Shown piece after piece: positions 1 to 64,000 of a DNA stretch of 64,000 nt (its first letter is position 1; every line of letters starts with the position of its first letter). The position numbers and the translations under genes are program-made. The stretch comes from Mobula birostris (taxonomy: Eukaryota): the NCBI RefSeq assembly GCF_030028105.1, contig NC_092395.1, positions 16,088,424 to 16,152,423 on the forward strand, given 5' to 3'. A model generated the notes under the pieces. The model was not told the DNA's origin. It saw only the letters and a program-made list of their open reading frames with translations, and ran no database searches.

Positions 1-2084
1 TTCACTGCAATGTGCTTCCCAGGAACACAGCTGCTGTGCACAGAGCAGAAATTCCTGCTGTGCCTTGATTGCCAGCAAGCAAGCACTGCATTCATATCAC
101 CCGTGCAAGTGACACTTGTGTAACCTGACGACTGACGGGATTTACAGGCCCTCGAGTGACTCCTCTGGAGCACAGCCCTGACCTCCAGTTTGCTTCACAA
201 ACACCCGCTGGGAATTAAACCGTAAAAGTGAGCGAATAGGTACAGCTGCCACTTAAAATGTGCATTTTCTCTCAGCACACCAGAAAGCTCAAGATATCAT
301 TACCGATGTGTCAGCCCTTCTCTAGAGTTTGTGGTTTTGGCAGGAGTAGAGAGACAGACTATGTGTTGGCATTCAAAAGGGCTGTTTTAACACAAAACAG
401 CTCCCGACACAACTTGAAGCCCTTCAAAACACGCAAAAACCAGGCAGGTGTGATGCTGGCTATCTGCCCAGCGACTCGGGGAAAGACATTTGATGCTCAT
501 GTAAAACACCACACCCCTTATGAATTCGCCTAACCTTACCTCTCTGTAGCCTGCACGCAACTTAGAAGGCTTTGTTTGATTAGATTCTTTCCCCCAGATA
601 TAAACAGACCAAGAATAAACATTCCTCCTGAAGCATTCACCCCCATCCCTACCCTACTATCTCCCCAGAGGCAGCTGATCCTGGTCAGGACTGCCCAGTG
701 CAGTTGTGTCTGAGGAAGGTGATGGACACAGACGCACACCACCAGCTTCAACTGCAAGGATGGCGGTTAACCCAACTGCTGGCATGAAACTTCGCCCCTC
801 GACTGACTCACTCAGTCACACACTGCGTCCACCAGATTTCTATCAGCCATACCTTTAGGTGCGTCAGCAGCACAGCTCTGAAAAAAACAAGCTTTGCTGA
901 TAAGGTTACAGGCCAGTGCCTCGAGCCTGTAGTCTGTGGCAGGTAACTGCTTTGCCACCTATGACCCGCTTCCTGTTACGGGCAATTAGCTTCTCTGAAT
1001 GAATTCCGATCTATCTCCCTGGGCCCACACATACATTCAGGAGGTGCTGCTTTTCATAAAGCAGTAAACAGCTGCTGGGTGACACTAGCAAGCTTCACTG
1101 GACTTGTTTGTCCACGTTCTTAACCAATTTTAATGAAATACATATCCTCTACGGGCTCACTCTCCTTGCATTCCACCGCAGACTGCACTAACCCCAGGTG
1201 TTAACCCTGGGGAAACTGACCCGTCTGGTAGCTACTGGGGCAAGACAACTGCTCTTCCTTCCCTTCTCTCTGAAGGAAAGGAAAACTGGCCGCGGTTCTG
1301 GCAGCAGACGTTACTGTGTGCATAAGCATGATGCCTGCTGCAGTCAAATATCTGGGTAACACTTTCCCTCAAGGTTTTTGATTTAATTATGGCCTTTACA
1401 GTGAGGGCCATGAAGGGAACTGGTTCCCATGGAAACAGCAAAGAGCCTGCACCTTCAGGAGAGGTAAGAGGGCAGGCCTGCTGTCATACACCCTTTCATC
1501 CGGTGGCCCTCCTTTGAATCAGGTTTTAACAAAGGGCTCTGTTCTAATCGAACAGAATAACAATACAGAAACAGGACCTTCGGCCCACTAAGTCAACCAT
1601 AATGGCAACTCAAACTAATCCCAACTGCCTACATATGGCCTGTATTCCTCCATTCCATGCCTGTTCATTTGCCCTTCCAAATTCCTCTTAAACATTGCTA
1701 CTGTGTCAGCTTCCATTACTTTCCCTGAGGCGGTGTTAACAATCAACTCCCTCCCACCAAGAGGACAGAGAGCCCTTGTCCATGTACACTTTACACTGCT
1801 GCTCTTGAGGCTTGCTCTAAAGCCAGGCTCCTCTCCTGGGTTGACAACTGTGGTCAGCATACCCCTGGATCACCTCCCCATTTATGGAGCTTAATCATTC
1901 ACCACCTGCACTTTAAGAACCACGAAAACATACCCGATCAAAGAAATGTATTTCACACTAAATCACTGCAATGCTATGGTGTGGTTTAACATTTTCAGTC
2001 AAAGGCTCCAGCAAAATCCTGGGGAATTGGTAACCTTGGCCTCCAAGGCACCAATGCCAGAAGCAAACTTTTTTTTTACTATAG

Positions 2085-2358
2085 GCATTGGTCTAGTGAT
2101 GTGAAGGTCACTAGTTCGAGCCTCAGCTCAGCGTGTTGTGTCCTTGAGCAAGGCACTTAACCACACATTGCTCTGCGACGACACCGGTGCCAAGCTGTAC
2201 TGGCCCTAGTGCCCTCCCCTTGGACAACATCAGTGGCATGAAGAGGGGAGACTTGCAGCATGGGCAACTGCCGGTCTTCTATACAACCTTGCCCAGGTCT
2301 GCGCCCTGGAAACCTTCCAAGACACAAATCCATGGTCTCACGAGACTAAAGATGCCTA
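2085..2358 (+). mobile_element. tRNA-derived CORE-like SINE, 5'-truncated (same family as 7952-8259)
   Basis: B-box-like gttcgagcc and CORE-like gtccttgagcaaggcacttaacc; colinear with the 7952-8259 copy. Confidence 0.75.
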
Positions 2359-2429
2359 TTTCCAGTGAGAATGAACTTGGACCTCATCATAGCTGTGCGC
2401 ACATGTTGTCACTGGGCAAAATATTGCAC

Positions 2430-2659
2430 TGTGGTAAACCATGTATATATGTTGTAACTGGGTTAACTGTCTGGACATGCCCCTCTGCTTACTGCTCCTG
2501 TGGCTCCTCCCACAGAGTCCTGTATAAAGCTGTTTCGCCTTGCCCCTACCCCTCAGTCCGGGGGCAGACACTCACTGTAGAGGTCATATTGTACAGCGAA
2601 TAAAAGCCTTTCGGTATTTTACCTAACCTCAGTCTTTTGGAGTTATTGAAGGTGCTTCA
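2430..2659 (+). mobile_element. Short solo LTR
   Basis: TG...CA termini, 5-bp TSD TGCAC (2425-2429 and 2660-2664), internal TATAAA (~2524) and AATAAA (~2599). Confidence 0.75.
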
Positions 2660-2969
2660 TGCACAGCGCAAGATTTTTGCACACACAGGTCATTACAAAT
2701 TAGAAGCAACTTTGGTGAAGAGCTTTCTAACTGGTTGCACCACCATCTGGTTTGGAGGCACCAATGCCCAGGATTGGAAAAGCTGCAGAGAACTGTAGAT
2801 TCAGACAGCTGCATCATGGGCACTAGCCTCCCTCGCATTACGAACATCTTCAAAATCCGACGCTCAAAAAGGTGAAATCCATCATTAATTGCTTAAATAA
2901 CAAGCAACAAGATCTGATCATCCAGCCAGTTATTTACTTATTTATTTTATTGCCTGCCTGAATTGCTTA

Positions 2970-5478
2970 CATAGAACATAGAATAATACAGCACAGTACA
3001 GGCCCTTAGGCCCACAATGTTGTGCTGACCCTCAAACCCTTGCCTCCCATATAACCCCCCACCTTAAATTCCTCCATATACCTGTCCAGTAGTCTCTTAA
3101 ACTTCACTAGTGTATCTGCCTCCACCACTGACTCAGGCAGTGCATTCCACGCACCAACCAGTCTCTGAGTAAAAAACCTTCCTCTAATATCCCCCTTGAA
3201 CTTCCCACCCCTTACCTTGAAGCCATGTCCTCTTGTATTGAGCAGTGGTGCCCTGGGGAAGAGGCGCCGGCTATCCACTCTATCTATTCCTCTTATTATC
3301 TTGTACACCTCTATCATGTCTCCTCTCATCCTCCTTCTCTCCAAAGAGTAAAACCCTTGCTCTCTTAATCTCTGATCATAATGCATACTTTCTAAACCAG
3401 GCAGCATCCTGGTAAGTCTCCTCTGTACCCTTTCCAATGCTTCCACATCCTTCCTATAGTGAGGTGACCAGAACTGGACACAGTACTCCAAGTGTGGCCT
3501 AACCAGAGTTTTATGGAGCTGCATCATTACATTGCGACTCTTAAACTCTATCCCTCGACTTATGAAAGCTAACACCCCATAAGCTTTCTTAACTACCCTA
3601 TCCACCTGTGAGGCAACTTTCAGGGATCTGTGGACGTGTATCCCCAGATCCCTCTGCTCCTCCACACTACCAAGTATCCTGCCATTTACTTTGTACTCTG
3701 CCTTGGAGTTTGTCCTTCCAAAGTGTACCACCTCACACTTCTCCGGGTTGAACTCCATCTGCCACTTCTCAGCCCACTTCTGCATCCTATCAATGTCTCT
3801 CTGCAATCTTCAACAATTCTCTACACTATCTACAACACCACCAACCTTTGTGTCATCTGCAAACTTGCCAACCCACCCTTCTACCCCCACATCCAGGTCG
3901 TTAATAAAAATCACGAAAAGTAGAGGTCCCAGAACAGATCCTTGTGGGACACCACTAGTTACAATCCTCCAATCTGAATGTACTCCCTCCACCACCACCC
4001 TCTGCCTTCTGCAGGCAAGCCAATTCTGAATCCACCTGGCCAGACTTCCCTGGATCCCATGCCTTCTAACTTTCTGAATAAGCCTACCGTGTGGAACCTT
4101 GTCAAATGCCTTACTAAAATCCATATAGATCACATCCACTGCACTACCCTCATCTATATGCCTGGTCACCTCCTCCAAGAACTCAATCAGGCTTGTTAGA
4201 CACGATCTGCCCTTCACAAAGCCATGCTGACTGTCCCTGATCAGACCATGATTCTCTAAATGCCTATAGATCCTATCTCTAAGAATCTTTTCCAACAGCT
4301 TTCCCACCACAGACGTAAGGCTCACTGGTCTATAATTACCCAGACTATCCCTACTACCTTTTTTGAACAAGGGGACAACATTCGCCTCCCTCCAATCCTC
4401 CGGTACTATTCCCGTGGACAACGAGGACATAAAGATACTAGCCAGAGGCTCAGCAATCTCTTCTCTCGCCTCGTGGAGCAGCCTGGGGAATATTCCGCCA
4501 GACCCCGGGGACTTATCTGTCCTAATGTATTTTAACAACTCCAACACCTCCTCTCCTTTAATATCAACATGCTCCAGAACATCAACCTCACTCATATTGT
4601 CCTCACCATCATCAAGTTCCCTCTCATTGGTGAATACCGAAGGACCTCGCTCACTTCCACAGCCTCCAGGCACATCTTCCCACCTTTATCTCTAATCGGT
4701 CCTACCTTCACTCCTGTCATCCCTTTTTTCTTCACATAATTGAAGAATGCCTTGGGGTTTTCCTTTACCCTACTTGCCAAGGCCTTCTCATGCCCCCTTC
4801 TTGCTCTTCTCAGTCCCTTCTTAAGCTCCTTTCTTGCTTCTCTATATTCCTCAATAGACCCATCTGATCCTTGCTTCCTAAACCTCATGTATGCTGCCTT
4901 CTTCCTCCTGACTAGATTTTCCACCTCACTTGTCACCCATGGTTCCTTCACCCTACCATTCTTTATCTTTCTCACCGGGACAAATTTATCCCTAACATCC
5001 CGCAAGAGATCTCTAAATATCGACCACATGTCCATAGTACATTTTCCTGCAAAAATATCATCCCAATTCACCCCCACCAGTTCTAGCCTTATAGCCTCAT
5101 AATTTGCCTTTCCCCAATTAAAAATTTTCCTGTCCTCTCTGATTCTATCCTTTTCCATGATAATGCTAAAGGCCAGGGAGCGGTGGTCACTGTCCCCCAG
5201 ATGCTCACCCACTGAGAGATCTGTGACCTGACCCGGTTCATTACCCAGTACTAGATCTAGTATGGCATTCCCCCTGGTCGGCCTGTCCACATACTGTGAC
5301 AGGAATCCATCCTGGACACACTTAACAAGCTCTGCCCCATCTAAACCCTTGGAACTAATCAGGTGCCAATCAATATTAGTGAAGTTAAAGTCACCCATGA
5401 TAACAACCCTGTTATTTTTGCACCTTTCCAAAATCTGCCTCCCAATCTGCTCCTCTGTATCTCTGCTGCTACCAACCA
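2970..5478 (-). mobile_element. CR1-clade LINE (HER1-like), 5'-truncated, young; ORF2 endonuclease C-terminus plus RT
   Basis: ORFs 4592-5479, 3810-4673 and 3006-3806 carry IMGDFN, LDLVL, SDH (APE endonuclease), [37 protein letters not shown] (RT) and LVRPHLEYCVQFWSP. 3' tail of ttctatg repeats. One frameshifting deletion (~4640) and one TGA stop (3810-3812). Confidence 0.95.
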
Positions 5479-5529
5479 ACTGAAATTAGACAATGCTAAC
5501 AAAAGCATTTTAATTTTTTTAAAATTATG

Positions 5530-5800
5530 ATATAATGCAGAATAGACCTTTCCAGACCTTTGAGCCACACTGCCCAGCAATCTCCCCCACCCCAATTTAA
5601 GAGCCCAGTCACGGGACAAATTACAATGATCAATTTACCTGCCAATCGGTACATTTTTGGGCTGGGAGGAAACCAGAGCACCCGAAGGAAACCCACATGG
5701 TTACAGAGAGAATGTAAAAACTACTTAAAGGCAGCAGCGGGAATTGAACCCAGGTCACCTGTACTCTAAAGTGTTGTGCTAACCACTACGCTACCGTGCC
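5530..5800 (-). mobile_element. HE1/V-SINE-like tRNA-derived SINE
   Basis: Minus strand: A box ggtagcgtagtggttag, B box gggttcaattcc, V-domain-like gggtttccttcgggtgctctggtttcctccca, CR1-like tail. Confidence 0.8.
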
Positions 5801-6339
5801 AGTCTCTTGTGTTTAAGAGTGGATCTACAGTGCCATGAGTCTCAGCCATCCAGTACATCATGGCTAATTATGTTATTCGTCAACTTACTCTACACCCCAG
5901 CTCCCACTTCTTGGATTTCCTGCCAATAAATTAATCTCAGCCACAATGACAGGGTACCTACGTCCCTCAAAGAACCTTAATTATTTACAAGCACCTGTGT
6001 ATAGAAACATCTTCCCAGCTCAGTTGCATAGCAGACAAACCTTATCTTGAAACAATGACCTGGGTTCTTGATTTTCCAGACAGAGGAAATTGCCACTTTT
6101 CATCTGTCAATCTTTTTCAGTCTTTTCTGTCTCAGAGACCAGCTTCTGTTTTCCTAACCAACCGAAAACTGAGGTCAACCTTGCTGAGTCGCTTATTTCC
6201 ACATACCAGTGACTCACCCTGATAGGGAATAGACTCTGAGTCAAAGAGAGGTTCCGTGTGGAGCCCACCGAGTACACTCAAGCATCAGCCACTACATTCG
6301 TATCCACTCCCCATCCCAGATTCTATCATGCTGGAGGTC

Positions 6340-6960
6340 TACACACCTCAGTGGTGTCCTATTAAACCAATTGACCTGCACATATTTGGGATGCTGGAGG
6401 AAACTAGAGCCCCTGGAAGAAACCCATCTGATTATAATAGGAATATGCACACTCCTATTATGATAGGCAGCTCTTGAGGTGAGGATTGAACCTATTCTCT
6501 GGCACCGTGAGGCAGCAGTACCAGTAGCTGTAAGTACTTTAGGGCACTGTGGAGGCTTTTATTATTTATAGAGATGCAGCATAGAATAAATACTTCCGGC
6601 CTAATGAGCCAGGCCGCCCAGCAACCCACCTATTTTAACACCAGCTTAGACACAGGACAATTTACAATGACCAATTACCCTACTAGCCAGCACGTCTCTG
6701 GACTGTGGGAAGAAACCGAAGCAGCTGTAGGAAACTGGTGTACTCACGGGGAAAATTTACAAATTCCTTACAGAGAACAGCGGAATTAAACTCCGATGCC
6801 CCAAGCTGTAATCCTGTTGTGCAAAGTTGTCTGGTTACGATAGCCTCCTCAAGTCATGACAGTGTAGCAGCTTGGGACGTCAAGAGTTCAATTCCGCTGT
6901 CTTCTGTAAGGAATTTTGTACATTTTCCCCGTGAAGGTGTGAATTTCTTCCAGGTGCTAC
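6340..6960. mobile_element. Cluster of degenerate HE1/V-SINE-like copies (6340-6520 -, 6570-6810 -, 6860-6960 +)
   Basis: Recurrent ggaggaaac..gagc.cc.ggaggaaaccca core and B-box remnants. Confidence 0.65.
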
Positions 6961-7179
6961 GCTATTGTGGCTTGAGCAGGCTATCGCAATTGGACCATTT
7001 TTCCACCTTTCTGTCGCTTATTCAACAGAAAATTAGGCTAGTTCAAGAAGTGGGTTCAGAATGCAGCTAAATGAAATCCAAACATAGCCACTGTGTCTCT
7101 GCATTCAGCGTGTCATCTAAAACTCGGACAAACTTCGAGAGGTGCAAAGTGGAGAGTGCCCTGACAGGTTGCATCACAC

Positions 7180-7665
7180 CTTATATTCCGTCTGGGTATC
7201 CTCCAGACATTGACTTTCCTAACTTAGGTTAATGCCCCACCTCCCCTTTGTACCCCATCCGTTATTTATTTATTTATTATTATGATTAATTTTTTTCTCT
7301 CTCTCCTTTTTCTCCCTCTGTCCCTCTCACTGTACTCCTTGCCCATCCTCTGGGCTTCCGCACCCCCCCCCCCCTTCTTTCTCCCTAGGCCTCCCGTCCC
7401 ATGATCCTCCATATCCCTTTTGCCAATCACCTGTCCAGCTCTCGGCTCCATCCCTCCCCCTCCTGTCTTCTCTTATCATTTCCGATCTCCTCCTCCCCCT
7501 CCCACTTTCAAATCTCTTACTATCTCTTCTTTCTGTTAGTCTTGACGAAGGGTCTCGGCCCGAAACGTAGACTGTACCTCTTCCCATAGATGCTGCCTCG
7601 CCTGCTGCGTTCACCAGCAACTCTTATGTGTGTTGCTTGAAATTCCAGCATCTGCAGATTTCCTC
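7180..7665 (+). mobile_element. Penelope-like element (PLE) 3' end / pseudo-LTR
   Basis: End of the GIY-YIG ORF (ttatattccgtctgggt), a pyrimidine-rich tract, a hammerhead motif, then gatgctgcct..cctgctgcgttcaccagca. Reverse complement of the 57652-58224 copy. Confidence 0.8.
7538..7573 (+). ncRNA. Minimal type I hammerhead ribozyme motif (C3U variant)
   Basis: AGTC-TTGACGA-A-GGGTCTCGGCCC-GAAA-CG-TA-GACT. Stem I AGTC/GACT and stem II GGG/CCC are intact; the first core base is mutated. Confidence 0.6.
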
Positions 7666-8520
7666 GAGGTTGCATCATGGTCTGGTATGTAAACGCCAAT
7701 ATCCAAGAACAGAAAAGCTTACAGAAAGTGGGGAATACAGCCCACTGCAAAGCCCTCCCCACCATAGAGTACATCTACAAGGAGCACTGCCACAAGAAAG
7801 CAGCATCTATCATCAAAGACACTCACAATCCAGGCCATGCTCTCATCTGCTGATGCCATCAGAAGCCTTGGGTCTCACACCATCAGGCTCATGAACAGCT
7901 ATTACCCTTCACTCATCAGGCTCCTAAACCAGTGTGGATAACTTCACTCACGGTGTGTTGGCACATGGCCAAGTGGTTAAGGCATCGGCCTAATGATCTG
8001 AAGGTTGCTAGTTCGCGCCTCAGCTGAGGCAGCGTGTTGTGTCCTTGAGCAAGGCACTTAACCACACATTGCTCTGCAACGACACCGGTGCCAAGCTGTA
8101 TCAGCCCTAGTGCCCTTCCCTTGGACAACATCGGTGGCATGGAGAGGGGAGACCTGCAGCATGGGCAACTGCCAGTCTTCCATACAACCTCGCCAAGGTT
8201 GTGTGGAAACCTTCCAAGGCGCAAATTCATGGTCTCACGAGACTAACAGAGCCTATATAAACTTCACTCACCACAACTCTGAACTGCTTTCAACGACATT
8301 ACAACCCAAGCTTTCAGTATTACTGATTTTACTTTTGTTTGTATTTGCATAGTTGTCGTCTTTTTCCACATTGGTTGTTTGTCAGTCTTTGTGGGCAGGT
8401 TTTCATTTATTCTCTTGTATTTCTCTATTCTACTGTGAATGTTTGTAAGAAAATGAATCTCAAGGTAGACCTGTATACAGTTTGACATATACGGACTTTG
8501 ATAATAAATTTACTTTGTCC
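7666..8520 (+). mobile_element. Rex1/Babar LINE 3' fragment interrupted by a SINE
   Basis: GCIMVWY..., aaagcagcatctatcatcaaagac, aacagctattacccttca, and a ctttga-type tail. Split by the SINE at 7952-8259. Confidence 0.75.
7952..8259 (+). mobile_element. Full-length tRNA-derived CORE-like SINE with 12-bp TSD
   Basis: A box tggccaagtgg, B-box-like gttcgcgcc, CORE-like domain. TSD aacttcactcac at 7940-7951 and 8260-8271. Confidence 0.85.
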
Positions 8521-9384
8521 TTGTTTTTGTACACAGGGCAACATGTTACCCTCTGGCTTTGGCCCTGGGGCCTGCAACAGGATTGGGTGGGGACAGCTGA
8601 GGTATAAACTCTGGATCAACTGCCACCAACTAGCTCCAAATGGGAAAACAAAACAGTTGCCGGTTCCAAACTGCGGTTTGTTCTCATCTGTCTGAATGCA
8701 TTTTGTTTCCAGCGTGATCCTGTATTGATTCTGTCAGATAACCATCAGGCAGATACTGTAATAAAAACCCAGGAGCTGTGAAGAATTAAACATTGTCGTT
8801 GAAGTTTATATTAGTCTCGGCACAGATAAGAATAGGAGTGACCTGGTGCTTTGTGCTTGAGATTTATCTCGTACCCTCCCCTCCCTCTTTGTCTGCTCAC
8901 TTACTGTTACCAATTCACTATCAATGCAAACGACTGAAACTCAGCTTGTATTTTTCAGTGTGACAAAATGAGACCTCTTTGGCATGCAAACCTCACGTCA
9001 CCTTGGGCTAATTGCATCCACATTTTTTGCTTGTCAAATAAAGCTATCCATATCAGCTTTTAACCACTGCTCATTTGCTGCATGTTCCCATCTCAGCTCG
9101 GCCGTCGCGCATGTAAGCTTTACCACACTGCTCCCCGCCCGCGACACATGTCAATACATGGCCTGGATTCTGGGCTGGATCGAGCACAACAAAAACAACC
9201 TGCGCTTGTGTAGCATCATTCAAAGAGGGAAACCGCCCCTGAAACTTCACTGGAACAGTTAACATGCAAATCCAGCACCAAGCCTTTCAGGGTGGACACC
9301 AAAAAAAAAGTTTGCAGGGGGAAGAGAGTCAAAGCTGTAGGGAAAGGCAACTCAGGAGTGTGGGATCAAATCTTCTGAAAATAA

Positions 9385-10990
9385 TCAGAATCAAATTTAG
9401 TATCACCAGCATATGTCGTGAAACTTGTTGTCTTTGTGACAGCACTACAATGCAAAACATAATAATAGAAAAATGTGAACTACAGTAAGTATATATATAA
9501 TAGTTAAATAAGTAGTGCAAAAATAGAACATAGAATAGTACAGCACAGTATCAGGCCCTTCGGCCCACAATGTTGTGCCGACCCTCAAACCCTGCCTCCC
9601 ATATAATCCCCCACCTTAAACTCCTCCATATACCTGTCTAGTAGTCTCTTAAACTTCACTAGTGTATCTGCCTCCACCACTGACTCAGGCAGTGCATTCC
9701 ACACACCAACCACTCTCTGAGTAAAAAATTTTCCTCTAATATCCCCCTTGAACTTCCCCTCTGCCTTACCTTAAAGCCATGTCCTCTTGTATTGAGCAGT
9801 GGCACCCTAGGGAAGAGGCGCTGGCTATCTACTCTATCTATTCCTCTTATTATCTTGTACACCTCTATCATGTCTCCTCTCATCCTCCTTCTCTCCAAAG
9901 AGTAAAATTCTAGCTCCCTTAATTTCTGATCATAATCCATACTCGCTAAACCAGGCAGCATCCTGGTAAATCTCCGCTGGACCCTTTCCAATGCTTCCAC
10001 ATCCCTCCTATAGTGAGGCGACAAGAACTGGACACAGTACTCCAAGTGTGCCCTAACCAGAGTTTTATAGAGCTGCATCATTACCTTGCGACTCTTAAAC
10101 TCTATCCCTCGACTTATGAAAGCTAACATCCCATAAGCTTTCTTAACTATCCTATCCACCTGTGAGGCAACTTTCAGGGATCTGTGGACATGTACCCCCA
10201 GATCCCTCTGCTCCTCCACACTACCAAGTATCCTGCCATTTACTTTGTACTCTGCCTTGGGAGTTTGTTCTTCCAAAGAGTACCACCTCTCACTTCTCCG
10301 TTGAACTCCATTTGCCACTTCTCAGCCCACTCCTGCATCGTATCAATGTCTCTCTGCAATCTTCGACAATCCTCTACACTACCACAACACCACCAACCTT
10401 TGTGTCGTCTGCAAACTTGCCAACCCCCCCTTCTACCCCCACATCCAGGTCGTTAATAAAAATCACGAAAAGTAGAGGTCCCAGAACAGATCCTTATGTG
10501 ACATCACTAGTCAGAACCCTCCAATCTGAATGTACTCCCTCCACCACGACCCTCTGCCTTTTGCCTATATAAATAAAAAAGTATGAGTTCATGCATTCAA
10601 TGCCCATTCAGAAATCGGATGACAGAGGGGAACAAGCTGTTCCTCCTTCCTGACGATAGCAATGAGAACAAGGCATAACCTAGGTAATGTTAGTCCTTAA
10701 TGATGGATGCCACCTTTTTGAGGCATCGCTCCTTGAAGATGTCCTGGACACCACGGAAGCTAGTGCCTGCGATGAAGCTTACTACGTTAGCAATTCTCTG
10801 CAGCTTATTTCAATCCTGTGCAGCAGCAACACCCATACCAGAAGCTAGTGTAGCCAGTTAGAATGCTCTCCATGGTACATCTGTAGAAAATTTGCGAGTA
10901 TAACAAAGCTCCTCAAATTCTTACTGATGTATGGCCACTGTCATGCCTTCTTTGTAGCTGCATCAATATGTTGGGTCCAGGGTGGATCCT
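9385..10990 (-). mobile_element. Rex1/Babar LINE 3' fragment split by a CR1 insertion
   Basis: aatcagaatc tail at 9385, resuming at ~10570 with ccattcagaaatcggatgacagaggggaacaagctgttcc. Confidence 0.7.
9522..10560 (-). mobile_element. CR1/HER1-like LINE, 3' ~1 kb, same subfamily as 2970-5478
   Basis: Colinear with 2970-4010. ORF 9659-10318 has LVRAHLEYCVQF and ALERVQRRFTRMLPG; same ttctatg tail. Confidence 0.95.
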
Positions 10991-11679
10991 GGCGAGAGTA
11001 CTGCCATTAATATTTTTTTTCAGATTAATTTTATGTCGTTGCACTGTACTGTTACTACAAAACAACAAATTTCACCTCATAAAAACAGTGATAATAAACC
11101 TGTTTCTGAATAAACCCAGTTGTACGTGAGACTTGATTTGGAGAAGGTGTCTATTTCATGGGGTGACAGGGCTGGAGGACATTAAAGACTCTTTAGAGGC
11201 ACAAAATGGTGAGGGGTATAAATAAGGAGAAACTTTTCCCAGAGCAGAGCTATCTAAAACTGCAGAGGCATAGCATTAAGATAAGGGGGAGCAGACTGAG
11301 AGGGAGATCTGAAGTATAACTTCTTTCATATGAGTAAAGTAGAACTGCAGAAGCTGGAAATCTGAGAACAAAATAGAAAATTACAGAAACACTCGGCTGG
11401 GCAGGTAGCATCTAGGGAAGGAGGAACAGTTCGTGCTTACTTTCTCCTTCGACACTGCCTGACACACTGAATGTTTTGCATATTTTCTGATTTATTTTTC
11501 CCACTCAGAAGGTAATTGGGATCTGGAACGAAGCGGTGGAGGAGTCAGGTCCTCCCACTGGTATCTCGACGAGCACTTGCACTGTTAGAAGGCTACAAGC
11601 CAAATGTTGGCAAAATGGGGGCTTGCTTTATTTTCAGATTATCATAGAAGGACAGTCACAGCTTTTAGTTATGCATTCA

Positions 11680-11960
11680 GAGGTATGGCACAGAATAGGC
11701 CCTTCTGCATCTTCCGGCCGTGCCATGCCAGCAACCCCCAACAACTTCGATTCAACCCTAACCTGATCACGGGAGAATCTACAATAACCCATTAACCTGC
11801 CTAGTAAGTCTTTAGATGTATGGGTTTCCAAGGAAAACCCACACATTCCTTGGGGAGGATCTACAGAGACTTCTTACTGAGGACGCTGGAACTGAACTCC
11901 GAACTCCGACGCCCTGAGCTGTAACAGCGTTGCGCTGAATCGCTACCGTGGTGCCCTGTT
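11680..11960 (-). mobile_element. HE1/V-SINE-like SINE
   Basis: Minus strand begins gggcaccacggtagcg..gcgcaacgctgttacagctcagggcgtcggagttcggagttcagttcc. Confidence 0.75.
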
Positions 11961-12240
11961 CACCTACACAGAGCCTCGCTGCCTTGACCTTCTGTTCTCC
12001 AGATTTCTATGAGCATGATTTTGGCAAGACACGCAGCAGTCACAGCACGAGCATAACAATACATGTTTGTTCAGCAAAGGAGTTACCTTTTAACTTTCTT
12101 ATAACTCAACCATTTAAAAAGTTTCCACAAAAATAACATTAAGCCTTGCTTGGCTTTCAAAAAGATTAAATTACAGCATTCCTAAACCATTCCAATAATC
12201 TATTTGGCACCTTCCCTCCACAGAAGGTAACCTGACAGAG

Positions 12241-12253
12241 AGGTCAAAGGTCA
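12241..12253 (+). promoter_or_regulatory. Perfect DR1 nuclear-receptor element
   Basis: AGGTCA-A-AGGTCA in non-repetitive intronic sequence; function untested. Confidence 0.45.
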
Positions 12254-13264
12254 CCACCCGTGCTGCACTCACAAAATGCAATAAAGCCCAGGGTCATGGT
12301 GGACAGCATGATGGAATATTATTGCTTTGGTATGACATCCCACTGACCCAGCACATATATTTTACTTTTTGAAGTTCCATTGTTTTCTGTACAAAGTAAC
12401 TTAACCCTTTTTTGTCCAGAATCCTGTGAGCGACTTGCAGTTTCTTCTGCGTGTCCTCATTGTGGGACGAACTGAGGTCGTAAAAAGAAGAGAATATAGA
12501 ACACAGTGTTGCAGCTACACAGAAAGTGCAGTGCAGGTAAACAAATAAAGTGCAAGGACCTCAGCACGGTAAATTGGGAGATCAAGAATCCATCTCTAGC
12601 ATATGAAAGGTCTGTTCAAGAGTCTGATGACAGTATGTTACAAACTGTCCCGAGTCTCATAGAGTGTGCATTCAAGTATCTTGTATCCAATATGTTGCTA
12701 TGCAACTGGTTTATGTCTTTGAGATACAGAGCTATATAGCACAGTATTCAGCCCAAATCATGCACACCAATGAAGTTGCCCGCCCAAGCCAGTCCCATTT
12801 GTGTATATTTGTCCACATCTCTTTAAACCTTTTCTATCCATGTATCTGTTCAAATGGCCTTTAAATATTGCAATTGGACCCACCTCTACTTCCTCTGCCA
12901 GCTTATCCCATATCATCTCATTACATCAAGATACAGATGTGATCAAGGCCCAATTAATTATCTTCTCTTCTGAGGCGTTGGGTGGGGTGTTGGTAGGGGC
13001 ACTCTGTGAGAACGTTCCTTGAAGGTTAGAACATCGATTGGGTTTATGGGTTGGCTGTAATCTGGAGATTATGGCCCTTGGCACATATTTGATGCCATGG
13101 CGAGGGTGTAGATGCTGCAAAGATAGGAAAGTAATTTGCCTGCTGCTTTTGCTGACAAGTGCCATATTGTGAAGACCATAAGAATATAGGAACAGGAGAA
13201 AGTCATTTTGACCCTCAAGCCACTCAATATGACAATGGCACATCTACACTACCCTCAAATTAAT

Positions 13265-13545
13265 AGACATAAAATGCCAGAGGAACTTGTTATGTCAGGC
13301 AGAATTTATGGAAATGAATAAACAGTCAATGTCCCAGACTGAAGCCCTTGTTAAGGGGAGTATGTCTGAATTAAAAGGTGGCGGGAGGGAAGAGAAGGAG
13401 GCTAGCTAGAAGGTGGTAGGTGATGCCAAGTGGGTGGGAAACATCAAGGACTGGAGAAGAAGGAATCTAATAGGAGAGAAGAGTGGACCACAGGAGAAAA
13501 GTAAGGACTGATTCCAAGGGGAAGTGATAGGTAGGTAAGAAGTAG
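13265..13545 (-). mobile_element. Degenerate Penelope-like pseudo-LTR fragment
   Basis: aaatgccagaggaact...tcaggcag..tatggaaatgaataaacagtcaatgt followed by a purine-rich tract, as in the other copies. Confidence 0.6.
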
Positions 13546-14519
13546 TAAGGTTCAAGGGTTCATTTTATTATCAAAGCATGTACGCAGAATACAACTCTGA
13601 GATTCGTCTTCTCCAAATAGCCATGAAATACAGAAAAACCATGGAAGTTATTGAAAGAAAAGACATCCACCCTCCCACACAAAAAAAAGGAAACATAACA
13701 TGCAAATCCCAAACCCCCCAACCTCTCCCTCGAACAAAAACCAATGGATCGCCCAACTGGATACTGCAGCTAAAACATTAAACCCCTAATCCCCAAGCCC
13801 CTCCCATGCAAAAAAAAGTGACAATAACATCGAACCCCCCAACCCCTCCCCACCCAAAAAGTAACATATCCTCCACCTGCCAAATTGACAAGAAAGAAAA
13901 CACAGAAAAAAAAGGAGACAAATATAAACTACAGTCCACACTAATAATCACATACGTCTCAGAATTTTGAAAACATCCTTCATCAGCATCAAGAGGAGCA
14001 ACAGCTTGAACTCAGTCCTTTTGTGGGGTCTTCATCTATCAGATATCAGAATCGGGAATAGATGTGGTGAGGGGAGTGGGAAATTGCCTTCAAATTCCTT
14101 GCACCATCTTCTCCCAAGAATAGCCAATGGCTGGTGCTCTCAGGACAAGCGGTCCAAGTTTTCCCAAGAAACACTACACAGTAATAAATATCTTCCTGTA
14201 TTCCCTAAAGCATAAATTACACTGGAAGGGAGGAAATTCCCAATAAGTATCTAGCCAAATATTCCAAGTGATGCAAAACCAAACCTGTTTATTATCGTCC
14301 TTCAAAGCTGGGGAAAAAAAATCAACCTGAAAATTATACAACTGAATTTTCAGGCAAGATGACACTAGCATTTTGGTTGTAAGAAAATATGGTCGGCTAC
14401 ATGCCAGACTGCAGGATGTCTCTGGAAATATGGGTTTCTTGTCATGTTTTCCAAGCCTTGTGGTAGTCCTGAAGCATTTCATAGTGAATAAATTATGTTA
14501 AGTGCTGTCATCATGTTAT

Positions 14520-14848
14520 TTAGTCTAGTAGAAGGCAGCTGTCGATCCCGGGGATCATGGGTGTGCACCTCTGGTGAACTGTGTCCTCTCCAGGGTGCAA
14601 GCCTGGGTGGGAAGATTTGAAGAAACGGCTATTGACCATGCAGAAGGTTCCCCCTCTCCACATCACTGATGTAGTCCAAGGGAAGGGCAAGCGCTGAAAC
14701 AGCTTGGCACCAGTGTCATCGCAGAGGTTGCCAGAGTGAAATTGTAAACAATGTCAAGCTGCCTTAGGGACCCCAGCTCCAGATTTCTTCCTGGGGTTTA
14801 CTCCCGAAGCCTTTCCCATGGGTGGGTATGGCTGCAAGGCAGCAGATA
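14520..14848 (-). mobile_element. SINE/RTE-like non-autonomous element sharing a central module with the 2085/7952 family
   Basis: Contains the reverse complement of gacac.ggtgccaagctgt..gcccttcccttggac.acatc.gtg...tggagagggg but has a different 5' part. Confidence 0.6.
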
Positions 14849-14868
14849 TGTAGTCTAACGTGACACAA

Positions 14869-15373
14869 TGTCATGGCACTGAAGCAGGGACCCAATCTCA
14901 GACCAAGTTCTATGCGCACTGTGATATTTACTGAGTAGCAAATCCACAGGAGCATCAAGCCAGCATCAAAGTTCAGGCAGAGATCAAAAATTCAAGAGAA
15001 ATCCAAAAAACCAGAATCAGGAAACAGGCTGAGTCAATACTCAGACGGACAGAATTCAGAAAGGCTCAGGAAAACTCACTGGCACAATCTAGCAGCAAAT
15101 AGGCGAAAACACAGGACTAAAATACACTGAGCAATAAACAGAGAGACAGATGATAGGTGGAGCACAATGAGAGAGAAGTGGCAGCAAAACAGGTAATAAT
15201 GAGAAACAGGTGAGAGGCGGAGTACTCGGTAATACAGGGGCCGGAGTAGACCAGGAGCGGGAACAGGAGCACATGGGACATGAAAACAAACAAGAGCACA
15301 TGGCAATACAAAGCCACAGGATGATGGCTGGGGGAAACACACAAAAAAAAGAGTTCAACTGGAGGTACTGACA
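14869..15373. mobile_element. Solo LTR (Gypsy-like)
   Basis: TGTCA...TGACA inverted termini; 5-bp TSD CACAA at 14864-14868 and 15374-15378. Confidence 0.8.
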
Positions 15374-16277
15374 CACAATAAATAATACCTTTTTTTTTGA
15401 GGCCCTCCATTGGTCAGGGTCAACAGAAATGCCATCTATATAATGCAAAACAGCACAAAACACTTTACCAGAACATTTTCCAACTAAGCATGACTTTGTG
15501 GACACATAGGCTGGTCAAAGCTTTTGGAAGTTCTGAGGAACGCCTTAAAGCAGGGGAGAGAGTGGCAAGGTACAAGGAAGAGATTCCCATGACTGTTAGA
15601 AATCACATTAACAGCTGCACCGATGCATTCTGCAATGCAGCCATTCAATAGATGATGCCCCAAATAATCAGCAGCATGCGCAGGATCTGTGAAGAAAAAG
15701 AACTCATTCTCTTTCCATCCCAACATTTTCTGGATGCAAATCTGAGTAAGTGTCCATTTTCTGCACCATAATTCATACCAATGACTTCCAACACCATTCA
15801 ACGACAACAACCAATTTGCTGCAGAAATTCATTGGGGCGTAGGAGGGAAGGGGGAAGAAATTGTCAGTGTTTAGTGTCAAGATCAGGGTCATCAGATTGT
15901 TAGCTGCTTCAGATTCCAGTATCTGCAGTCTCTTGGGTCTTGGTGGACCAGGCAATACCGAGCTGAGTGGGCTGGTTCAAGGGTGGGTCATACACTGACC
16001 CCTAGTTGGCACCCACTGGGCCACTTCTTGGCGACAATCCAAGTCTTCACCTGTAATGAAATACTTCACTCAGTGGAAAGGGCAGTGGGGAATGAACTGC
16101 TAGTGGAAGCAGTAGATGCTGGTTCAGTTGTAGCATTGAAGGGAACTTCAGATTGGTACGTGAATGGGAGAGCTTGGGAGGATATAGTCCAGGTGCAGGA
16201 TAGGACTATTCAGAAAACTGGTGGGGGGGGGGGATTGGGCAGGAGACTTGGGGGAGAGATGGGGGAGAGGAAAACCA

Positions 16278-16710
16278 CTTTATGTTTTTAAACTCCAAAA
16301 ATTAAAAAGTAATTGGAAGGAAAACAAGAGTGCCAGGAATGCGAGTCTAACTTCATTTTTACTTTAAGCGAGACGTGCAAGTAGGACATGGTAGCATAAT
16401 GATATATGCCGTTTACGTACTTTTACACATAATAGAAATGCATTATGTAATCAACAAAGAATGTTTAATCAAAATATATATTTACAATATATCTCAAATA
16501 GTACTGAAATATTAAACATACAACATTCCTCTCTGCTTATCAATACAGAATGCATCTGAACTATCTACACAGTACACTATATAATGCAACTACTATACAT
16601 ACATTCACAATCCACAGCAGAGTAAATTTTAAATTGCCCGTTCAGCCCTAAAGATTTAATCACTGAGGAAGTTTTCTTACTCTTGTAAAATAACATCTTT
16701 CCTGGTCAAA
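16278..16710 (-). mobile_element. Gypsy LTR retrotransposon 3' end (integrase tail, PPT, 3' LTR)
   Basis: Minus strand QERCYFTRVRKLPQ*LNL resembles the ERRYPTRVRNPPQRLNL integrase tail. PPT-like aagcagagaggaa (16526-16538) lies directly before TGTTG of an AT-rich LTR. Confidence 0.6.
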
Positions 16711-16734
16711 CTGCTTGGCGGAGAAATGAAGCAC

Positions 16735-17165
16735 AAAATGAGTCTGTAAATCTGGTGGGAGCAAAGGATGTTGGGAATGGCAAGGGTGGAGCCCTGCTGC
16801 AGGAGTGTAGGACAGTGGCGGAGAAGGTGTGCCATGGGTGGGGGTTGGCGCGGGTGCAGATACAAACCCCCAGCCCTGAGACATCGGGCAAGCTAACTTG
16901 ATTCCAAGCAATTGTCTCTCTGGTGCTTCCTGCTCCCTCCCCTCTCCCTTCCCTTTCTCCCCAACCATGATTCCCCTCTCCTTGCCCCCTTCCCACTCTC
17001 ATAGAGACCCATATCAGAATCAGGTTTATCATCACTCACATATGTCATGAAATTTGTCTTTTGTGGTAGTAGTACAGTGCAGTACATAAAATTACTACAG
17101 TACTGCGCAAAAGTCTTAGGCACCCTAGCTACAGCATGTGCCAAAGACTTTTGCTAAGTACTGTA
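16735..17165 (-). mobile_element. Composite non-autonomous element (mini Tc1-type MITE + Rex tail + purine-rich module)
   Basis: Colinear reverse complement of 53045-53470. Includes a hairpin MITE at 17098-17163 flanked by TA. Confidence 0.7.
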
Positions 17166-18446
17166 TTAAATACACAGCAAGTATTTTTTGAGGTAACAAT
17201 TCCTGTTGTACATTTTCAGAATTAGAATCAGAATCAGGTTTATTATCACTGGCATGTGTTGTGAAATTTGTTAACTTAGCAGCAGCAATTCAATGCAATA
17301 CACAATACAGGGGAAATAAATAAATATAGTATACGTATATTCGATAGATTAAAAATCATGCAAAAACAGAATTAATATATATTTAAAAAGTCCAACCCAA
17401 CTACATTTTCTATATGAGAAGGCCCAGAGGCAGCCTGTCCTATGGTTGGAGGCCTTTCTCTGTATGAGAGGGTGGGTGGGTGGGTGGGACGGGGACTGGT
17501 TTTGTTATTGTCTTGTTTAGTTCAGCTATTCTTGCTGTTGCTGCTGCTTGTGTTATTCTGCTGAACATTGTGGGACGGAGTTTGTGGCAACACTTGTGGG
17601 CTGCCCCTTGCACATCCTTGGGCGTGTTGGTTGTTAATGCAAATGATGCATTTCATTCTATGTTTTGATGTACACATGATAAATAAATTTTCCCACTTCT
17701 AAGTTTATTTTCTCACTCATCTATAGGTAGTTACTGAAGTAAGTTCCTCTGTATTTCAATTAACATCTTTAATAGGCCACGAGTACCCAGTTATAACACA
17801 AGTTCCACTCTCGGAACTTCCTACCTCGCACAGTGGGAACACCTTTGCTATAAAGTTTCTGTTGTTGATGAGGCAGTGCCTATCAATAAATGCTGACCAT
17901 GTGGGAAAAATGCCTTGATCCAGAAAGAATAGATAAAAATGCTCAGAACCTTTGCCTCAGTCACTCTTGTACACGGCAGGCTGCATGGGCTTTGCAGAAG
18001 CTCTCACCATGTTCATCTTTCAACCTTATTCCACTTTACCACACAGCACAGTTTGTGGTTTGTGCAGCTATCTGTGAGGATGGGAGATCTATGCGAAAAC
18101 TGAACACTCAGCATCGGCCAGCAAACTCCAACCCAACTACAGCAGCCGCAGTTTCCGCTTACATTCTGGCTGACAGCTGACCGCAGCACAACACACAGGG
18201 CTCTCCAGACCTTGCTGCACGAAAATGCTATTCCTTTGAAACTGCAAAGCCACTACTTTGATTGGCACCTCAGCACTGCTCCCAGTATCCACGCTGCAGG
18301 TACAAAATGTACTATACCACCAGCCAAAGCCACAACCTCGACCACAATGGAGAGAAGGGGATTCAAAGGCTTGGGAACCTTCCTGTAGACACTCCCTCAA
18401 ATCATGCACCATCCCAACTTTGGAAATATATTACCATTCCTCCATT

Positions 18447-18985
18447 AGAACATAGAACAATGCAGCATGATACAGGCCCTTCAGCCCACAATGCTGTGCC
18501 AACCCTTTAAACTACATTTAGATCAATCTAACCTCCAGCCCCACATTGCCCTCCATTTTTTGATCATCCACATGTCTATCTAAGAATCTCTTATATCTCC
18601 CTCATGTATCTACCTCTACCACTGGTACTGCACCCACCACTCTGCGTTTAAAAAAAAACTTGCATCCGACATCTTCTCCATAGTTTCTTCCAACTATCTT
18701 CAAATTATACCTTCACATATTACCCTTTTCTGTCCTGGGAAAAAAATCTCTGTCTCTCATCATCTTATACACTTCAATCAAGTCAACTCACATCGTCCTT
18801 TGCTCCAATGAATATAGACTCCGCTTGCTCAACCTATCCTCATGAAACATCCTGTCAAATGCAGCATCCTGGTAAATTTCCCCCCTCTAAAGCTTAAAGC
18901 TTCCACATCCTTCCTATAAAGAGGTGATCAAGTGAGATCTGACCAGCATTTTATGGAGTTGCAACACTAGCTTGCTCTTGAACTC
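18447..18985 (-). mobile_element. Older CR1/HER1-like 3' fragment
   Basis: tagaacatagaaca tail, ggcccttcagcccacaatg, gcagcatcctggtaaat, gcttccacatccttcctata. Confidence 0.75.
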
Positions 18986-19229
18986 ATGTAATGTTGGGTC
19001 TAAATCCTACAACTCCCTACCCGAAAGCGCTTTGGAGTACATTTACTCTGACTGCAGTAGACAAAGTTGACTCATCACAAGACATTCTGCAGATGCTAAA
19101 ACACCACCCCCAGAGGCAATTTAATTCATCACCACCCTCTCAGAGCGATTAGTGATGGATCACAAATATTGGCCTTACCAGTGATGCCCAAATCCTGAGA
19201 ATTTTTTGAACATTTATTTTCTTAGAGAT

Positions 19230-19460
19230 GTAGTACAGTAATAAGACCTTCTAGGTCCAACGAGGTCCCACCCATGTGACCCATTAACCTACTAACCCGT
19301 ACATCTGTGGAATGAAGGAGGAAAACAAAGCACCTGGAGGAAACACACAGAGTCACAGGAGGAGAATGTACAAACTCTTACAGACAGTGGCAGAATTTAA
19401 CCCGGGTTGCTGGCGCTGTAACAGCATTTCGCTAACCGCTACACTACTGTGCTGCCCACA
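19230..19460 (-). mobile_element. HE1/V-SINE-like SINE
   Basis: ggaggaaaacaaagcacctggaggaaacacac...ctaaccgctacactactgtgctgccc. Confidence 0.7.
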
Positions 19461-21464
19461 AATAAATCTTTTCTCATTCTTGGTACATACTTCCCTCCCT
19501 GCCCTCTTCTTTCCCAAGGGAACATGCTGGAATACCACTCAACAGGTGCAAACTTGTCTTGTGGGTGCATGTGTGGGCCTCGGTCCTGTGATGGGCATAT
19601 CACGTCACCCCAAATGAGGACATGAGCACATCGCGGGCAGACCCACTCCTGTGCACTCTCAGCAAAGTGGTATGAACAATTCATGATTACCTCAGAGGCA
19701 CTGACTTGAAACACCTCCACTCATTCTTCAAGCTATCTTGCCAACCCAGCACATCTTGGACAATGGAGCAATCATGCCTTGTACAAAGGGGTTATACATC
19801 TGTCCAAGTATCAGATCATTAAACCACAAACTGCTCCCTCTGACTGCTCAAATTTTCTTTCAATATCGGTGGTTTGGTGCTTTGCCAATATGTTAAGAGC
19901 TTAGCTATGCTATAGACTTTTGTTTGAAAAGATATTGGAGATTTCCTTGCCAGTACTGTTTATTCCATAGCTGAAAGTGCAGACATACTGGATGGAGTTC
20001 CATAGTCGCTAGCTTTCTCTCAGTACCTTAGCCCACTACTGATGTCTGATTCAAGGGAATGCTGATGTATCTGTTGACCCATCTAGTCAACAGATGGAAT
20101 AAAAGAAGTCAGTATCAATAAAACATCCTCATCAAAATACAGATTTTTTCCAGTTGTGGAAAATCAAAGTTTTCCCTCCACTACATCCAATTCACTTGGA
20201 TAGTCATACAAGGGCGGGAGTCACGCACCACAATGATTTCATGTCCTGATGTTTAGACAGATACATAACCCCTTTGTACAATGCATGATTGCTCCACTTT
20301 CTAAGATGTGATTTCCACACCTTAACAAATGAATCAAGATAGCCGGGAGGAGAGTAAAGTGAAGTTATTTTGAGTAAGTGAGGTAATCCATGAACTGCTG
20401 TGGATCAAAGTCCCACAACTCCCTAACTATTCATACAAGGGCAGCACCTTCAGCTCCTCCGACTTCTGTTCAGGAAAATAGCACAGTGCCATCTTCTTAA
20501 CATCATTTAGGGATGGGTATCAAATGGGCACCATGCCAGCTCTGCCCACATCCTGTGAGACGATAAACAAATCTCTAACGTAAGCTGGTAAACCAAAGAC
20601 ATGCGTCACGCTGCAAGTGCTCACCCATTGAGTCAAAGGAGCAACTGCTCATAGTTAGGAAAGCAATCAACAGTAGTATGTCAGGTTTAGCCAGAAATAC
20701 ATTCCAGTCATTCTGTGGGTGTTTTAACGTCTCATAACATTTTACATTGTTCCAAGCACAATTTCAAGACACTGTTTTGCCAATGCAATTCAGGCAGCAG
20801 GAGGATGTTTAAATTAGAATGTAACAGGTCAGCAGTGACATGTTCCAATCAAACCCACCCTGATTTGCATCATGTTCAAGAGCCACATTAAATCATGCCC
20901 TGTTGCTGACCCAAGGTTAGAACAAAGCCTGAGGCTTCTCTATAATCCGTGCTGCTCTGAGGTCTCCTGCGAAGCGAGCTGTCCAAACAGGTGAATCATT
21001 TAAGGAGGTATGCATCGACTTTCAAGGACGCTAAAGTGAGTCCCCAAAATCTCTAGCACAAATCTAACACCATCATATACGTGTCTCCAAAATCTTACAA
21101 AATCCTGCAGGATGTAAAACAATCCCACTGGATTTTAATAATAAAAACAGATTATAAACCATAAAAACATAAATAATAGAACTCAATTTTGAAAGTGTTC
21201 ATGAGAGACTGAAGCACACTAAGTTCCATAAAATTCTAATTTTAATGATGTCTTCAAAACTGGGCTTTGCTACTATATTTTTGCCAACAGCTAAAAGCGT
21301 ATTCCTTCAGCATCTTTGGAATTTTTAAGAAAGCTCATCTTCCTGTTGATTACTTTTACAACATTTTATTAAGCTTTTTCTCAGCAGTGTTGGCATGCAC
21401 AAATGAATTTTAGTTTGGTGGAGGCGGACACTGAGGAAAACAGAAATTAGTGAGGACTAAACAT

Positions 21465-22225
21465 TAGAAAGTCTGCAAATGCTGGAAATCCAAAGCAACA
21501 CACACAAACTGCTGGAGGAACTCAGCAGGCCGGGCAGCATCTATGGAAAAGAGTAAAGAGTCAACGTTTCAAGCCGAGACCCTTCTTCAGGGCTGCGTAA
21601 GAAAGAGGAAGATGCCAGAATAAAAGGGTGGGGAGAGGGGAAAGAGGCTGGCTGGAAGGTGATAGGTGAATCCAGGTGGGTGGGAAGGGTGAAGGGCTGA
21701 AGTTTACTGTTCTATGGATCTGCTAAGTATGCCTGCAGAAAAGGAATCCCAGGGTTGTATGTGGTGACATGTATGCACTCTGATAATAAATTTTACTTTG
21801 AACCTAGAGAGGAAAGAATCTGATAAGGAGGAGAGTGGACCATAGGAGAAAGAGAAGGATGAGGAGACCCAGGGGAAATAATAGGCAAGTGAAAAGAAGT
21901 AAAAGGTCAGAGTGGGGAATAGAGGTGGTTGGGGGGGGGGGGGGATTTTTTTTTACCAGATGGAGAAATCGATATTCATGCCATCAGGTTGGAGGGTACC
22001 TAGATGGAATTTTAAGTGTTGCTCCTCCAGTCGAGGACGGCCTATCTTGACAATAGAGGAGCCCGTGGATTAATATGTTGGAATGGAAATGGGAATCCAA
22101 ATTAAAATGTTTGGCCACTGGGAAGTTCCGCTTGCGGCGGATGGTGCGGAGGTGTTTAACGAAGCGTTTCCGATTTGGCTCTCACCAACTTAGAGGAGGC
22201 CGCCTCGGGAGCACTGGACACAATA
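21465..22225 (-). mobile_element. Penelope-like element 3' part (GIY-YIG remnant + pseudo-LTR), interrupted by a Rex tail at ~21701-21803
   Basis: Minus strand carries a decayed CSRGGLL*VGE..GNASLNTSA / LPSGQTF*FGFPFPF version of the CSRCGLLYIGE...LPVA.HFN GIY-YIG block; hammerhead motif at 21559-21594. Confidence 0.75.
21559..21594 (-). ncRNA. Minimal type I hammerhead ribozyme motif
   Basis: AGCC-CTGAAGA-A-GGGTCTCGGCTT-GAAA-CG-TT-GACT. Core intact, G-U pairs in stem II, one mismatch in stem I. Confidence 0.6.
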
Positions 22226-22939
22226 GATTCCTAGAAGAAGCTCTTAGTGGAAATAGTATTCTTTTCAAACCTATTGAGTTACAATCAAAGTCCGATTGGA
22301 TCCGTAGTCACTCTGAACCAAAGCAAGATTTCCACACATTTTACAGGAAAACACCAGTTCCTGGGAAGAATGTAATTTACATTCAAATCATTGGTATGAT
22401 TCTGTAAAACTATTTCAATCAGATTAAATGAATGAAGGTAAAATTATTTTGATTTTAAACAGAAGTTAAATCAAAAATAGTAAAGTATTAGAAACTGAAG
22501 CTACATTGATTTGCAAAAGTATACAGTTGGGAAGAATTAGATACTGTTTGGATTGAGAAATATAAGGTATTTCATCCACTTTAGCTCTTGGTGTGTCCAA
22601 TCGATTTGGACTTGTATTGAATTCAACCCTATACATGTATACTGCCAAACGAAACAATGCTTCTCCAGACCAAGGTGCACAACAAACTAACAAATAATAA
22701 GTTGCATTTATGACAAGTTAAAAAGTGAACAGTACAATGCTACTATATGGACAGCTATATGATAGCTGTACGGACAGGACAGGAATGAAGGATTATGGGC
22801 TGAGTGCAGGTTGGTGGGACTAGGTGAGAGTAAGAGTTCGGCCTGGACAGGAAGGGCTGAGGTGGCCTGTTTCTGTGCTGTAATTGTTATATGGTTAATA
22901 GACGACCCCAGCAGATTTGCAGGGGAAGTGTTGCCTTAC

Positions 22940-22960
22940 CAGGAAGGACTGTTTGGGGCC
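22940..22960 (-). other. Candidate 21-nt alternative microexon of the TLE gene (GPKQSFL if phase 0)
   Basis: cttctcatctccactcag|GGCCCCAAACAGTCCTTCCTG|gtaagg. About 70 nt upstream are AG-free and the length preserves frame. No homology evidence. Confidence 0.3.
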
Positions 22961-23269
22961 CTGAGTGGAGATGAGAAGGTGGTGTATGGGCAGATGATAT
23001 GACATTATCAGAAAAAAAATGATGGGAAATGACTACTTCAGCAGGGTATATGTCTGCAGGATCTTCAGAGAAACCGTTCCCAAACTGGGACCCACAGACT
23101 CCTTGCTTAATGGTATTGGTCCATTGCATGAAAAAAGTTGGTAATCCCTCCTTTAGAGGGAAACAGTACTTTGTGATGACATCACTAGAGGAAATAATGG
23201 ATGGAAAATAACTCAGTCAAGTCATAATAAATATTTCATTTGAATTAAAAGATAAGCGTTATTTGGCAT

Positions 23270-23640
23270 TTTGTTTGCTATGTGCTGTGTTATGTGACGT
23301 AGGCAATCATGGTCTTTCCATGACCACGATTGTTTTGGCAATGTTTCTACAGAAACTTTCTAATTTTTCTTCTAGGCAGTGCCTTTACAAGATGGGTGAC
23401 CCTGGCCATTATCAATATTCTTCAGAGATTGTCTACCTGCCGTCAGTGGCTGCATAACCTGGACTTGTGATATACACCGGCTGCTCATACGGCCATCCAC
23501 CACCTGTTCCCATGGCTTCATATGACCCTGATCGGGGGGTAGGCAGATGCTACACCTCGCCCAAGGGTGACCTGCAGGTCAGTGACGGGAAGGAGAGGCT
23601 TACACCTGTTTTGGTAGAGACGTATCCCCACCCCGTGACC
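23270..23640 (-). mobile_element. SINE with an RTE-like 3' tail
   Basis: Minus strand ends tgtagaaacattgccaaaacaatcgtggtcatggaaagaccatgattgcctacgtcac, resembling RTE tails. Confidence 0.5.
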
Positions 23641-23799
23641 CCTTTTGGCAATAGATGAAAAAAATGCAGTCTATGTGGGAGAGAAGGGTTAAATTGATCT
23701 TAGAACAAGTTAAAAGCGTGCATAACACCATGGGCCAAATGGCCTGTACTATGCCATTCTATGTTCAATGTGTCACGTGCACATCAAAACATAATGAAA

Positions 23800-24060
23800 T
23801 TGTCGTTTCTATCAACCACCTACACAATCTGAGGGTAGTCTGCAAGTGTTGCCATGCTTCCAGTGCCAACAAAGTACACCTATGACTTACTATCCCTTAG
23901 CGGTACATCTTTGGGATGTGTGAGGGATCAGGAGCATGCGACGGAAACCCACGTAGTCACAGGGAGAACAGACAAATTCGTAACAGACAGTGGCAGGAAG
24001 TGAACCCCACACACCGGTGCTGCAAAGGGTTAAGTTAGTCACTATGCTACGGTGCCGCCC
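23800..24060 (-). mobile_element. HE1/V-SINE-like SINE
   Basis: ggaaacccacgtagtcacagggagaac...actatgctacggtgccgccc. Confidence 0.7.
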
Positions 24061-26679
24061 AGCATCTCAGAGGACTTCTATAATAGCACACAAAGGTGGT
24101 CCATCTTCCAGCAATCCTAAATCAAATGCCTGGTCTGTCAGCTGTCTATTTATGTGTGTACACAGCAGGTATTTTGCAGAGTTTTGGTTTTGCACTCCGT
24201 GCAAATGAAAAAGAAATGCAGAGTGCATGTGGCAAATCCCAATTTATAAAGCATGCATAATTATCAATTTGAATATTTAATCACGGGTGCGAAGCAAACA
24301 GAATAGGTCAGCCCATGGATTAGACCACCAAGGTGACATCATAGGCGGCTTTTAATTACCTCCGCACCCCTGGGTTAGACAGAGAGAAAGGTCAGGAGAG
24401 ATTCGTTGTGTAGCACGCCGTTTTCTGGGGACATCCACGCCCAAACACTGGGAGGAAAATAGATCAATCTGAGCTGTTCCTCTAAGTCAATAAATTACCA
24501 TTTACTGTCCGTGCATCTTCCACGCTGCTTAAAATGGTACGTGTCAGGAGGACAAGACCTCTTCGTTGATGCTCAGCAACACCCATTAGAGTTGAAACTC
24601 TGTTGGATAGTTTTCCACTTGAAAGGGTAAAAGATCTGTAGAACTTTCACAGCACAGGGGGACATCCTGCCCATCGAGTCTGGGCTGCTCCAGTTCCAAC
24701 AAACTCAGAAATGCCAATCACTCTGCTCTTCGCCCATAGTGTTGCAAATTTTTCTTACAACACCGAGTATTACACGGTCCCCTTTCGAAGGCTTGGATCA
24801 TGTCTGCTTCCATGATCCTCATGGGGTAAGACTGCTTTTCTTCCATGCTCCTGCACGACTTGCCTAAAACCTTCAAATATGCATTCCTTAAAAATGTGCT
24901 AACGGGAACATCTTCCCACCATTTAGTCAGTCATAGAAAGATGCAGCATATTATCAGGTCCTTCGGCCCATCAACTGCTTACTTACTCTCATCCTACATT
25001 AATCCCATTGTTTTTATTCTCCCATTATTCTTGTCAAATTTCCCTACCCTAACCCAGCCATCATTACTAAAGCAAATCACTCAACCCTATTTGCGTTTAA
25101 AAAAAAACAGGCACAGCTTTTCCAGGCTAAAATTGCAATCAAAATCTCTTGTTTCTGTAATTATTAGAGGCATCTCTTCAGCACTCTTGCTTATTGTCTT
25201 CCTACACTTGTTGAACATGGCAACCAGAATACTGGGTAAATACCCCTCCCTTCCAGACTCGCATGAGGGATTCCCCAGTGTGGAGGTCTCCATTTTGTAT
25301 TCACAACAGGCACAAAATGGCCCACAGCGCTGGCTGAATTAGAACAAAATAGGGCCAGTGTGTAACCAAGGCAACAGACACGGACACACTGAGTATCAAA
25401 CAGTACTCACTTTGTAAACAGATTAGGATCAGTCTATAATAGAAAGAGCTTATTATAGAGTAATTACAGCCTAACAACTGGGCAGGATGTCCTGAAAGAA
25501 GGGTCTAAATTGAACGCACAACCTATAGTTTTCGACTTTCAAAGATAAACATTGAAAAGAAAGGGAAACTATCTCTATTTCCGATCTCTCCACACCCAAG
25601 AAATGGGGAAAGCTGCTTTGTAACTATATCATTCTTAACTAGGAACAGTGTTAGCTAACAGTGGACAGGGAAACACCATGCCTTTGGGAGTCATCTGAAC
25701 ACAGATTTTTTTTGAACTTGCAATGCAGTCACAGTGTATTTTTTTCCCCCTAGTAATATAATGTGGAAACCTTAAAATAAAATGGAGAGACATTTTGCTG
25801 TGTGTTTAATATTTCACCATTATTGTAAATATATTGTTACAAAACATAACACATTTGATTCCCTAACCCTTTCTTTAGTACTTTTTTAAAAAAGGTAAAA
25901 CTAGGTGTTGAATTGCTTATTTGACAACAGCAGGCCTCGCACCAGAGTGTAGACCTTTCCTGAAGTCTGAGTGGTGGTGGCTCACTGAATTGCAATCCAG
26001 AGAATGACTGACAGCGAGCGTCCTTTATTCTGGAGGCATCACTTCTTTCACTGCACAATTCACCCCCAGAGATACAGAGCCAGTCCAAGTGCTTCGAGGT
26101 GGGAGAAATAAACAGAGATTTCACAGATGGTCAGCAACCTTCTCATTCCCAAAATAGGGCAAAAAAAGGCTATTCCTGGGAACACTAGAACAGATGCAAG
26201 GGACGGGAAATCAGCCAGCAAGTTTTGGGATAGCAGCCAGACTTTGCCTTCCCTATTCAGAATCAGGTCACCAGATGTACAGTACAGCAGGGGAACAATA
26301 AAGCCAGCCCTATTGCTCATTTTGCAAGCCAGCTATCAATTATTAGGGTGGCACATAGCTTTCCTGTCAACCTTCGCCCCTTTTGGTATCTAGGGTGGAT
26401 AATGACGAACAACTAAACTCTGACCACTTAAGAATATAACGATACACTTCAATACATCCCAGAAGAATTGTATTGTCTAGCACAATTCTGATTATTAATG
26501 TATATTGAACGTGTATATAAATAGGAACCTATTAATAGATTAGTATTTTTCATAGATGTGCACTTCCTGTAAATGTCTTGCGTAACACTCTCCTGCCATA
26601 CCTTGATGTTTCCCCGCTCATTACCCAGTTACATTAGTTCCCGTAATAGTGGCCTTTAGTGATTGGAGAAGCACAAAAA

Positions 26680-27870
26680 AAATAGGAGGAGGTAGGCAAA
26701 CTTGCCTTTCTAAGGTGCCTCACATATTAATAGATTCATGGGTGATCTGCCCCATGCCTCAGCTCCACATAGCCCCTCATTCAAAATCATTCCAAAACTG
26801 ATCCAGCTTCTCTTTAAACATTTCCAGTGAGTCAGCTTGCACACCACCCCAGGGTAAAGAGTTCCAAAGACTCGCCATGATCTTTGAGAAGAAATTCCTA
26901 ATCCACATTGGTTTTCAATGATTGTCCTCTAATCCTGTCATGATGTTCCCTTCCCACTGGGAGGAATACTTCAACGTCTATCCTGCCGTAACCCCTGAAC
27001 ACTATTACAGCTCAGAGCGTTCTGGAGTTAGAGGTTCAATTCCACTGCTGTTCTGTAAGGTAGGATTCTGTCAACCTTCGCCCCTTTTGGTACGAAGTGC
27101 ACATCTATGAATGCCCACCCCATGCAGTGCGTGGGTTTACCCCAGGTTCCCTGGTTTTCACCCCACCCCCCACCCCAGAGGCCAACGACATACTGGGTAG
27201 ATTAATTGGTCACTGTAAAATGCCCTGTGATTAGGTTAGGGTTAATCGAATTTGTCGAGGATTGCTCAGCCTGACTCGGAGGGTCTCCTCTGGGGCGCTA
27301 ATTAAAATAAAAAGATCACCCCTCAATTTTCTGAACTCCAAAAAAAAAATACAGATGAATTCTTTTAGCCATCATCAGGGAGATTAGCTTTATGTCACAA
27401 GTATAGTACATCAAAACTTACCGTGAAATGCAAATCAATTCAGCTGAGCAGCCCACAAGTGCCATCACACTTCCAGTGCCATTAATATCATGCCTGCACT
27501 CACTAATCCTACTGTACACCCTCAAAATGGAGGAGGAAACCGGAACACTTAGAGGAAACCCACTCAGTCATGAGGAGAAGATACAAACTCCTTACAGACA
27601 GTGGCAGGAATCGAACCTCCAATATTCCAACTGGCCCTGCAAGGGGAATGTCCTAACCACTGCACTACTGTGCCCCCAGGAATCTGCCAAATGAATTTCT
27701 TCTGGACTGCCTCCAATGTTAGCGTATCCCTTCTTGAACATAAGGACGAAAACTTTGCATTATATTCTGATTGTGATTGCACTAACTGTACAATCGTAAC
27801 AACGTGTCACTATTTCTAAACTTCAATCCTCTTGCAAGACGGGCTGGTTGGCATAGGTACTGCCTAATTG
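26680..27870. mobile_element. Old CR1 fragment (-) with nested V-SINE-like copies (27000-27300 +, 27460-27680 -)
   Basis: CR1 remnants (agagttccaaagactc, actgcctccaatgttagcgtatcccttcttg) flank the SINE cores. Confidence 0.6.
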
Positions 27871-28194
27871 CCATTATGCATACTGTTTAGCAAAGAGAAT
27901 TGGATCATAGATTCACCGTTTGAAATTTTGATTTTACCATGGTCCTGCACCAGGACCAGTGGAAAAATGGGTGCATGGTGTTAGAGACAGGGATGTGAAA
28001 TTGTGGGATGATTCTGACTGTCTCCAGGTTAATGAAAACTGTAGCAGACAATATATGAAACTACAGAGGAAGGGCTTGGTGTTTTGCTGGGTAAGGTGGC
28101 AATTTAGGTGAAGGAGCTGAAATTTCCCACTGCTACAAACACGTTCTCGGGTCATTTACGGGAGAGTTCTCAAAAATAAATATTGCACCATTGG

Positions 28195-28470
28195 AACTTA
28201 GCGAATACTGAGAGGCCTAGATAGAGTGGACGTGGATGTGGACAGGATGCTTCCAATTGTGGGAGAGTCTAGTGGCGAGAGCGTGGAACAAGCTCCCAGA
28301 GGAAATGGTGGATGCAGGTTCGACTGCAACATTTAAGAGACATTTGGACAAGTACATGGATGGGAGGGATATGGAGAGCCACAGCCTGGATGTAAACCAG
28401 GCAGAATAATACTTCAGTACAGACTAGATGGGCAGAAGGGCCTGTTTCTGTGCTGTAGTGCTCCCTGACT
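28195..28470 (+). mobile_element. CR1 3' end
   Basis: gaggcctagatagagtggacgtg...tggaacaagctcccagagga...gggcagaagggcctgtttctgtgctgtag. Confidence 0.7.
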
Positions 28471-31400
28471 CAATGACCGAAAGAGATAATCTTGCAGATG
28501 ATGAAAGGCTGGGGTGGACAGCATCTTAAGGAATGATGAATAAACTGGAGACGGGGGATTTATGAATGGAATTCTAAAACTCAGAGCCTCCACAGATAAA
28601 GAGAGTACGATTTACCCCAGGAAAGAGCAAGTGACTGGAAATGGAGGAGAGTCATCTGTGAGAGTTCACAGGGTTAGACGTAATTGCTGAATTGAACATA
28701 AAATTCAAAATTTTAAAAGCCGTGTTGCTTACCCATGAGCAACATAATTGGCAAATTCAGGTGTGATGGCAGACCTGAACATGATGCACATTTGGACCTT
28801 AAGTCACTCTGAGCGACAAAAAACTTGGAGGACTGGTAGTGTTAAAATGATATGCAATCTAAAAGTATAGGAATAGAAACCTATTAATATATTAAAATAC
28901 CTTCATATAATCCGTACTTCCTGTAAATGTAACACTTACTTCCCATAAAATGCCCCTGAACTGTTTTGGAATGTGCCTGTATCCAACGAAGAGTCGCTGA
29001 TAAATGAAAAATCTGACTGAAGCTGTCCAACACGTCTGCCTCAAGGCCAGTGCCAGACGCCAGGCCCAATATGACCATGAGATATAGGAATAGAATTGGG
29101 CCGTTTGGCCCATTGAGTCTGCTCTGCACAAGATACACAAGAGATATACGTGCAGTATACAAAAGATGCTTATATTATGGAAATAGACCTGTTTTCCTTG
29201 CTACTACTGAAAGCACGGCTGACCAATGTTCAGGCTGGTTGATTCATCACAGCTATCAATAAGTGTATTACCATCATTGACAGCGTTGCGACCGCCTCTG
29301 TCATTATCTGGCTTCCCACCGCCCCCTTCCTCGCCAAGTTCAGGTTCAACAAGGCTGCACTCAGCGGAGACAATCATTGGCTATCAGCTACAGACACAAA
29401 AAAAAAGATCTGCTCCTTGCCAGAGCAAAGAAGAGAGTTGAAAAATCACTGCTGATTCCACGCACGCTAGCAGTCACCCATTCACCAAATTGCCATCAGG
29501 GAGAGTCCATCACCATCAGGACTAACGTCGTCTCCGAAGCTTCTTTCCTGCAGCTATCCACCTGCTCACAAAACTCACGCAGGTATGATACCCCAACAGT
29601 CTCTGCACAACATCCGTTAAATGGTCTTTCCTGTTCTCCTTGTTCTGTTGATAATTATTTAATCTGTTCGTAAGTTTATTTTATTTAAGTTTGACTATTG
29701 ACATTTGTGCATGTGACCATTCTGCTAATTGTTGATTGCTCATGGCTGTTTGCACTATTGTGTTGTAAATTGTTGGTTGCTATTGTGTTGTTTGTTATGT
29801 TATTGTCCCGTATTTTCTGCTTGGCACTGAGCCACAATCAATTAATGTATATTTCACATACTGGCAATAAAGTGACTCTCATTCTGAAGCGTATTCACAA
29901 GTGTATTAATATTTCCAAAGCTTGCAATCTCTTGCATCTCCCTTCCTACAACAACATTTGCCAATATTCCCATGTTGTGTGACTCAGTCATAATTTTCCT
30001 GATCCATAAAGAAAGAAAAACTATTTTAAAGGTTTTTCATAAAGGCCACTGATCCTCTTATCTTTATCATATGCATAAAAGTATGCATGTGTGAGACACC
30101 GCAAGATTCTTGTGATTTGCAGAAAAGTTATGCATTTTTCAGCAGTGTCCCCTATCACCACTCTGTGAGTCACCATTGAGCAGAAACCATAATAGACTAG
30201 CCCCACAATGTTGTGGCTGCAGGTGCAGGTATTTGGCTGGAGACTGTGGTTATTGAGTCACTGCCTGAATCTTCAAGTGTTTCCAAAAATTCTGAGATGT
30301 GATGGAATATTTGTCACTTCCAGTAAATGAAAAGCTTATTTCCTGTGAAACATCTCTGGCATACCTTGAAATGTACGTACATCCAATTAGTCACCGATGA
30401 ACTGCTGCTAAGTGGAAAATTCTTTGACAAGCTATGCAGCACAACTGGCTGAGACCCACTGCCAGATCTCCCGGATGAGTGAAGCATAAACAACACTCAG
30501 AAATAAATCTCAGGTTTGCATACGGTGACATAAATGTACTTTGATAATAAATTTACTTTCCTCTTTGAGGAGGTTTGAATCCATTTTGGTAGGGAGGGCT
30601 ACATCCATCAGCCTAAATCTTCACTTCCTCCACAACAAGAATACAGTCGTTGTGGTGGTCAATATCTGGAAAAAGACCATGCAGCAACTCACCAAGGCTG
30701 CTTCGATTGCATCTCCTAAAACCTCAATCTACCACCTTTGATGAACAAGCACTGCATATCATGGGAGCAACACCATCCACACATTACACATTCACATCCA
30801 AGTCCTGCATTATCCTGATTTGGAAACATATCATTCCGTCAGTACTGGATACCTGAATTCAATAAGAGCAGGGATACAACTTCACTGAAAGGATACAATG
30901 GCTCAAGTACATTTATAGGTCGCCAATAGAGATGAAGGCATTGCTATAAAAAATAATGCCATCTTCACAATGAGCAGCACTTCAGGACATATCTAAAGAC
31001 AAATCCATGAAACTTCTATGGTCAAATACAATGGACGTCACAAGTCTTCATCGCATAAAATTAGTCAACCATCAACTAGGAGCTTGACATTGACAGCAAC
31101 TGGTCATAAAAATCTGAGTGGCTTCAAAGTAGATGTAAGTACCTGAACTTCACAACATCAATAGTAGCCTTAAGGGACCAGGTCCTGTTAAAGCCACCCT
31201 TCAAATCCTAAACCATCTAGAATGTTTGCTGTGTTACCAACAAGAGCTTTGTAACAAAATAAGAGAAAAGGAAAGTTCAATATCCTTGCTTTTTCCTAGC
31301 TGCAGTCCAAAATCAATCCACTTCTGTATGGCAGAACCTGGCAACGATCTTAAAATGATGACGTCTGTCAGCATAGGACAAGACAACAATTGAACGGAGT

Positions 31401-32019
31401 ACTCAAGGGCAACATACAGGAGCCTACAGCTTCGAATCACATATCAACAGAACAGCATAATTACTAGAGCGGGAGACATTGCCCTGTGGAATTAAAAGGG
31501 CACAACTAAGGTCAAGGAATGATTCCAGGGAAATTTTATTTGGGTGACAGAATGGAAAATTCATGCATATGGTTGAAATTATTATCAAATCATTCAAAAT
31601 GAAAATTACAGAGAATTTGCTCAGAAAATTATACATCAGGGACAGAGTACACAATTAATTTGCACGTGGTAAGAAAATCAATTGACTGGAGACCAATATA
31701 ACCGTGTCAAGCGGAGATTCAAGGTACTGAGTATCGCAGTCAGCAAACGAGAAACAGCCTAACTCGACACCTTTCAAAGCATTGTTGGGTACTTCATTCA
31801 GACATGTTTGAAGAAATCTCTGCCCAGTTATCATCAACATATTACCTGCAGCACCATGGGTTTTCAACACACTTGACCGCTGCTATACTGCAATTAGGAA
31901 TGCCTACCTTTTATGCCTAGGTGGCATTTTGGGAAATCTGATCATTTGGCAGTCCCCCTTCTACCTGCATACAGGCAGAGGCTTAAGATCAAGGTTCCAG
32001 AGATAAGAACAACAAAGAG

Positions 32020-34795
32020 GTGGTTGCGGGAGGCGGAAGAGCAGCTATGGGATTGCTTCAAGCCAGTGGACTAGACCATGATCAAGGACTCAGAGAATCT
32101 GAACAAATACACCACAGTTGTCAGAGACTTCATAAAACAGTCATAGATGAACATCTCCCTACAACATCATTCAGGGTCTTCCTCAACCAGAAGCACTGAA
32201 TAGCCATACAGCATATAATATATAACAATTACAGCACGGAACAGGCCATCTCGGTCCTTCTAGCCCGTGCCGAACTCTTACTCTCACCTAGTCCCACTGA
32301 CCTGCACTCAGCCCATAACCCTCCATTCATTTCCTGTCCACATATCTATCCAATTTAACTTTAAACGACAACATCGAACCTGCCTCAACCACTTCTGCTG
32401 GAAGCTCGTTCCACGCAGCTACCACTCTCTGAGTAAAGAAGTTTCCCCTCATGTTACCCTTAAACTTTTGTCCTTTAACTCTCAACTCATGTCCTCTTGT
32501 TTGAATCTCCCCCATTCTCAATGGAAAAAGTCTATCCACGTCAACTCTATCTATCCCCCTCATAATTTTAAACACCTCTATCAAGTCCTCCATCAACCTT
32601 CTACGCTCCAAAGAATAAAGACCTAACTTGTTCAACCTTCCTCTGTAACTTAGGAGGTGAAACCCAGGCAACATTTTAGTAAACCTCCTCTGTACTCTCT
32701 CAATTTTATTGACATCTTTCCTATAATTCGGTGACCAGAACTGTACACAATACTCCAAATTTGGCCTTACCAATGCCTTATACAACTTCAACATTAAATC
32801 CCAACTCCTATGCTCTGATTAATAAAGGCCAGCATACCATAAGCTTTCTTCACCACCCTATCCACATGAGATCTCATGAATGAACCATGAGATCTGCAAT
32901 ATGCTGTGCCAGATATGTGACATTCAGGTCTGTTGATGAAGATACAAGGGGTCTGGGTACAACCTCCAGAAAGCCACCTCATGTGCGAAATGGCAATTCC
33001 GGACCAAACTTGAATCACCTATGGATGCTCGACAGCTGTGGCAGGGTTTGAATGCTGTCACTTTCTACAAAGTGAAACCAAGTGTCATAGGTAACAAGTC
33101 TTCGCTCCCAGATGAGCTCAATGCCTTTCATGCTCATTTTGGTCATCAAAACATGGAGGAACTTTCATGAATTCCCACAGCCCCTGATAACCCCGTGACT
33201 TCAGTCTGTGAGGCCAATGTGAGAGTATTCTTCAGGAGGGTGAACTCACTGAAAACATCCTGCCCAGATGGGGTACCCGGCCAAGTACTAAAGACATGTG
33301 CTGATCAAATGGCTGGAGCGTTCTCCAGTGTCTTTAACCTCTCTCTTCAGCAGTCTGAGGTAACTTCCAGCAGGCTTCAATTATACCAGTGCCCAAGAAG
33401 AACATGTTAACCTGCCTCAATGACTATCGTCCAGTAACACTTACATCCACTGGGAGGAAGTGCTTTGACAGGCTGGTGATGAAACATATCAGCTCTTGCC
33501 TGAGAAGTGACTTGGTCAACAGCAGATACCACTTCATTGGCTCTTCACTCAACCCTGGAAAAACTGGACAGTGAAGATGCATACATCAGGATGCTCTTCA
33601 TTGAAAACAGCTTGGCATTCAGTACTATCGTCCCTTCAAAACTAATCCATAAGCTTCAAGACCTTGGCCTCAATAGCTCTTTGCGCAACAGGATCCTCAA
33701 TTTCCTCACTTGCAGGCCCCAGTCAGTTCAGATTGGCAACAATGACCTCCACAATCTCTATCAGTACAGATGTACCACAACTCTGTGTGCTTAGCCCCCT
33801 ACTCTACTCGCTTTAAACTCGACTGTGAGGCTAGGCACAACTCCAAACCCATACTTACGTTTGCGGGCAATACCTCTGCTGTTGGCCGAATCATAGGTGG
33901 TGATGCTTGATTCGCATATGGATGGACTCTGAAAGTCTGGCTGAGTAGTCCCACAACAACAACCTTTCACTCAATGTCAGCAAAGGCCAAGGAGCTGATT
34001 AATGACTTCAGGAGGAGGAAACCAGAGGTCCATGAACCTGTTCTCATGGCGGATTAGAGGTGGAGAGGGTCAGCAACTTTAAATTCCTTGCTGTTGTTTC
34101 AGAGGGTCCAGGATGCAAGTGCCATTACAAAGGAAGTACAGACTCTACTTTCTCAGAAGTTTACAAAGATTTGGCTTGTCCTCTAAAACTTTGACAAACT
34201 TATATAGGCATGTGCTGGAGAGTATATTGACCAGTTGCATCACGCCTGGCATGGAAACACTAATAACCTTGAACGGAAGTGCCGACAAAAAGTAATGGAT
34301 ATAGCCCAGTCCATCACAGGTAAAGCCCTCCCCACCTTTGGGCACATCAACATGGAGTGCTTTCGCAGGAAAGCAGCATCCATCATCAGAGACCCCCACC
34401 ATCCAAGCCATGCTCTCTTCTTTCTGTGTCCATCACGAAGAAGATATACGAGCCTCAGGAATAACACTACCAATTTCAGGAACAATTATTACCCCTCAAC
34501 CATCAGGCTCTTCACCCAGAGGGTATAACTTTACTCAACTTCACTCACTCCTTCGCTAAAATGTTTCCAGAACCTATGGACTCATTTTCAAGGACTCCTT
34601 CATTTCATGCTCTCGATATTTATTGCTTATTTATTGTTATGTATTTATTATTATGTCTTTATTTTCTTTTGGTTTGCACAGTTTGTTGTCTTTTTCACAT
34701 TGGTTGAGAGTGGTCTTTTCATCAATTTTATTGTGTTTCCTGAATTTACTGTGGATACCCACAAGAAAATATATATATGTTCTTTGAACTTCAAA
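32020..34795 (+). mobile_element. Long decayed Rex1/Babar LINE (RT region to 3' tail), interrupted by CR1
   Basis: Fragments read [85 protein letters not shown]; tail ctttgaacttc. Confidence 0.9.
32205..32868 (-). mobile_element. CR1 LINE 3' fragment
   Basis: ORF 32327-32794: LYKALVRPNLEYCVQFWSP...NFFTQRVVAAWNELP. Confidence 0.9.
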
Positions 34796-34929
34796 GTTCC
34801 AAGCTTGTATTGGAACTGGCCAGTTCCACTTTCATCATTTTGACTTGATTTTTCATATACAGTTTGTATAGTCTGGCCAGTATAGTATAGTTCCACAGTC
34901 TTGCTATTAACACATTACATTAACCCATT

Positions 34930-35022
34930 TAATAGGAACAGTATTAATAGTAACAGTATTAATATTAGTATTAATATTAACAGTATTTAATATCAACAAT
35001 ATTCCCAATATCAACAATATCA
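34930..35022. repeat. AT-rich low-complexity repeat (aacagtattaat / caacaatat units)
   Basis: Imperfect tandem units visible directly. Confidence 0.6.
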
Positions 35023-36450
35023 ACCCATCCCTCCCCTATCTTCTCTGCTATCAAGAACTACTTTTCTCTTTTTCCCCAATTTCTGATCCTGGACCAGAAA
35101 AATGAACTGCTTCACTTTCTGCAGGTGCTGCCTGACTTGCAGAGTGTTTCCAACATCTTCCGTTTTGCTTTGGTTCTCCTTGTCTCTTCGCTAGTCTGCT
35201 GAAGACCTTGTGATGGAAAGCAATTGCTGTGATTGGTCATGAACTTCATTACCATTGTATTGTGGGACAAGCAGTTTTGCATTTTAGTTAGGCTTTGCAA
35301 ACAGAGGTAATCAACGGGCAAAATTACCAGTTATCCATTGCAGAGTGTTCCTCTTTGGGAAGGCTTATGTTGGATTCTAAAATGATTAATGAGATTAACA
35401 AAAGAAAATACCCTGATAAATGCTATTTTACGAAGTTTAAAAATGACAAACAACCCAAAGGAATTTTAATTACACTGCCCAATTGATAAACACCAGGAAT
35501 ATATTTGATGCACAATCTTTTTCCCAAAAAATAATGAAATTGTGCTATGTAATGCAGCTAATTGTTCAGTTTTACCAACACAGAAGTACAACACTCTAAG
35601 TGTTAAATTACTATCCTAGTAATCCTAAAACCCAGAATATGCCGTTAAAATCCCACCATGACAGCTGAGGAATTTAAAGTTAATTAAAGAATAACCCACC
35701 ATAATAACCAGAAAATTGTTATGAAATGCCATCTAATTCACTAATGGCCTTTAGCAGAAACAAAATCTTCCATGTTTACCCATTCTGTATGTGACTCCAT
35801 ATCCAAAAAAATGGTATAGAAAAGGCCTGGCAAGCATTGAACCGGTATCACACAAAGTGTTGATGTTCAAGAAAGGGCAAGTAAAAAGGGCAATAAATCC
35901 TGGGCTTGTTTTACAACATCAACTTACCATTAATTAAAAAAAAATATACTGGCTATATCAGCATTTTTGATCATGTCATATTATTGCCACTGCTAAAACT
36001 CTGGCTGCTTTTTGTGAGTGTGTTGATGCATTAGTCAGGAATACTTCACAACTTGAGCTTGCAAAAATTTTGGTAACATGTCCCCATATCTTCAGCTGAC
36101 CCTGTAAACTCCACAGTGTAGCTTCGTGAAGGCATAATCACAGTATGGACCTCGGGGTGGTGATGCCTGCAGATTTTCTTTAAGTGCTGGGTATATTTAA
36201 GACCTAGTTGTTTCTAATTGGTGCATGCACTGTTGCAATATTAGACAGTTGTTAGTGGTGGATAGAAGGAGAGGGTGCTTAAACTGCAGTGCGGTGGAGT
36301 TCACTCTGTGATCCTCCCAGTCCCAGATAATGTTCTTATAGTGCTGGTCTCTGGGTGAAATCCAAAAGGCCCATAGGTGTGTGTAACTGCCTGAGCTGAG
36401 TTCACAAATCTCAACATTAGTGCAAAAATACAATGTAGAAATTGACTTAC

Positions 36451-36473
36451 TCTACTGGCATCACGATCTCGGT
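36451..36473 (-). CDS. TLE2: Groucho/TLE corepressor, 23-nt microexon (equivalent to TLE exon 8)
   Basis: catccag|ACCGAGATCGTGATGCCAGTAGA|gtaagt. It completes the split codon G|AC and gives DRDRDASR, phase 1-0, like the short exon 8 of TLE genes (TLE1 DREPGT, TLE4 DRDSIK, TLE2 VERAPSR). A CTAACTAAC branch-point motif and an AG-free pyrimidine tract lie upstream. Confidence 0.85.
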
Positions 36474-36547
36474 CTGGATGGGGTCCAGGTGAAGAATGGC
36501 AGAAGATTGAGGGCAGGGGAAAAATCAGAAAAGAACAGGTTAGTTAG
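36474..36547 (-). promoter_or_regulatory. Branch point and long AG-free polypyrimidine tract for the TLE microexon
   Basis: Minus strand reads ctaactaacctgttcttttctgatttttcccctgccctcaatcttctgccattcttcacctggaccccatccag, with no AG before the acceptor. Confidence 0.7.
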
Positions 36548-37619
36548 GGAAAAATTCAAAAATCAAACACAGCATTGCATTCAAAATCATCCTGGCCCAT
36601 GTGGCTCCCCATTGTATCTAATTTATTAGGGACGCTACCCAATATTTTCAGCAAAACTACAATGACCACAGCATGGAAACCATGAAAGACTTTTACCTTC
36701 TCTAAATCTCAACCCTGCTTAGTGACTCATTTCATGCACTCAATGGCCCTCATAGAGAATATCAGAATAATTATTGGGCAATCCCTCTGCCCAGAGACAC
36801 CAGGAATTGACATGTTACATCCACAGAGTTCTGTTCAACAGAATTCTTCTTCAGAGATCTAACACTCTAACTGTGAGCCTTCTGCATGCTGGGTCTTCAT
36901 GGTATGAAGTAGAGGCTGCATCCACCAGACACAAACGTGGGAACACCTGGGGTAGAGTGTGAAACACCTGTATGGAGAACCAGCCTGCACTGCCAAGTGA
37001 GGCCAAACAAAAATGCTCCTTACACTATGTGCGCATAAACCGCACATTTATACAGGATGTTATATCACACCACTGAGCCACACCTAGATAGTGGACATTA
37101 TATACAATATACGATACAGAATTAGGCTATTGAAAACAACCTATCCATGTTAGTGTTTAAACCTGACTCATGCTTTTCCACCTTTTATCATCTAAATCTA
37201 TCCAAAATCTTCTTGCAGGCTGTCCCAGCACATTATTGGGTTGTGTTGGCTATTAATGCAAAAGATGTATTTCACTCTATGTTTCAATAAACAAATCAAT
37301 CTGAATCTGATGGATTACCTTCTATTTCTTTATCTCCCCAATCTTCCTTTGAAACCACCTATCACTTTTATTTTGAGCACTTTATGAGAGACCAGGACAC
37401 ATACTCTCTCTACTCTTCAACTAAAGAAGTTTCTTCTGAATATTCTATTGGAGTTTTTGACCACTGCCTTAGATTATTGTCCTCTCATTTGGCTCTTGCC
37501 CACAGGCATGTATTCTGTCAAAATCTTCCATCATTTTAAAGATCTCTATTTGTGCAGACCTCAGCCTCCTTTACTCAAATAGATACAGTTAATACAGGTA
37601 GGGCTCCTTAATAGTGATA

Positions 37620-38372
37620 GATCATGCTCTGCATTGTGGAGAGTTGGTCGACAACTGGTCACAAAAACTTTGCAGTCAAATTCAGCAAGACCAAGGAACT
37701 GATAGTGAAATTCAGGGAACAGAAATCTGAAGACTGCACAGCAGTCTTCATCGAGGACTCAGCAGTGAAAAGGGTGAGCAGCTCCAACACCTTGACAACA
37801 TCTCTGGAGATCTTTCCTCAACCCAATATATTGACGCAATTACAAAGAAGGCACAACAATGGCCGTACTTCATTAGCAGTTTGAGGAGATTTAGTATGTC
37901 ACCCAAGACTCTAGCAAGTTTCTACAGATGTACTGTGGAGAGCATTCTGATTAGCTGTATCAGGGTCTGGTATGGAGGCTCTAATGCACAGGATCAGAAA
38001 AACACTGCAGAGGGTTGTAAACTCAGCCAGCTCCAAATGGGCACTACCCACCCACACCATCAAGGAGCTGGCTTTCTTCACTACGGACCCTCACAATCCA
38101 AGACAAGCCCTCTTCTTGTTCCTACCATTAGCGAGGAGGCGCAGGAGCCTGAAGACACACTTTCAACATTTTAGAAACAGCTTCTTCCACTTAGTCATCA
38201 GATTTCTGAATAGGCCATGAACCCATGAACACTACCTCATTTGCTGAAGTGCTTGTCCTTTTTTATATTTCTTATTTGTAACTTATAGTGATTTATTTAT
38301 GTATTGCACTGTACTGCTGCCACAAAACAAATTTCACAACATATGTCAGTCATAATAAACCTGATTCTGATT
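37620..38372 (+). mobile_element. Rex1/Babar LINE 3' fragment
   Basis: SKTKELIVKFR, FSMSPKTLASFYRCTVESILISCIRVWYGG, ctgatt tail. Confidence 0.85.
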
Positions 38373-38759
38373 CTGTCTACTTGCAACATACCTCGTTTTC
38401 TCAATCACCACCCCTGCAAGCTCACAGCACGAGCTCCGAGCAAGGAGAGGATAAATAGAAAACAAAACAACAAAGAAATGTATTGAGTCTCCACCAGGGC
38501 CTGTAAGTCCTTGCAGCTGTATAGTGGGGAAGGAGATGGAGCTTCCAAACCTGTCAGAAAGTCTTGTACTTTCCGTGCCCATAGTAATACCGATACCGAT
38601 AATTCACCAGTGGTTCTGCTCAGCTGTAGGGGCGAGCTACACAAACTAGGGACTCTGTTGTTTGTTACTGACACTGCTCCTTGTGCTGAGATGTACAGGT
38701 TGCTCAGTAAGTGGCATTGATCTCCTTATGATTTTTTTTCTCCTTGGACAAGTGATATT

Positions 38760-40218
38760 TCCATAAGACCATAAGGTATAGGAGCAGAAGTAGGCCATTT
38801 GGCCCATCGAGTCTGCTCCGCCATTCAATCATGGGCTGATCCAAATCTTCCAGTCATTCCCACCCCCCTCCCTTCTCCCCATACCCTTTGATGCCCTGGC
38901 TAATCAAGGACCTATCTATCTCTGCCTTAAATGCACCCAATGTCTTGGCCTCCACAGCCGCTTGTGGCAGCAAATTCCACAGATTTACCACCCTCTGACT
39001 AAAGTAATTTCTCTGCATCTCTGTTCTAAATCCTGAAGTTGTGCCCTCTTGTCCTAGAATCCCCTACCATGGGAAATAACTTTTGCCATATCTAATCTGT
39101 TCAGGCCTTTTAACATTTGGAATGTTTCTATGAGATCCCCCCTCATTCTCCTGAACTCCAGGGAATACAACCCAAGAGCTGCCAGACGTTCCTCATACGG
39201 TAACCCTTTCATTCCTGGAATCATTCTCGTGAATCTTCTCTGAACCCTCTCCAATGTCAGTATATCCTTTCTAAAATTAGGAACCCAAAACTGCACACAA
39301 ATACTTCAAGTGTTATAGTGCCTCAACATCTCATCCTTGTTCTTATATTCTATACCTCTAGAAATGAATGCCAACATTGCAACATTGGGAGCACAAGGAC
39401 TCCCAAGTCCCTTTGTATCTCTGCATTTTGAATTCTCTTCTCATCTAAATACTAGTTTGCCTGTTTATTTCTTCCACCAAAGTGCATGACCATACACTTT
39501 CTAACATTGTATTTCATTTGCCACTTTGCCCATTCTCCTAAACTACCTAAGTCTCTCTGTTTCCTCAACACTACACACTCCTCCACCTATCTTTGTATCA
39601 TTGACAAACTTAGCACAAATCCATTAATCCCATAGTCCAAATCATTGACATACATCGTAAAAAGCAGCAGTTCCAACACCGACTCCTATGGAACTCCACT
39701 GGTAACCGGCAGCCAGCCAGAATAGGATCCCTTTATTGCCACTCTCTGTTTTCTGCCAATCAGCCAATGCTCCACCCATGCTAGTAACTTCCCTGTAATT
39801 CCATGGCCTCTTATCTTGCTACGCAGCCTCATGTGCGGCACCTTGTCAAAGGCCTTCTGAACATCTGAGTACACCACATCTCCTGCATCTCCTTTGTCTA
39901 CCCTGCTTGTAATTTCCTCAAAAAATTGCAGTAGGTTAATCAGGCAGGATTTTCCTTTCAGGAATCCATGCTGGCTTTGGCCTATCTTGTCATGTGCCTC
40001 CAGGCAATCTCATTGCCAACAATTGATTCCAACAACTTCCTAACCACTGATGTCAGGCTAACAGGTCTATAGTTTCCTTTCTGCTGCCTCCGATCCTTTT
40101 CAAATAGCGGAGTAACATTTGCAATTTTCCAGTCGTCCGTACAATGCCAGAATCTATCAATTCTTGAAAGATCATTGTTAATGCCTCCGCAACCTCTCCA
40201 GCTACTTCCTTCAGAACT
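38760..40218 (-). mobile_element. CR1 LINE (second subfamily), RT region to 3' tail
   Basis: [40 protein letters not shown]; tail tcttatggtcttatgg. Confidence 0.9.
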
Positions 40219-40429
40219 TTAACTGCATATAAGCAGGCTGTAAAGGTGTTACTGTGCTAGCCCTAGGGCACATTTCCACTCTATACTGAGCCCTTTTTCA
40301 AAACACAAGGAGGATGAAAGTTAATGAAATTTAATGCAGAAATAGTCAGGTCACACTGAACATTACTGTCACAATGTAAATGTCTCCCAGTGCTCTGAAA
40401 GTTCTGACTGGGTAATTCCAAGACCATCA

Positions 40430-40960
40430 TAGTTCAAAGTTGAAATTAAATTTATTATCAATGTGCAAACATGTTACCATAAACGACCCTGAAATTCTTT
40501 TTATTGGCTGGCATTTACAGGGGAAAAACGAATACAATAGAGTTTTATTGAAAGCTATACATAAACAAGACCAACAAACAACCGGTGTGCAAAAGACAAA
40601 CTGTGCAAATATAAATGACACTGAGAACATGAGTTGTAAAGACTCCTTGAAAGTGAATATCTTGGTTGTAGAATCAGCTCGGAGTAGTGGTGACTGAAGT
40701 TGTGCACACCGGTTCAGGAGCCTGGTGTTTGTAGGGCAATAATTATTCCTGAACCTGGTGGTGTGAGATCTAACACTTCTGCACCTTCTGGCTGATGGTG
40801 ATTGTAAGAAGAGGGCTTGTCATGGATGGTGGGGTCTTGGAAGGTGCGTGCTGCTTTCTTGTAAATGTGCTCGAAGATGGGGAGGGCTTTGCCTGTGATG
40901 GACTGGGCTGTATCCACCACTTTCAGTAGCCTTTTCTGTTCCTGGGCATTGGTGTTTCCC
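40430..40960 (-). mobile_element. Rex1/Babar LINE 3' fragment
   Basis: GNTNAQEQKRLLKVVDTAQSITGKALP; tttgaac tail. Confidence 0.8.
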
Positions 40961-41739
40961 ACTTACAGACCTTCCAATTTAATCCCTTTGATCCCTGGGT
41001 AGTGAAGTCCCTTACCATATATTTTATATATATTCTGGTAGAACAAGTAAAGAAAAGAAATGAGACAATGCCTTAACCTTGACGTCCATTAGAAAGGAGC
41101 CAGGAACACTGCCAATATCTGGTACAAATATCTCATTATTTGAATTGTCAACTACAATCTAGAAAGCATTGTAAAAAAGAATTTACTTTCCAATATTAAA
41201 TGTTCCCAAATGAAGGTAACTATTGACCAAGATTCTAAGCACAACAAAACGATTCATCTCAATTCTACTTTTTGATAAGTTTCTCTACCATTACAATCAT
41301 TCCAAGCACGATATGGGAAATTTCACCTAGGCAATTAAAAGTAACCTAGGTTGGTTCCGGGAGAGTTGCAAAAATTACAAATTTTCCCTTGAGTGGGGCA
41401 GTGTATATGTTTTTATCTGTTTTGACTCTCAGCCACCACTATGAAAACTGTGCCCTGTGTAGTTTGACTTCCTATTATTTTCTGTGCATGCTTCCTTTCA
41501 CTTCGACCAACACTGTATAAACCCCAAAGCCTTTCATGATGGAATGTTTTTCTCTCAACTATAACTCCTGCTTAGGCAGCTAAGTTCCAACTGTGATGCA
41601 AGAGAAATATTGTCAACCATTAGGTGATCTCCCCTTCAGCCTTGGTTCAACTTTTCTATACTTCCCTTCCTAATTTACAAGTAACACCAAATTCATCAGT
41701 TTTCCTTATTTGGTCACAAGATTAAAAACCATAAGAAAC

Positions 41740-42190
41740 TGCGGAGATTTGTGGACACAGCTCAGCACGTCACCTGAACCAGCTTCTCCTCTATGGACTC
41801 TGTCCTATTTCTCAGTAAAGCAACCAACTTAATCAAAGACTTCAACCACACCAGACATTCTCTCTTCTCCCCTCTCCTGTCAGGCAGTAGATACAGAAAC
41901 CTAAAATCACATACCTCCAGGATCAAGGATAGCTTCTATCCCATTGTTATCAGATTCTTAAATGGACCTCTTTGCAATAAAATAAACTCTTGGCCTCAAA
42001 ACCTACCTTGTTATTCAAGATCTTCCGCTTTGTTTATCTGCACTGCATTTTTTGGGTAGCTTTTACACTTTATTTTTCATTATTATTGTCATACCTTAAC
42101 ATACTGTGTAATAATTTGATCTGTATAAACAGTATGCAAGACAAGATTTTCACTTATCTTGATACATACGACAATAAAAAAAACCAACAC
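41740..42190 (+). mobile_element. Rex1/Babar LINE 3' fragment
   Basis: KATNLIKDFNHTRHSLFSPLLSGSRYRNLKSHTSRIKDSFYPIVIRFLN. Confidence 0.8.
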
Positions 42191-43239
42191 TAATTCATCA
42201 CGTGGAATTCTAAACAGATCTTCCAGTATCTTTTCCCTTCTCGTTTCATTGCCTCTGCATCTAACCTATGATTCTATGGGGTGGAACTTTGCCCTCTGTT
42301 ACACATAAACCACGCCAGGAATAGTATGCTTGCTTATCAATAGAGTACACTACTTGGATGTTGAGGCACTGAATGGCCTCTCATATGTAGACATGCATTT
42401 CAGCACTAATTATTCTGTAGGCTAGCCTGATAGAGGATGAACAAAATGTGTAATTTACTAAAATGTAAGACACAAGTCATTCCATTTATATATGGAAATA
42501 TTTCTAGTGCCTAAATCTGGACCTTGCTGTAAACTTTGGCTTGCATACTTTCATGTTGAATGACTCTAGGAAAACCAACTCTAAACACCTTATCAAAAAA
42601 ATGGACCAATGCTTCACAGATAAGCTCAGTCTCAGCAGCTGCAACCAAAATACCACCTCAAAAAATGAGGATCCTCCGTATCTTGGCCTCTCAGGACCTC
42701 ACTATTCGAGTGTGTGCTGTTAAGAAGGTGTGGAAATGTGCCCCAACATAGCTTCTATGCTCTGGTTTCAGACTAGCCAACCCACCAGAGACTGGTGCAT
42801 AGACATAGGTATTTCATCCAAGTGCTGTGCATCTCAAAATATTCCGCAGTCATAAGGAAAAATGGACAAATATTCTCAAAGTAGCATTGCATGAAGGTTT
42901 TAGATAGCTGCTATTCTACTTTATTGGAAATCTAATGATTATTGACGATGCTACCATTCAAGATAATTGTAATTGTAGTGTGGTCTACCCTCCATGCTGA
43001 GGGCAGCGGGTATGTGGAAGGAAGTGATAAAGGAAAGCTGAAAAACTCTGGAATCAAATTTGACGGCTTCAGTGTTTCAGAATTATAAAGGTCATGGATG
43101 CATTGTGAGATGAAGGTGATACAGGCTGGGACTGAATCAGAGAAGCGACTTCATTACTCAACCAGCTCAAGGCTATCTGTTCCTCAGCAAAGCTTGCAAT
43201 CAAGAAATAACCTGGAATTCAGAGTTAAAAAGTAGAAAG

Positions 43240-43700
43240 TCAAAGTAAATGTATTATCAAAGTACATATATGTCACCATACACTACTCTGAGATTCATTT
43301 TATTGTGGGCATTCACAGTAAATACAAAGAAACACAATAAAATCAGTGAAAAACTACACAAAGATGAACAAATAACCAATGTACAAAAGAGAACAAATTT
43401 TGCAAGAAAGAAAACAATAGATAAATAAGTAATAAATAATATTGAGAGCGTCAGTTGTAGAGTCCTTGAAAGTGGGTCCATAGGTTGTGGAGTCAGTTCA
43501 GTGTTGAGGTGAGTGAAGTTATCCACTCTGGTTCAGGAGCCTGATTGTTGAGGAGTGATAACTTTTCTTGAACCTGGTTCTGTGGGACTTAAACCTCCTG
43601 TACCTCCTTCCTGATGGTAGCAGTGGGAAGAGAGGATGACCTGCACGGTAGAGGTCCTTAATGAAGGAAGCTGCTTTCCTGTGACAGCACTCCTTGTAGT
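43240..43700 (-). mobile_element. Rex1/Babar LINE 3' fragment
   Basis: Same 3' UTR as 8260-8520 and 34500-34795. Confidence 0.8.
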
Positions 43701-44038
43701 TGTACCATCATGGAAATTAATCTTTCAGTCTAACTGATCCTTGCTAGGTTAAGTGTCACTTATGAGCTTCTCCCACCCTAACATCTACCATTTTCTGCTC
43801 CTCCAATCTTACTTGTCTCGTATCCTTTTAAAGGTCTTGAGTTATTCACCTTAAAAACTCCTTTGGATTACAACAATTTAGTATGTACGCATATATTTTT
43901 TTCTAACATCTCTCCTGCCAAACCTCTTACTGCAATTTTAATAGATCAGCTTGGTTGTAAAATAGCTTGTTTGCTCACACAAGAAGATTGACTTTTCCAA
44001 TCTTCTGTGAAGCTGGCCAGATACTTGTGGTCTCTTAC

Positions 44039-44234
44039 CTCTGTGATGTTCCATGTCCAGGTGATTCTTATCGTCTTTCATCGCTAAGTGTGCATGGACG
44101 CCGAGGGCACTGGAGAGAGCCAAGAGGCCTGAGCCACCGCTAATGGAAGGAATCCCCGTAGGCTGGAGTCCTGACGGATGTGGAGTGAGTGGAATTGGAG
44201 GTGCATGATGGGACAGGTGCTGGAGCTGCTGCTG
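44039..44234 (-). CDS. TLE2: Groucho/TLE corepressor, GP-domain exon (equivalent to TLE exon 7)
   Basis: 196-nt exon, ccttacttatag|CAGCAGCAG...AGAG|gtaaga, translates [65 protein letters not shown]+G. It matches the TLE GP domain (TLE2-type LSHHAPP; TLE1-type [27 protein letters not shown]). Phase 0-1, in frame with the previous exon. Confidence 0.95.
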
Positions 44235-44419
44235 CTATAAGTAAGGATGCTGATGTCAATAGCAGATCAGACAAGTTTACACCAAATAAATAAATCACAT
44301 GACAGAAATCATTCTCTATCGTGCCAGAGGAGATGGCCAATAGCAAGAGAGGTACACTTTTGCATTTATTAACTCTTTCAAGAGCAAAAATATAGAGATT
44401 CGAGATTCAGTAATTTATT

Positions 44420-44705
44420 TATTTATCGAGATACAGCACCGAATAGGCCCTTCCGACCCTTTGAGCCACGCCACCCAGCGATCCCCCGATTTAATCTCAT
44501 CCACTCATGGGACAATTTACAATGCTCAATTAACCTACCAACCAGTGAGTCTTTGGACCATGAGGGAGGAAACTGGAGCTCCTGGAGGAAACCAAGCAGT
44601 GACAGGGAGAACACACAAACACCTTACAGAGAGTAGAGGGAATTGAACCTGGGTTGTCTGTATAGTAAAGTGTTGTACAAACCACTCCACTACCATGCCA
44701 CCCCA
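44420..44705 (-). mobile_element. HE1/V-SINE-like SINE
   Basis: Full head, core and tail, like 5530-5800. Confidence 0.8.
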
Positions 44706-44829
44706 AAAGATTTTATAATGTCACTTCCGGTACACAAAAGTGTAAAGGGGAACAACACCTGAAGCAGCATATAAAACACAGTAAGATAAAGAATACAATT
44801 TTAAAAACCCACAATAAATCTAAATAAAC

Positions 44830-44948
44830 AAGAGAAAATCTGCATATGTTGGTAACCACACAAAATGTTGGAGGAACTCAGCAGGTCAGGCAGCATCTAT
44901 GGAAAACAGTACAGTTGATGTTTCGGGCCAAGACTCTTCAGCAGGACT
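44830..44948 (-). mobile_element. Penelope-like terminal fragment with a decayed hammerhead (44913-44948)
   Basis: AGTC-CTGCTGA-A-GAGTCTTGGCCC-GAAA-CA-TC-AACT followed by gatgctgcctgacctgctgagttcctcca. Confidence 0.65.
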
Positions 44949-45836
44949 TTAAACTAGATATACTTTAAATGTATTTAAATACAAATAAATAAAAGAGCTT
45001 ATACACAAACAATGATTACATGTACATAAAGTGACACTAGGTACAGGAATGTCTGTGCCAAGGGTGACTATGACAGGAAACGATGAAGTAGTTGTACTGA
45101 GGGATGCTTCGGGATGAGTTGTTAGTGGGTGGAGGTGTTGATTATTCTTACTGCTCGGGGAAAGTAACTGTTTTTGAGTCTGGTGGTCCTGGCATTGGAT
45201 ACGACATAGCCTCCTCCCTGATAGGAGTGGGATTATGTGAATGTACAGACTACATTAACACGATTAAACATTATTACAGGGAGAGTACATGGAGAATGTC
45301 GAGCACCACAAGGGGACATTAATCATAGTCACCAGCTCCAACCGGGATTTCAGAAGAAACATTTCAGTCAAAGGGAGGTGTGAATGTGACTCATTTCTAT
45401 GAAGGGTGCTGGAGTGAATGGTATAGATGACTTTAAGGGGAGAATCGACATACGTGTGATGAAGAAGAGAACAAAGGGCTACATTGAAAGATTCAAATTT
45501 TTAAAAATATGGAAAGATGGGAGCCCCAAGTCGGACAGATTGGGCAGGCCCAACGGCATACTTGTGTCTTATGTCCCCTAGAATGTAGAGCAAGCAGCAG
45601 TGGGATTTTGCTATGTAAATTATATTCAAGGAGATATATGGCACAAATAAAATTATCTGATTCGTGATATTGTTCAAGTCAGTTACAACAGATCTTTTTC
45701 ATCAGGTTCATGCTGGGCACATGCACTAGATAAACTTGGAATCGTGCAGTTGCTCCTGTTAAGTAGGTGGGGGCCATCCCGAAGAATTGCAGGGACCACT
45801 GTCCACTCTGTATCTTTTCTATAAATTATATGACTA

Positions 45837-46376
45837 CACTCAGGGGCCGCTTTACTAGGAACACTTGCTCGTTAATGCAATTATCTAATGGGCCAATCAC
45901 ATGGCAGCAACTCAGTGTATAAACGCATGCAGATATGTTAAAGCAGTTCAGTTGTTGTTCAGACCAAACATCAGAATGGGAAGGAAGTGTGTGATCAAAA
46001 TGACCTTGACCGTGGAATGATTATCGGTGTCAAATGGGACCGTTTGAATATCTCAGAAACTGATGATCTCCTGTGATTTTCATGCACAGAGTTTACCGAG
46101 AATAGCACGGAAAACAAAAACATCCAGCGAGCAGCAGTTCTGTGGGTGAAAATGCCTCGTTAATGAGACAGGTCAGAGGAGAATGACCAGACTGGTTCAA
46201 GCCGACAGGAAGGTGACAGTGACTCAAATAAGCACCCCTTACAACAATGGTGTGCAGAAGAGTATCTGTGATGGCACAACACATTGAAACTTGACGTAGA
46301 CGGATTGCAGCAGAATACCATAAACATAAACTCAGAGGCCACTTTATTAGGTACAGGAAGAAGTGATCACTGAATG
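45837..46376 (+). mobile_element. Tc1/mariner-type non-autonomous DNA transposon
   Basis: Imperfect TIRs cactcaggggccgcttta... / ...aagtgatcactgaatg flanked by TA. A second, inverted copy lies at ~53870-54436. Confidence 0.75.
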
Positions 46377-46444
46377 TAAACTACTCGAATGTTATAAAAG
46401 CCCCACAGGCCATTTAACCTTTCATCATCTTTATTATGTACCTA

Positions 46445-47139
46445 TGTAAGGGGGTTTCGTCTTTTATGTTACTGCGGAGGCTAATTAAAATGGCTTCTTT
46501 GTTATGTTATAATCGGGAATGCTTCTTTGTTATGTTAAACACTGAGAAAGCTTTGCACTAGCAGCTTGTTGTGGGTTAGGGGGTGATGAGAGGATGTTAC
46601 GAACCAATTGGGATAGTAGTTATGACTTTGGTGTATCTGGAAGATTTGTATGCGCGGGGTTTTGAGGCAGAAGGCGGGAGAGAGAGACAGAATGGACCAG
46701 GTGCTGTGAGTCTGCTAACGGGGTCGGACCCCGAGCGGGGTGTTCGGCGAGGAGGGGAGATGGAGACGGACTCGTGTGGACCGTCTTGTCGACCGCCGTT
46801 GTTGGTCCCAGGTGGCCGGTCGAGGTGGTCCGAGGGGTCGCAGGGTGAAGAAGAAGGGTCCTGTGCTCCAACTTTTTTGTCCACGAAGAGATTGAACTTT
46901 GGTAAGTGTGGCGCCTTTTATTTTCCTTTTATATTTTATTCTCTATTAATTATATAGTCCCAGTAATATCTATAAACTGTAAATCATTTAAATGTATCTG
47001 GTGTATTGCCTGTTATTTGGGCAGGGTGGAGTACATCACACAGCATCCACACAAACTATTACCCAGTTTGGCGGGGCCAAGGGCTGTTTCCCTAGACAAC
47101 AGCGAGCCGAGCGACCCTGAGGCTGGCCGGGGGGCTACA
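46445..47139. mobile_element. Solo LTR (Gypsy-like), CpG-rich and probably young
   Basis: TGTA...TACA termini; 4-bp TSD CCTA at 46441-46444 and 47140-47143. Confidence 0.85.
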
Positions 47140-47954
47140 CCTAAATTTTGAAATTACTGGGCTGAAGTATAATTATTAGTTGGTCACCAGAGTATATTTC
47201 CCTGGTTTCCTTCAAACTGGTCTCTTGGGGATGTTCTCATCCACAAGGGAGAGCACACAGGGCTTTGTTTAAGAGCCTGAATTGATTACCAGTATTTCCA
47301 ACAATACCGCTTCCCACTGCACTGGAGGTTACAAGTTCAAGTCCCACTCTGGAAATCCATACACAGGACTTTCAGTACCAAGAGAATGACGCATTGTTGA
47401 AGATGCTGGCATTCACTTTCGTACTTAAGATCTCAGACTTGGAACCCACAACCTTCTAGCTCAGAAGTTTCATCTAATATTACGGCCTTTTGCCTTGCTC
47501 CCCACATCACTTCAACAGATTCTAAATAGCTGCTGCTGGAACCAGCACAAGGCATTCCCTCAAGAGAGTCGTACACCATAAAATAATTGGCTCCTCAGCC
47601 ATATCATTTTGTAATGTTTTCCCCATTGCCTTTCTGCTTCACATGAAAAATGTAAGTGTGGGTCTACATTAAGGAACAGGAAGGTGTGGAGAAACAGATT
47701 GTCAGCCAAGGTTCAGTGGGTAGAATGCTCACCTCCAGGTCAGAGGTTCCACTCTTACTCCAAAGACTTCAGCACTGAAATCTGGGCTGATACCGCGGAG
47801 CAGTCCCAACTGAGCACTGCATTCTCACAGGTGCCATCTTTAGAAGGGAAATGTTAAGGTCTTGTCAAAATGATCTCAAGATTGTGGCTTATCCCATGTC
47901 TTAATATTTTTTCCTTCATTGAAACAGCTTTAATTGCTGCTCCACAATAACAAG

Positions 47955-48257
47955 AAACTTTGCAGATGCTGGAAATCCAAAGCATCACACACACACAATG
48001 CTGGAGGAACTAGGCAGGCCAGGCAGCATCTATGGAAAAGAATAAAAAGTCGACATTTCGGCCCGAGACCCTTCGTCAGGATTGGAAAGAAAGATGAGAG
48101 GTCAGAGTAAGACGGTGGAGGGAGGGGAGGAAGAAGTACAAGGTGGTAGGTGATAGGTAAACCTGAAAGAGGGAGAGGGCTGAAGTAAAGATGTTTTTGC
48201 CCTTTTCTATAGATGCTGCCTGGCCTGCTGAGTTCCTCCAGCATTTTGTGTGTGTTT
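47955..48257. mobile_element. Fold-back Penelope-like fragment (terminal module repeated in inverted orientation)
   Basis: aatgctggaggaactaggcaggccaggcagcatctatggaaaag (~47997-48040) is the reverse complement of cttttctatagatgctgcctggcctgctgagttcctccagcatt (~48203-48246). Confidence 0.8.
48048..48083 (-). ncRNA. Minimal type I hammerhead ribozyme motif
   Basis: AATC-CTGACGA-A-GGGTCTCGGGCC-GAAA-TG-TC-GACT. Core and GUC cleavage triplet intact; stems I and II weakened. Confidence 0.6.
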
Positions 48258-48669
48258 AATTGCTGCTGTGTTTTATTGTACTATGTGAAAATTCACTGCC
48301 AGATGTCCTACATGAAAAAAATCAAAGAAACTACCCAGATGCTGGAAGGCTGAAGCAAAAGCAGGTACCCCTGAGCGGCTGTAAAAGAAATTATATTTCA
48401 CTCTTATTTATTTTGATATATAACATGTTAACTAGCCCTTCCGGCTCAACTACCCCTTGCCAACCAATTACACCCATGTCACCAATTAACCTACTAACTT
48501 GTTCATCTTTGAAATGTTGGAGGAGACCCGCCCAGTTATGGGGAGAAGATACAACCTCCTTAGCTACAGCTGAGGGGATTTGACCTGGATTGCCAGTTGT
48601 GTAACAGTGTTACACTAATTCCTTTGCTACCCTGCCACCACATGCTGGTGCAAACCATGTAAGTTGAAA

Positions 48670-49750
48670 GGGCTGCATCACTGTCTGGTATGGAGGGGCT
48701 ACTGCAGAGGACCAAAAGAAGCTGCAGAAGGTTGTAAATCTAATCAGCTCCATCTTGGGTACTAGCCTACAAAGTACTTAGTCATACTTTATTGATCCCG
48801 GGGGAAATTGGTTTTCATTACAGTTGCACCATAAATAATTAAATAGTAATAAACCATAAATAATTAAATAGTAATATGTAAATTATGCCAGGAAATAAGT
48901 CCAGGACCAGCCTATTGGCTCAGGGTGTCTGACCCTCCAAGAGAGGAGTTGTAAAGTTCGATGGTCACAGGCAGGAATGACTTCCTATGACACTCTATGC
49001 TGCATCTCAGTGGAATGAGTCTCTGGCTGAATGTTCGCCTGTGCCCACCCAGTACATTATGTAGTGGATGGGAGACATTGTCCAAGATGGCATGCAACTT
49101 AGACAGCATCCTCTTTTCAGACACCACCGTCAGAGAGTCCAGTTCCATCCCCACAACATCACTGGCCTTACGAATGAGTTTGTTGATTCTGTTGGTGTCT
49201 GCTACTCTCAGTCTGCTGCCCCAGCACACAACAGCAAACATGATAGCACTGGCCACCACAGACTCGTAGAACATCCTCAGCATCGTCCGGCAGATGTTAA
49301 AGGACCTCAGTCTCCTCAGGAAATAGAGACGGCTCTGACCCTTCTTGTAGGGAGCAGTGTCTCAGAAAGGCAGTGTCCATTATTAAAGACATCCAGCACC
49401 CAGGGCATGCACTTTTCTCACTGTTACCATCAGGTAGGAGGTACAGAAGCCTGAAGGCACACACTCAGTGATTCAGGAACAGCTTCTTCCCCTCTGCCAT
49501 CCGATTCCTAAATGGACTTTGAAGCTTTGGACTTCTTTTAATATACAATATTTCTGTTTTTGCACATTTTTAAAAAATAATCTATTCAGTGTATGTAATT
49601 GATTTACTTATTTATTATGTTTTGTTTTATTTTATTTATTATTTTTTTCTCTCTCTGCTGGATTATGTACTGCATTGAACAGCTGCCGCGAAGTTAACAA
49701 ATTTCACATCACATGCCGGTGATAACAAACCTGATTCTGGTTCTGATTCT
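48670..49750 (+). mobile_element. Rex1/Babar LINE 3' fragment split by an opposite-strand LINE
   Basis: GCITVWYGG..QKKLQKVVN at 48670, resuming at ~49350 through the ctgatt tail. Confidence 0.8.
48782..49350 (-). mobile_element. Rex1/Babar-type LINE 3' fragment (distinct, young subfamily)
   Basis: ORF 48912-49283: FYESVVASAIMFAVVCWGS..RINKLIRKAS..HPLH; tail cccccgggatcaataaagtatg. Confidence 0.85.
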
Positions 49751-49849
49751 GCAGAGTAGAGGGTGCTAAGCAAGACGTGCAATTAAATGAACTGGAAGTC
49801 AGGAAGCACTTTGGCTCTAGTAGCCATAATTCAATTACCTTTAAGAAAA

Positions 49850-51850
49850 GCATAGGTTTGAGTTCTACACTGGTGCAGGGCTAACTTTAGAGGACTCTGA
49901 CAGGATCTAGCGAAGGTCGATTGGCTGAGCCTGTTTGAAAGGAAAGGAATGAGTGGGAAGTGGGAGACATTTAAGAATGTGATACCAAGTGTCTAGGAGC
50001 AGCATGTTCCTGTTGGGATGAAGTGTAAACCTAGCAAGTTTAGGGAGCCTTGGCTGACAAAAGTGTCGAGGCTCTGGTTACGAGAAAGGAAGCACACATT
50101 GGGTTTAGGATGTTAGGATCGAGCAACTTCCTTCAGAGCTATCAGGAATATTGTTAAGATGGAAATCAGGAGGGCAAAGAGAGGGGGTGAGATGGATCTG
50201 TCAGGCAAGGTTTAGGAACATCCCAAGAGTTGCTACGGTGGTACTAAGAACAAATTCAATACAGAGCAAGTGCCTTTAGAGATCATCAGGCTGCCTATGG
50301 ATTTTTAGGAAATATTTCTCCTCATTTTTAATGAGGAGAAAATCATGATTGCTCAAGACATAAGGGAAACGTGGAGATGTTTTGGTGGACATTCATATCA
50401 CCAGGGAGGAACCATTTACATCCTTACAATGCATTGAAGTGGACTAATCTCCAGGGCCTGTCCAAGTGATTTTCTTAATTATTAGCCACTGATGAATTTA
50501 CTGAAGAATAGAAGGTGACTAATGTTGTCCTGTTGTTTAAAAACAGTAGCAAGGACAAACCAGGGGACTACAAGCTAGTCAGCCTGCTATCAGTAGTGGG
50601 GAATGTATGGAGGAAATGCTGAGGAACAGAATCACCAAGCATCTGGAAAGACTGGGACCCATGACTGTGTCATCACCCACAGCTCCAATCTGCTAATTAC
50701 ATTTGCTGACGACGCTACACTGATTGGTCTAACCTCAAATAATAATGAGGCACCCTACAGAGAAGGAGTCATCACTCTGACACAATGGTGTCGAGAAAAC
50801 AACCTCTCTCTCAATCTTGCAAAAACAAAGGAGCTGGTTGTGGACTACAGGAGGAATGGAGACAAGCTAACCCCTATAAGACATCAATGGATGTGGGGTT
50901 GAGAGGGCGAACAGCTTTAAGTTCCTCAGCATAAACATCACCAAGGAACTCATGTGATCTGTACATACCGGCTGTGTGGTGAAAAAGGCACAACAGCACC
51001 TCTTTCATCTCAGACAGCTGAAGTTTGGTATGGCCCCCAAAATTCTAAGAACTTTCTACATTGGCATGATTGAGACTGGCTGCATCACTGCCTGGTATGG
51101 GAACTGTACCTCTCTCAATCGCAGGACTCTGCAGAGAGTGGTGCAGACAGCCCAGCGCATCTGTAAATGTGAACTTCCCGCTATTCAGGATATTTACAAA
51201 GACAAGTGTGTAAAAAGGGCCCAAAGGATCATTGGAGGCCCAAGTCACCCCAACCACAAACTGTTCCAGCTGCTACCATCCAGGAAAAGGTACCGCAGCA
51301 TAAAAGCCAGGAGTAACAGGCTCCAGGACAGCTTCTTCCACCAGGACATCAGACTGCTTAATTCATGCTGATGCAACTGCATTTCAATGTCATATTGGCT
51401 GTCCTGATGTACATAATATTTATTATAAATTACTATAATTGCACATTTAGATGGGGTCATGATGTAAAGATTTTTAGTCCTCATGTATATGAAGTATGTA
51501 AGTAATAACGTCAATTCAGTTCAAGACAGAACCAGATTAGGAGGAGTCAGCATGGTTTTTGGTGTGGGAAGTCATGCATGCAAAACTTTTTTGAAATTTT
51601 TGAAGAAGAAACCAAAAATGAGCAGCGTGCAGGGCTGTGGATGTTGTCTGTTTTGAATTTTAACAAGGCCTGCAACAAAATGCAGCATGGTAGCCTGGTC
51701 TGCATCATTTCCGAAGATTTGGATAGTTACATGGGGAGGGATGATGGACAAACGTTGGAAACTTGGACTAAGTGGGTGAACACTATGGTTGGTATGGACT
51801 CGATGGGCCAAAGGGCCTGCATCTGTGCTGTATTGCTCTACGACTATGAA
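49850..51850 (+). mobile_element. Old CR1 fragment interrupted by Rex1 (50657-51522)
   Basis: gagccttggctgac, aatgttgtcctgttgtttaa, gactacaagctagtcagcctg, cagcatggtttt, tttaacaaggcc. Confidence 0.7.
50657..51522 (+). mobile_element. Rex1/Babar LINE RT C-terminus and tail
   Basis: THDCVITHSSNLLITFADDATLIGL, NLSLNLAKTKELVVDYRR, KKAQQHLFHLRQL, GCITAWYGNC. Confidence 0.9.
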
Positions 51851-51933
51851 TCTCTCAGACTTTCACAGTCCGGATATGAGCTATAATATTTAACGTCCAT
51901 TACATCTCCCACATGTATAAGAAGGCCACTTAC

Positions 51934-52008
51934 CCCAATGATGGCATTCAGCTCCGCCATGGTGACCTGCTTAGCTCGCTCAATTGCCTGGACCACCTGT
52001 TGCTGGTG
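51934..52008 (-). CDS. TLE2: Groucho/TLE corepressor, internal coding exon (C-terminal part of Q domain; equivalent to TLE exon 6)
   Basis: 75-nt exon, ttctctttggtttaacgacag|CAC...GGG|gtaagt, translates HQQQVVQAIERAKQVTMAELNAIIG. This is nearly identical to the vertebrate TLE1-4 Q-domain segment, with the conserved length and phase 0-0. Family assignment is firm; the paralogue assignment (TLE2) is an inference. Confidence 0.95.
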
Positions 52009-52149
52009 CTGTCGTTAAACCAAAGAGAAAGTTCAGGAAACTTCAAGATAAAGCACAAACCCAAAATGAATAGATATCAAGACGTACTGCTCTTCCTCAC
52101 TAAAAAATAACACTATATCAGTCCTTTTTTTAAAAAAAAATTAGTGTTA

Positions 52150-52380
52150 CAGCTTCACAAAGTCCAACATCCCTGTCGTGAAAGGCAGAAATGGGTAAGG
52201 CCGGCCAACGGTGCTGTCGTGAAGCTGTGAATGCCAATCCTCTGTACAGCGGATGGAATGGATTGCAGAAGCATTGATGAACTCCAACCAGACCATCAAC
52301 GTCAGAGGACGCTGGAGACGGGAGGTCATCGGCGGCCTATGCTCTTCGGAGCTAAGGGCCCAAGTAAATAAGTAAGTAAC
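52150..52380 (+). mobile_element. RTE-type LINE 3' end
   Basis: acgctggagacgggaggtcatcggcggcctatgctc followed by a (taag)n tail. Confidence 0.5.
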
Positions 52381-52600
52381 AGGCCCTTCTAGCCCAATGA
52401 GCCCCCGCTGCCTAATTACATGTATGTAACCAATTAACCCACTAACCCGTACATCTTTGGAATATGGGAGGAAACCGGAGTATCGGGAGGAAACCAACAC
52501 ATTCACCGGGAGAATATATAAAGTCCTTACAGACAGCATCGGAACGATACCTGAGCTGCCGGCACTGTAATATCATTATGCAAAATGCTGTGGTACCATG
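52380..52600 (-). mobile_element. HE1/V-SINE-like SINE
   Basis: gggaggaaaccggagtatcgggaggaaacc core. Confidence 0.7.
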
Positions 52601-53044
52601 CTGGCAAGAGAAACGATGTATGACATTATCAGACTGGCCTTTTCTATTGCTGAGAACAGCAAGTTCCACAGGTCTGCATGTTTGATGCTTTAAGCCCATC
52701 GCGTGCATTTGCAAAGCTGTGAGGCGTCACTGTGCTCTCATTAAGGTTATTTCATGACTTAACCGAACAGGCGCTTAATTCCAACAACAAGAAATGTGAG
52801 TTATTGTAACTTGATGTGGAAAATACTATCGCATATTGTCTTGGAAATATGTATCCAAGTGATATAGCTGTGAGGCAACTTGATAGCAGTGTATAAGATT
52901 ATAAGAGCCAAAGATAGATAGGGAGGGCAGCACGGCTAACATCAGAGGACTTTGAACAGGAGTGGAAGAAGGTTCAGGGGATATGTTAGAGTTAGATCCC
53001 CTGAGAGTGGTAAGTGTCCAGAATGCTCCGCCAGGTGTTAGAGG

Positions 53045-53556
53045 TACAGTACTGTGCAAAAGTCTGAGCCACATATACATAGCTAGGGTGCCTAAGACTT
53101 TTGCACAGTACCGTAGTAATTTTATGTATTCCTCTGTACTACTGCTACAAAAAAATAAATTTTATGACATATGTAAGTGATGATAAATCTGATTGGGGGC
53201 CTCTATCGTGAACTGAGTGGGAAGGGCGCAGGGAGAGGGGAGTTATGGTTGGGGAAAAGGGGAAGGGAGAGAGAAGAGAGTAGGAAGCATCAGAGAGACG
53301 TTTTGTAATGATCAATAAACCAACTGTTTGGATTCAAATGACCTTGCCCAGTGTCTTAGGGCTGGGCGTGTCTGCACTCACACCAATCCCCATCCCTGGC
53401 ACTGCTTCTCTTAACACTTGTCCCACATCCCTCCCACGCGGTTCCACCATTGTCATTCCCAACATCCTTTGGACCTGTTGTCAAACACAGTACTGTGCAA
53501 CTCTAAGACACCTAAGCTATATATACACATACTCAAGACTTTTGCATGGTACTGTA
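53045..53556 (+). mobile_element. Composite element bounded by two mini Tc1-type MITEs (53047-53113, 53488-53554)
   Basis: TIR cagtactgtgcaaaagtct / agacttttgcacagtac with TA flanks; body colinear with 16735-17165. Confidence 0.75.
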
Positions 53557-53869
53557 GATTTAAGGAATATTTAAAAGACTCATAGATAGCCCCATGGAAG
53601 AAAGAGGGCTACGGGCTACGTAGCAGAGAAGGTTTAAATCCATCATGGATTATGTTTATCTTGGTCAGCACATTGCAGGCCAAACAGCCTGTACTGTGCT
53701 GTACTGTTCTACGTAGCAACACAAATTCACGAGGTCCTAACATTATGATACTTAGGGAGTAATTGAATTGGAAAGCAAAAAATATGCTAAAACGTCATCA
53801 CACTAAAGCACACTAAATAAGTACAATTAAACTCACCATTTTATATAATAAAATATGGACACTGCAGAT

Positions 53870-54346
53870 TGCATACACTGTTATGGGAGTGGAACTCGAT
53901 GTGGTCTTCTGCTGCTGAAGCCTATCAACTTCAAGGTTCGATCTGTTGTGAATTCAGAGATGCTGTTCTGCACACCACTGTTGTAACACATGGTTATTTG
54001 TGTTACTGTCGCCTTCCTGCAAGCTTGAACCGGTCTGGCCATTCTCCTCTGACCTCTCTCATCAACAAGGCGTTTTTGCCCACAGAACTACCGCTCACTA
54101 AATGTTTTTTTTTGCTTTTTGCTCCAGCCTCTGTAAACTCTAAAGTCTGTTGCGCATGAAAATACCAGATCACCAGTTTCTGAGATACTCAAACCACTCC
54201 ATCTAACACCAGCAATCATTCCACAGTCAAAGTCACTTAGATCACATTTCTGCTCCATTCTGATGTTTTGTCTGAATAACTGAACGACTGAACCTCTGGA
54301 CCATGCCTGCGTATTTTTACAGTGTTATGCAAAAGTCTTAGGCGTT

Positions 54347-54386
<40 letters not shown>

Positions 54387-54436
54387 TTGCATTGATGAGC
54401 AGGTGCTTGGGTATACCTAATTAGTGGCCACCGGTG
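53870..54436 (-). mobile_element. Tc1/mariner-type non-autonomous element (family of 45837-46376)
   Basis: Reverse complement of the 45.8-46.4 kb copy; ends cctaattagtggccaccggtgTA. Confidence 0.75.
54346..54386. repeat. (AC)n(AT)n microsatellite
   Basis: acacacac...acatatatatat. Confidence 0.9.
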
Positions 54437-55076
54437 TATTTTATAGGAGGATACAATGATAGCAAGATTACCACCAAGACATCTAACAGTAAATTTCTAA
54501 GAAACTGTCTTTACCCAGCGAACAGAGTTTGCTGCTATTAGGAGTAGCTGAGAAAAACAATATCAAGGAGCTGCATTTAATGGGAGGCTAGATAAGCATA
54601 TTAGGGCAGGTGCTTGGTCACAGAGATACATTGCAAAGAGCCTATTAAAAGAGCAAAGAGCAAGAGCAGAGAGGCTTAGGAAGGAAATTCCAGTACTTAC
54701 AGACTTGGCAGCTGAAAGCATGGTCAACAATAGTACAGCAATTAAAACAGAGAGACCTGAGTACCCAGTACTAGAGTACTGAAGGGCGGAGATCATATGG
54801 GGAATTGAAAACTTGGATAAAAATTTTAAAATTGTCATTCAGAATCATGCTGTAGGTCAGAGCCTGTATAGCAGTGATGGCTGAATGAGAATTGGTGCAA
54901 ATTAACACAAAGACGGCAGCACTTTAGTTGGCCTAATTTCCTTTAACACCAGGTAAGATGAGAGAAAGTCCAGAAGTATCAGAGGCTTGGTTGAATGCTT
55001 CCTCAGCAGACAGGGTAAGGTGAAGTCTGGGTCTGGTAATGCTAAGCATGTGTCTCAGCAATCACACAGACATGTG

Positions 55077-55284
55077 ACACACATAAAAGTTGCTGGTGAA
55101 CACAGCAGGCCAGGCAGCATCTCTAGGAAGAGGTACAATTGACGTTTCGGGCCGAGACCCCTCATCAGGACTAACTGAAAGAAGAGCTAGTGAGAGATTT
55201 GAAAGTGGGAGGGGGAGGGGGAGATCCAAAATGATAGGAGAAGACAGGAGGGGGAGGGATGGAGCCAAGAGCTGGACACGTGGA
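55077..55284 (-). mobile_element. Penelope-like terminal fragment with 14-bp TSD
   Basis: TSD cacacagacatgtg at 55063-55076 and 55285-55298; close match to 7430-7630. Confidence 0.85.
55137..55172 (-). ncRNA. Minimal type I hammerhead ribozyme motif (best-preserved core)
   Basis: AGTC-CTGATGA-G-GGGTCTCGGCCC-GAAA-CG-TC-AATT. Canonical CUGAUGA and GAAA core, GUC triplet, ACGU palindrome; first stem I pair mismatched. Confidence 0.7.
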
Positions 55285-57469
55285 CACACAGACATGTGGA
55301 CAGTTCATCCTGCACCGTGACGTCATCATTGTGAACAGTCTGGTTCTGTTTCGGACATTTGCCAAAGAATTGGATGGACTGGGTGGGGTTTACTGCAGGG
55401 GCCAAAACTGATGACTAATTTTACTGCTGAGTCATGCGGTCTGCATTTGGTATAACCGTCACCTCTTGAATCAGAAAATAAGGATTTTTTTTGGGACATG
55501 GGAACAATCATTGCTGGCAAAGGTTAGGATCAAGGTATACTGATGCAAATTAGCAAAAAGATTCGTGCGTGCAAAGTTTTTCAGTGTGATCTAGTCAATA
55601 AATTCACAGTTATTTGCACAAATTAAATTTTCTATTTCCAACGTTAAAACAGATCCTAAGAAATATTATATTCTCTGTCACCGCTTGCAAACACACCCTC
55701 TCTCTTGCTCATATTCTCTTTCAAGCCCATGCATATTCTCTCTCTCTCTCTCATTCATACATTTGGGAAAGAGATGTCTTGTCAATATTCCCTCAGAAGG
55801 CTGTGGAGGCCAAGTCATTGGGTATATTTAAAGTGGAGGTTGATAGATTCTTGATTAGTAAGGGTGTCAAAGGTTATGGGAAGAAGGCAGGAGATTGGGG
55901 GTTGAGAGGGTAACAACTTTGCCATGACTGAATGACAGAGCAGACTCAATGGGCTGAATGGCCTATTCCTGCTCCTACGTTTTATAGTTTTAATAAATTC
56001 CTTATTGCTTGCTCTAAGCTGCCTCCCTTTGCCTCCGCTGTTTCTTTCCCCCTCCCCGCCATCCCAACCTACCCACTACCCTCTTGGCAAGAGCCTGTGG
56101 GCCCGAAGCACTAACAGAGAAACCTCCAGATGTGCAACGCCCAAAGCGGTCTTGGCAAGTCCTTGCCAGGACTGGTGGCGGTTTGATACCACGCCCATAG
56201 AGTTGTGCAGCTGGAAGGTTAGTCTGTGTAGAGACTCGGGGTGTGGCTCACTGTGCACCAAGTTACTGACACAAAGCTGCTGTGTAAGCAACCTTGACTT
56301 AGTTAAAATATAATCAGTACCATTAGCCCACTGATACTGATACCATTGTAGTGGATAATAATACTTTGATAAATCTTGAATTTCCCAAGTTGGAATTGAA
56401 TGTAATGCTGTCAATCTGTGAACTATAATCTTACTTATAGCCTGCTTCCAGCATCTGGCAAAGTAAGCAGCTTTGCTTTTTATCCTCGAAAAAATGAGCT
56501 TCTGATTAAAACACAAGGAAAGTGTCGTCATTAAGGTGGCACCAAGTCTATTCCTTTCACTTTAAAGGGTTTAAGTACAAGGAGAGGTCAAAAGAAACCG
56601 TGAAAAATGATTGGGAACTTTGTAGAAAACTATTTGGTTCGCAGTGTAATGATGGGAATGGAACAAAGTTTTACATGGAGATGACAGGGGCCAGATGAGC
56701 TGAACAATATTCGCACTTTGATAAAACTTCTATCCCAGTGATGGTACACTGTACAGGATTCTATCCTGCTTGTTTTTACCGCACACTTATCATCCACTAA
56801 GAAACAAATAAATTTGTCAAAGTAAACTTTACCTGTTTAAAGTTCCTCCCTGTCAGCTTCCCTTTACCCCGGCACCTCAGCTGTACTACTCAGGTACTAA
56901 ATGATGAAGGGTTTCATTTCTAGCCCTTGGTTTACAGCAGACAATGGGAGACATGCACATCCCCCTTTTATCTGACTTGCCAATGAATCCTGGCTGCATT
57001 ATTTCTTGCTGTTGTATTCCATGTCGCTGTTAATCTTTAATGCATTTGGCAAACAGCCTGTAGAAAGCTGGTGAAGAGATGAAGCTCAAATTTAATGACA
57101 GGGATCTGGCGTTAAATCTTTTGGCTGCAAAACTGTTCCCACTACAATATCAGCAGAAATAGAAGTCCTTGGCATGGAAAATCAAATGGGAGTAGAAAGG
57201 AGATAAAGTTGGCTGTTTTGTTAACAGACTGATTAATTGGCATTTACAAACACAAACACATTTAGATTTACAGAATCCACAACATGTTTTTCCCCATTTA
57301 TCCATAACTGGGGCTCAGTTTTATCCTCACAACTTGTGGGTGCTAAGGCCCAGTGAAATCAAAACTTAATTAGCTGCATCTCAAAGTAAAGTCAACACTG
57401 AGGAAAAAGCATTTGAGGTCATGGCCATTATTTCTATCGAATATCTGAGGCAGAATTTGCTGTTAGTTA

Positions 57470-58830
57470 CATTGGAAAACAAAGACTTTACTTCCTGAAT
57501 ACTCCTATGTGCATCTTGTGGATTTTGGGCTGCTGATCATGAAAATCACCATGAAATTTCCCTATCATACACCATATTTTTGAAATCACCTCTGTTTGTT
57601 ATTTCAATTCATAATTCAAGTCAGAATAACTGATCCCAAGATTAAAGAAGGTAACACACATCAAAGTTGCTGGTGAACGCAGCAGGCCAGGCAGTATCTC
57701 CAGGTAGAGGTACAGTCGACGTTTTGGGCCGAGACCCTTTGTCAGGACTAACTGAAGGAAGAGCTAGTATGAGATTTGAAAGTGGGAGGGGGAGGGGAGA
57801 TCTGAAATGATAGAAGACAGGAGGGGGAGGGATGGAGTCAAGAGCTGGACAGTTGATTAGAGAGGGTCATGGGACAGGAGGCCTAGGGAGAAAGAAAAAG
57901 GGAAGGGGGGGAACCCAGAGGATGGGCAAGGGGTATAGTCAGAGGGACAGAGGGAGAAAAAGGAGAGAGAGAAAAAATGTGTGTATATAAATAAATAACG
58001 GATGGGGTACGAGGGGGAGGTGGGGCATTAGTGGAAGTTTGAGAAATCAATGTTCATGCCATCAGGTTGGAGGCTACCCAGGTGGAATATAAGGTGTTGT
58101 TCCTCCAACCTGAGGTGGCTTCATCTTTACAGCAGAGGAGGCTGTGGATAGACATATCAGAATGGGAATGGGACGTGGAATTAAAATGTGTGGCCACTGG
58201 GAGATCCTGCTTTCTCTGGCGGACAGAAGGCATTTCTGTTGGTCACAAATCAAACAGGTCATCAATGACAGGCAATTCTAGTGGGACTGGAGAAAATTGC
58301 ACGGAAGGCTTCAAGGATGTCAAAAATTTTCTTGGCAAATACAGTGCACCAAACTTCCTGCAAGCTGGTAGACAACACGCTTCAAGCATACAAAACTATG
58401 ATGTGCTACATGCCACTAAAGATTTATTTTCTGCATTCCAATTTAGACTTCCTCCCTGCAAATCTTGGAGCTGTCAGTGACGAGCATGGTGAGAGGTTTC
58501 ACCGGGACATTGCAGTCATGGAGAAACTGTATCAGGGCAACTTGAATCCATCAGTACTGGCTGATTATTGTCAGACACTTAAGCAAGAAGCATCAGATGC
58601 TGAGTACAAATGAAAATAATCAGCAAAACATTTTTAGCTTAGTTGAACTATTGCAAAGCGTCAGCATCGTTATGCAATTAAACACATCATATTCAATGAA
58701 AGCTAATTTCTTGTATCACATAGGAACTTGGAGGAACAATCAGTCTGAAATTATGTTTATGTTTAGCTTCAAGCAGTCTACCATAAACAAAAAAATATTT
58801 GTGAGGAAGCATTAGAATCTCAAGGTTTCT
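57470..58830 (+). mobile_element. Chapaev3-like (CMC superfamily) DNA transposon remnant, internally deleted, interrupted by a PLE
   Basis: ORF 58281-58613 LQAYKTMMCYMPLKIYFLHSNLDFLPANLGAVSDEHGERFHRDIAVMEKLYQGN..PSVLADYC matches the recalled Chapaev3 motif HFLHSHLDFFP.NLG.VSDEHGERFHQDI. KIKEG|ISVG is rejoined across the insertion. Confidence 0.75.
57652..58224 (-). mobile_element. Penelope-like element 3' part (GIY-YIG C-terminus + pseudo-LTR with mutated hammerhead at 57714-57749)
   Basis: Minus strand reads SVRQRKQDLPVATHFNSTSHSHSDMSIH...RLEEQHLIFHLGSLQPDGMNIDFSNF; flanked by an agaagg duplication (57646-57651 and 58225-58230). Confidence 0.85.
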
Positions 58831-59424
58831 CATGTAACCATTGTTAAATGACTTATCTTCTAACATCGACAACAACAAGTTGCGTTTATGGAACACCTTT
58901 AACACAGTAAAGCTTCTCACACCATCTCACAACAGAGTAGTCAAACAGGAATCAACAATGAACCAAATGAGGTGATTTTAGTGCTGGTAACAAATCTTTT
59001 TTAGTTAGTTGGCGTGTTTCATGCAGCATTTCATAGAGAGGTTTAAGGTGGAAAATCCTGAGCTCAGGACTGACATACAAGCACCAGTAATGAAAGCCGG
59101 AGACCATCAGTACCCCTGTCAGCATGCTGGATTTAGCTATCCCCTCCCAAACTTTCAATGAAATCCTGACTTGACCCAAGAGTGCCAGACCATTTATCCC
59201 AGGCTCCTGAAACTTCTGAGCAACCCTGACTGATCACCACAGTTTGGATGTGCTCACCCAATGTCAACACTGAGCATGACCCAAGTTAGAGCTGGTCGCA
59301 GGAATGGTTCCTAGTTATTCAAATCATTTACCCACCTCATCTGCAATCCCTTTCTAACTGGCCCAAATCTAATTCTTGACTCACCCACAAAACACATAAC
59401 CTTAACACCAAACCTTAGAACCTA

Positions 59425-60262
59425 ACAATGTCTGTGTTGCTCTTTGTACCCGAGAAAGAGGTGACATAGTATTGGAAGATGTAGAGTCCTTGTGGGTAGA
59501 GTTAAGAAACTGCAAGGGTAAAAATACCCTGATGGGAATTTGTGCAGGCCTCCAAACAGCAGCAAGGATGAGGGATTTAAAGTATAACAGGAGATAGAAA
59601 GGCATGTTAAAAGCCCAACATTATGATAGTCATGGGGGATTGGGCTTCAATATGCAGGTAAATTGGGAAAACCTGGTTGGAGTTGGATTCCAAGAGAGGG
59701 AATTTGTAGAAAGCCTACAAGATGGCTTCTTAGAGCAACTTGTGGCTGAGCCCACTAGGGGAAAGGTAATTATGAATTGGATGTTGTGTAATGAACCAAA
59801 TTTGATTAGGAAGCTTAAGGTACAGGAACCCTTCGGAGACAGTGATAATAATATGTGAGCATTCACCCTGTAGTTTGAGAAGATGTTAAAATTCGATCTC
59901 TCAGTGTTACAGAGGAGTAAAGGGAATTACAGAGGCATGAGAGAGGAGCTGGCGAAAGTTGGTTGGAAGGGGCCCCGAGCAAGATGACAGCAGAACAATG
60001 GCTGGAGTTTCTGGGGACAATTCAGAAGGTTCAGGATAGGTACATCCCAAAGATGAAGCAGCTAACAAAGGAAGTCAAACTCAGCATAAAAGCAAAGGAG
60101 ACAGCACACAATATAGGGAAGTTACAGGATTAGGAAGCTTGTAAAAACCAACAGAAAGCAACAAAAAAAGCTATAAGGAGAGAAAAGATGAAAGCTAACC
60201 AATTATGTAAAAGAGGATACCAAAAGTTTTTTCAAAGAAATAAAGAGTGAAAGAGAGGTGAG
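59425..60262 (+). mobile_element. CR1 LINE endonuclease-region fragment
   Basis: ESLWVELRN.KGKNTLMG, FVESLQDGFLEQLVAEPTRGK, EPFGDSDNNM. Confidence 0.8.
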
Positions 60263-60334
60263 ATTTTAAGTCAAGATTGCATATTTTCATGAAGTAGTTA
60301 ATACCTAATAGGCAAGTGGCCTTAACGATGGAAG

Positions 60335-60970
60335 TGCACAGTAGTGTAGTAGTTAGTGCATCGCTATTACAGCTGAGGGCATTGGATTATGGGGTGCACT
60401 GTAGTGTGGTAGTCAGCACAATGCTTTACAGTATCAGGGATTCGGGTTCAATTCTCACGACTGGCAGTAAAAAGTTTGTACGTTTTCCCTGTGACTGCAT
60501 GGGTCTCCTTTGGAGCTCTGGTTTCCAGAGGTGTACTGGTTGGTAGGTTCGTCATTGTAAATTGTCCGTGATTAGGCTAGGGTTAAATTGGAAGTTGCTG
60601 GGCGATGTAGTTCGAATGTCTGAATGGGCCTATTCTGCGCCACACCCTAAATAAATAGATAAACAAACAAACCAAATTGCAGAGTTCAATTCCAGTGTCA
60701 TAAGAATCTGCGCCACACCCTAATAAATAGATAAACAAACAAACCAAATTGCAGAGTTCAATTCCAGTGTCATAAGAAGTTTGTGTAATATTCTCCCCAT
60801 GGCTCCGGGTGCTCTGGTTTCCTCCCACGGGTCATATAGCATATCAGTTAGATGCTTAATTGGTTATTGTAAACCATCCTGTAATCAGGCTAAGGTTAAA
60901 TAGGTGGATTGCTGGGTGACGTGGCTAGTTGGACCAGAAGGGTTTTTTCCGTGCTGTATCTCTAAATGAA
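60335..60970 (+). mobile_element. Two tandem HE1/V-SINE-like copies
   Basis: A/B boxes and ccgggtgctctggtttcctccca core; CR1-like tails. Confidence 0.7.
60634..60778. repeat. 73/72-bp near-perfect tandem duplication
   Basis: tctgcgccacacccta(a)ataaatagataaacaaacaaaccaaattgcagagttcaattccagtgtcataagaa occurs twice (60634-60706, 60707-60778). Confidence 0.9.
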
Positions 60971-61829
60971 TTAATTAAATGAAAAAACTCTGGACTGCTC
61001 GAGCTAGCAGTCTGGGTGAAAACAGTGGGCCAAATGGCCTCACACATCCGATTCCAGGTTTATATCTCATCCCTCAGCCCCTCCCGATCTTCATTAGCTG
61101 CCAGCTAAGGAGCCGTGGAAGAAAGCACAAGAAAAATGTTTAAATGTTTAACAGTTCCATGTTCCCTTCAGGATGTTGGCTCATGAATTCAACCCAAGTG
61201 CAAACAAGGAACTACAGGAGACAAGTCGGGAGCAAAGCTGGAAAACTTGACAAATAAATCCAATATTCTTAGAAAAAGGTAACATGATTTTAATAAGCAG
61301 GATTTCTAGTGCCAAGTTGATTTAATGTTTGACCATCTCAGGTTCAATGTTACAATTAATCCTGAGGAGTTCATTAATTCTGCAGTTTCAGCTCAAACGG
61401 TTCTGACTGCCGTTTGCCGAGGCTCCACTGAGGACAAGTTATTACTACCAGCATTCTGCTTCATTGCTGACACACTGTGCCCCAGGGGATTTGGACATAA
61501 CTGCAATAAGTCACAAGGATCGCACACATTACGGAAGAAAAACTTGTCAGCCCATCTTCTGCTGAGCCACGGAAGCAAGCAGGCCCCTAATCCGATATAC
61601 TTTACCACGGCAACAGCTTAAGTTCAAAGTTCAACATACATTTATTATCAGAGTATGTATACATTATACAACCTTGAGATTTGTCTCCTAACAGGCAAGC
61701 ATGAAACAAAGAAACCCAAAAAAATCCATAAAAAAAGACCATATAACACCTAACATGGAGGGAAAAAAAAACAAATCATAGAAACAATAAGACGCTGCAC
61801 TACATTTCCTTAGACACCACATCATCTAA

Positions 61830-62355
61830 CTTTCTCACTGCAAGCACAGAAGGTGAATGTGCAAATATCGAGCCGCGGGGGGAATCTCAATGGGTCAGAC
61901 AGCACCTGTAGAGGGAACTGGACAGCCGTATTTTTAGTTGAGACCCCTCGTCTGGACCGAAAGAGCAGAGGGGAGATAGCTGTGAAATGAGGAGAGGTGG
62001 AGAGATAGGTGGAACCAGACGAGGAGGAGACAAAGGGCTGCAGATGACAGATCAGATAGGAAGAGCATGCAACAAAATAAGGGAGGTGAAGTAGGTAGAT
62101 GGGAGGAGTAGAGGGAGGGGACCCAGTGGGAGGAGTGTGTGGGTGATGGGCAGATGAATTTCGAGGAGGGGAAAGAAAGGGAGAGAGTGATTTAGAATGA
62201 AGGTGAGGTGGAATGGGAAGTAGTATTATGATATGTGATCACTGGAAGATCCCACCTGTTGTGGTGGAGAGAGCGAAGATGCTCGATGAAGCGGTCCCCC
62301 AATCAACGTGTCTCAATGTAAAGGAGGCTGTACCACAAACACGAGTTACAGTATA
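61830..62355 (-). mobile_element. Old Penelope-like remnant (left arm of the inverted pair)
   Basis: Minus strand cagcctcctttacattgagacacg..accgcttcatcgagcatcttcgctc (GIY-YIG), a pyrimidine tract, and a decayed hammerhead ccagacgaggggtctcaactaaaa. Confidence 0.65.
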
Positions 62356-63019
62356 CTGAGTGCAATACAATATATAGTTTTGGTATACTAAGGAAAAGAA
62401 TATTGAAGGGCCTTTGAAGAAAATTACTAAGAACTGCCAATGGGTAATAAACCCTTTGGGTAAGTCTGCAAACACTTTTGGAGAGGAATTAAGGTTGCAG
62501 CACAAGCGTGAGAGGGCCTGGCTTGACAAAATGAGAGATAAAGGAGCAGAGAGGGAGCAGTGGCTGTACTCTCATTTATTTAAGGTCATAGGAAGAAAAA
62601 ACTCCACCAACCATCACCAGATCTGGACATGACATGAAGTAGTGACAATATCCTCAAGTGGCTTCTGTAGCTTGTGCAGTCAGGCAGTGCTTGGGGGCTG
62701 AGATGCTTGTTTACTGATTAAATGAACTCTGAATTCACTACCAGAGGATATTAGAGATATCAGTTCCTGCAGCCAGGTCAAATCAACCATGAAGTTCTAT
62801 TTGCTCTGAGTTTCTCAGCCCTCTCTTTAATCATATCTGTCAACCCGCCTCAGCCCGCTTCTTCACTGCGATCACAATTCTTCTGCTGCAACCTTAACTC
62901 ACCTCTGAAAGAGTTTTGTGGATTTACCTAAAGGGATCATTACGCATTGGCAGTTTTTAATAAATTACAGTATTCTTCTCTTCAGTATACTGAAGTTATA
63001 TATTGTATCACACACACTA

Positions 63020-63850
63020 TACTGTATCTGTTACTCCCGGTACAGCCTCCTCTCCATCAGTGAGACACAACGTAGACTGGAGGACCACTTTGTCGAGCGT
63101 CTTTTTTCCGTCCACCACAACATGTGGGATTTTCCAGAGATCACCTATTATCATTCTACTTCCCATTCCCATTCTGACATGTCAGTCCACGGCCTTTCTA
63201 CAGCCACAATAAGGCCACTCTCAGGTTGGAAGAGCAGCATTTCACATTCCTCCAATCTAACGTCCTGATGAAAGTTCTCAGCCTGGAACATCAACTGTTT
63301 ACTCTTTTCCATAGACGTAGCCTGGCCTGCTGAGTTCCTCCAGCGTTGTGTGTGTGTTGCTTTGAATTTCCAGCATCTGCAAGTTTTCTTTTGTTTGGAA
63401 TGAACATTGATTTCTCTAAAACCCAGCAATTTTCCCACTCCCTGTTCTCATTTTTCCTACCCCTATTCTAGCTCCTCTCTTTCCCCCTCCCCTTCTCCTC
63501 ATCTGCTCATCACCTCGCTCTAGTGCCCCTCCTTCTTCCCATTCTCCCATCGCCTAACTTCTTTCTTATAAGATTCCTTCTTCTCCAGCTCTTTACCTTT
63601 TCGACCTGTCGTCTCCCAGCTTCTCACCTCATTTCCTCTCCTCTACCCTCCTACATTCCCACTCACCTGACCACCCATCACTTGCCAACCCCTACCTCTT
63701 CTTCTCCCTTTATTATTCTAGCTTCTTTCCCCTTCCTTTTTATTACTGATGAAAGCTCTCAGGACAAAATCTTGACTGTTTATTCCCCTCCTTAGGTTCC
63801 TGTGGAATTTTGTTCCTCTGGATTTTCAGCATCTACAGAATCTCTTGTGT
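63020..63850 (+). mobile_element. Penelope-like remnant (GIY-YIG + pseudo-LTR, two decayed hammerheads at ~63261 and ~63746)
   Basis: ORF 62918-63268 YCICYSRYSLLSISETQRRLEDHFVERL..STSHSHSDMSVHGL is a decayed YCIRCS.CGLLYIGET.RRL.DRF.EHL GIY-YIG block. Confidence 0.8.
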
Positions 63851-64000
63851 TTCTAAAGGTTGTGACTGGGTGATGGGCTACAGTTCCTCAGGATGAACAG
63901 ATACTTGGATATTAAGTGACTCAGGTGTTGCTGAGGTAAAAGATCAGCAGTCTGCTTAATAAATGGTGCAATAGGCTCTGATGGGAGAGTGGGGAGAATA

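Follow-up and report, generated by a model that had tools for sequence, protein, structure and literature searches.

The 64,000-nucleotide stretch of Mobula birostris DNA analysed here (the window) carries three exons of TLE4, all on the minus strand, and eleven copies of a dispersed repeat that bears a hammerhead-like motif. The exons, in order of the protein, are at 51934..52008 (residues 103-127; Pfam TLE_N, E 2e-10), at 44039..44234 (residues 128-192; 100% identity to Hemitrygon and Mobula TLE4) and at 36451..36473, a 23-nt micro-exon (residues 193-200) bounded by AG/GT with a phase that fits the previous exon. The search for the host gene covered 150 of the 1,020 unmasked open reading frames of at least 30 residues. 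As the initial annotation had proposed, the copies occupy host introns, being located in, or by inference in, those of TLE4. Seven of the 11 motif-bearing copies are sense to the gene, and sense copies are not depleted (p=0.55).

A 25-nt core pattern of the repeat finds six sites in the 64-kb window at up to three mismatches, against a mean of 0.00 and a maximum of 0 over 100 shuffles. An nhmmer profile recovers all ten of the copies first listed at E<=4e-4, seven of them by construction as the profile was made from those seven window copies; the best match in a reversed-window decoy has E=2.7. The initial count of about ten copies of one repeat stands, joined by an eleventh, decayed copy (35089-35168, +) and two tail-only pieces, one inverted (48176-48256, +) and one at 11338-11435 (-). 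The positions first given are also correct, the minus-strand numbers being the low ends of 36-nt motifs.

Remnants of a GIY-YIG endonuclease upstream of the motif, already noticed in the initial annotation, are seen in five copies (7538+, 21559-, 57714-, 61925-, 63746+), placing the motif 3' of the GIY-YIG ORF at the terminal-repeat location of Penelope-like elements (PLEs). Copy A (7176..7667, +) is a 5'-truncated PLE 3' end with the GIY-YIG tip (tblastn match at 7171-7278, +), a pyrimidine-rich UTR, the motif (7538-7573, +; C3U) and a long tail; it has an 11-bp target-site duplication, sits inside a LINE remnant and is antisense to TLE4. Copy C (21463..22230, -) runs from a GIY-YIG remnant (21962-22228) through the UTR and the motif (21559-21594, -) to a long tail; its motif keeps an intact core and has a mismatch in stem I and a U at position 17. 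A linker and endonuclease-start remnant at 22898..22999 (-), its cysteines lost, probably represents the 5' portion of copy C, from which ~670 bp of other sequence separates it. Copy F (57653..58230, -) combines a frameshifted GIY-YIG remnant (58034-58227), the UTR, a motif with G8A and G12A (57714-57749, -) and a short 3' end. Two older copies lie close together: the diverged copy G (61874..62506, -), with a GIY-YIG remnant at 62204-62359 and three core changes in its motif (~61922-61958, -), forms an inverted repeat through its 5' 300 bp with 62880-63169, the start of copy J (62880..63848, +). The GIY-YIG remnant of copy J (63008-63249) resumes after a nested insert and is followed by the UTR and a decayed motif (~63742-63778, +; G12A). 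That insert is copy H (63261..63392, +), which is ~130 bp long, starts at the stem I 5' arm and carries A13G.

The remaining copies are shorter or older. Copies I and D both lie between two TLE4 exons. Copy I (44830..44948, -; ~120 bp) begins precisely with the 5' arm of stem I and has A6C in its motif (44913-44948, -). In copy D (47950..48260, -) the direct arm is preceded by an inverted tail arm (~48190-48256, +), a 12-13 bp duplication surrounds the whole unit with both arms, and the motif (48048-48083, -) has an intact core, a G.G in stem II and a stem I mismatch. Copy E (55077..55282, -) has a short 3' end, a 14-bp duplication and a motif (55137-55172, -) with core and stem II intact and the closing pair of stem I broken. 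Copy B (13246..13548, -) is old, with four core changes in its motif (~13324-13356, -), and copy K (35082..35188, +; nhmmer E 1.3e-7), absent from the initial annotation, consists of a strongly decayed motif and tail. Two window pieces start near the predicted cut site; the tail-only piece (11338..11435, -) does so within ~3 nt, and a possible inverted arm beside it (11420-11540) is not significant.

These structures display the hallmarks of EN+ PLEs, namely 5' truncation, an inverted 5' arm (copy D) and an optional tail of 30-40 bp. The target-site duplications (11-14 bp in three copies), the inverted arm and the two alternative 3' ends, ~30 nt apart (the PLE 'tail'; short in E and F, long in A, C, D, H and I), show that the copies inserted independently. 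Three of four candidate proteins match window positions 58114-58242, one from Mobula with 92% identity and two from Hypanus with 84%, and the Mobula ORF continues into the UTR shared with copy F (88% over 42 residues at 57980-58105). The ray homologues have an RT-type aspartate pair (YIDD in two of three), a CX4CxxC linker and a GIY-YIG domain with CxxC and two His, scoring 18.8-20.9 bits in Pfam, just under the 22.6 cut-off. A CX2-5CxxC finger linking RT and endonuclease is present in all 13 homologues examined, five of them ray proteins. The most decayed of the GIY-YIG remnants matched none of five candidates in a protein search, and Pfam gave no match in any of six window remnants. The window holds no full-length copy and no RT of the element; the RT is known only from the ray homologues, at 84-92% identity, and the assignment to a clade depends on them. 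By sequence match, the GIY-YIG remnants correspond to ray RT-endonuclease proteins with a Neptune-type zinc-finger linker, and the carrier is likely an abundant ray PLE family of the Neptune clade. The earlier attribution to a chondrichthyan Penelope-like element is therefore upheld, both by the C-terminal GIY-YIG remnants with their ray RT-endonuclease homologues and by the host, a ray.

Neptune EN+ PLEs as described by Craig et al. 2021 (PMC8557442) share with the ray copies a C-terminal GIY-YIG with CCHH, 5' truncation, the inverted 5' arm and the optional 30-40 bp tail, and their CX2-5CxxC linker is present in the ray homologues. In contrast to these elements, the window is without a full-length element or RT. 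According to the same source Nematis also has the linker, in reduced form; the vertebrates covered by a recent preprint (bioRxiv 10.64898/2026.07.22.740005) have Neptune and Poseidon PLEs only.

Minimal hammerheads in the pseudo-LTRs of metazoan PLEs were described by Cervera & de la Pena 2014 (PMC4209133), and have since then been known from fishes, the coelacanth (~4,000 motifs) and Xenopus (~9,000). The majority sequence of the ten copies equals their published consensus in each feature: a U-rich flank, core CUGANGA, extra base, G10.1-C11.1, GAAA, palindromic 15.2/16.2, UH and a stem I of 3-5 bp. UH and each of the 11 fixed core bases are correct, and the type I topology (CUGANGA ... GAAA ... 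UH) is found both in the ten-copy majority and, at the positions shown, in the genome-wide majority. The unpaired base between A9 and stem II and the closing pair G10.1-C11.1 are both present; C11.1 is U in 31, 42, 9 and 49% of depth in four contig runs, and U still pairs with G10.1. Stem III, the palindrome ACGU, is not stable, and A15.1-U16.1 is kept in nine of nine copies with letters there. The extra base had been likened to that of the CChMVd viroid hammerhead, a comparison that lapses as PMC4209133 lists this base as standard for PLE minimal hammerheads. The identification as a hammerhead holds for the majority sequence, which has the PLE minimal type I pattern, but not for the individual copies, since each of the ten breaks a core base or a stem.

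Likenesses to the published motifs (PMC4209133) extend from the core, extra base, G10.1-C11.1, two-base palindromic stem III and short stem I to the U-rich 5' flank, the location 3' of GIY-YIG and the predominance of solitary copies left by truncated elements. In Fig. S3, the row for Acropora Neptune shows this same arrangement, with the core CUGACGAA, a 4-bp stem II and 4-nt loop, a CG palindrome and UC; the 4-bp stem II of the ray is at the short end of the range in that source. Unlike the ray family, none of the species of its Fig. S3 or Table S1 is a cartilaginous fish. The ray density of 11 in 64 kb looks above the 4,000-9,000 motifs per genome, although the published counts are of intact motifs. 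The Anolis Poseidon element PAc (Frangieh et al. 2024, PMC11167929) also has a hammerhead in its pseudo-LTR and two ends separated by a tail, and ends 111-118 nt past the stem II start compared with 116-117 nt in the ray, which may be coincidence; it differs in belonging to another clade that lacks the linker finger and in that protein-assisted cleavage is shown for it. Among the openly accessible papers searched, the one report of a chondrichthyan PLE hammerhead that we found is the preprint 10.64898/2026.07.22.740005, for one chondrichthyan.

Decay of the motif is evident throughout the window. The search with a type I hammerhead descriptor that had been proposed returns, in its strict form, zero intact motifs from the window, against an average of 0.08 per 64 kb in shuffles; core and stems are both intact in none of ten copies, and the core alone in three. 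Scanned against Rfam at E<=1, the window yields no hammerhead and three weak unrelated matches. Covariation among the ten copies, few and too closely related, shows no excess over shuffles (108-233 of 500), so the structure is supported by the match to the published consensus and not by data from the window. The exact degenerate motif has no match in metagenome or viral contigs, and 29 related metagenome PLE loci include one strict minimal hammerhead (locus L013) of different sequence. The ray profile has no significant match among these 29 loci (best E 0.87), which therefore provide no covariation for the ray family. In the ten window copies, CpG columns are 65% conserved compared with 91% for the non-CpG core. 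The non-CpG core is slightly better kept than downstream sequence across all ten copies (82/90 versus 286/350, p=0.037) but not in the best seven (60/63 versus 218/245, p=0.16), both comparisons being biased by the partial use of the core pattern in picking the copies.

Beyond the window, contigs aligned to 321 bp of the family number 59,724, 64,293 and 16,455 in three runs from three organisms and 3,529 in a fourth run, counts that leave out contigs less than 80% alike. The initial suggestion of high density is well founded: the family is very abundant, with 11 motif-bearing copies in 64 kb and up to 64,293 contigs per run. Extrapolation from this one window to a genome presumably of a few Gb would give on the order of 10^5 motif copies in ray genomes. 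The element end is sharp at 7665-7675. C3 is restored in the contig majority (95-99.7%), as is C17 (82-94%), and the motif is intact in the genome-wide family majority at the positions shown, G8 not being among them. G12>A occurs at 14, 11, 11 and 6% in the four runs versus 9, 11, 6 and 6% for G>A in loop 2, and the stem III CpG is changed in 5-15%. Core CpG sites thus mutate no less than loop CpG, and there is no protection of the core genome-wide. With no copy of the ten intact, to speak of scattered 'ribozymes' overstates the case. The TLE4-intron copies are, judged from their sequences, likely inactive relics.

In ViennaRNA an inactive rod, in which the core pairs with stem III and the cleavage triplet, is favoured over the hammerhead fold (-11.9 versus -7.9 kcal/mol; P 0.54 versus 0.0008), and folding z-scores of seven stretches are unremarkable (-1.15 to +1.72). 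A lone motif is accordingly predicted to form the inactive rod. By analogy with the systems of PMC4209133 and PMC11167929, a master transcript with two pseudo-LTRs may be cut weakly after GUC, either as a double hammerhead formed through the ACGU palindrome or with aid from the element protein. After insertion, the five CpGs of the motif, including G8, G12, C15.2/G16.2 and C17, mutate quickly, as the sequences show, most likely through methylation-driven deamination. Genomic copies thus lose the motif, with no selection maintaining it. Taken as a whole, the copies are very probably 5'-truncated, neutrally decaying 3' ends of an abundant ray PLE family, likely Neptune, with a decayed minimal hammerhead motif, and likely inactive relics.

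Among the alternatives, the short copies 44913- and 63261+ might be a separate non-autonomous element of ~125 bp, hammerhead-headed and SINE- or retrozyme-like, mobilised by the PLE enzyme rather than truncated at random. Both begin within 1 nt of the motif 5' end (two of the 11 motif-bearing copies), loose contig 5' ends pile up at 7538-7539 in four runs (158, 175, 110 and 9 contigs), one contig junction from 7648 to 7538 could mark a 111-nt tandem unit, and retrozymes are described as PLE derivatives, also in one chondrichthyan (bioRxiv 10.64898/2026.07.22.740005). However, the consensus of the loose ends at 7538 is rich in pyrimidines (agreement 0.36-0.49) and the UTRs of other subfamilies fit equally, the window has no tandem array, neither short copy is clearly flanked by a duplication, and an ordinary PLE RNA whose 5' end lies at the motif would yield the same product if reverse-transcribed from the tail. 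We consider a separate element unlikely. Animal non-LTR retrozymes (PMC7229834; bioRxiv 10.64898/2026.07.22.740005) resemble the ray copies in their type I hammerhead, their link to PLE pseudo-LTRs and their presence in one chondrichthyan genome, but they are tandem repeats, with canonical hammerheads and circular RNAs in PMC7229834, whereas the window has scattered copies with minimal motifs, linked to GIY-YIG remnants. Retrozyme identity was rejected for the window copies, which include no tandem and no intact motif; the single contig junction may point to a tandem unit outside the window.

It is also rather improbable that the master element keeps the motif as a protein-binding or priming structure that never cleaves. 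The inactive predicted rod and the lack of covariation in ten copies would fit this, as would the Anolis ribozyme mutants, which in PMC11167929 have no effect on insertion in vitro, and PMC4209133 leaves non-cleaving functions open. Yet the majority keeps every fixed core base and UH, the Anolis motif cleaves on addition of protein in a C3-G8 dependent manner (PMC11167929), and, more weakly, the 36-nt motif keeps five CpGs where the following 64 nt have one (P 0.004 at the CpG ratio of the window, 0.23 at a ratio of 1).

A more speculative picture, which we regard as highly improbable, is that many ray pre-mRNAs carry several sense copies that are dead singly but complement each other as double hammerheads, for instance, in TLE4 pre-mRNA, the intact core of E with the intact cleavage strand from either F or D, and would cut introns if PLE protein is present; the family might also include a ~125 bp hammerhead-headed element and an A6C core subfamily. 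We give still less credence to cleavage of TLE4 pre-mRNA by the intronic copies as working ribozymes, whether singly or through an intact core of one copy paired with an intact cleavage strand of another (E as enzyme, F or D as substrate). Of the 21 pairs in which the enzyme copy has an intact core, three are complete combinations by sequence; two of these, E x F and E x D, provide the core, stems I, II and III and UH on the sense strand, and in the remaining one, E x A, the copies lie on opposite strands. F is 2.6 kb from E in the same intron, and weak dimer cleavage by minimal hammerheads is reported in PMC4209133. Against this, there are only 8-9 intermolecular base pairs, and the active E/F fold (-14.3 kcal/mol) is well short of the best dimer fold (-26.6; monomer folds -9.3 and -8.2) in a nearest-neighbour model that excludes tertiary contacts. 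Sense copies are not depleted, the core is unprotected genome-wide, and RNA-seq ends at the cut site are absent for the Anolis element in PMC11167929. A chance pattern in an ordinary repeat is hardly credible, for although Rfam at E<=1 and the strict descriptor find no hammerhead in the window, the majority equals the published consensus in every feature at the expected place in a PLE, a position and completeness that contradict chance, and the descriptor matches shuffled windows at only 0.08 per 64 kb.

The ray copies are an ordinary further example of the known PLE minimal hammerhead and leave the known picture unchanged. They add rays, where its copy number is very high, to the hosts of this motif and offer a large natural series for the question of what role the motifs play in PLE transposition. 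Copy boundaries can tell whether the template is cleaved or uncleaved RNA. The CpG-rich core suggests how the host tolerates the family, as methylation would disable copies soon after insertion.

All 10 copies listed in the initial annotation as one repeat family were recovered by BLAST between copies, alignments and an nhmmer profile, which confirms the observation; a 25-nt core pattern matched six of the listed places at ≤3 mismatches and never matched shuffled sequence. The profile also detected in the window an additional decayed copy at 35089-35168 (+), a tail-only piece at 11338-11435 (-) and an inverted tail piece at about 48190-48256 (+), which is the inverted arm of copy D. In copy A (+), stem I pairs 7538-41 with 7570-73, followed by the core at 7542-48, an extra A at 7549, stem II (7550-53 with 7558-61), G12-A14 at 7562-64, A15.1 at 7565, CG at 7566-67, U16.1 at 7568 and position 17 at 7569. 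The majority sequence of the 10 copies has every feature of the minimal type I hammerhead defined in pseudo-LTRs of Penelope-like elements (PLEs) in the available text of Cervera and de la Pena 2014 (PMC4209133), namely a U-rich flank, CUGANGAH, a G10.1-C11.1 pair, GAAAN, palindromic 15.2/16.2, UH and a short stem I, and identification as a PLE hammerhead holds to that extent. The extra base that had been tied to a viroid is, in the same text, a general feature of PLE minimal hammerheads. That text places these motifs in fish elements of the Xena, Poseidon and Neptune groups, with counts of about 4,000 for coelacanth and 9,000 for Xenopus, most of them solitary and left by truncated elements; cartilaginous fish are absent from its alignment and Table S1. 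Literature searches found no paper describing this ray PLE hammerhead family, and the available part of a 2026 preprint (bioRxiv 10.64898/2026.07.22.740005) reports tandem repeats bearing hammerheads in one chondrichthyan. An Rfam scan of the window gave no matching model at E≤1. A metagenome contig (L013) with a related PLE RT fragment also carries an intact minimal hammerhead near 1615 (-); this motif differs in sequence, having a stem II of 7 bp, an extra A and the palindrome AUAU.

The scattered copies had been interpreted as ribozymes and, judged by sequence, would not be. A strict hammerhead descriptor found no match in the window, and every listed copy has defects: C3U in A (7538+), a broken stem I closing pair in E (55137-), G8A and G12A in F (57714-), a stem I mismatch and U17 in C (21559-), a stem II G.G and a stem I mismatch in D (48048-), A6C and a broken closing pair in I (44913-44948, -) and A13G in H (63261+), with G (61925-), B (13324-) and J (63746+) decayed further. 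Public contigs aligned to 7400-7720 at 80% likeness in four runs (59,724, 64,293, 16,455 and 3,529 contigs) have C3 and C17 restored in the majority, which indicates a master motif that reads as intact at the positions listed. Catalytic G12 is changed in 14, 11, 11 and 6% of depth across the four runs, a rate not below that of the loop CpG G (9, 11, 6 and 6%), and the stem III and C17 CpGs change similarly. U replaces C11.1 (7561) in 31, 42, 9 and 49% of depth, against a change of only 6-14% at G12, the other half of that CpG; the likely source of this U share is a subfamily that pairs G10.1 with U11.1 as a wobble. Among the window copies, CpG columns are 65% conserved versus 91% for the non-CpG core. 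The core is conserved slightly above downstream sequence (p=0.037 for 10 copies, 0.16 for the best 7), with selection bias possible, and covariation is no greater than in shuffles.

As had been proposed, translation shows the remains of a GIY-YIG C-terminus on the 5' side of five copies (A, C, F, G and J). Over the best-preserved stretch, identity is 92% to a Mobula protein, whose ORF extends into a UTR matching that of copy F, and 84% to two Hypanus proteins. In all three proteins, a pair of RT-type aspartates (reading YIDD in two) is accompanied by a CX4CxxC linker and by a GIY-YIG domain that has CxxC and two histidines; the window contains no RT of the carrier. The carrier sequence likely belongs to the Neptune clade, since the linker finger is present in Neptune and Nematis and absent from Penelope/Poseidon in the available text of Craig et al. 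(PMC8557442), and only Neptune and Poseidon were found in vertebrates in the available part of the preprint. A search of 1.84 billion proteins returned 18,649 relatives at E≤0.001, and the 20 looked up came from ray, skate, whale shark, gar, sea urchin and snail where named, or were called hypothetical. RefSeq sets of ray and skate list several PLE ORF fragments (P0005-P0009, P0040, P0095) as uncharacterised genes of the host, one of them as mucin-2. Flanking duplications (11 bp in copy A, 12-13 bp in D, 14 bp in E), an inverted 5' arm in D and two classes of 3' end about 30 nt apart are all described PLE traits. Copy H (63261-63392, +) is short and younger than the copy whose GIY-YIG remnant it is nested in. 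Two old copies lie head to head at 62210-62506 (-) and 62880-63169 (+), their inverted arms 74% identical and about 370 bp apart; upstream of GIY-YIG they have ~150 bp in common that hardly resemble the PLE ORF.

Copies I and H begin at the 5' arm of the motif, where loose ends accumulate in all four runs, a pile-up explained equally well by UTRs of other subfamilies. The tail pieces near 48190 and 11431 start about 3 nt or less from the position where cleavage is predicted. Occasional copying of cleaved RNA would produce such starts, but two decayed cases do not prove it. At 7547, loose ends (123 and 190 contigs in two runs) read like the A6C core of copy I, a hint, at low agreement (0.42-0.46), that two of the organisms have an A6C subfamily; A6C is a natural variant favouring Mn2+ in the available text of PMC7151607. 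A junction in run X1 (depth 310) joins 7648 to 7538, tail back to motif start, possibly the trace of a retrozyme-like tandem unit of 111 nt at another genomic site. On paper, the copy E core with the cleavage strand of F or D completes a double hammerhead, that of E/F being 12 kcal/mol less stable than an alternative fold.

The host gene is TLE4, on the minus strand: Pfam detected a TLE_N exon, a second exon matches TLE4 of Hemitrygon and Mobula with 100% identity, and an in-phase 23-nt micro-exon comes next at 36451-36473 (-). The proposal that the copies occupy host introns holds for D and I, which sit between two mapped exons. The remaining copies fall outside the first or last exon found and are intronic by inference, because a search of the window for additional exons of four TLE4 isoforms found none. 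Introns on the outer sides of the mapped exons exceed 36 kb and 12 kb. Seven of 11 motif-bearing copies are sense to TLE4 pre-mRNA (p=0.55). The window also contains minus-strand LINE remnants at 3006-5485, 9587-10564 and 32240-32871, which we take to be CR1-like, the first of them with long reading frames for endonuclease and RT (Pfam Exo_endo_phos_2). Another dispersed family of at least eight copies (5561-5801, 6605-6934, 19227-19401, 23903-24057, 27514-27674, 44414-44705, 48429-48586, 52377-52553, 60396-60964) is probably a tRNA-derived SINE; one stretch, 27596-27674, weakly resembles a tRNA (Rfam E 0.51). Adjoining copy F, a 114-residue frame at 58269-58613 (+) resembles a DNA-transposon remnant and has no Pfam match.

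Overall, the interpretation in the initial annotation is partly supported. In a nearest-neighbour model, which leaves out tertiary contacts and Mg2+, the majority monomer folds as a rod in which G5-G8 pair with CGUC of stem III and the cleavage triplet (rod -11.9 versus -7.9 kcal/mol), and a two-copy double hammerhead reaches -14.7 versus -32.1 for the best dimer fold. These predictions agree with the available text of PMC4209133, where the tested monomer was inactive and dimers cleaved weakly, and with that of PMC11167929, where the Anolis Poseidon motif required the element's protein to cleave, was dispensable for insertion in vitro and had no RNA-seq ends mapping to its cut site. The element end lies 116-117 nt past the start of stem II, compared with an Anolis priming site at 111-118 nt in that text, a correspondence that may be chance. 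By model and analogy, the motif is likely active, weakly and with assistance, solely in transcripts of master elements. The dispersed copies would be passengers riding on the element's 3' end, which would survive truncation because it is copied first.
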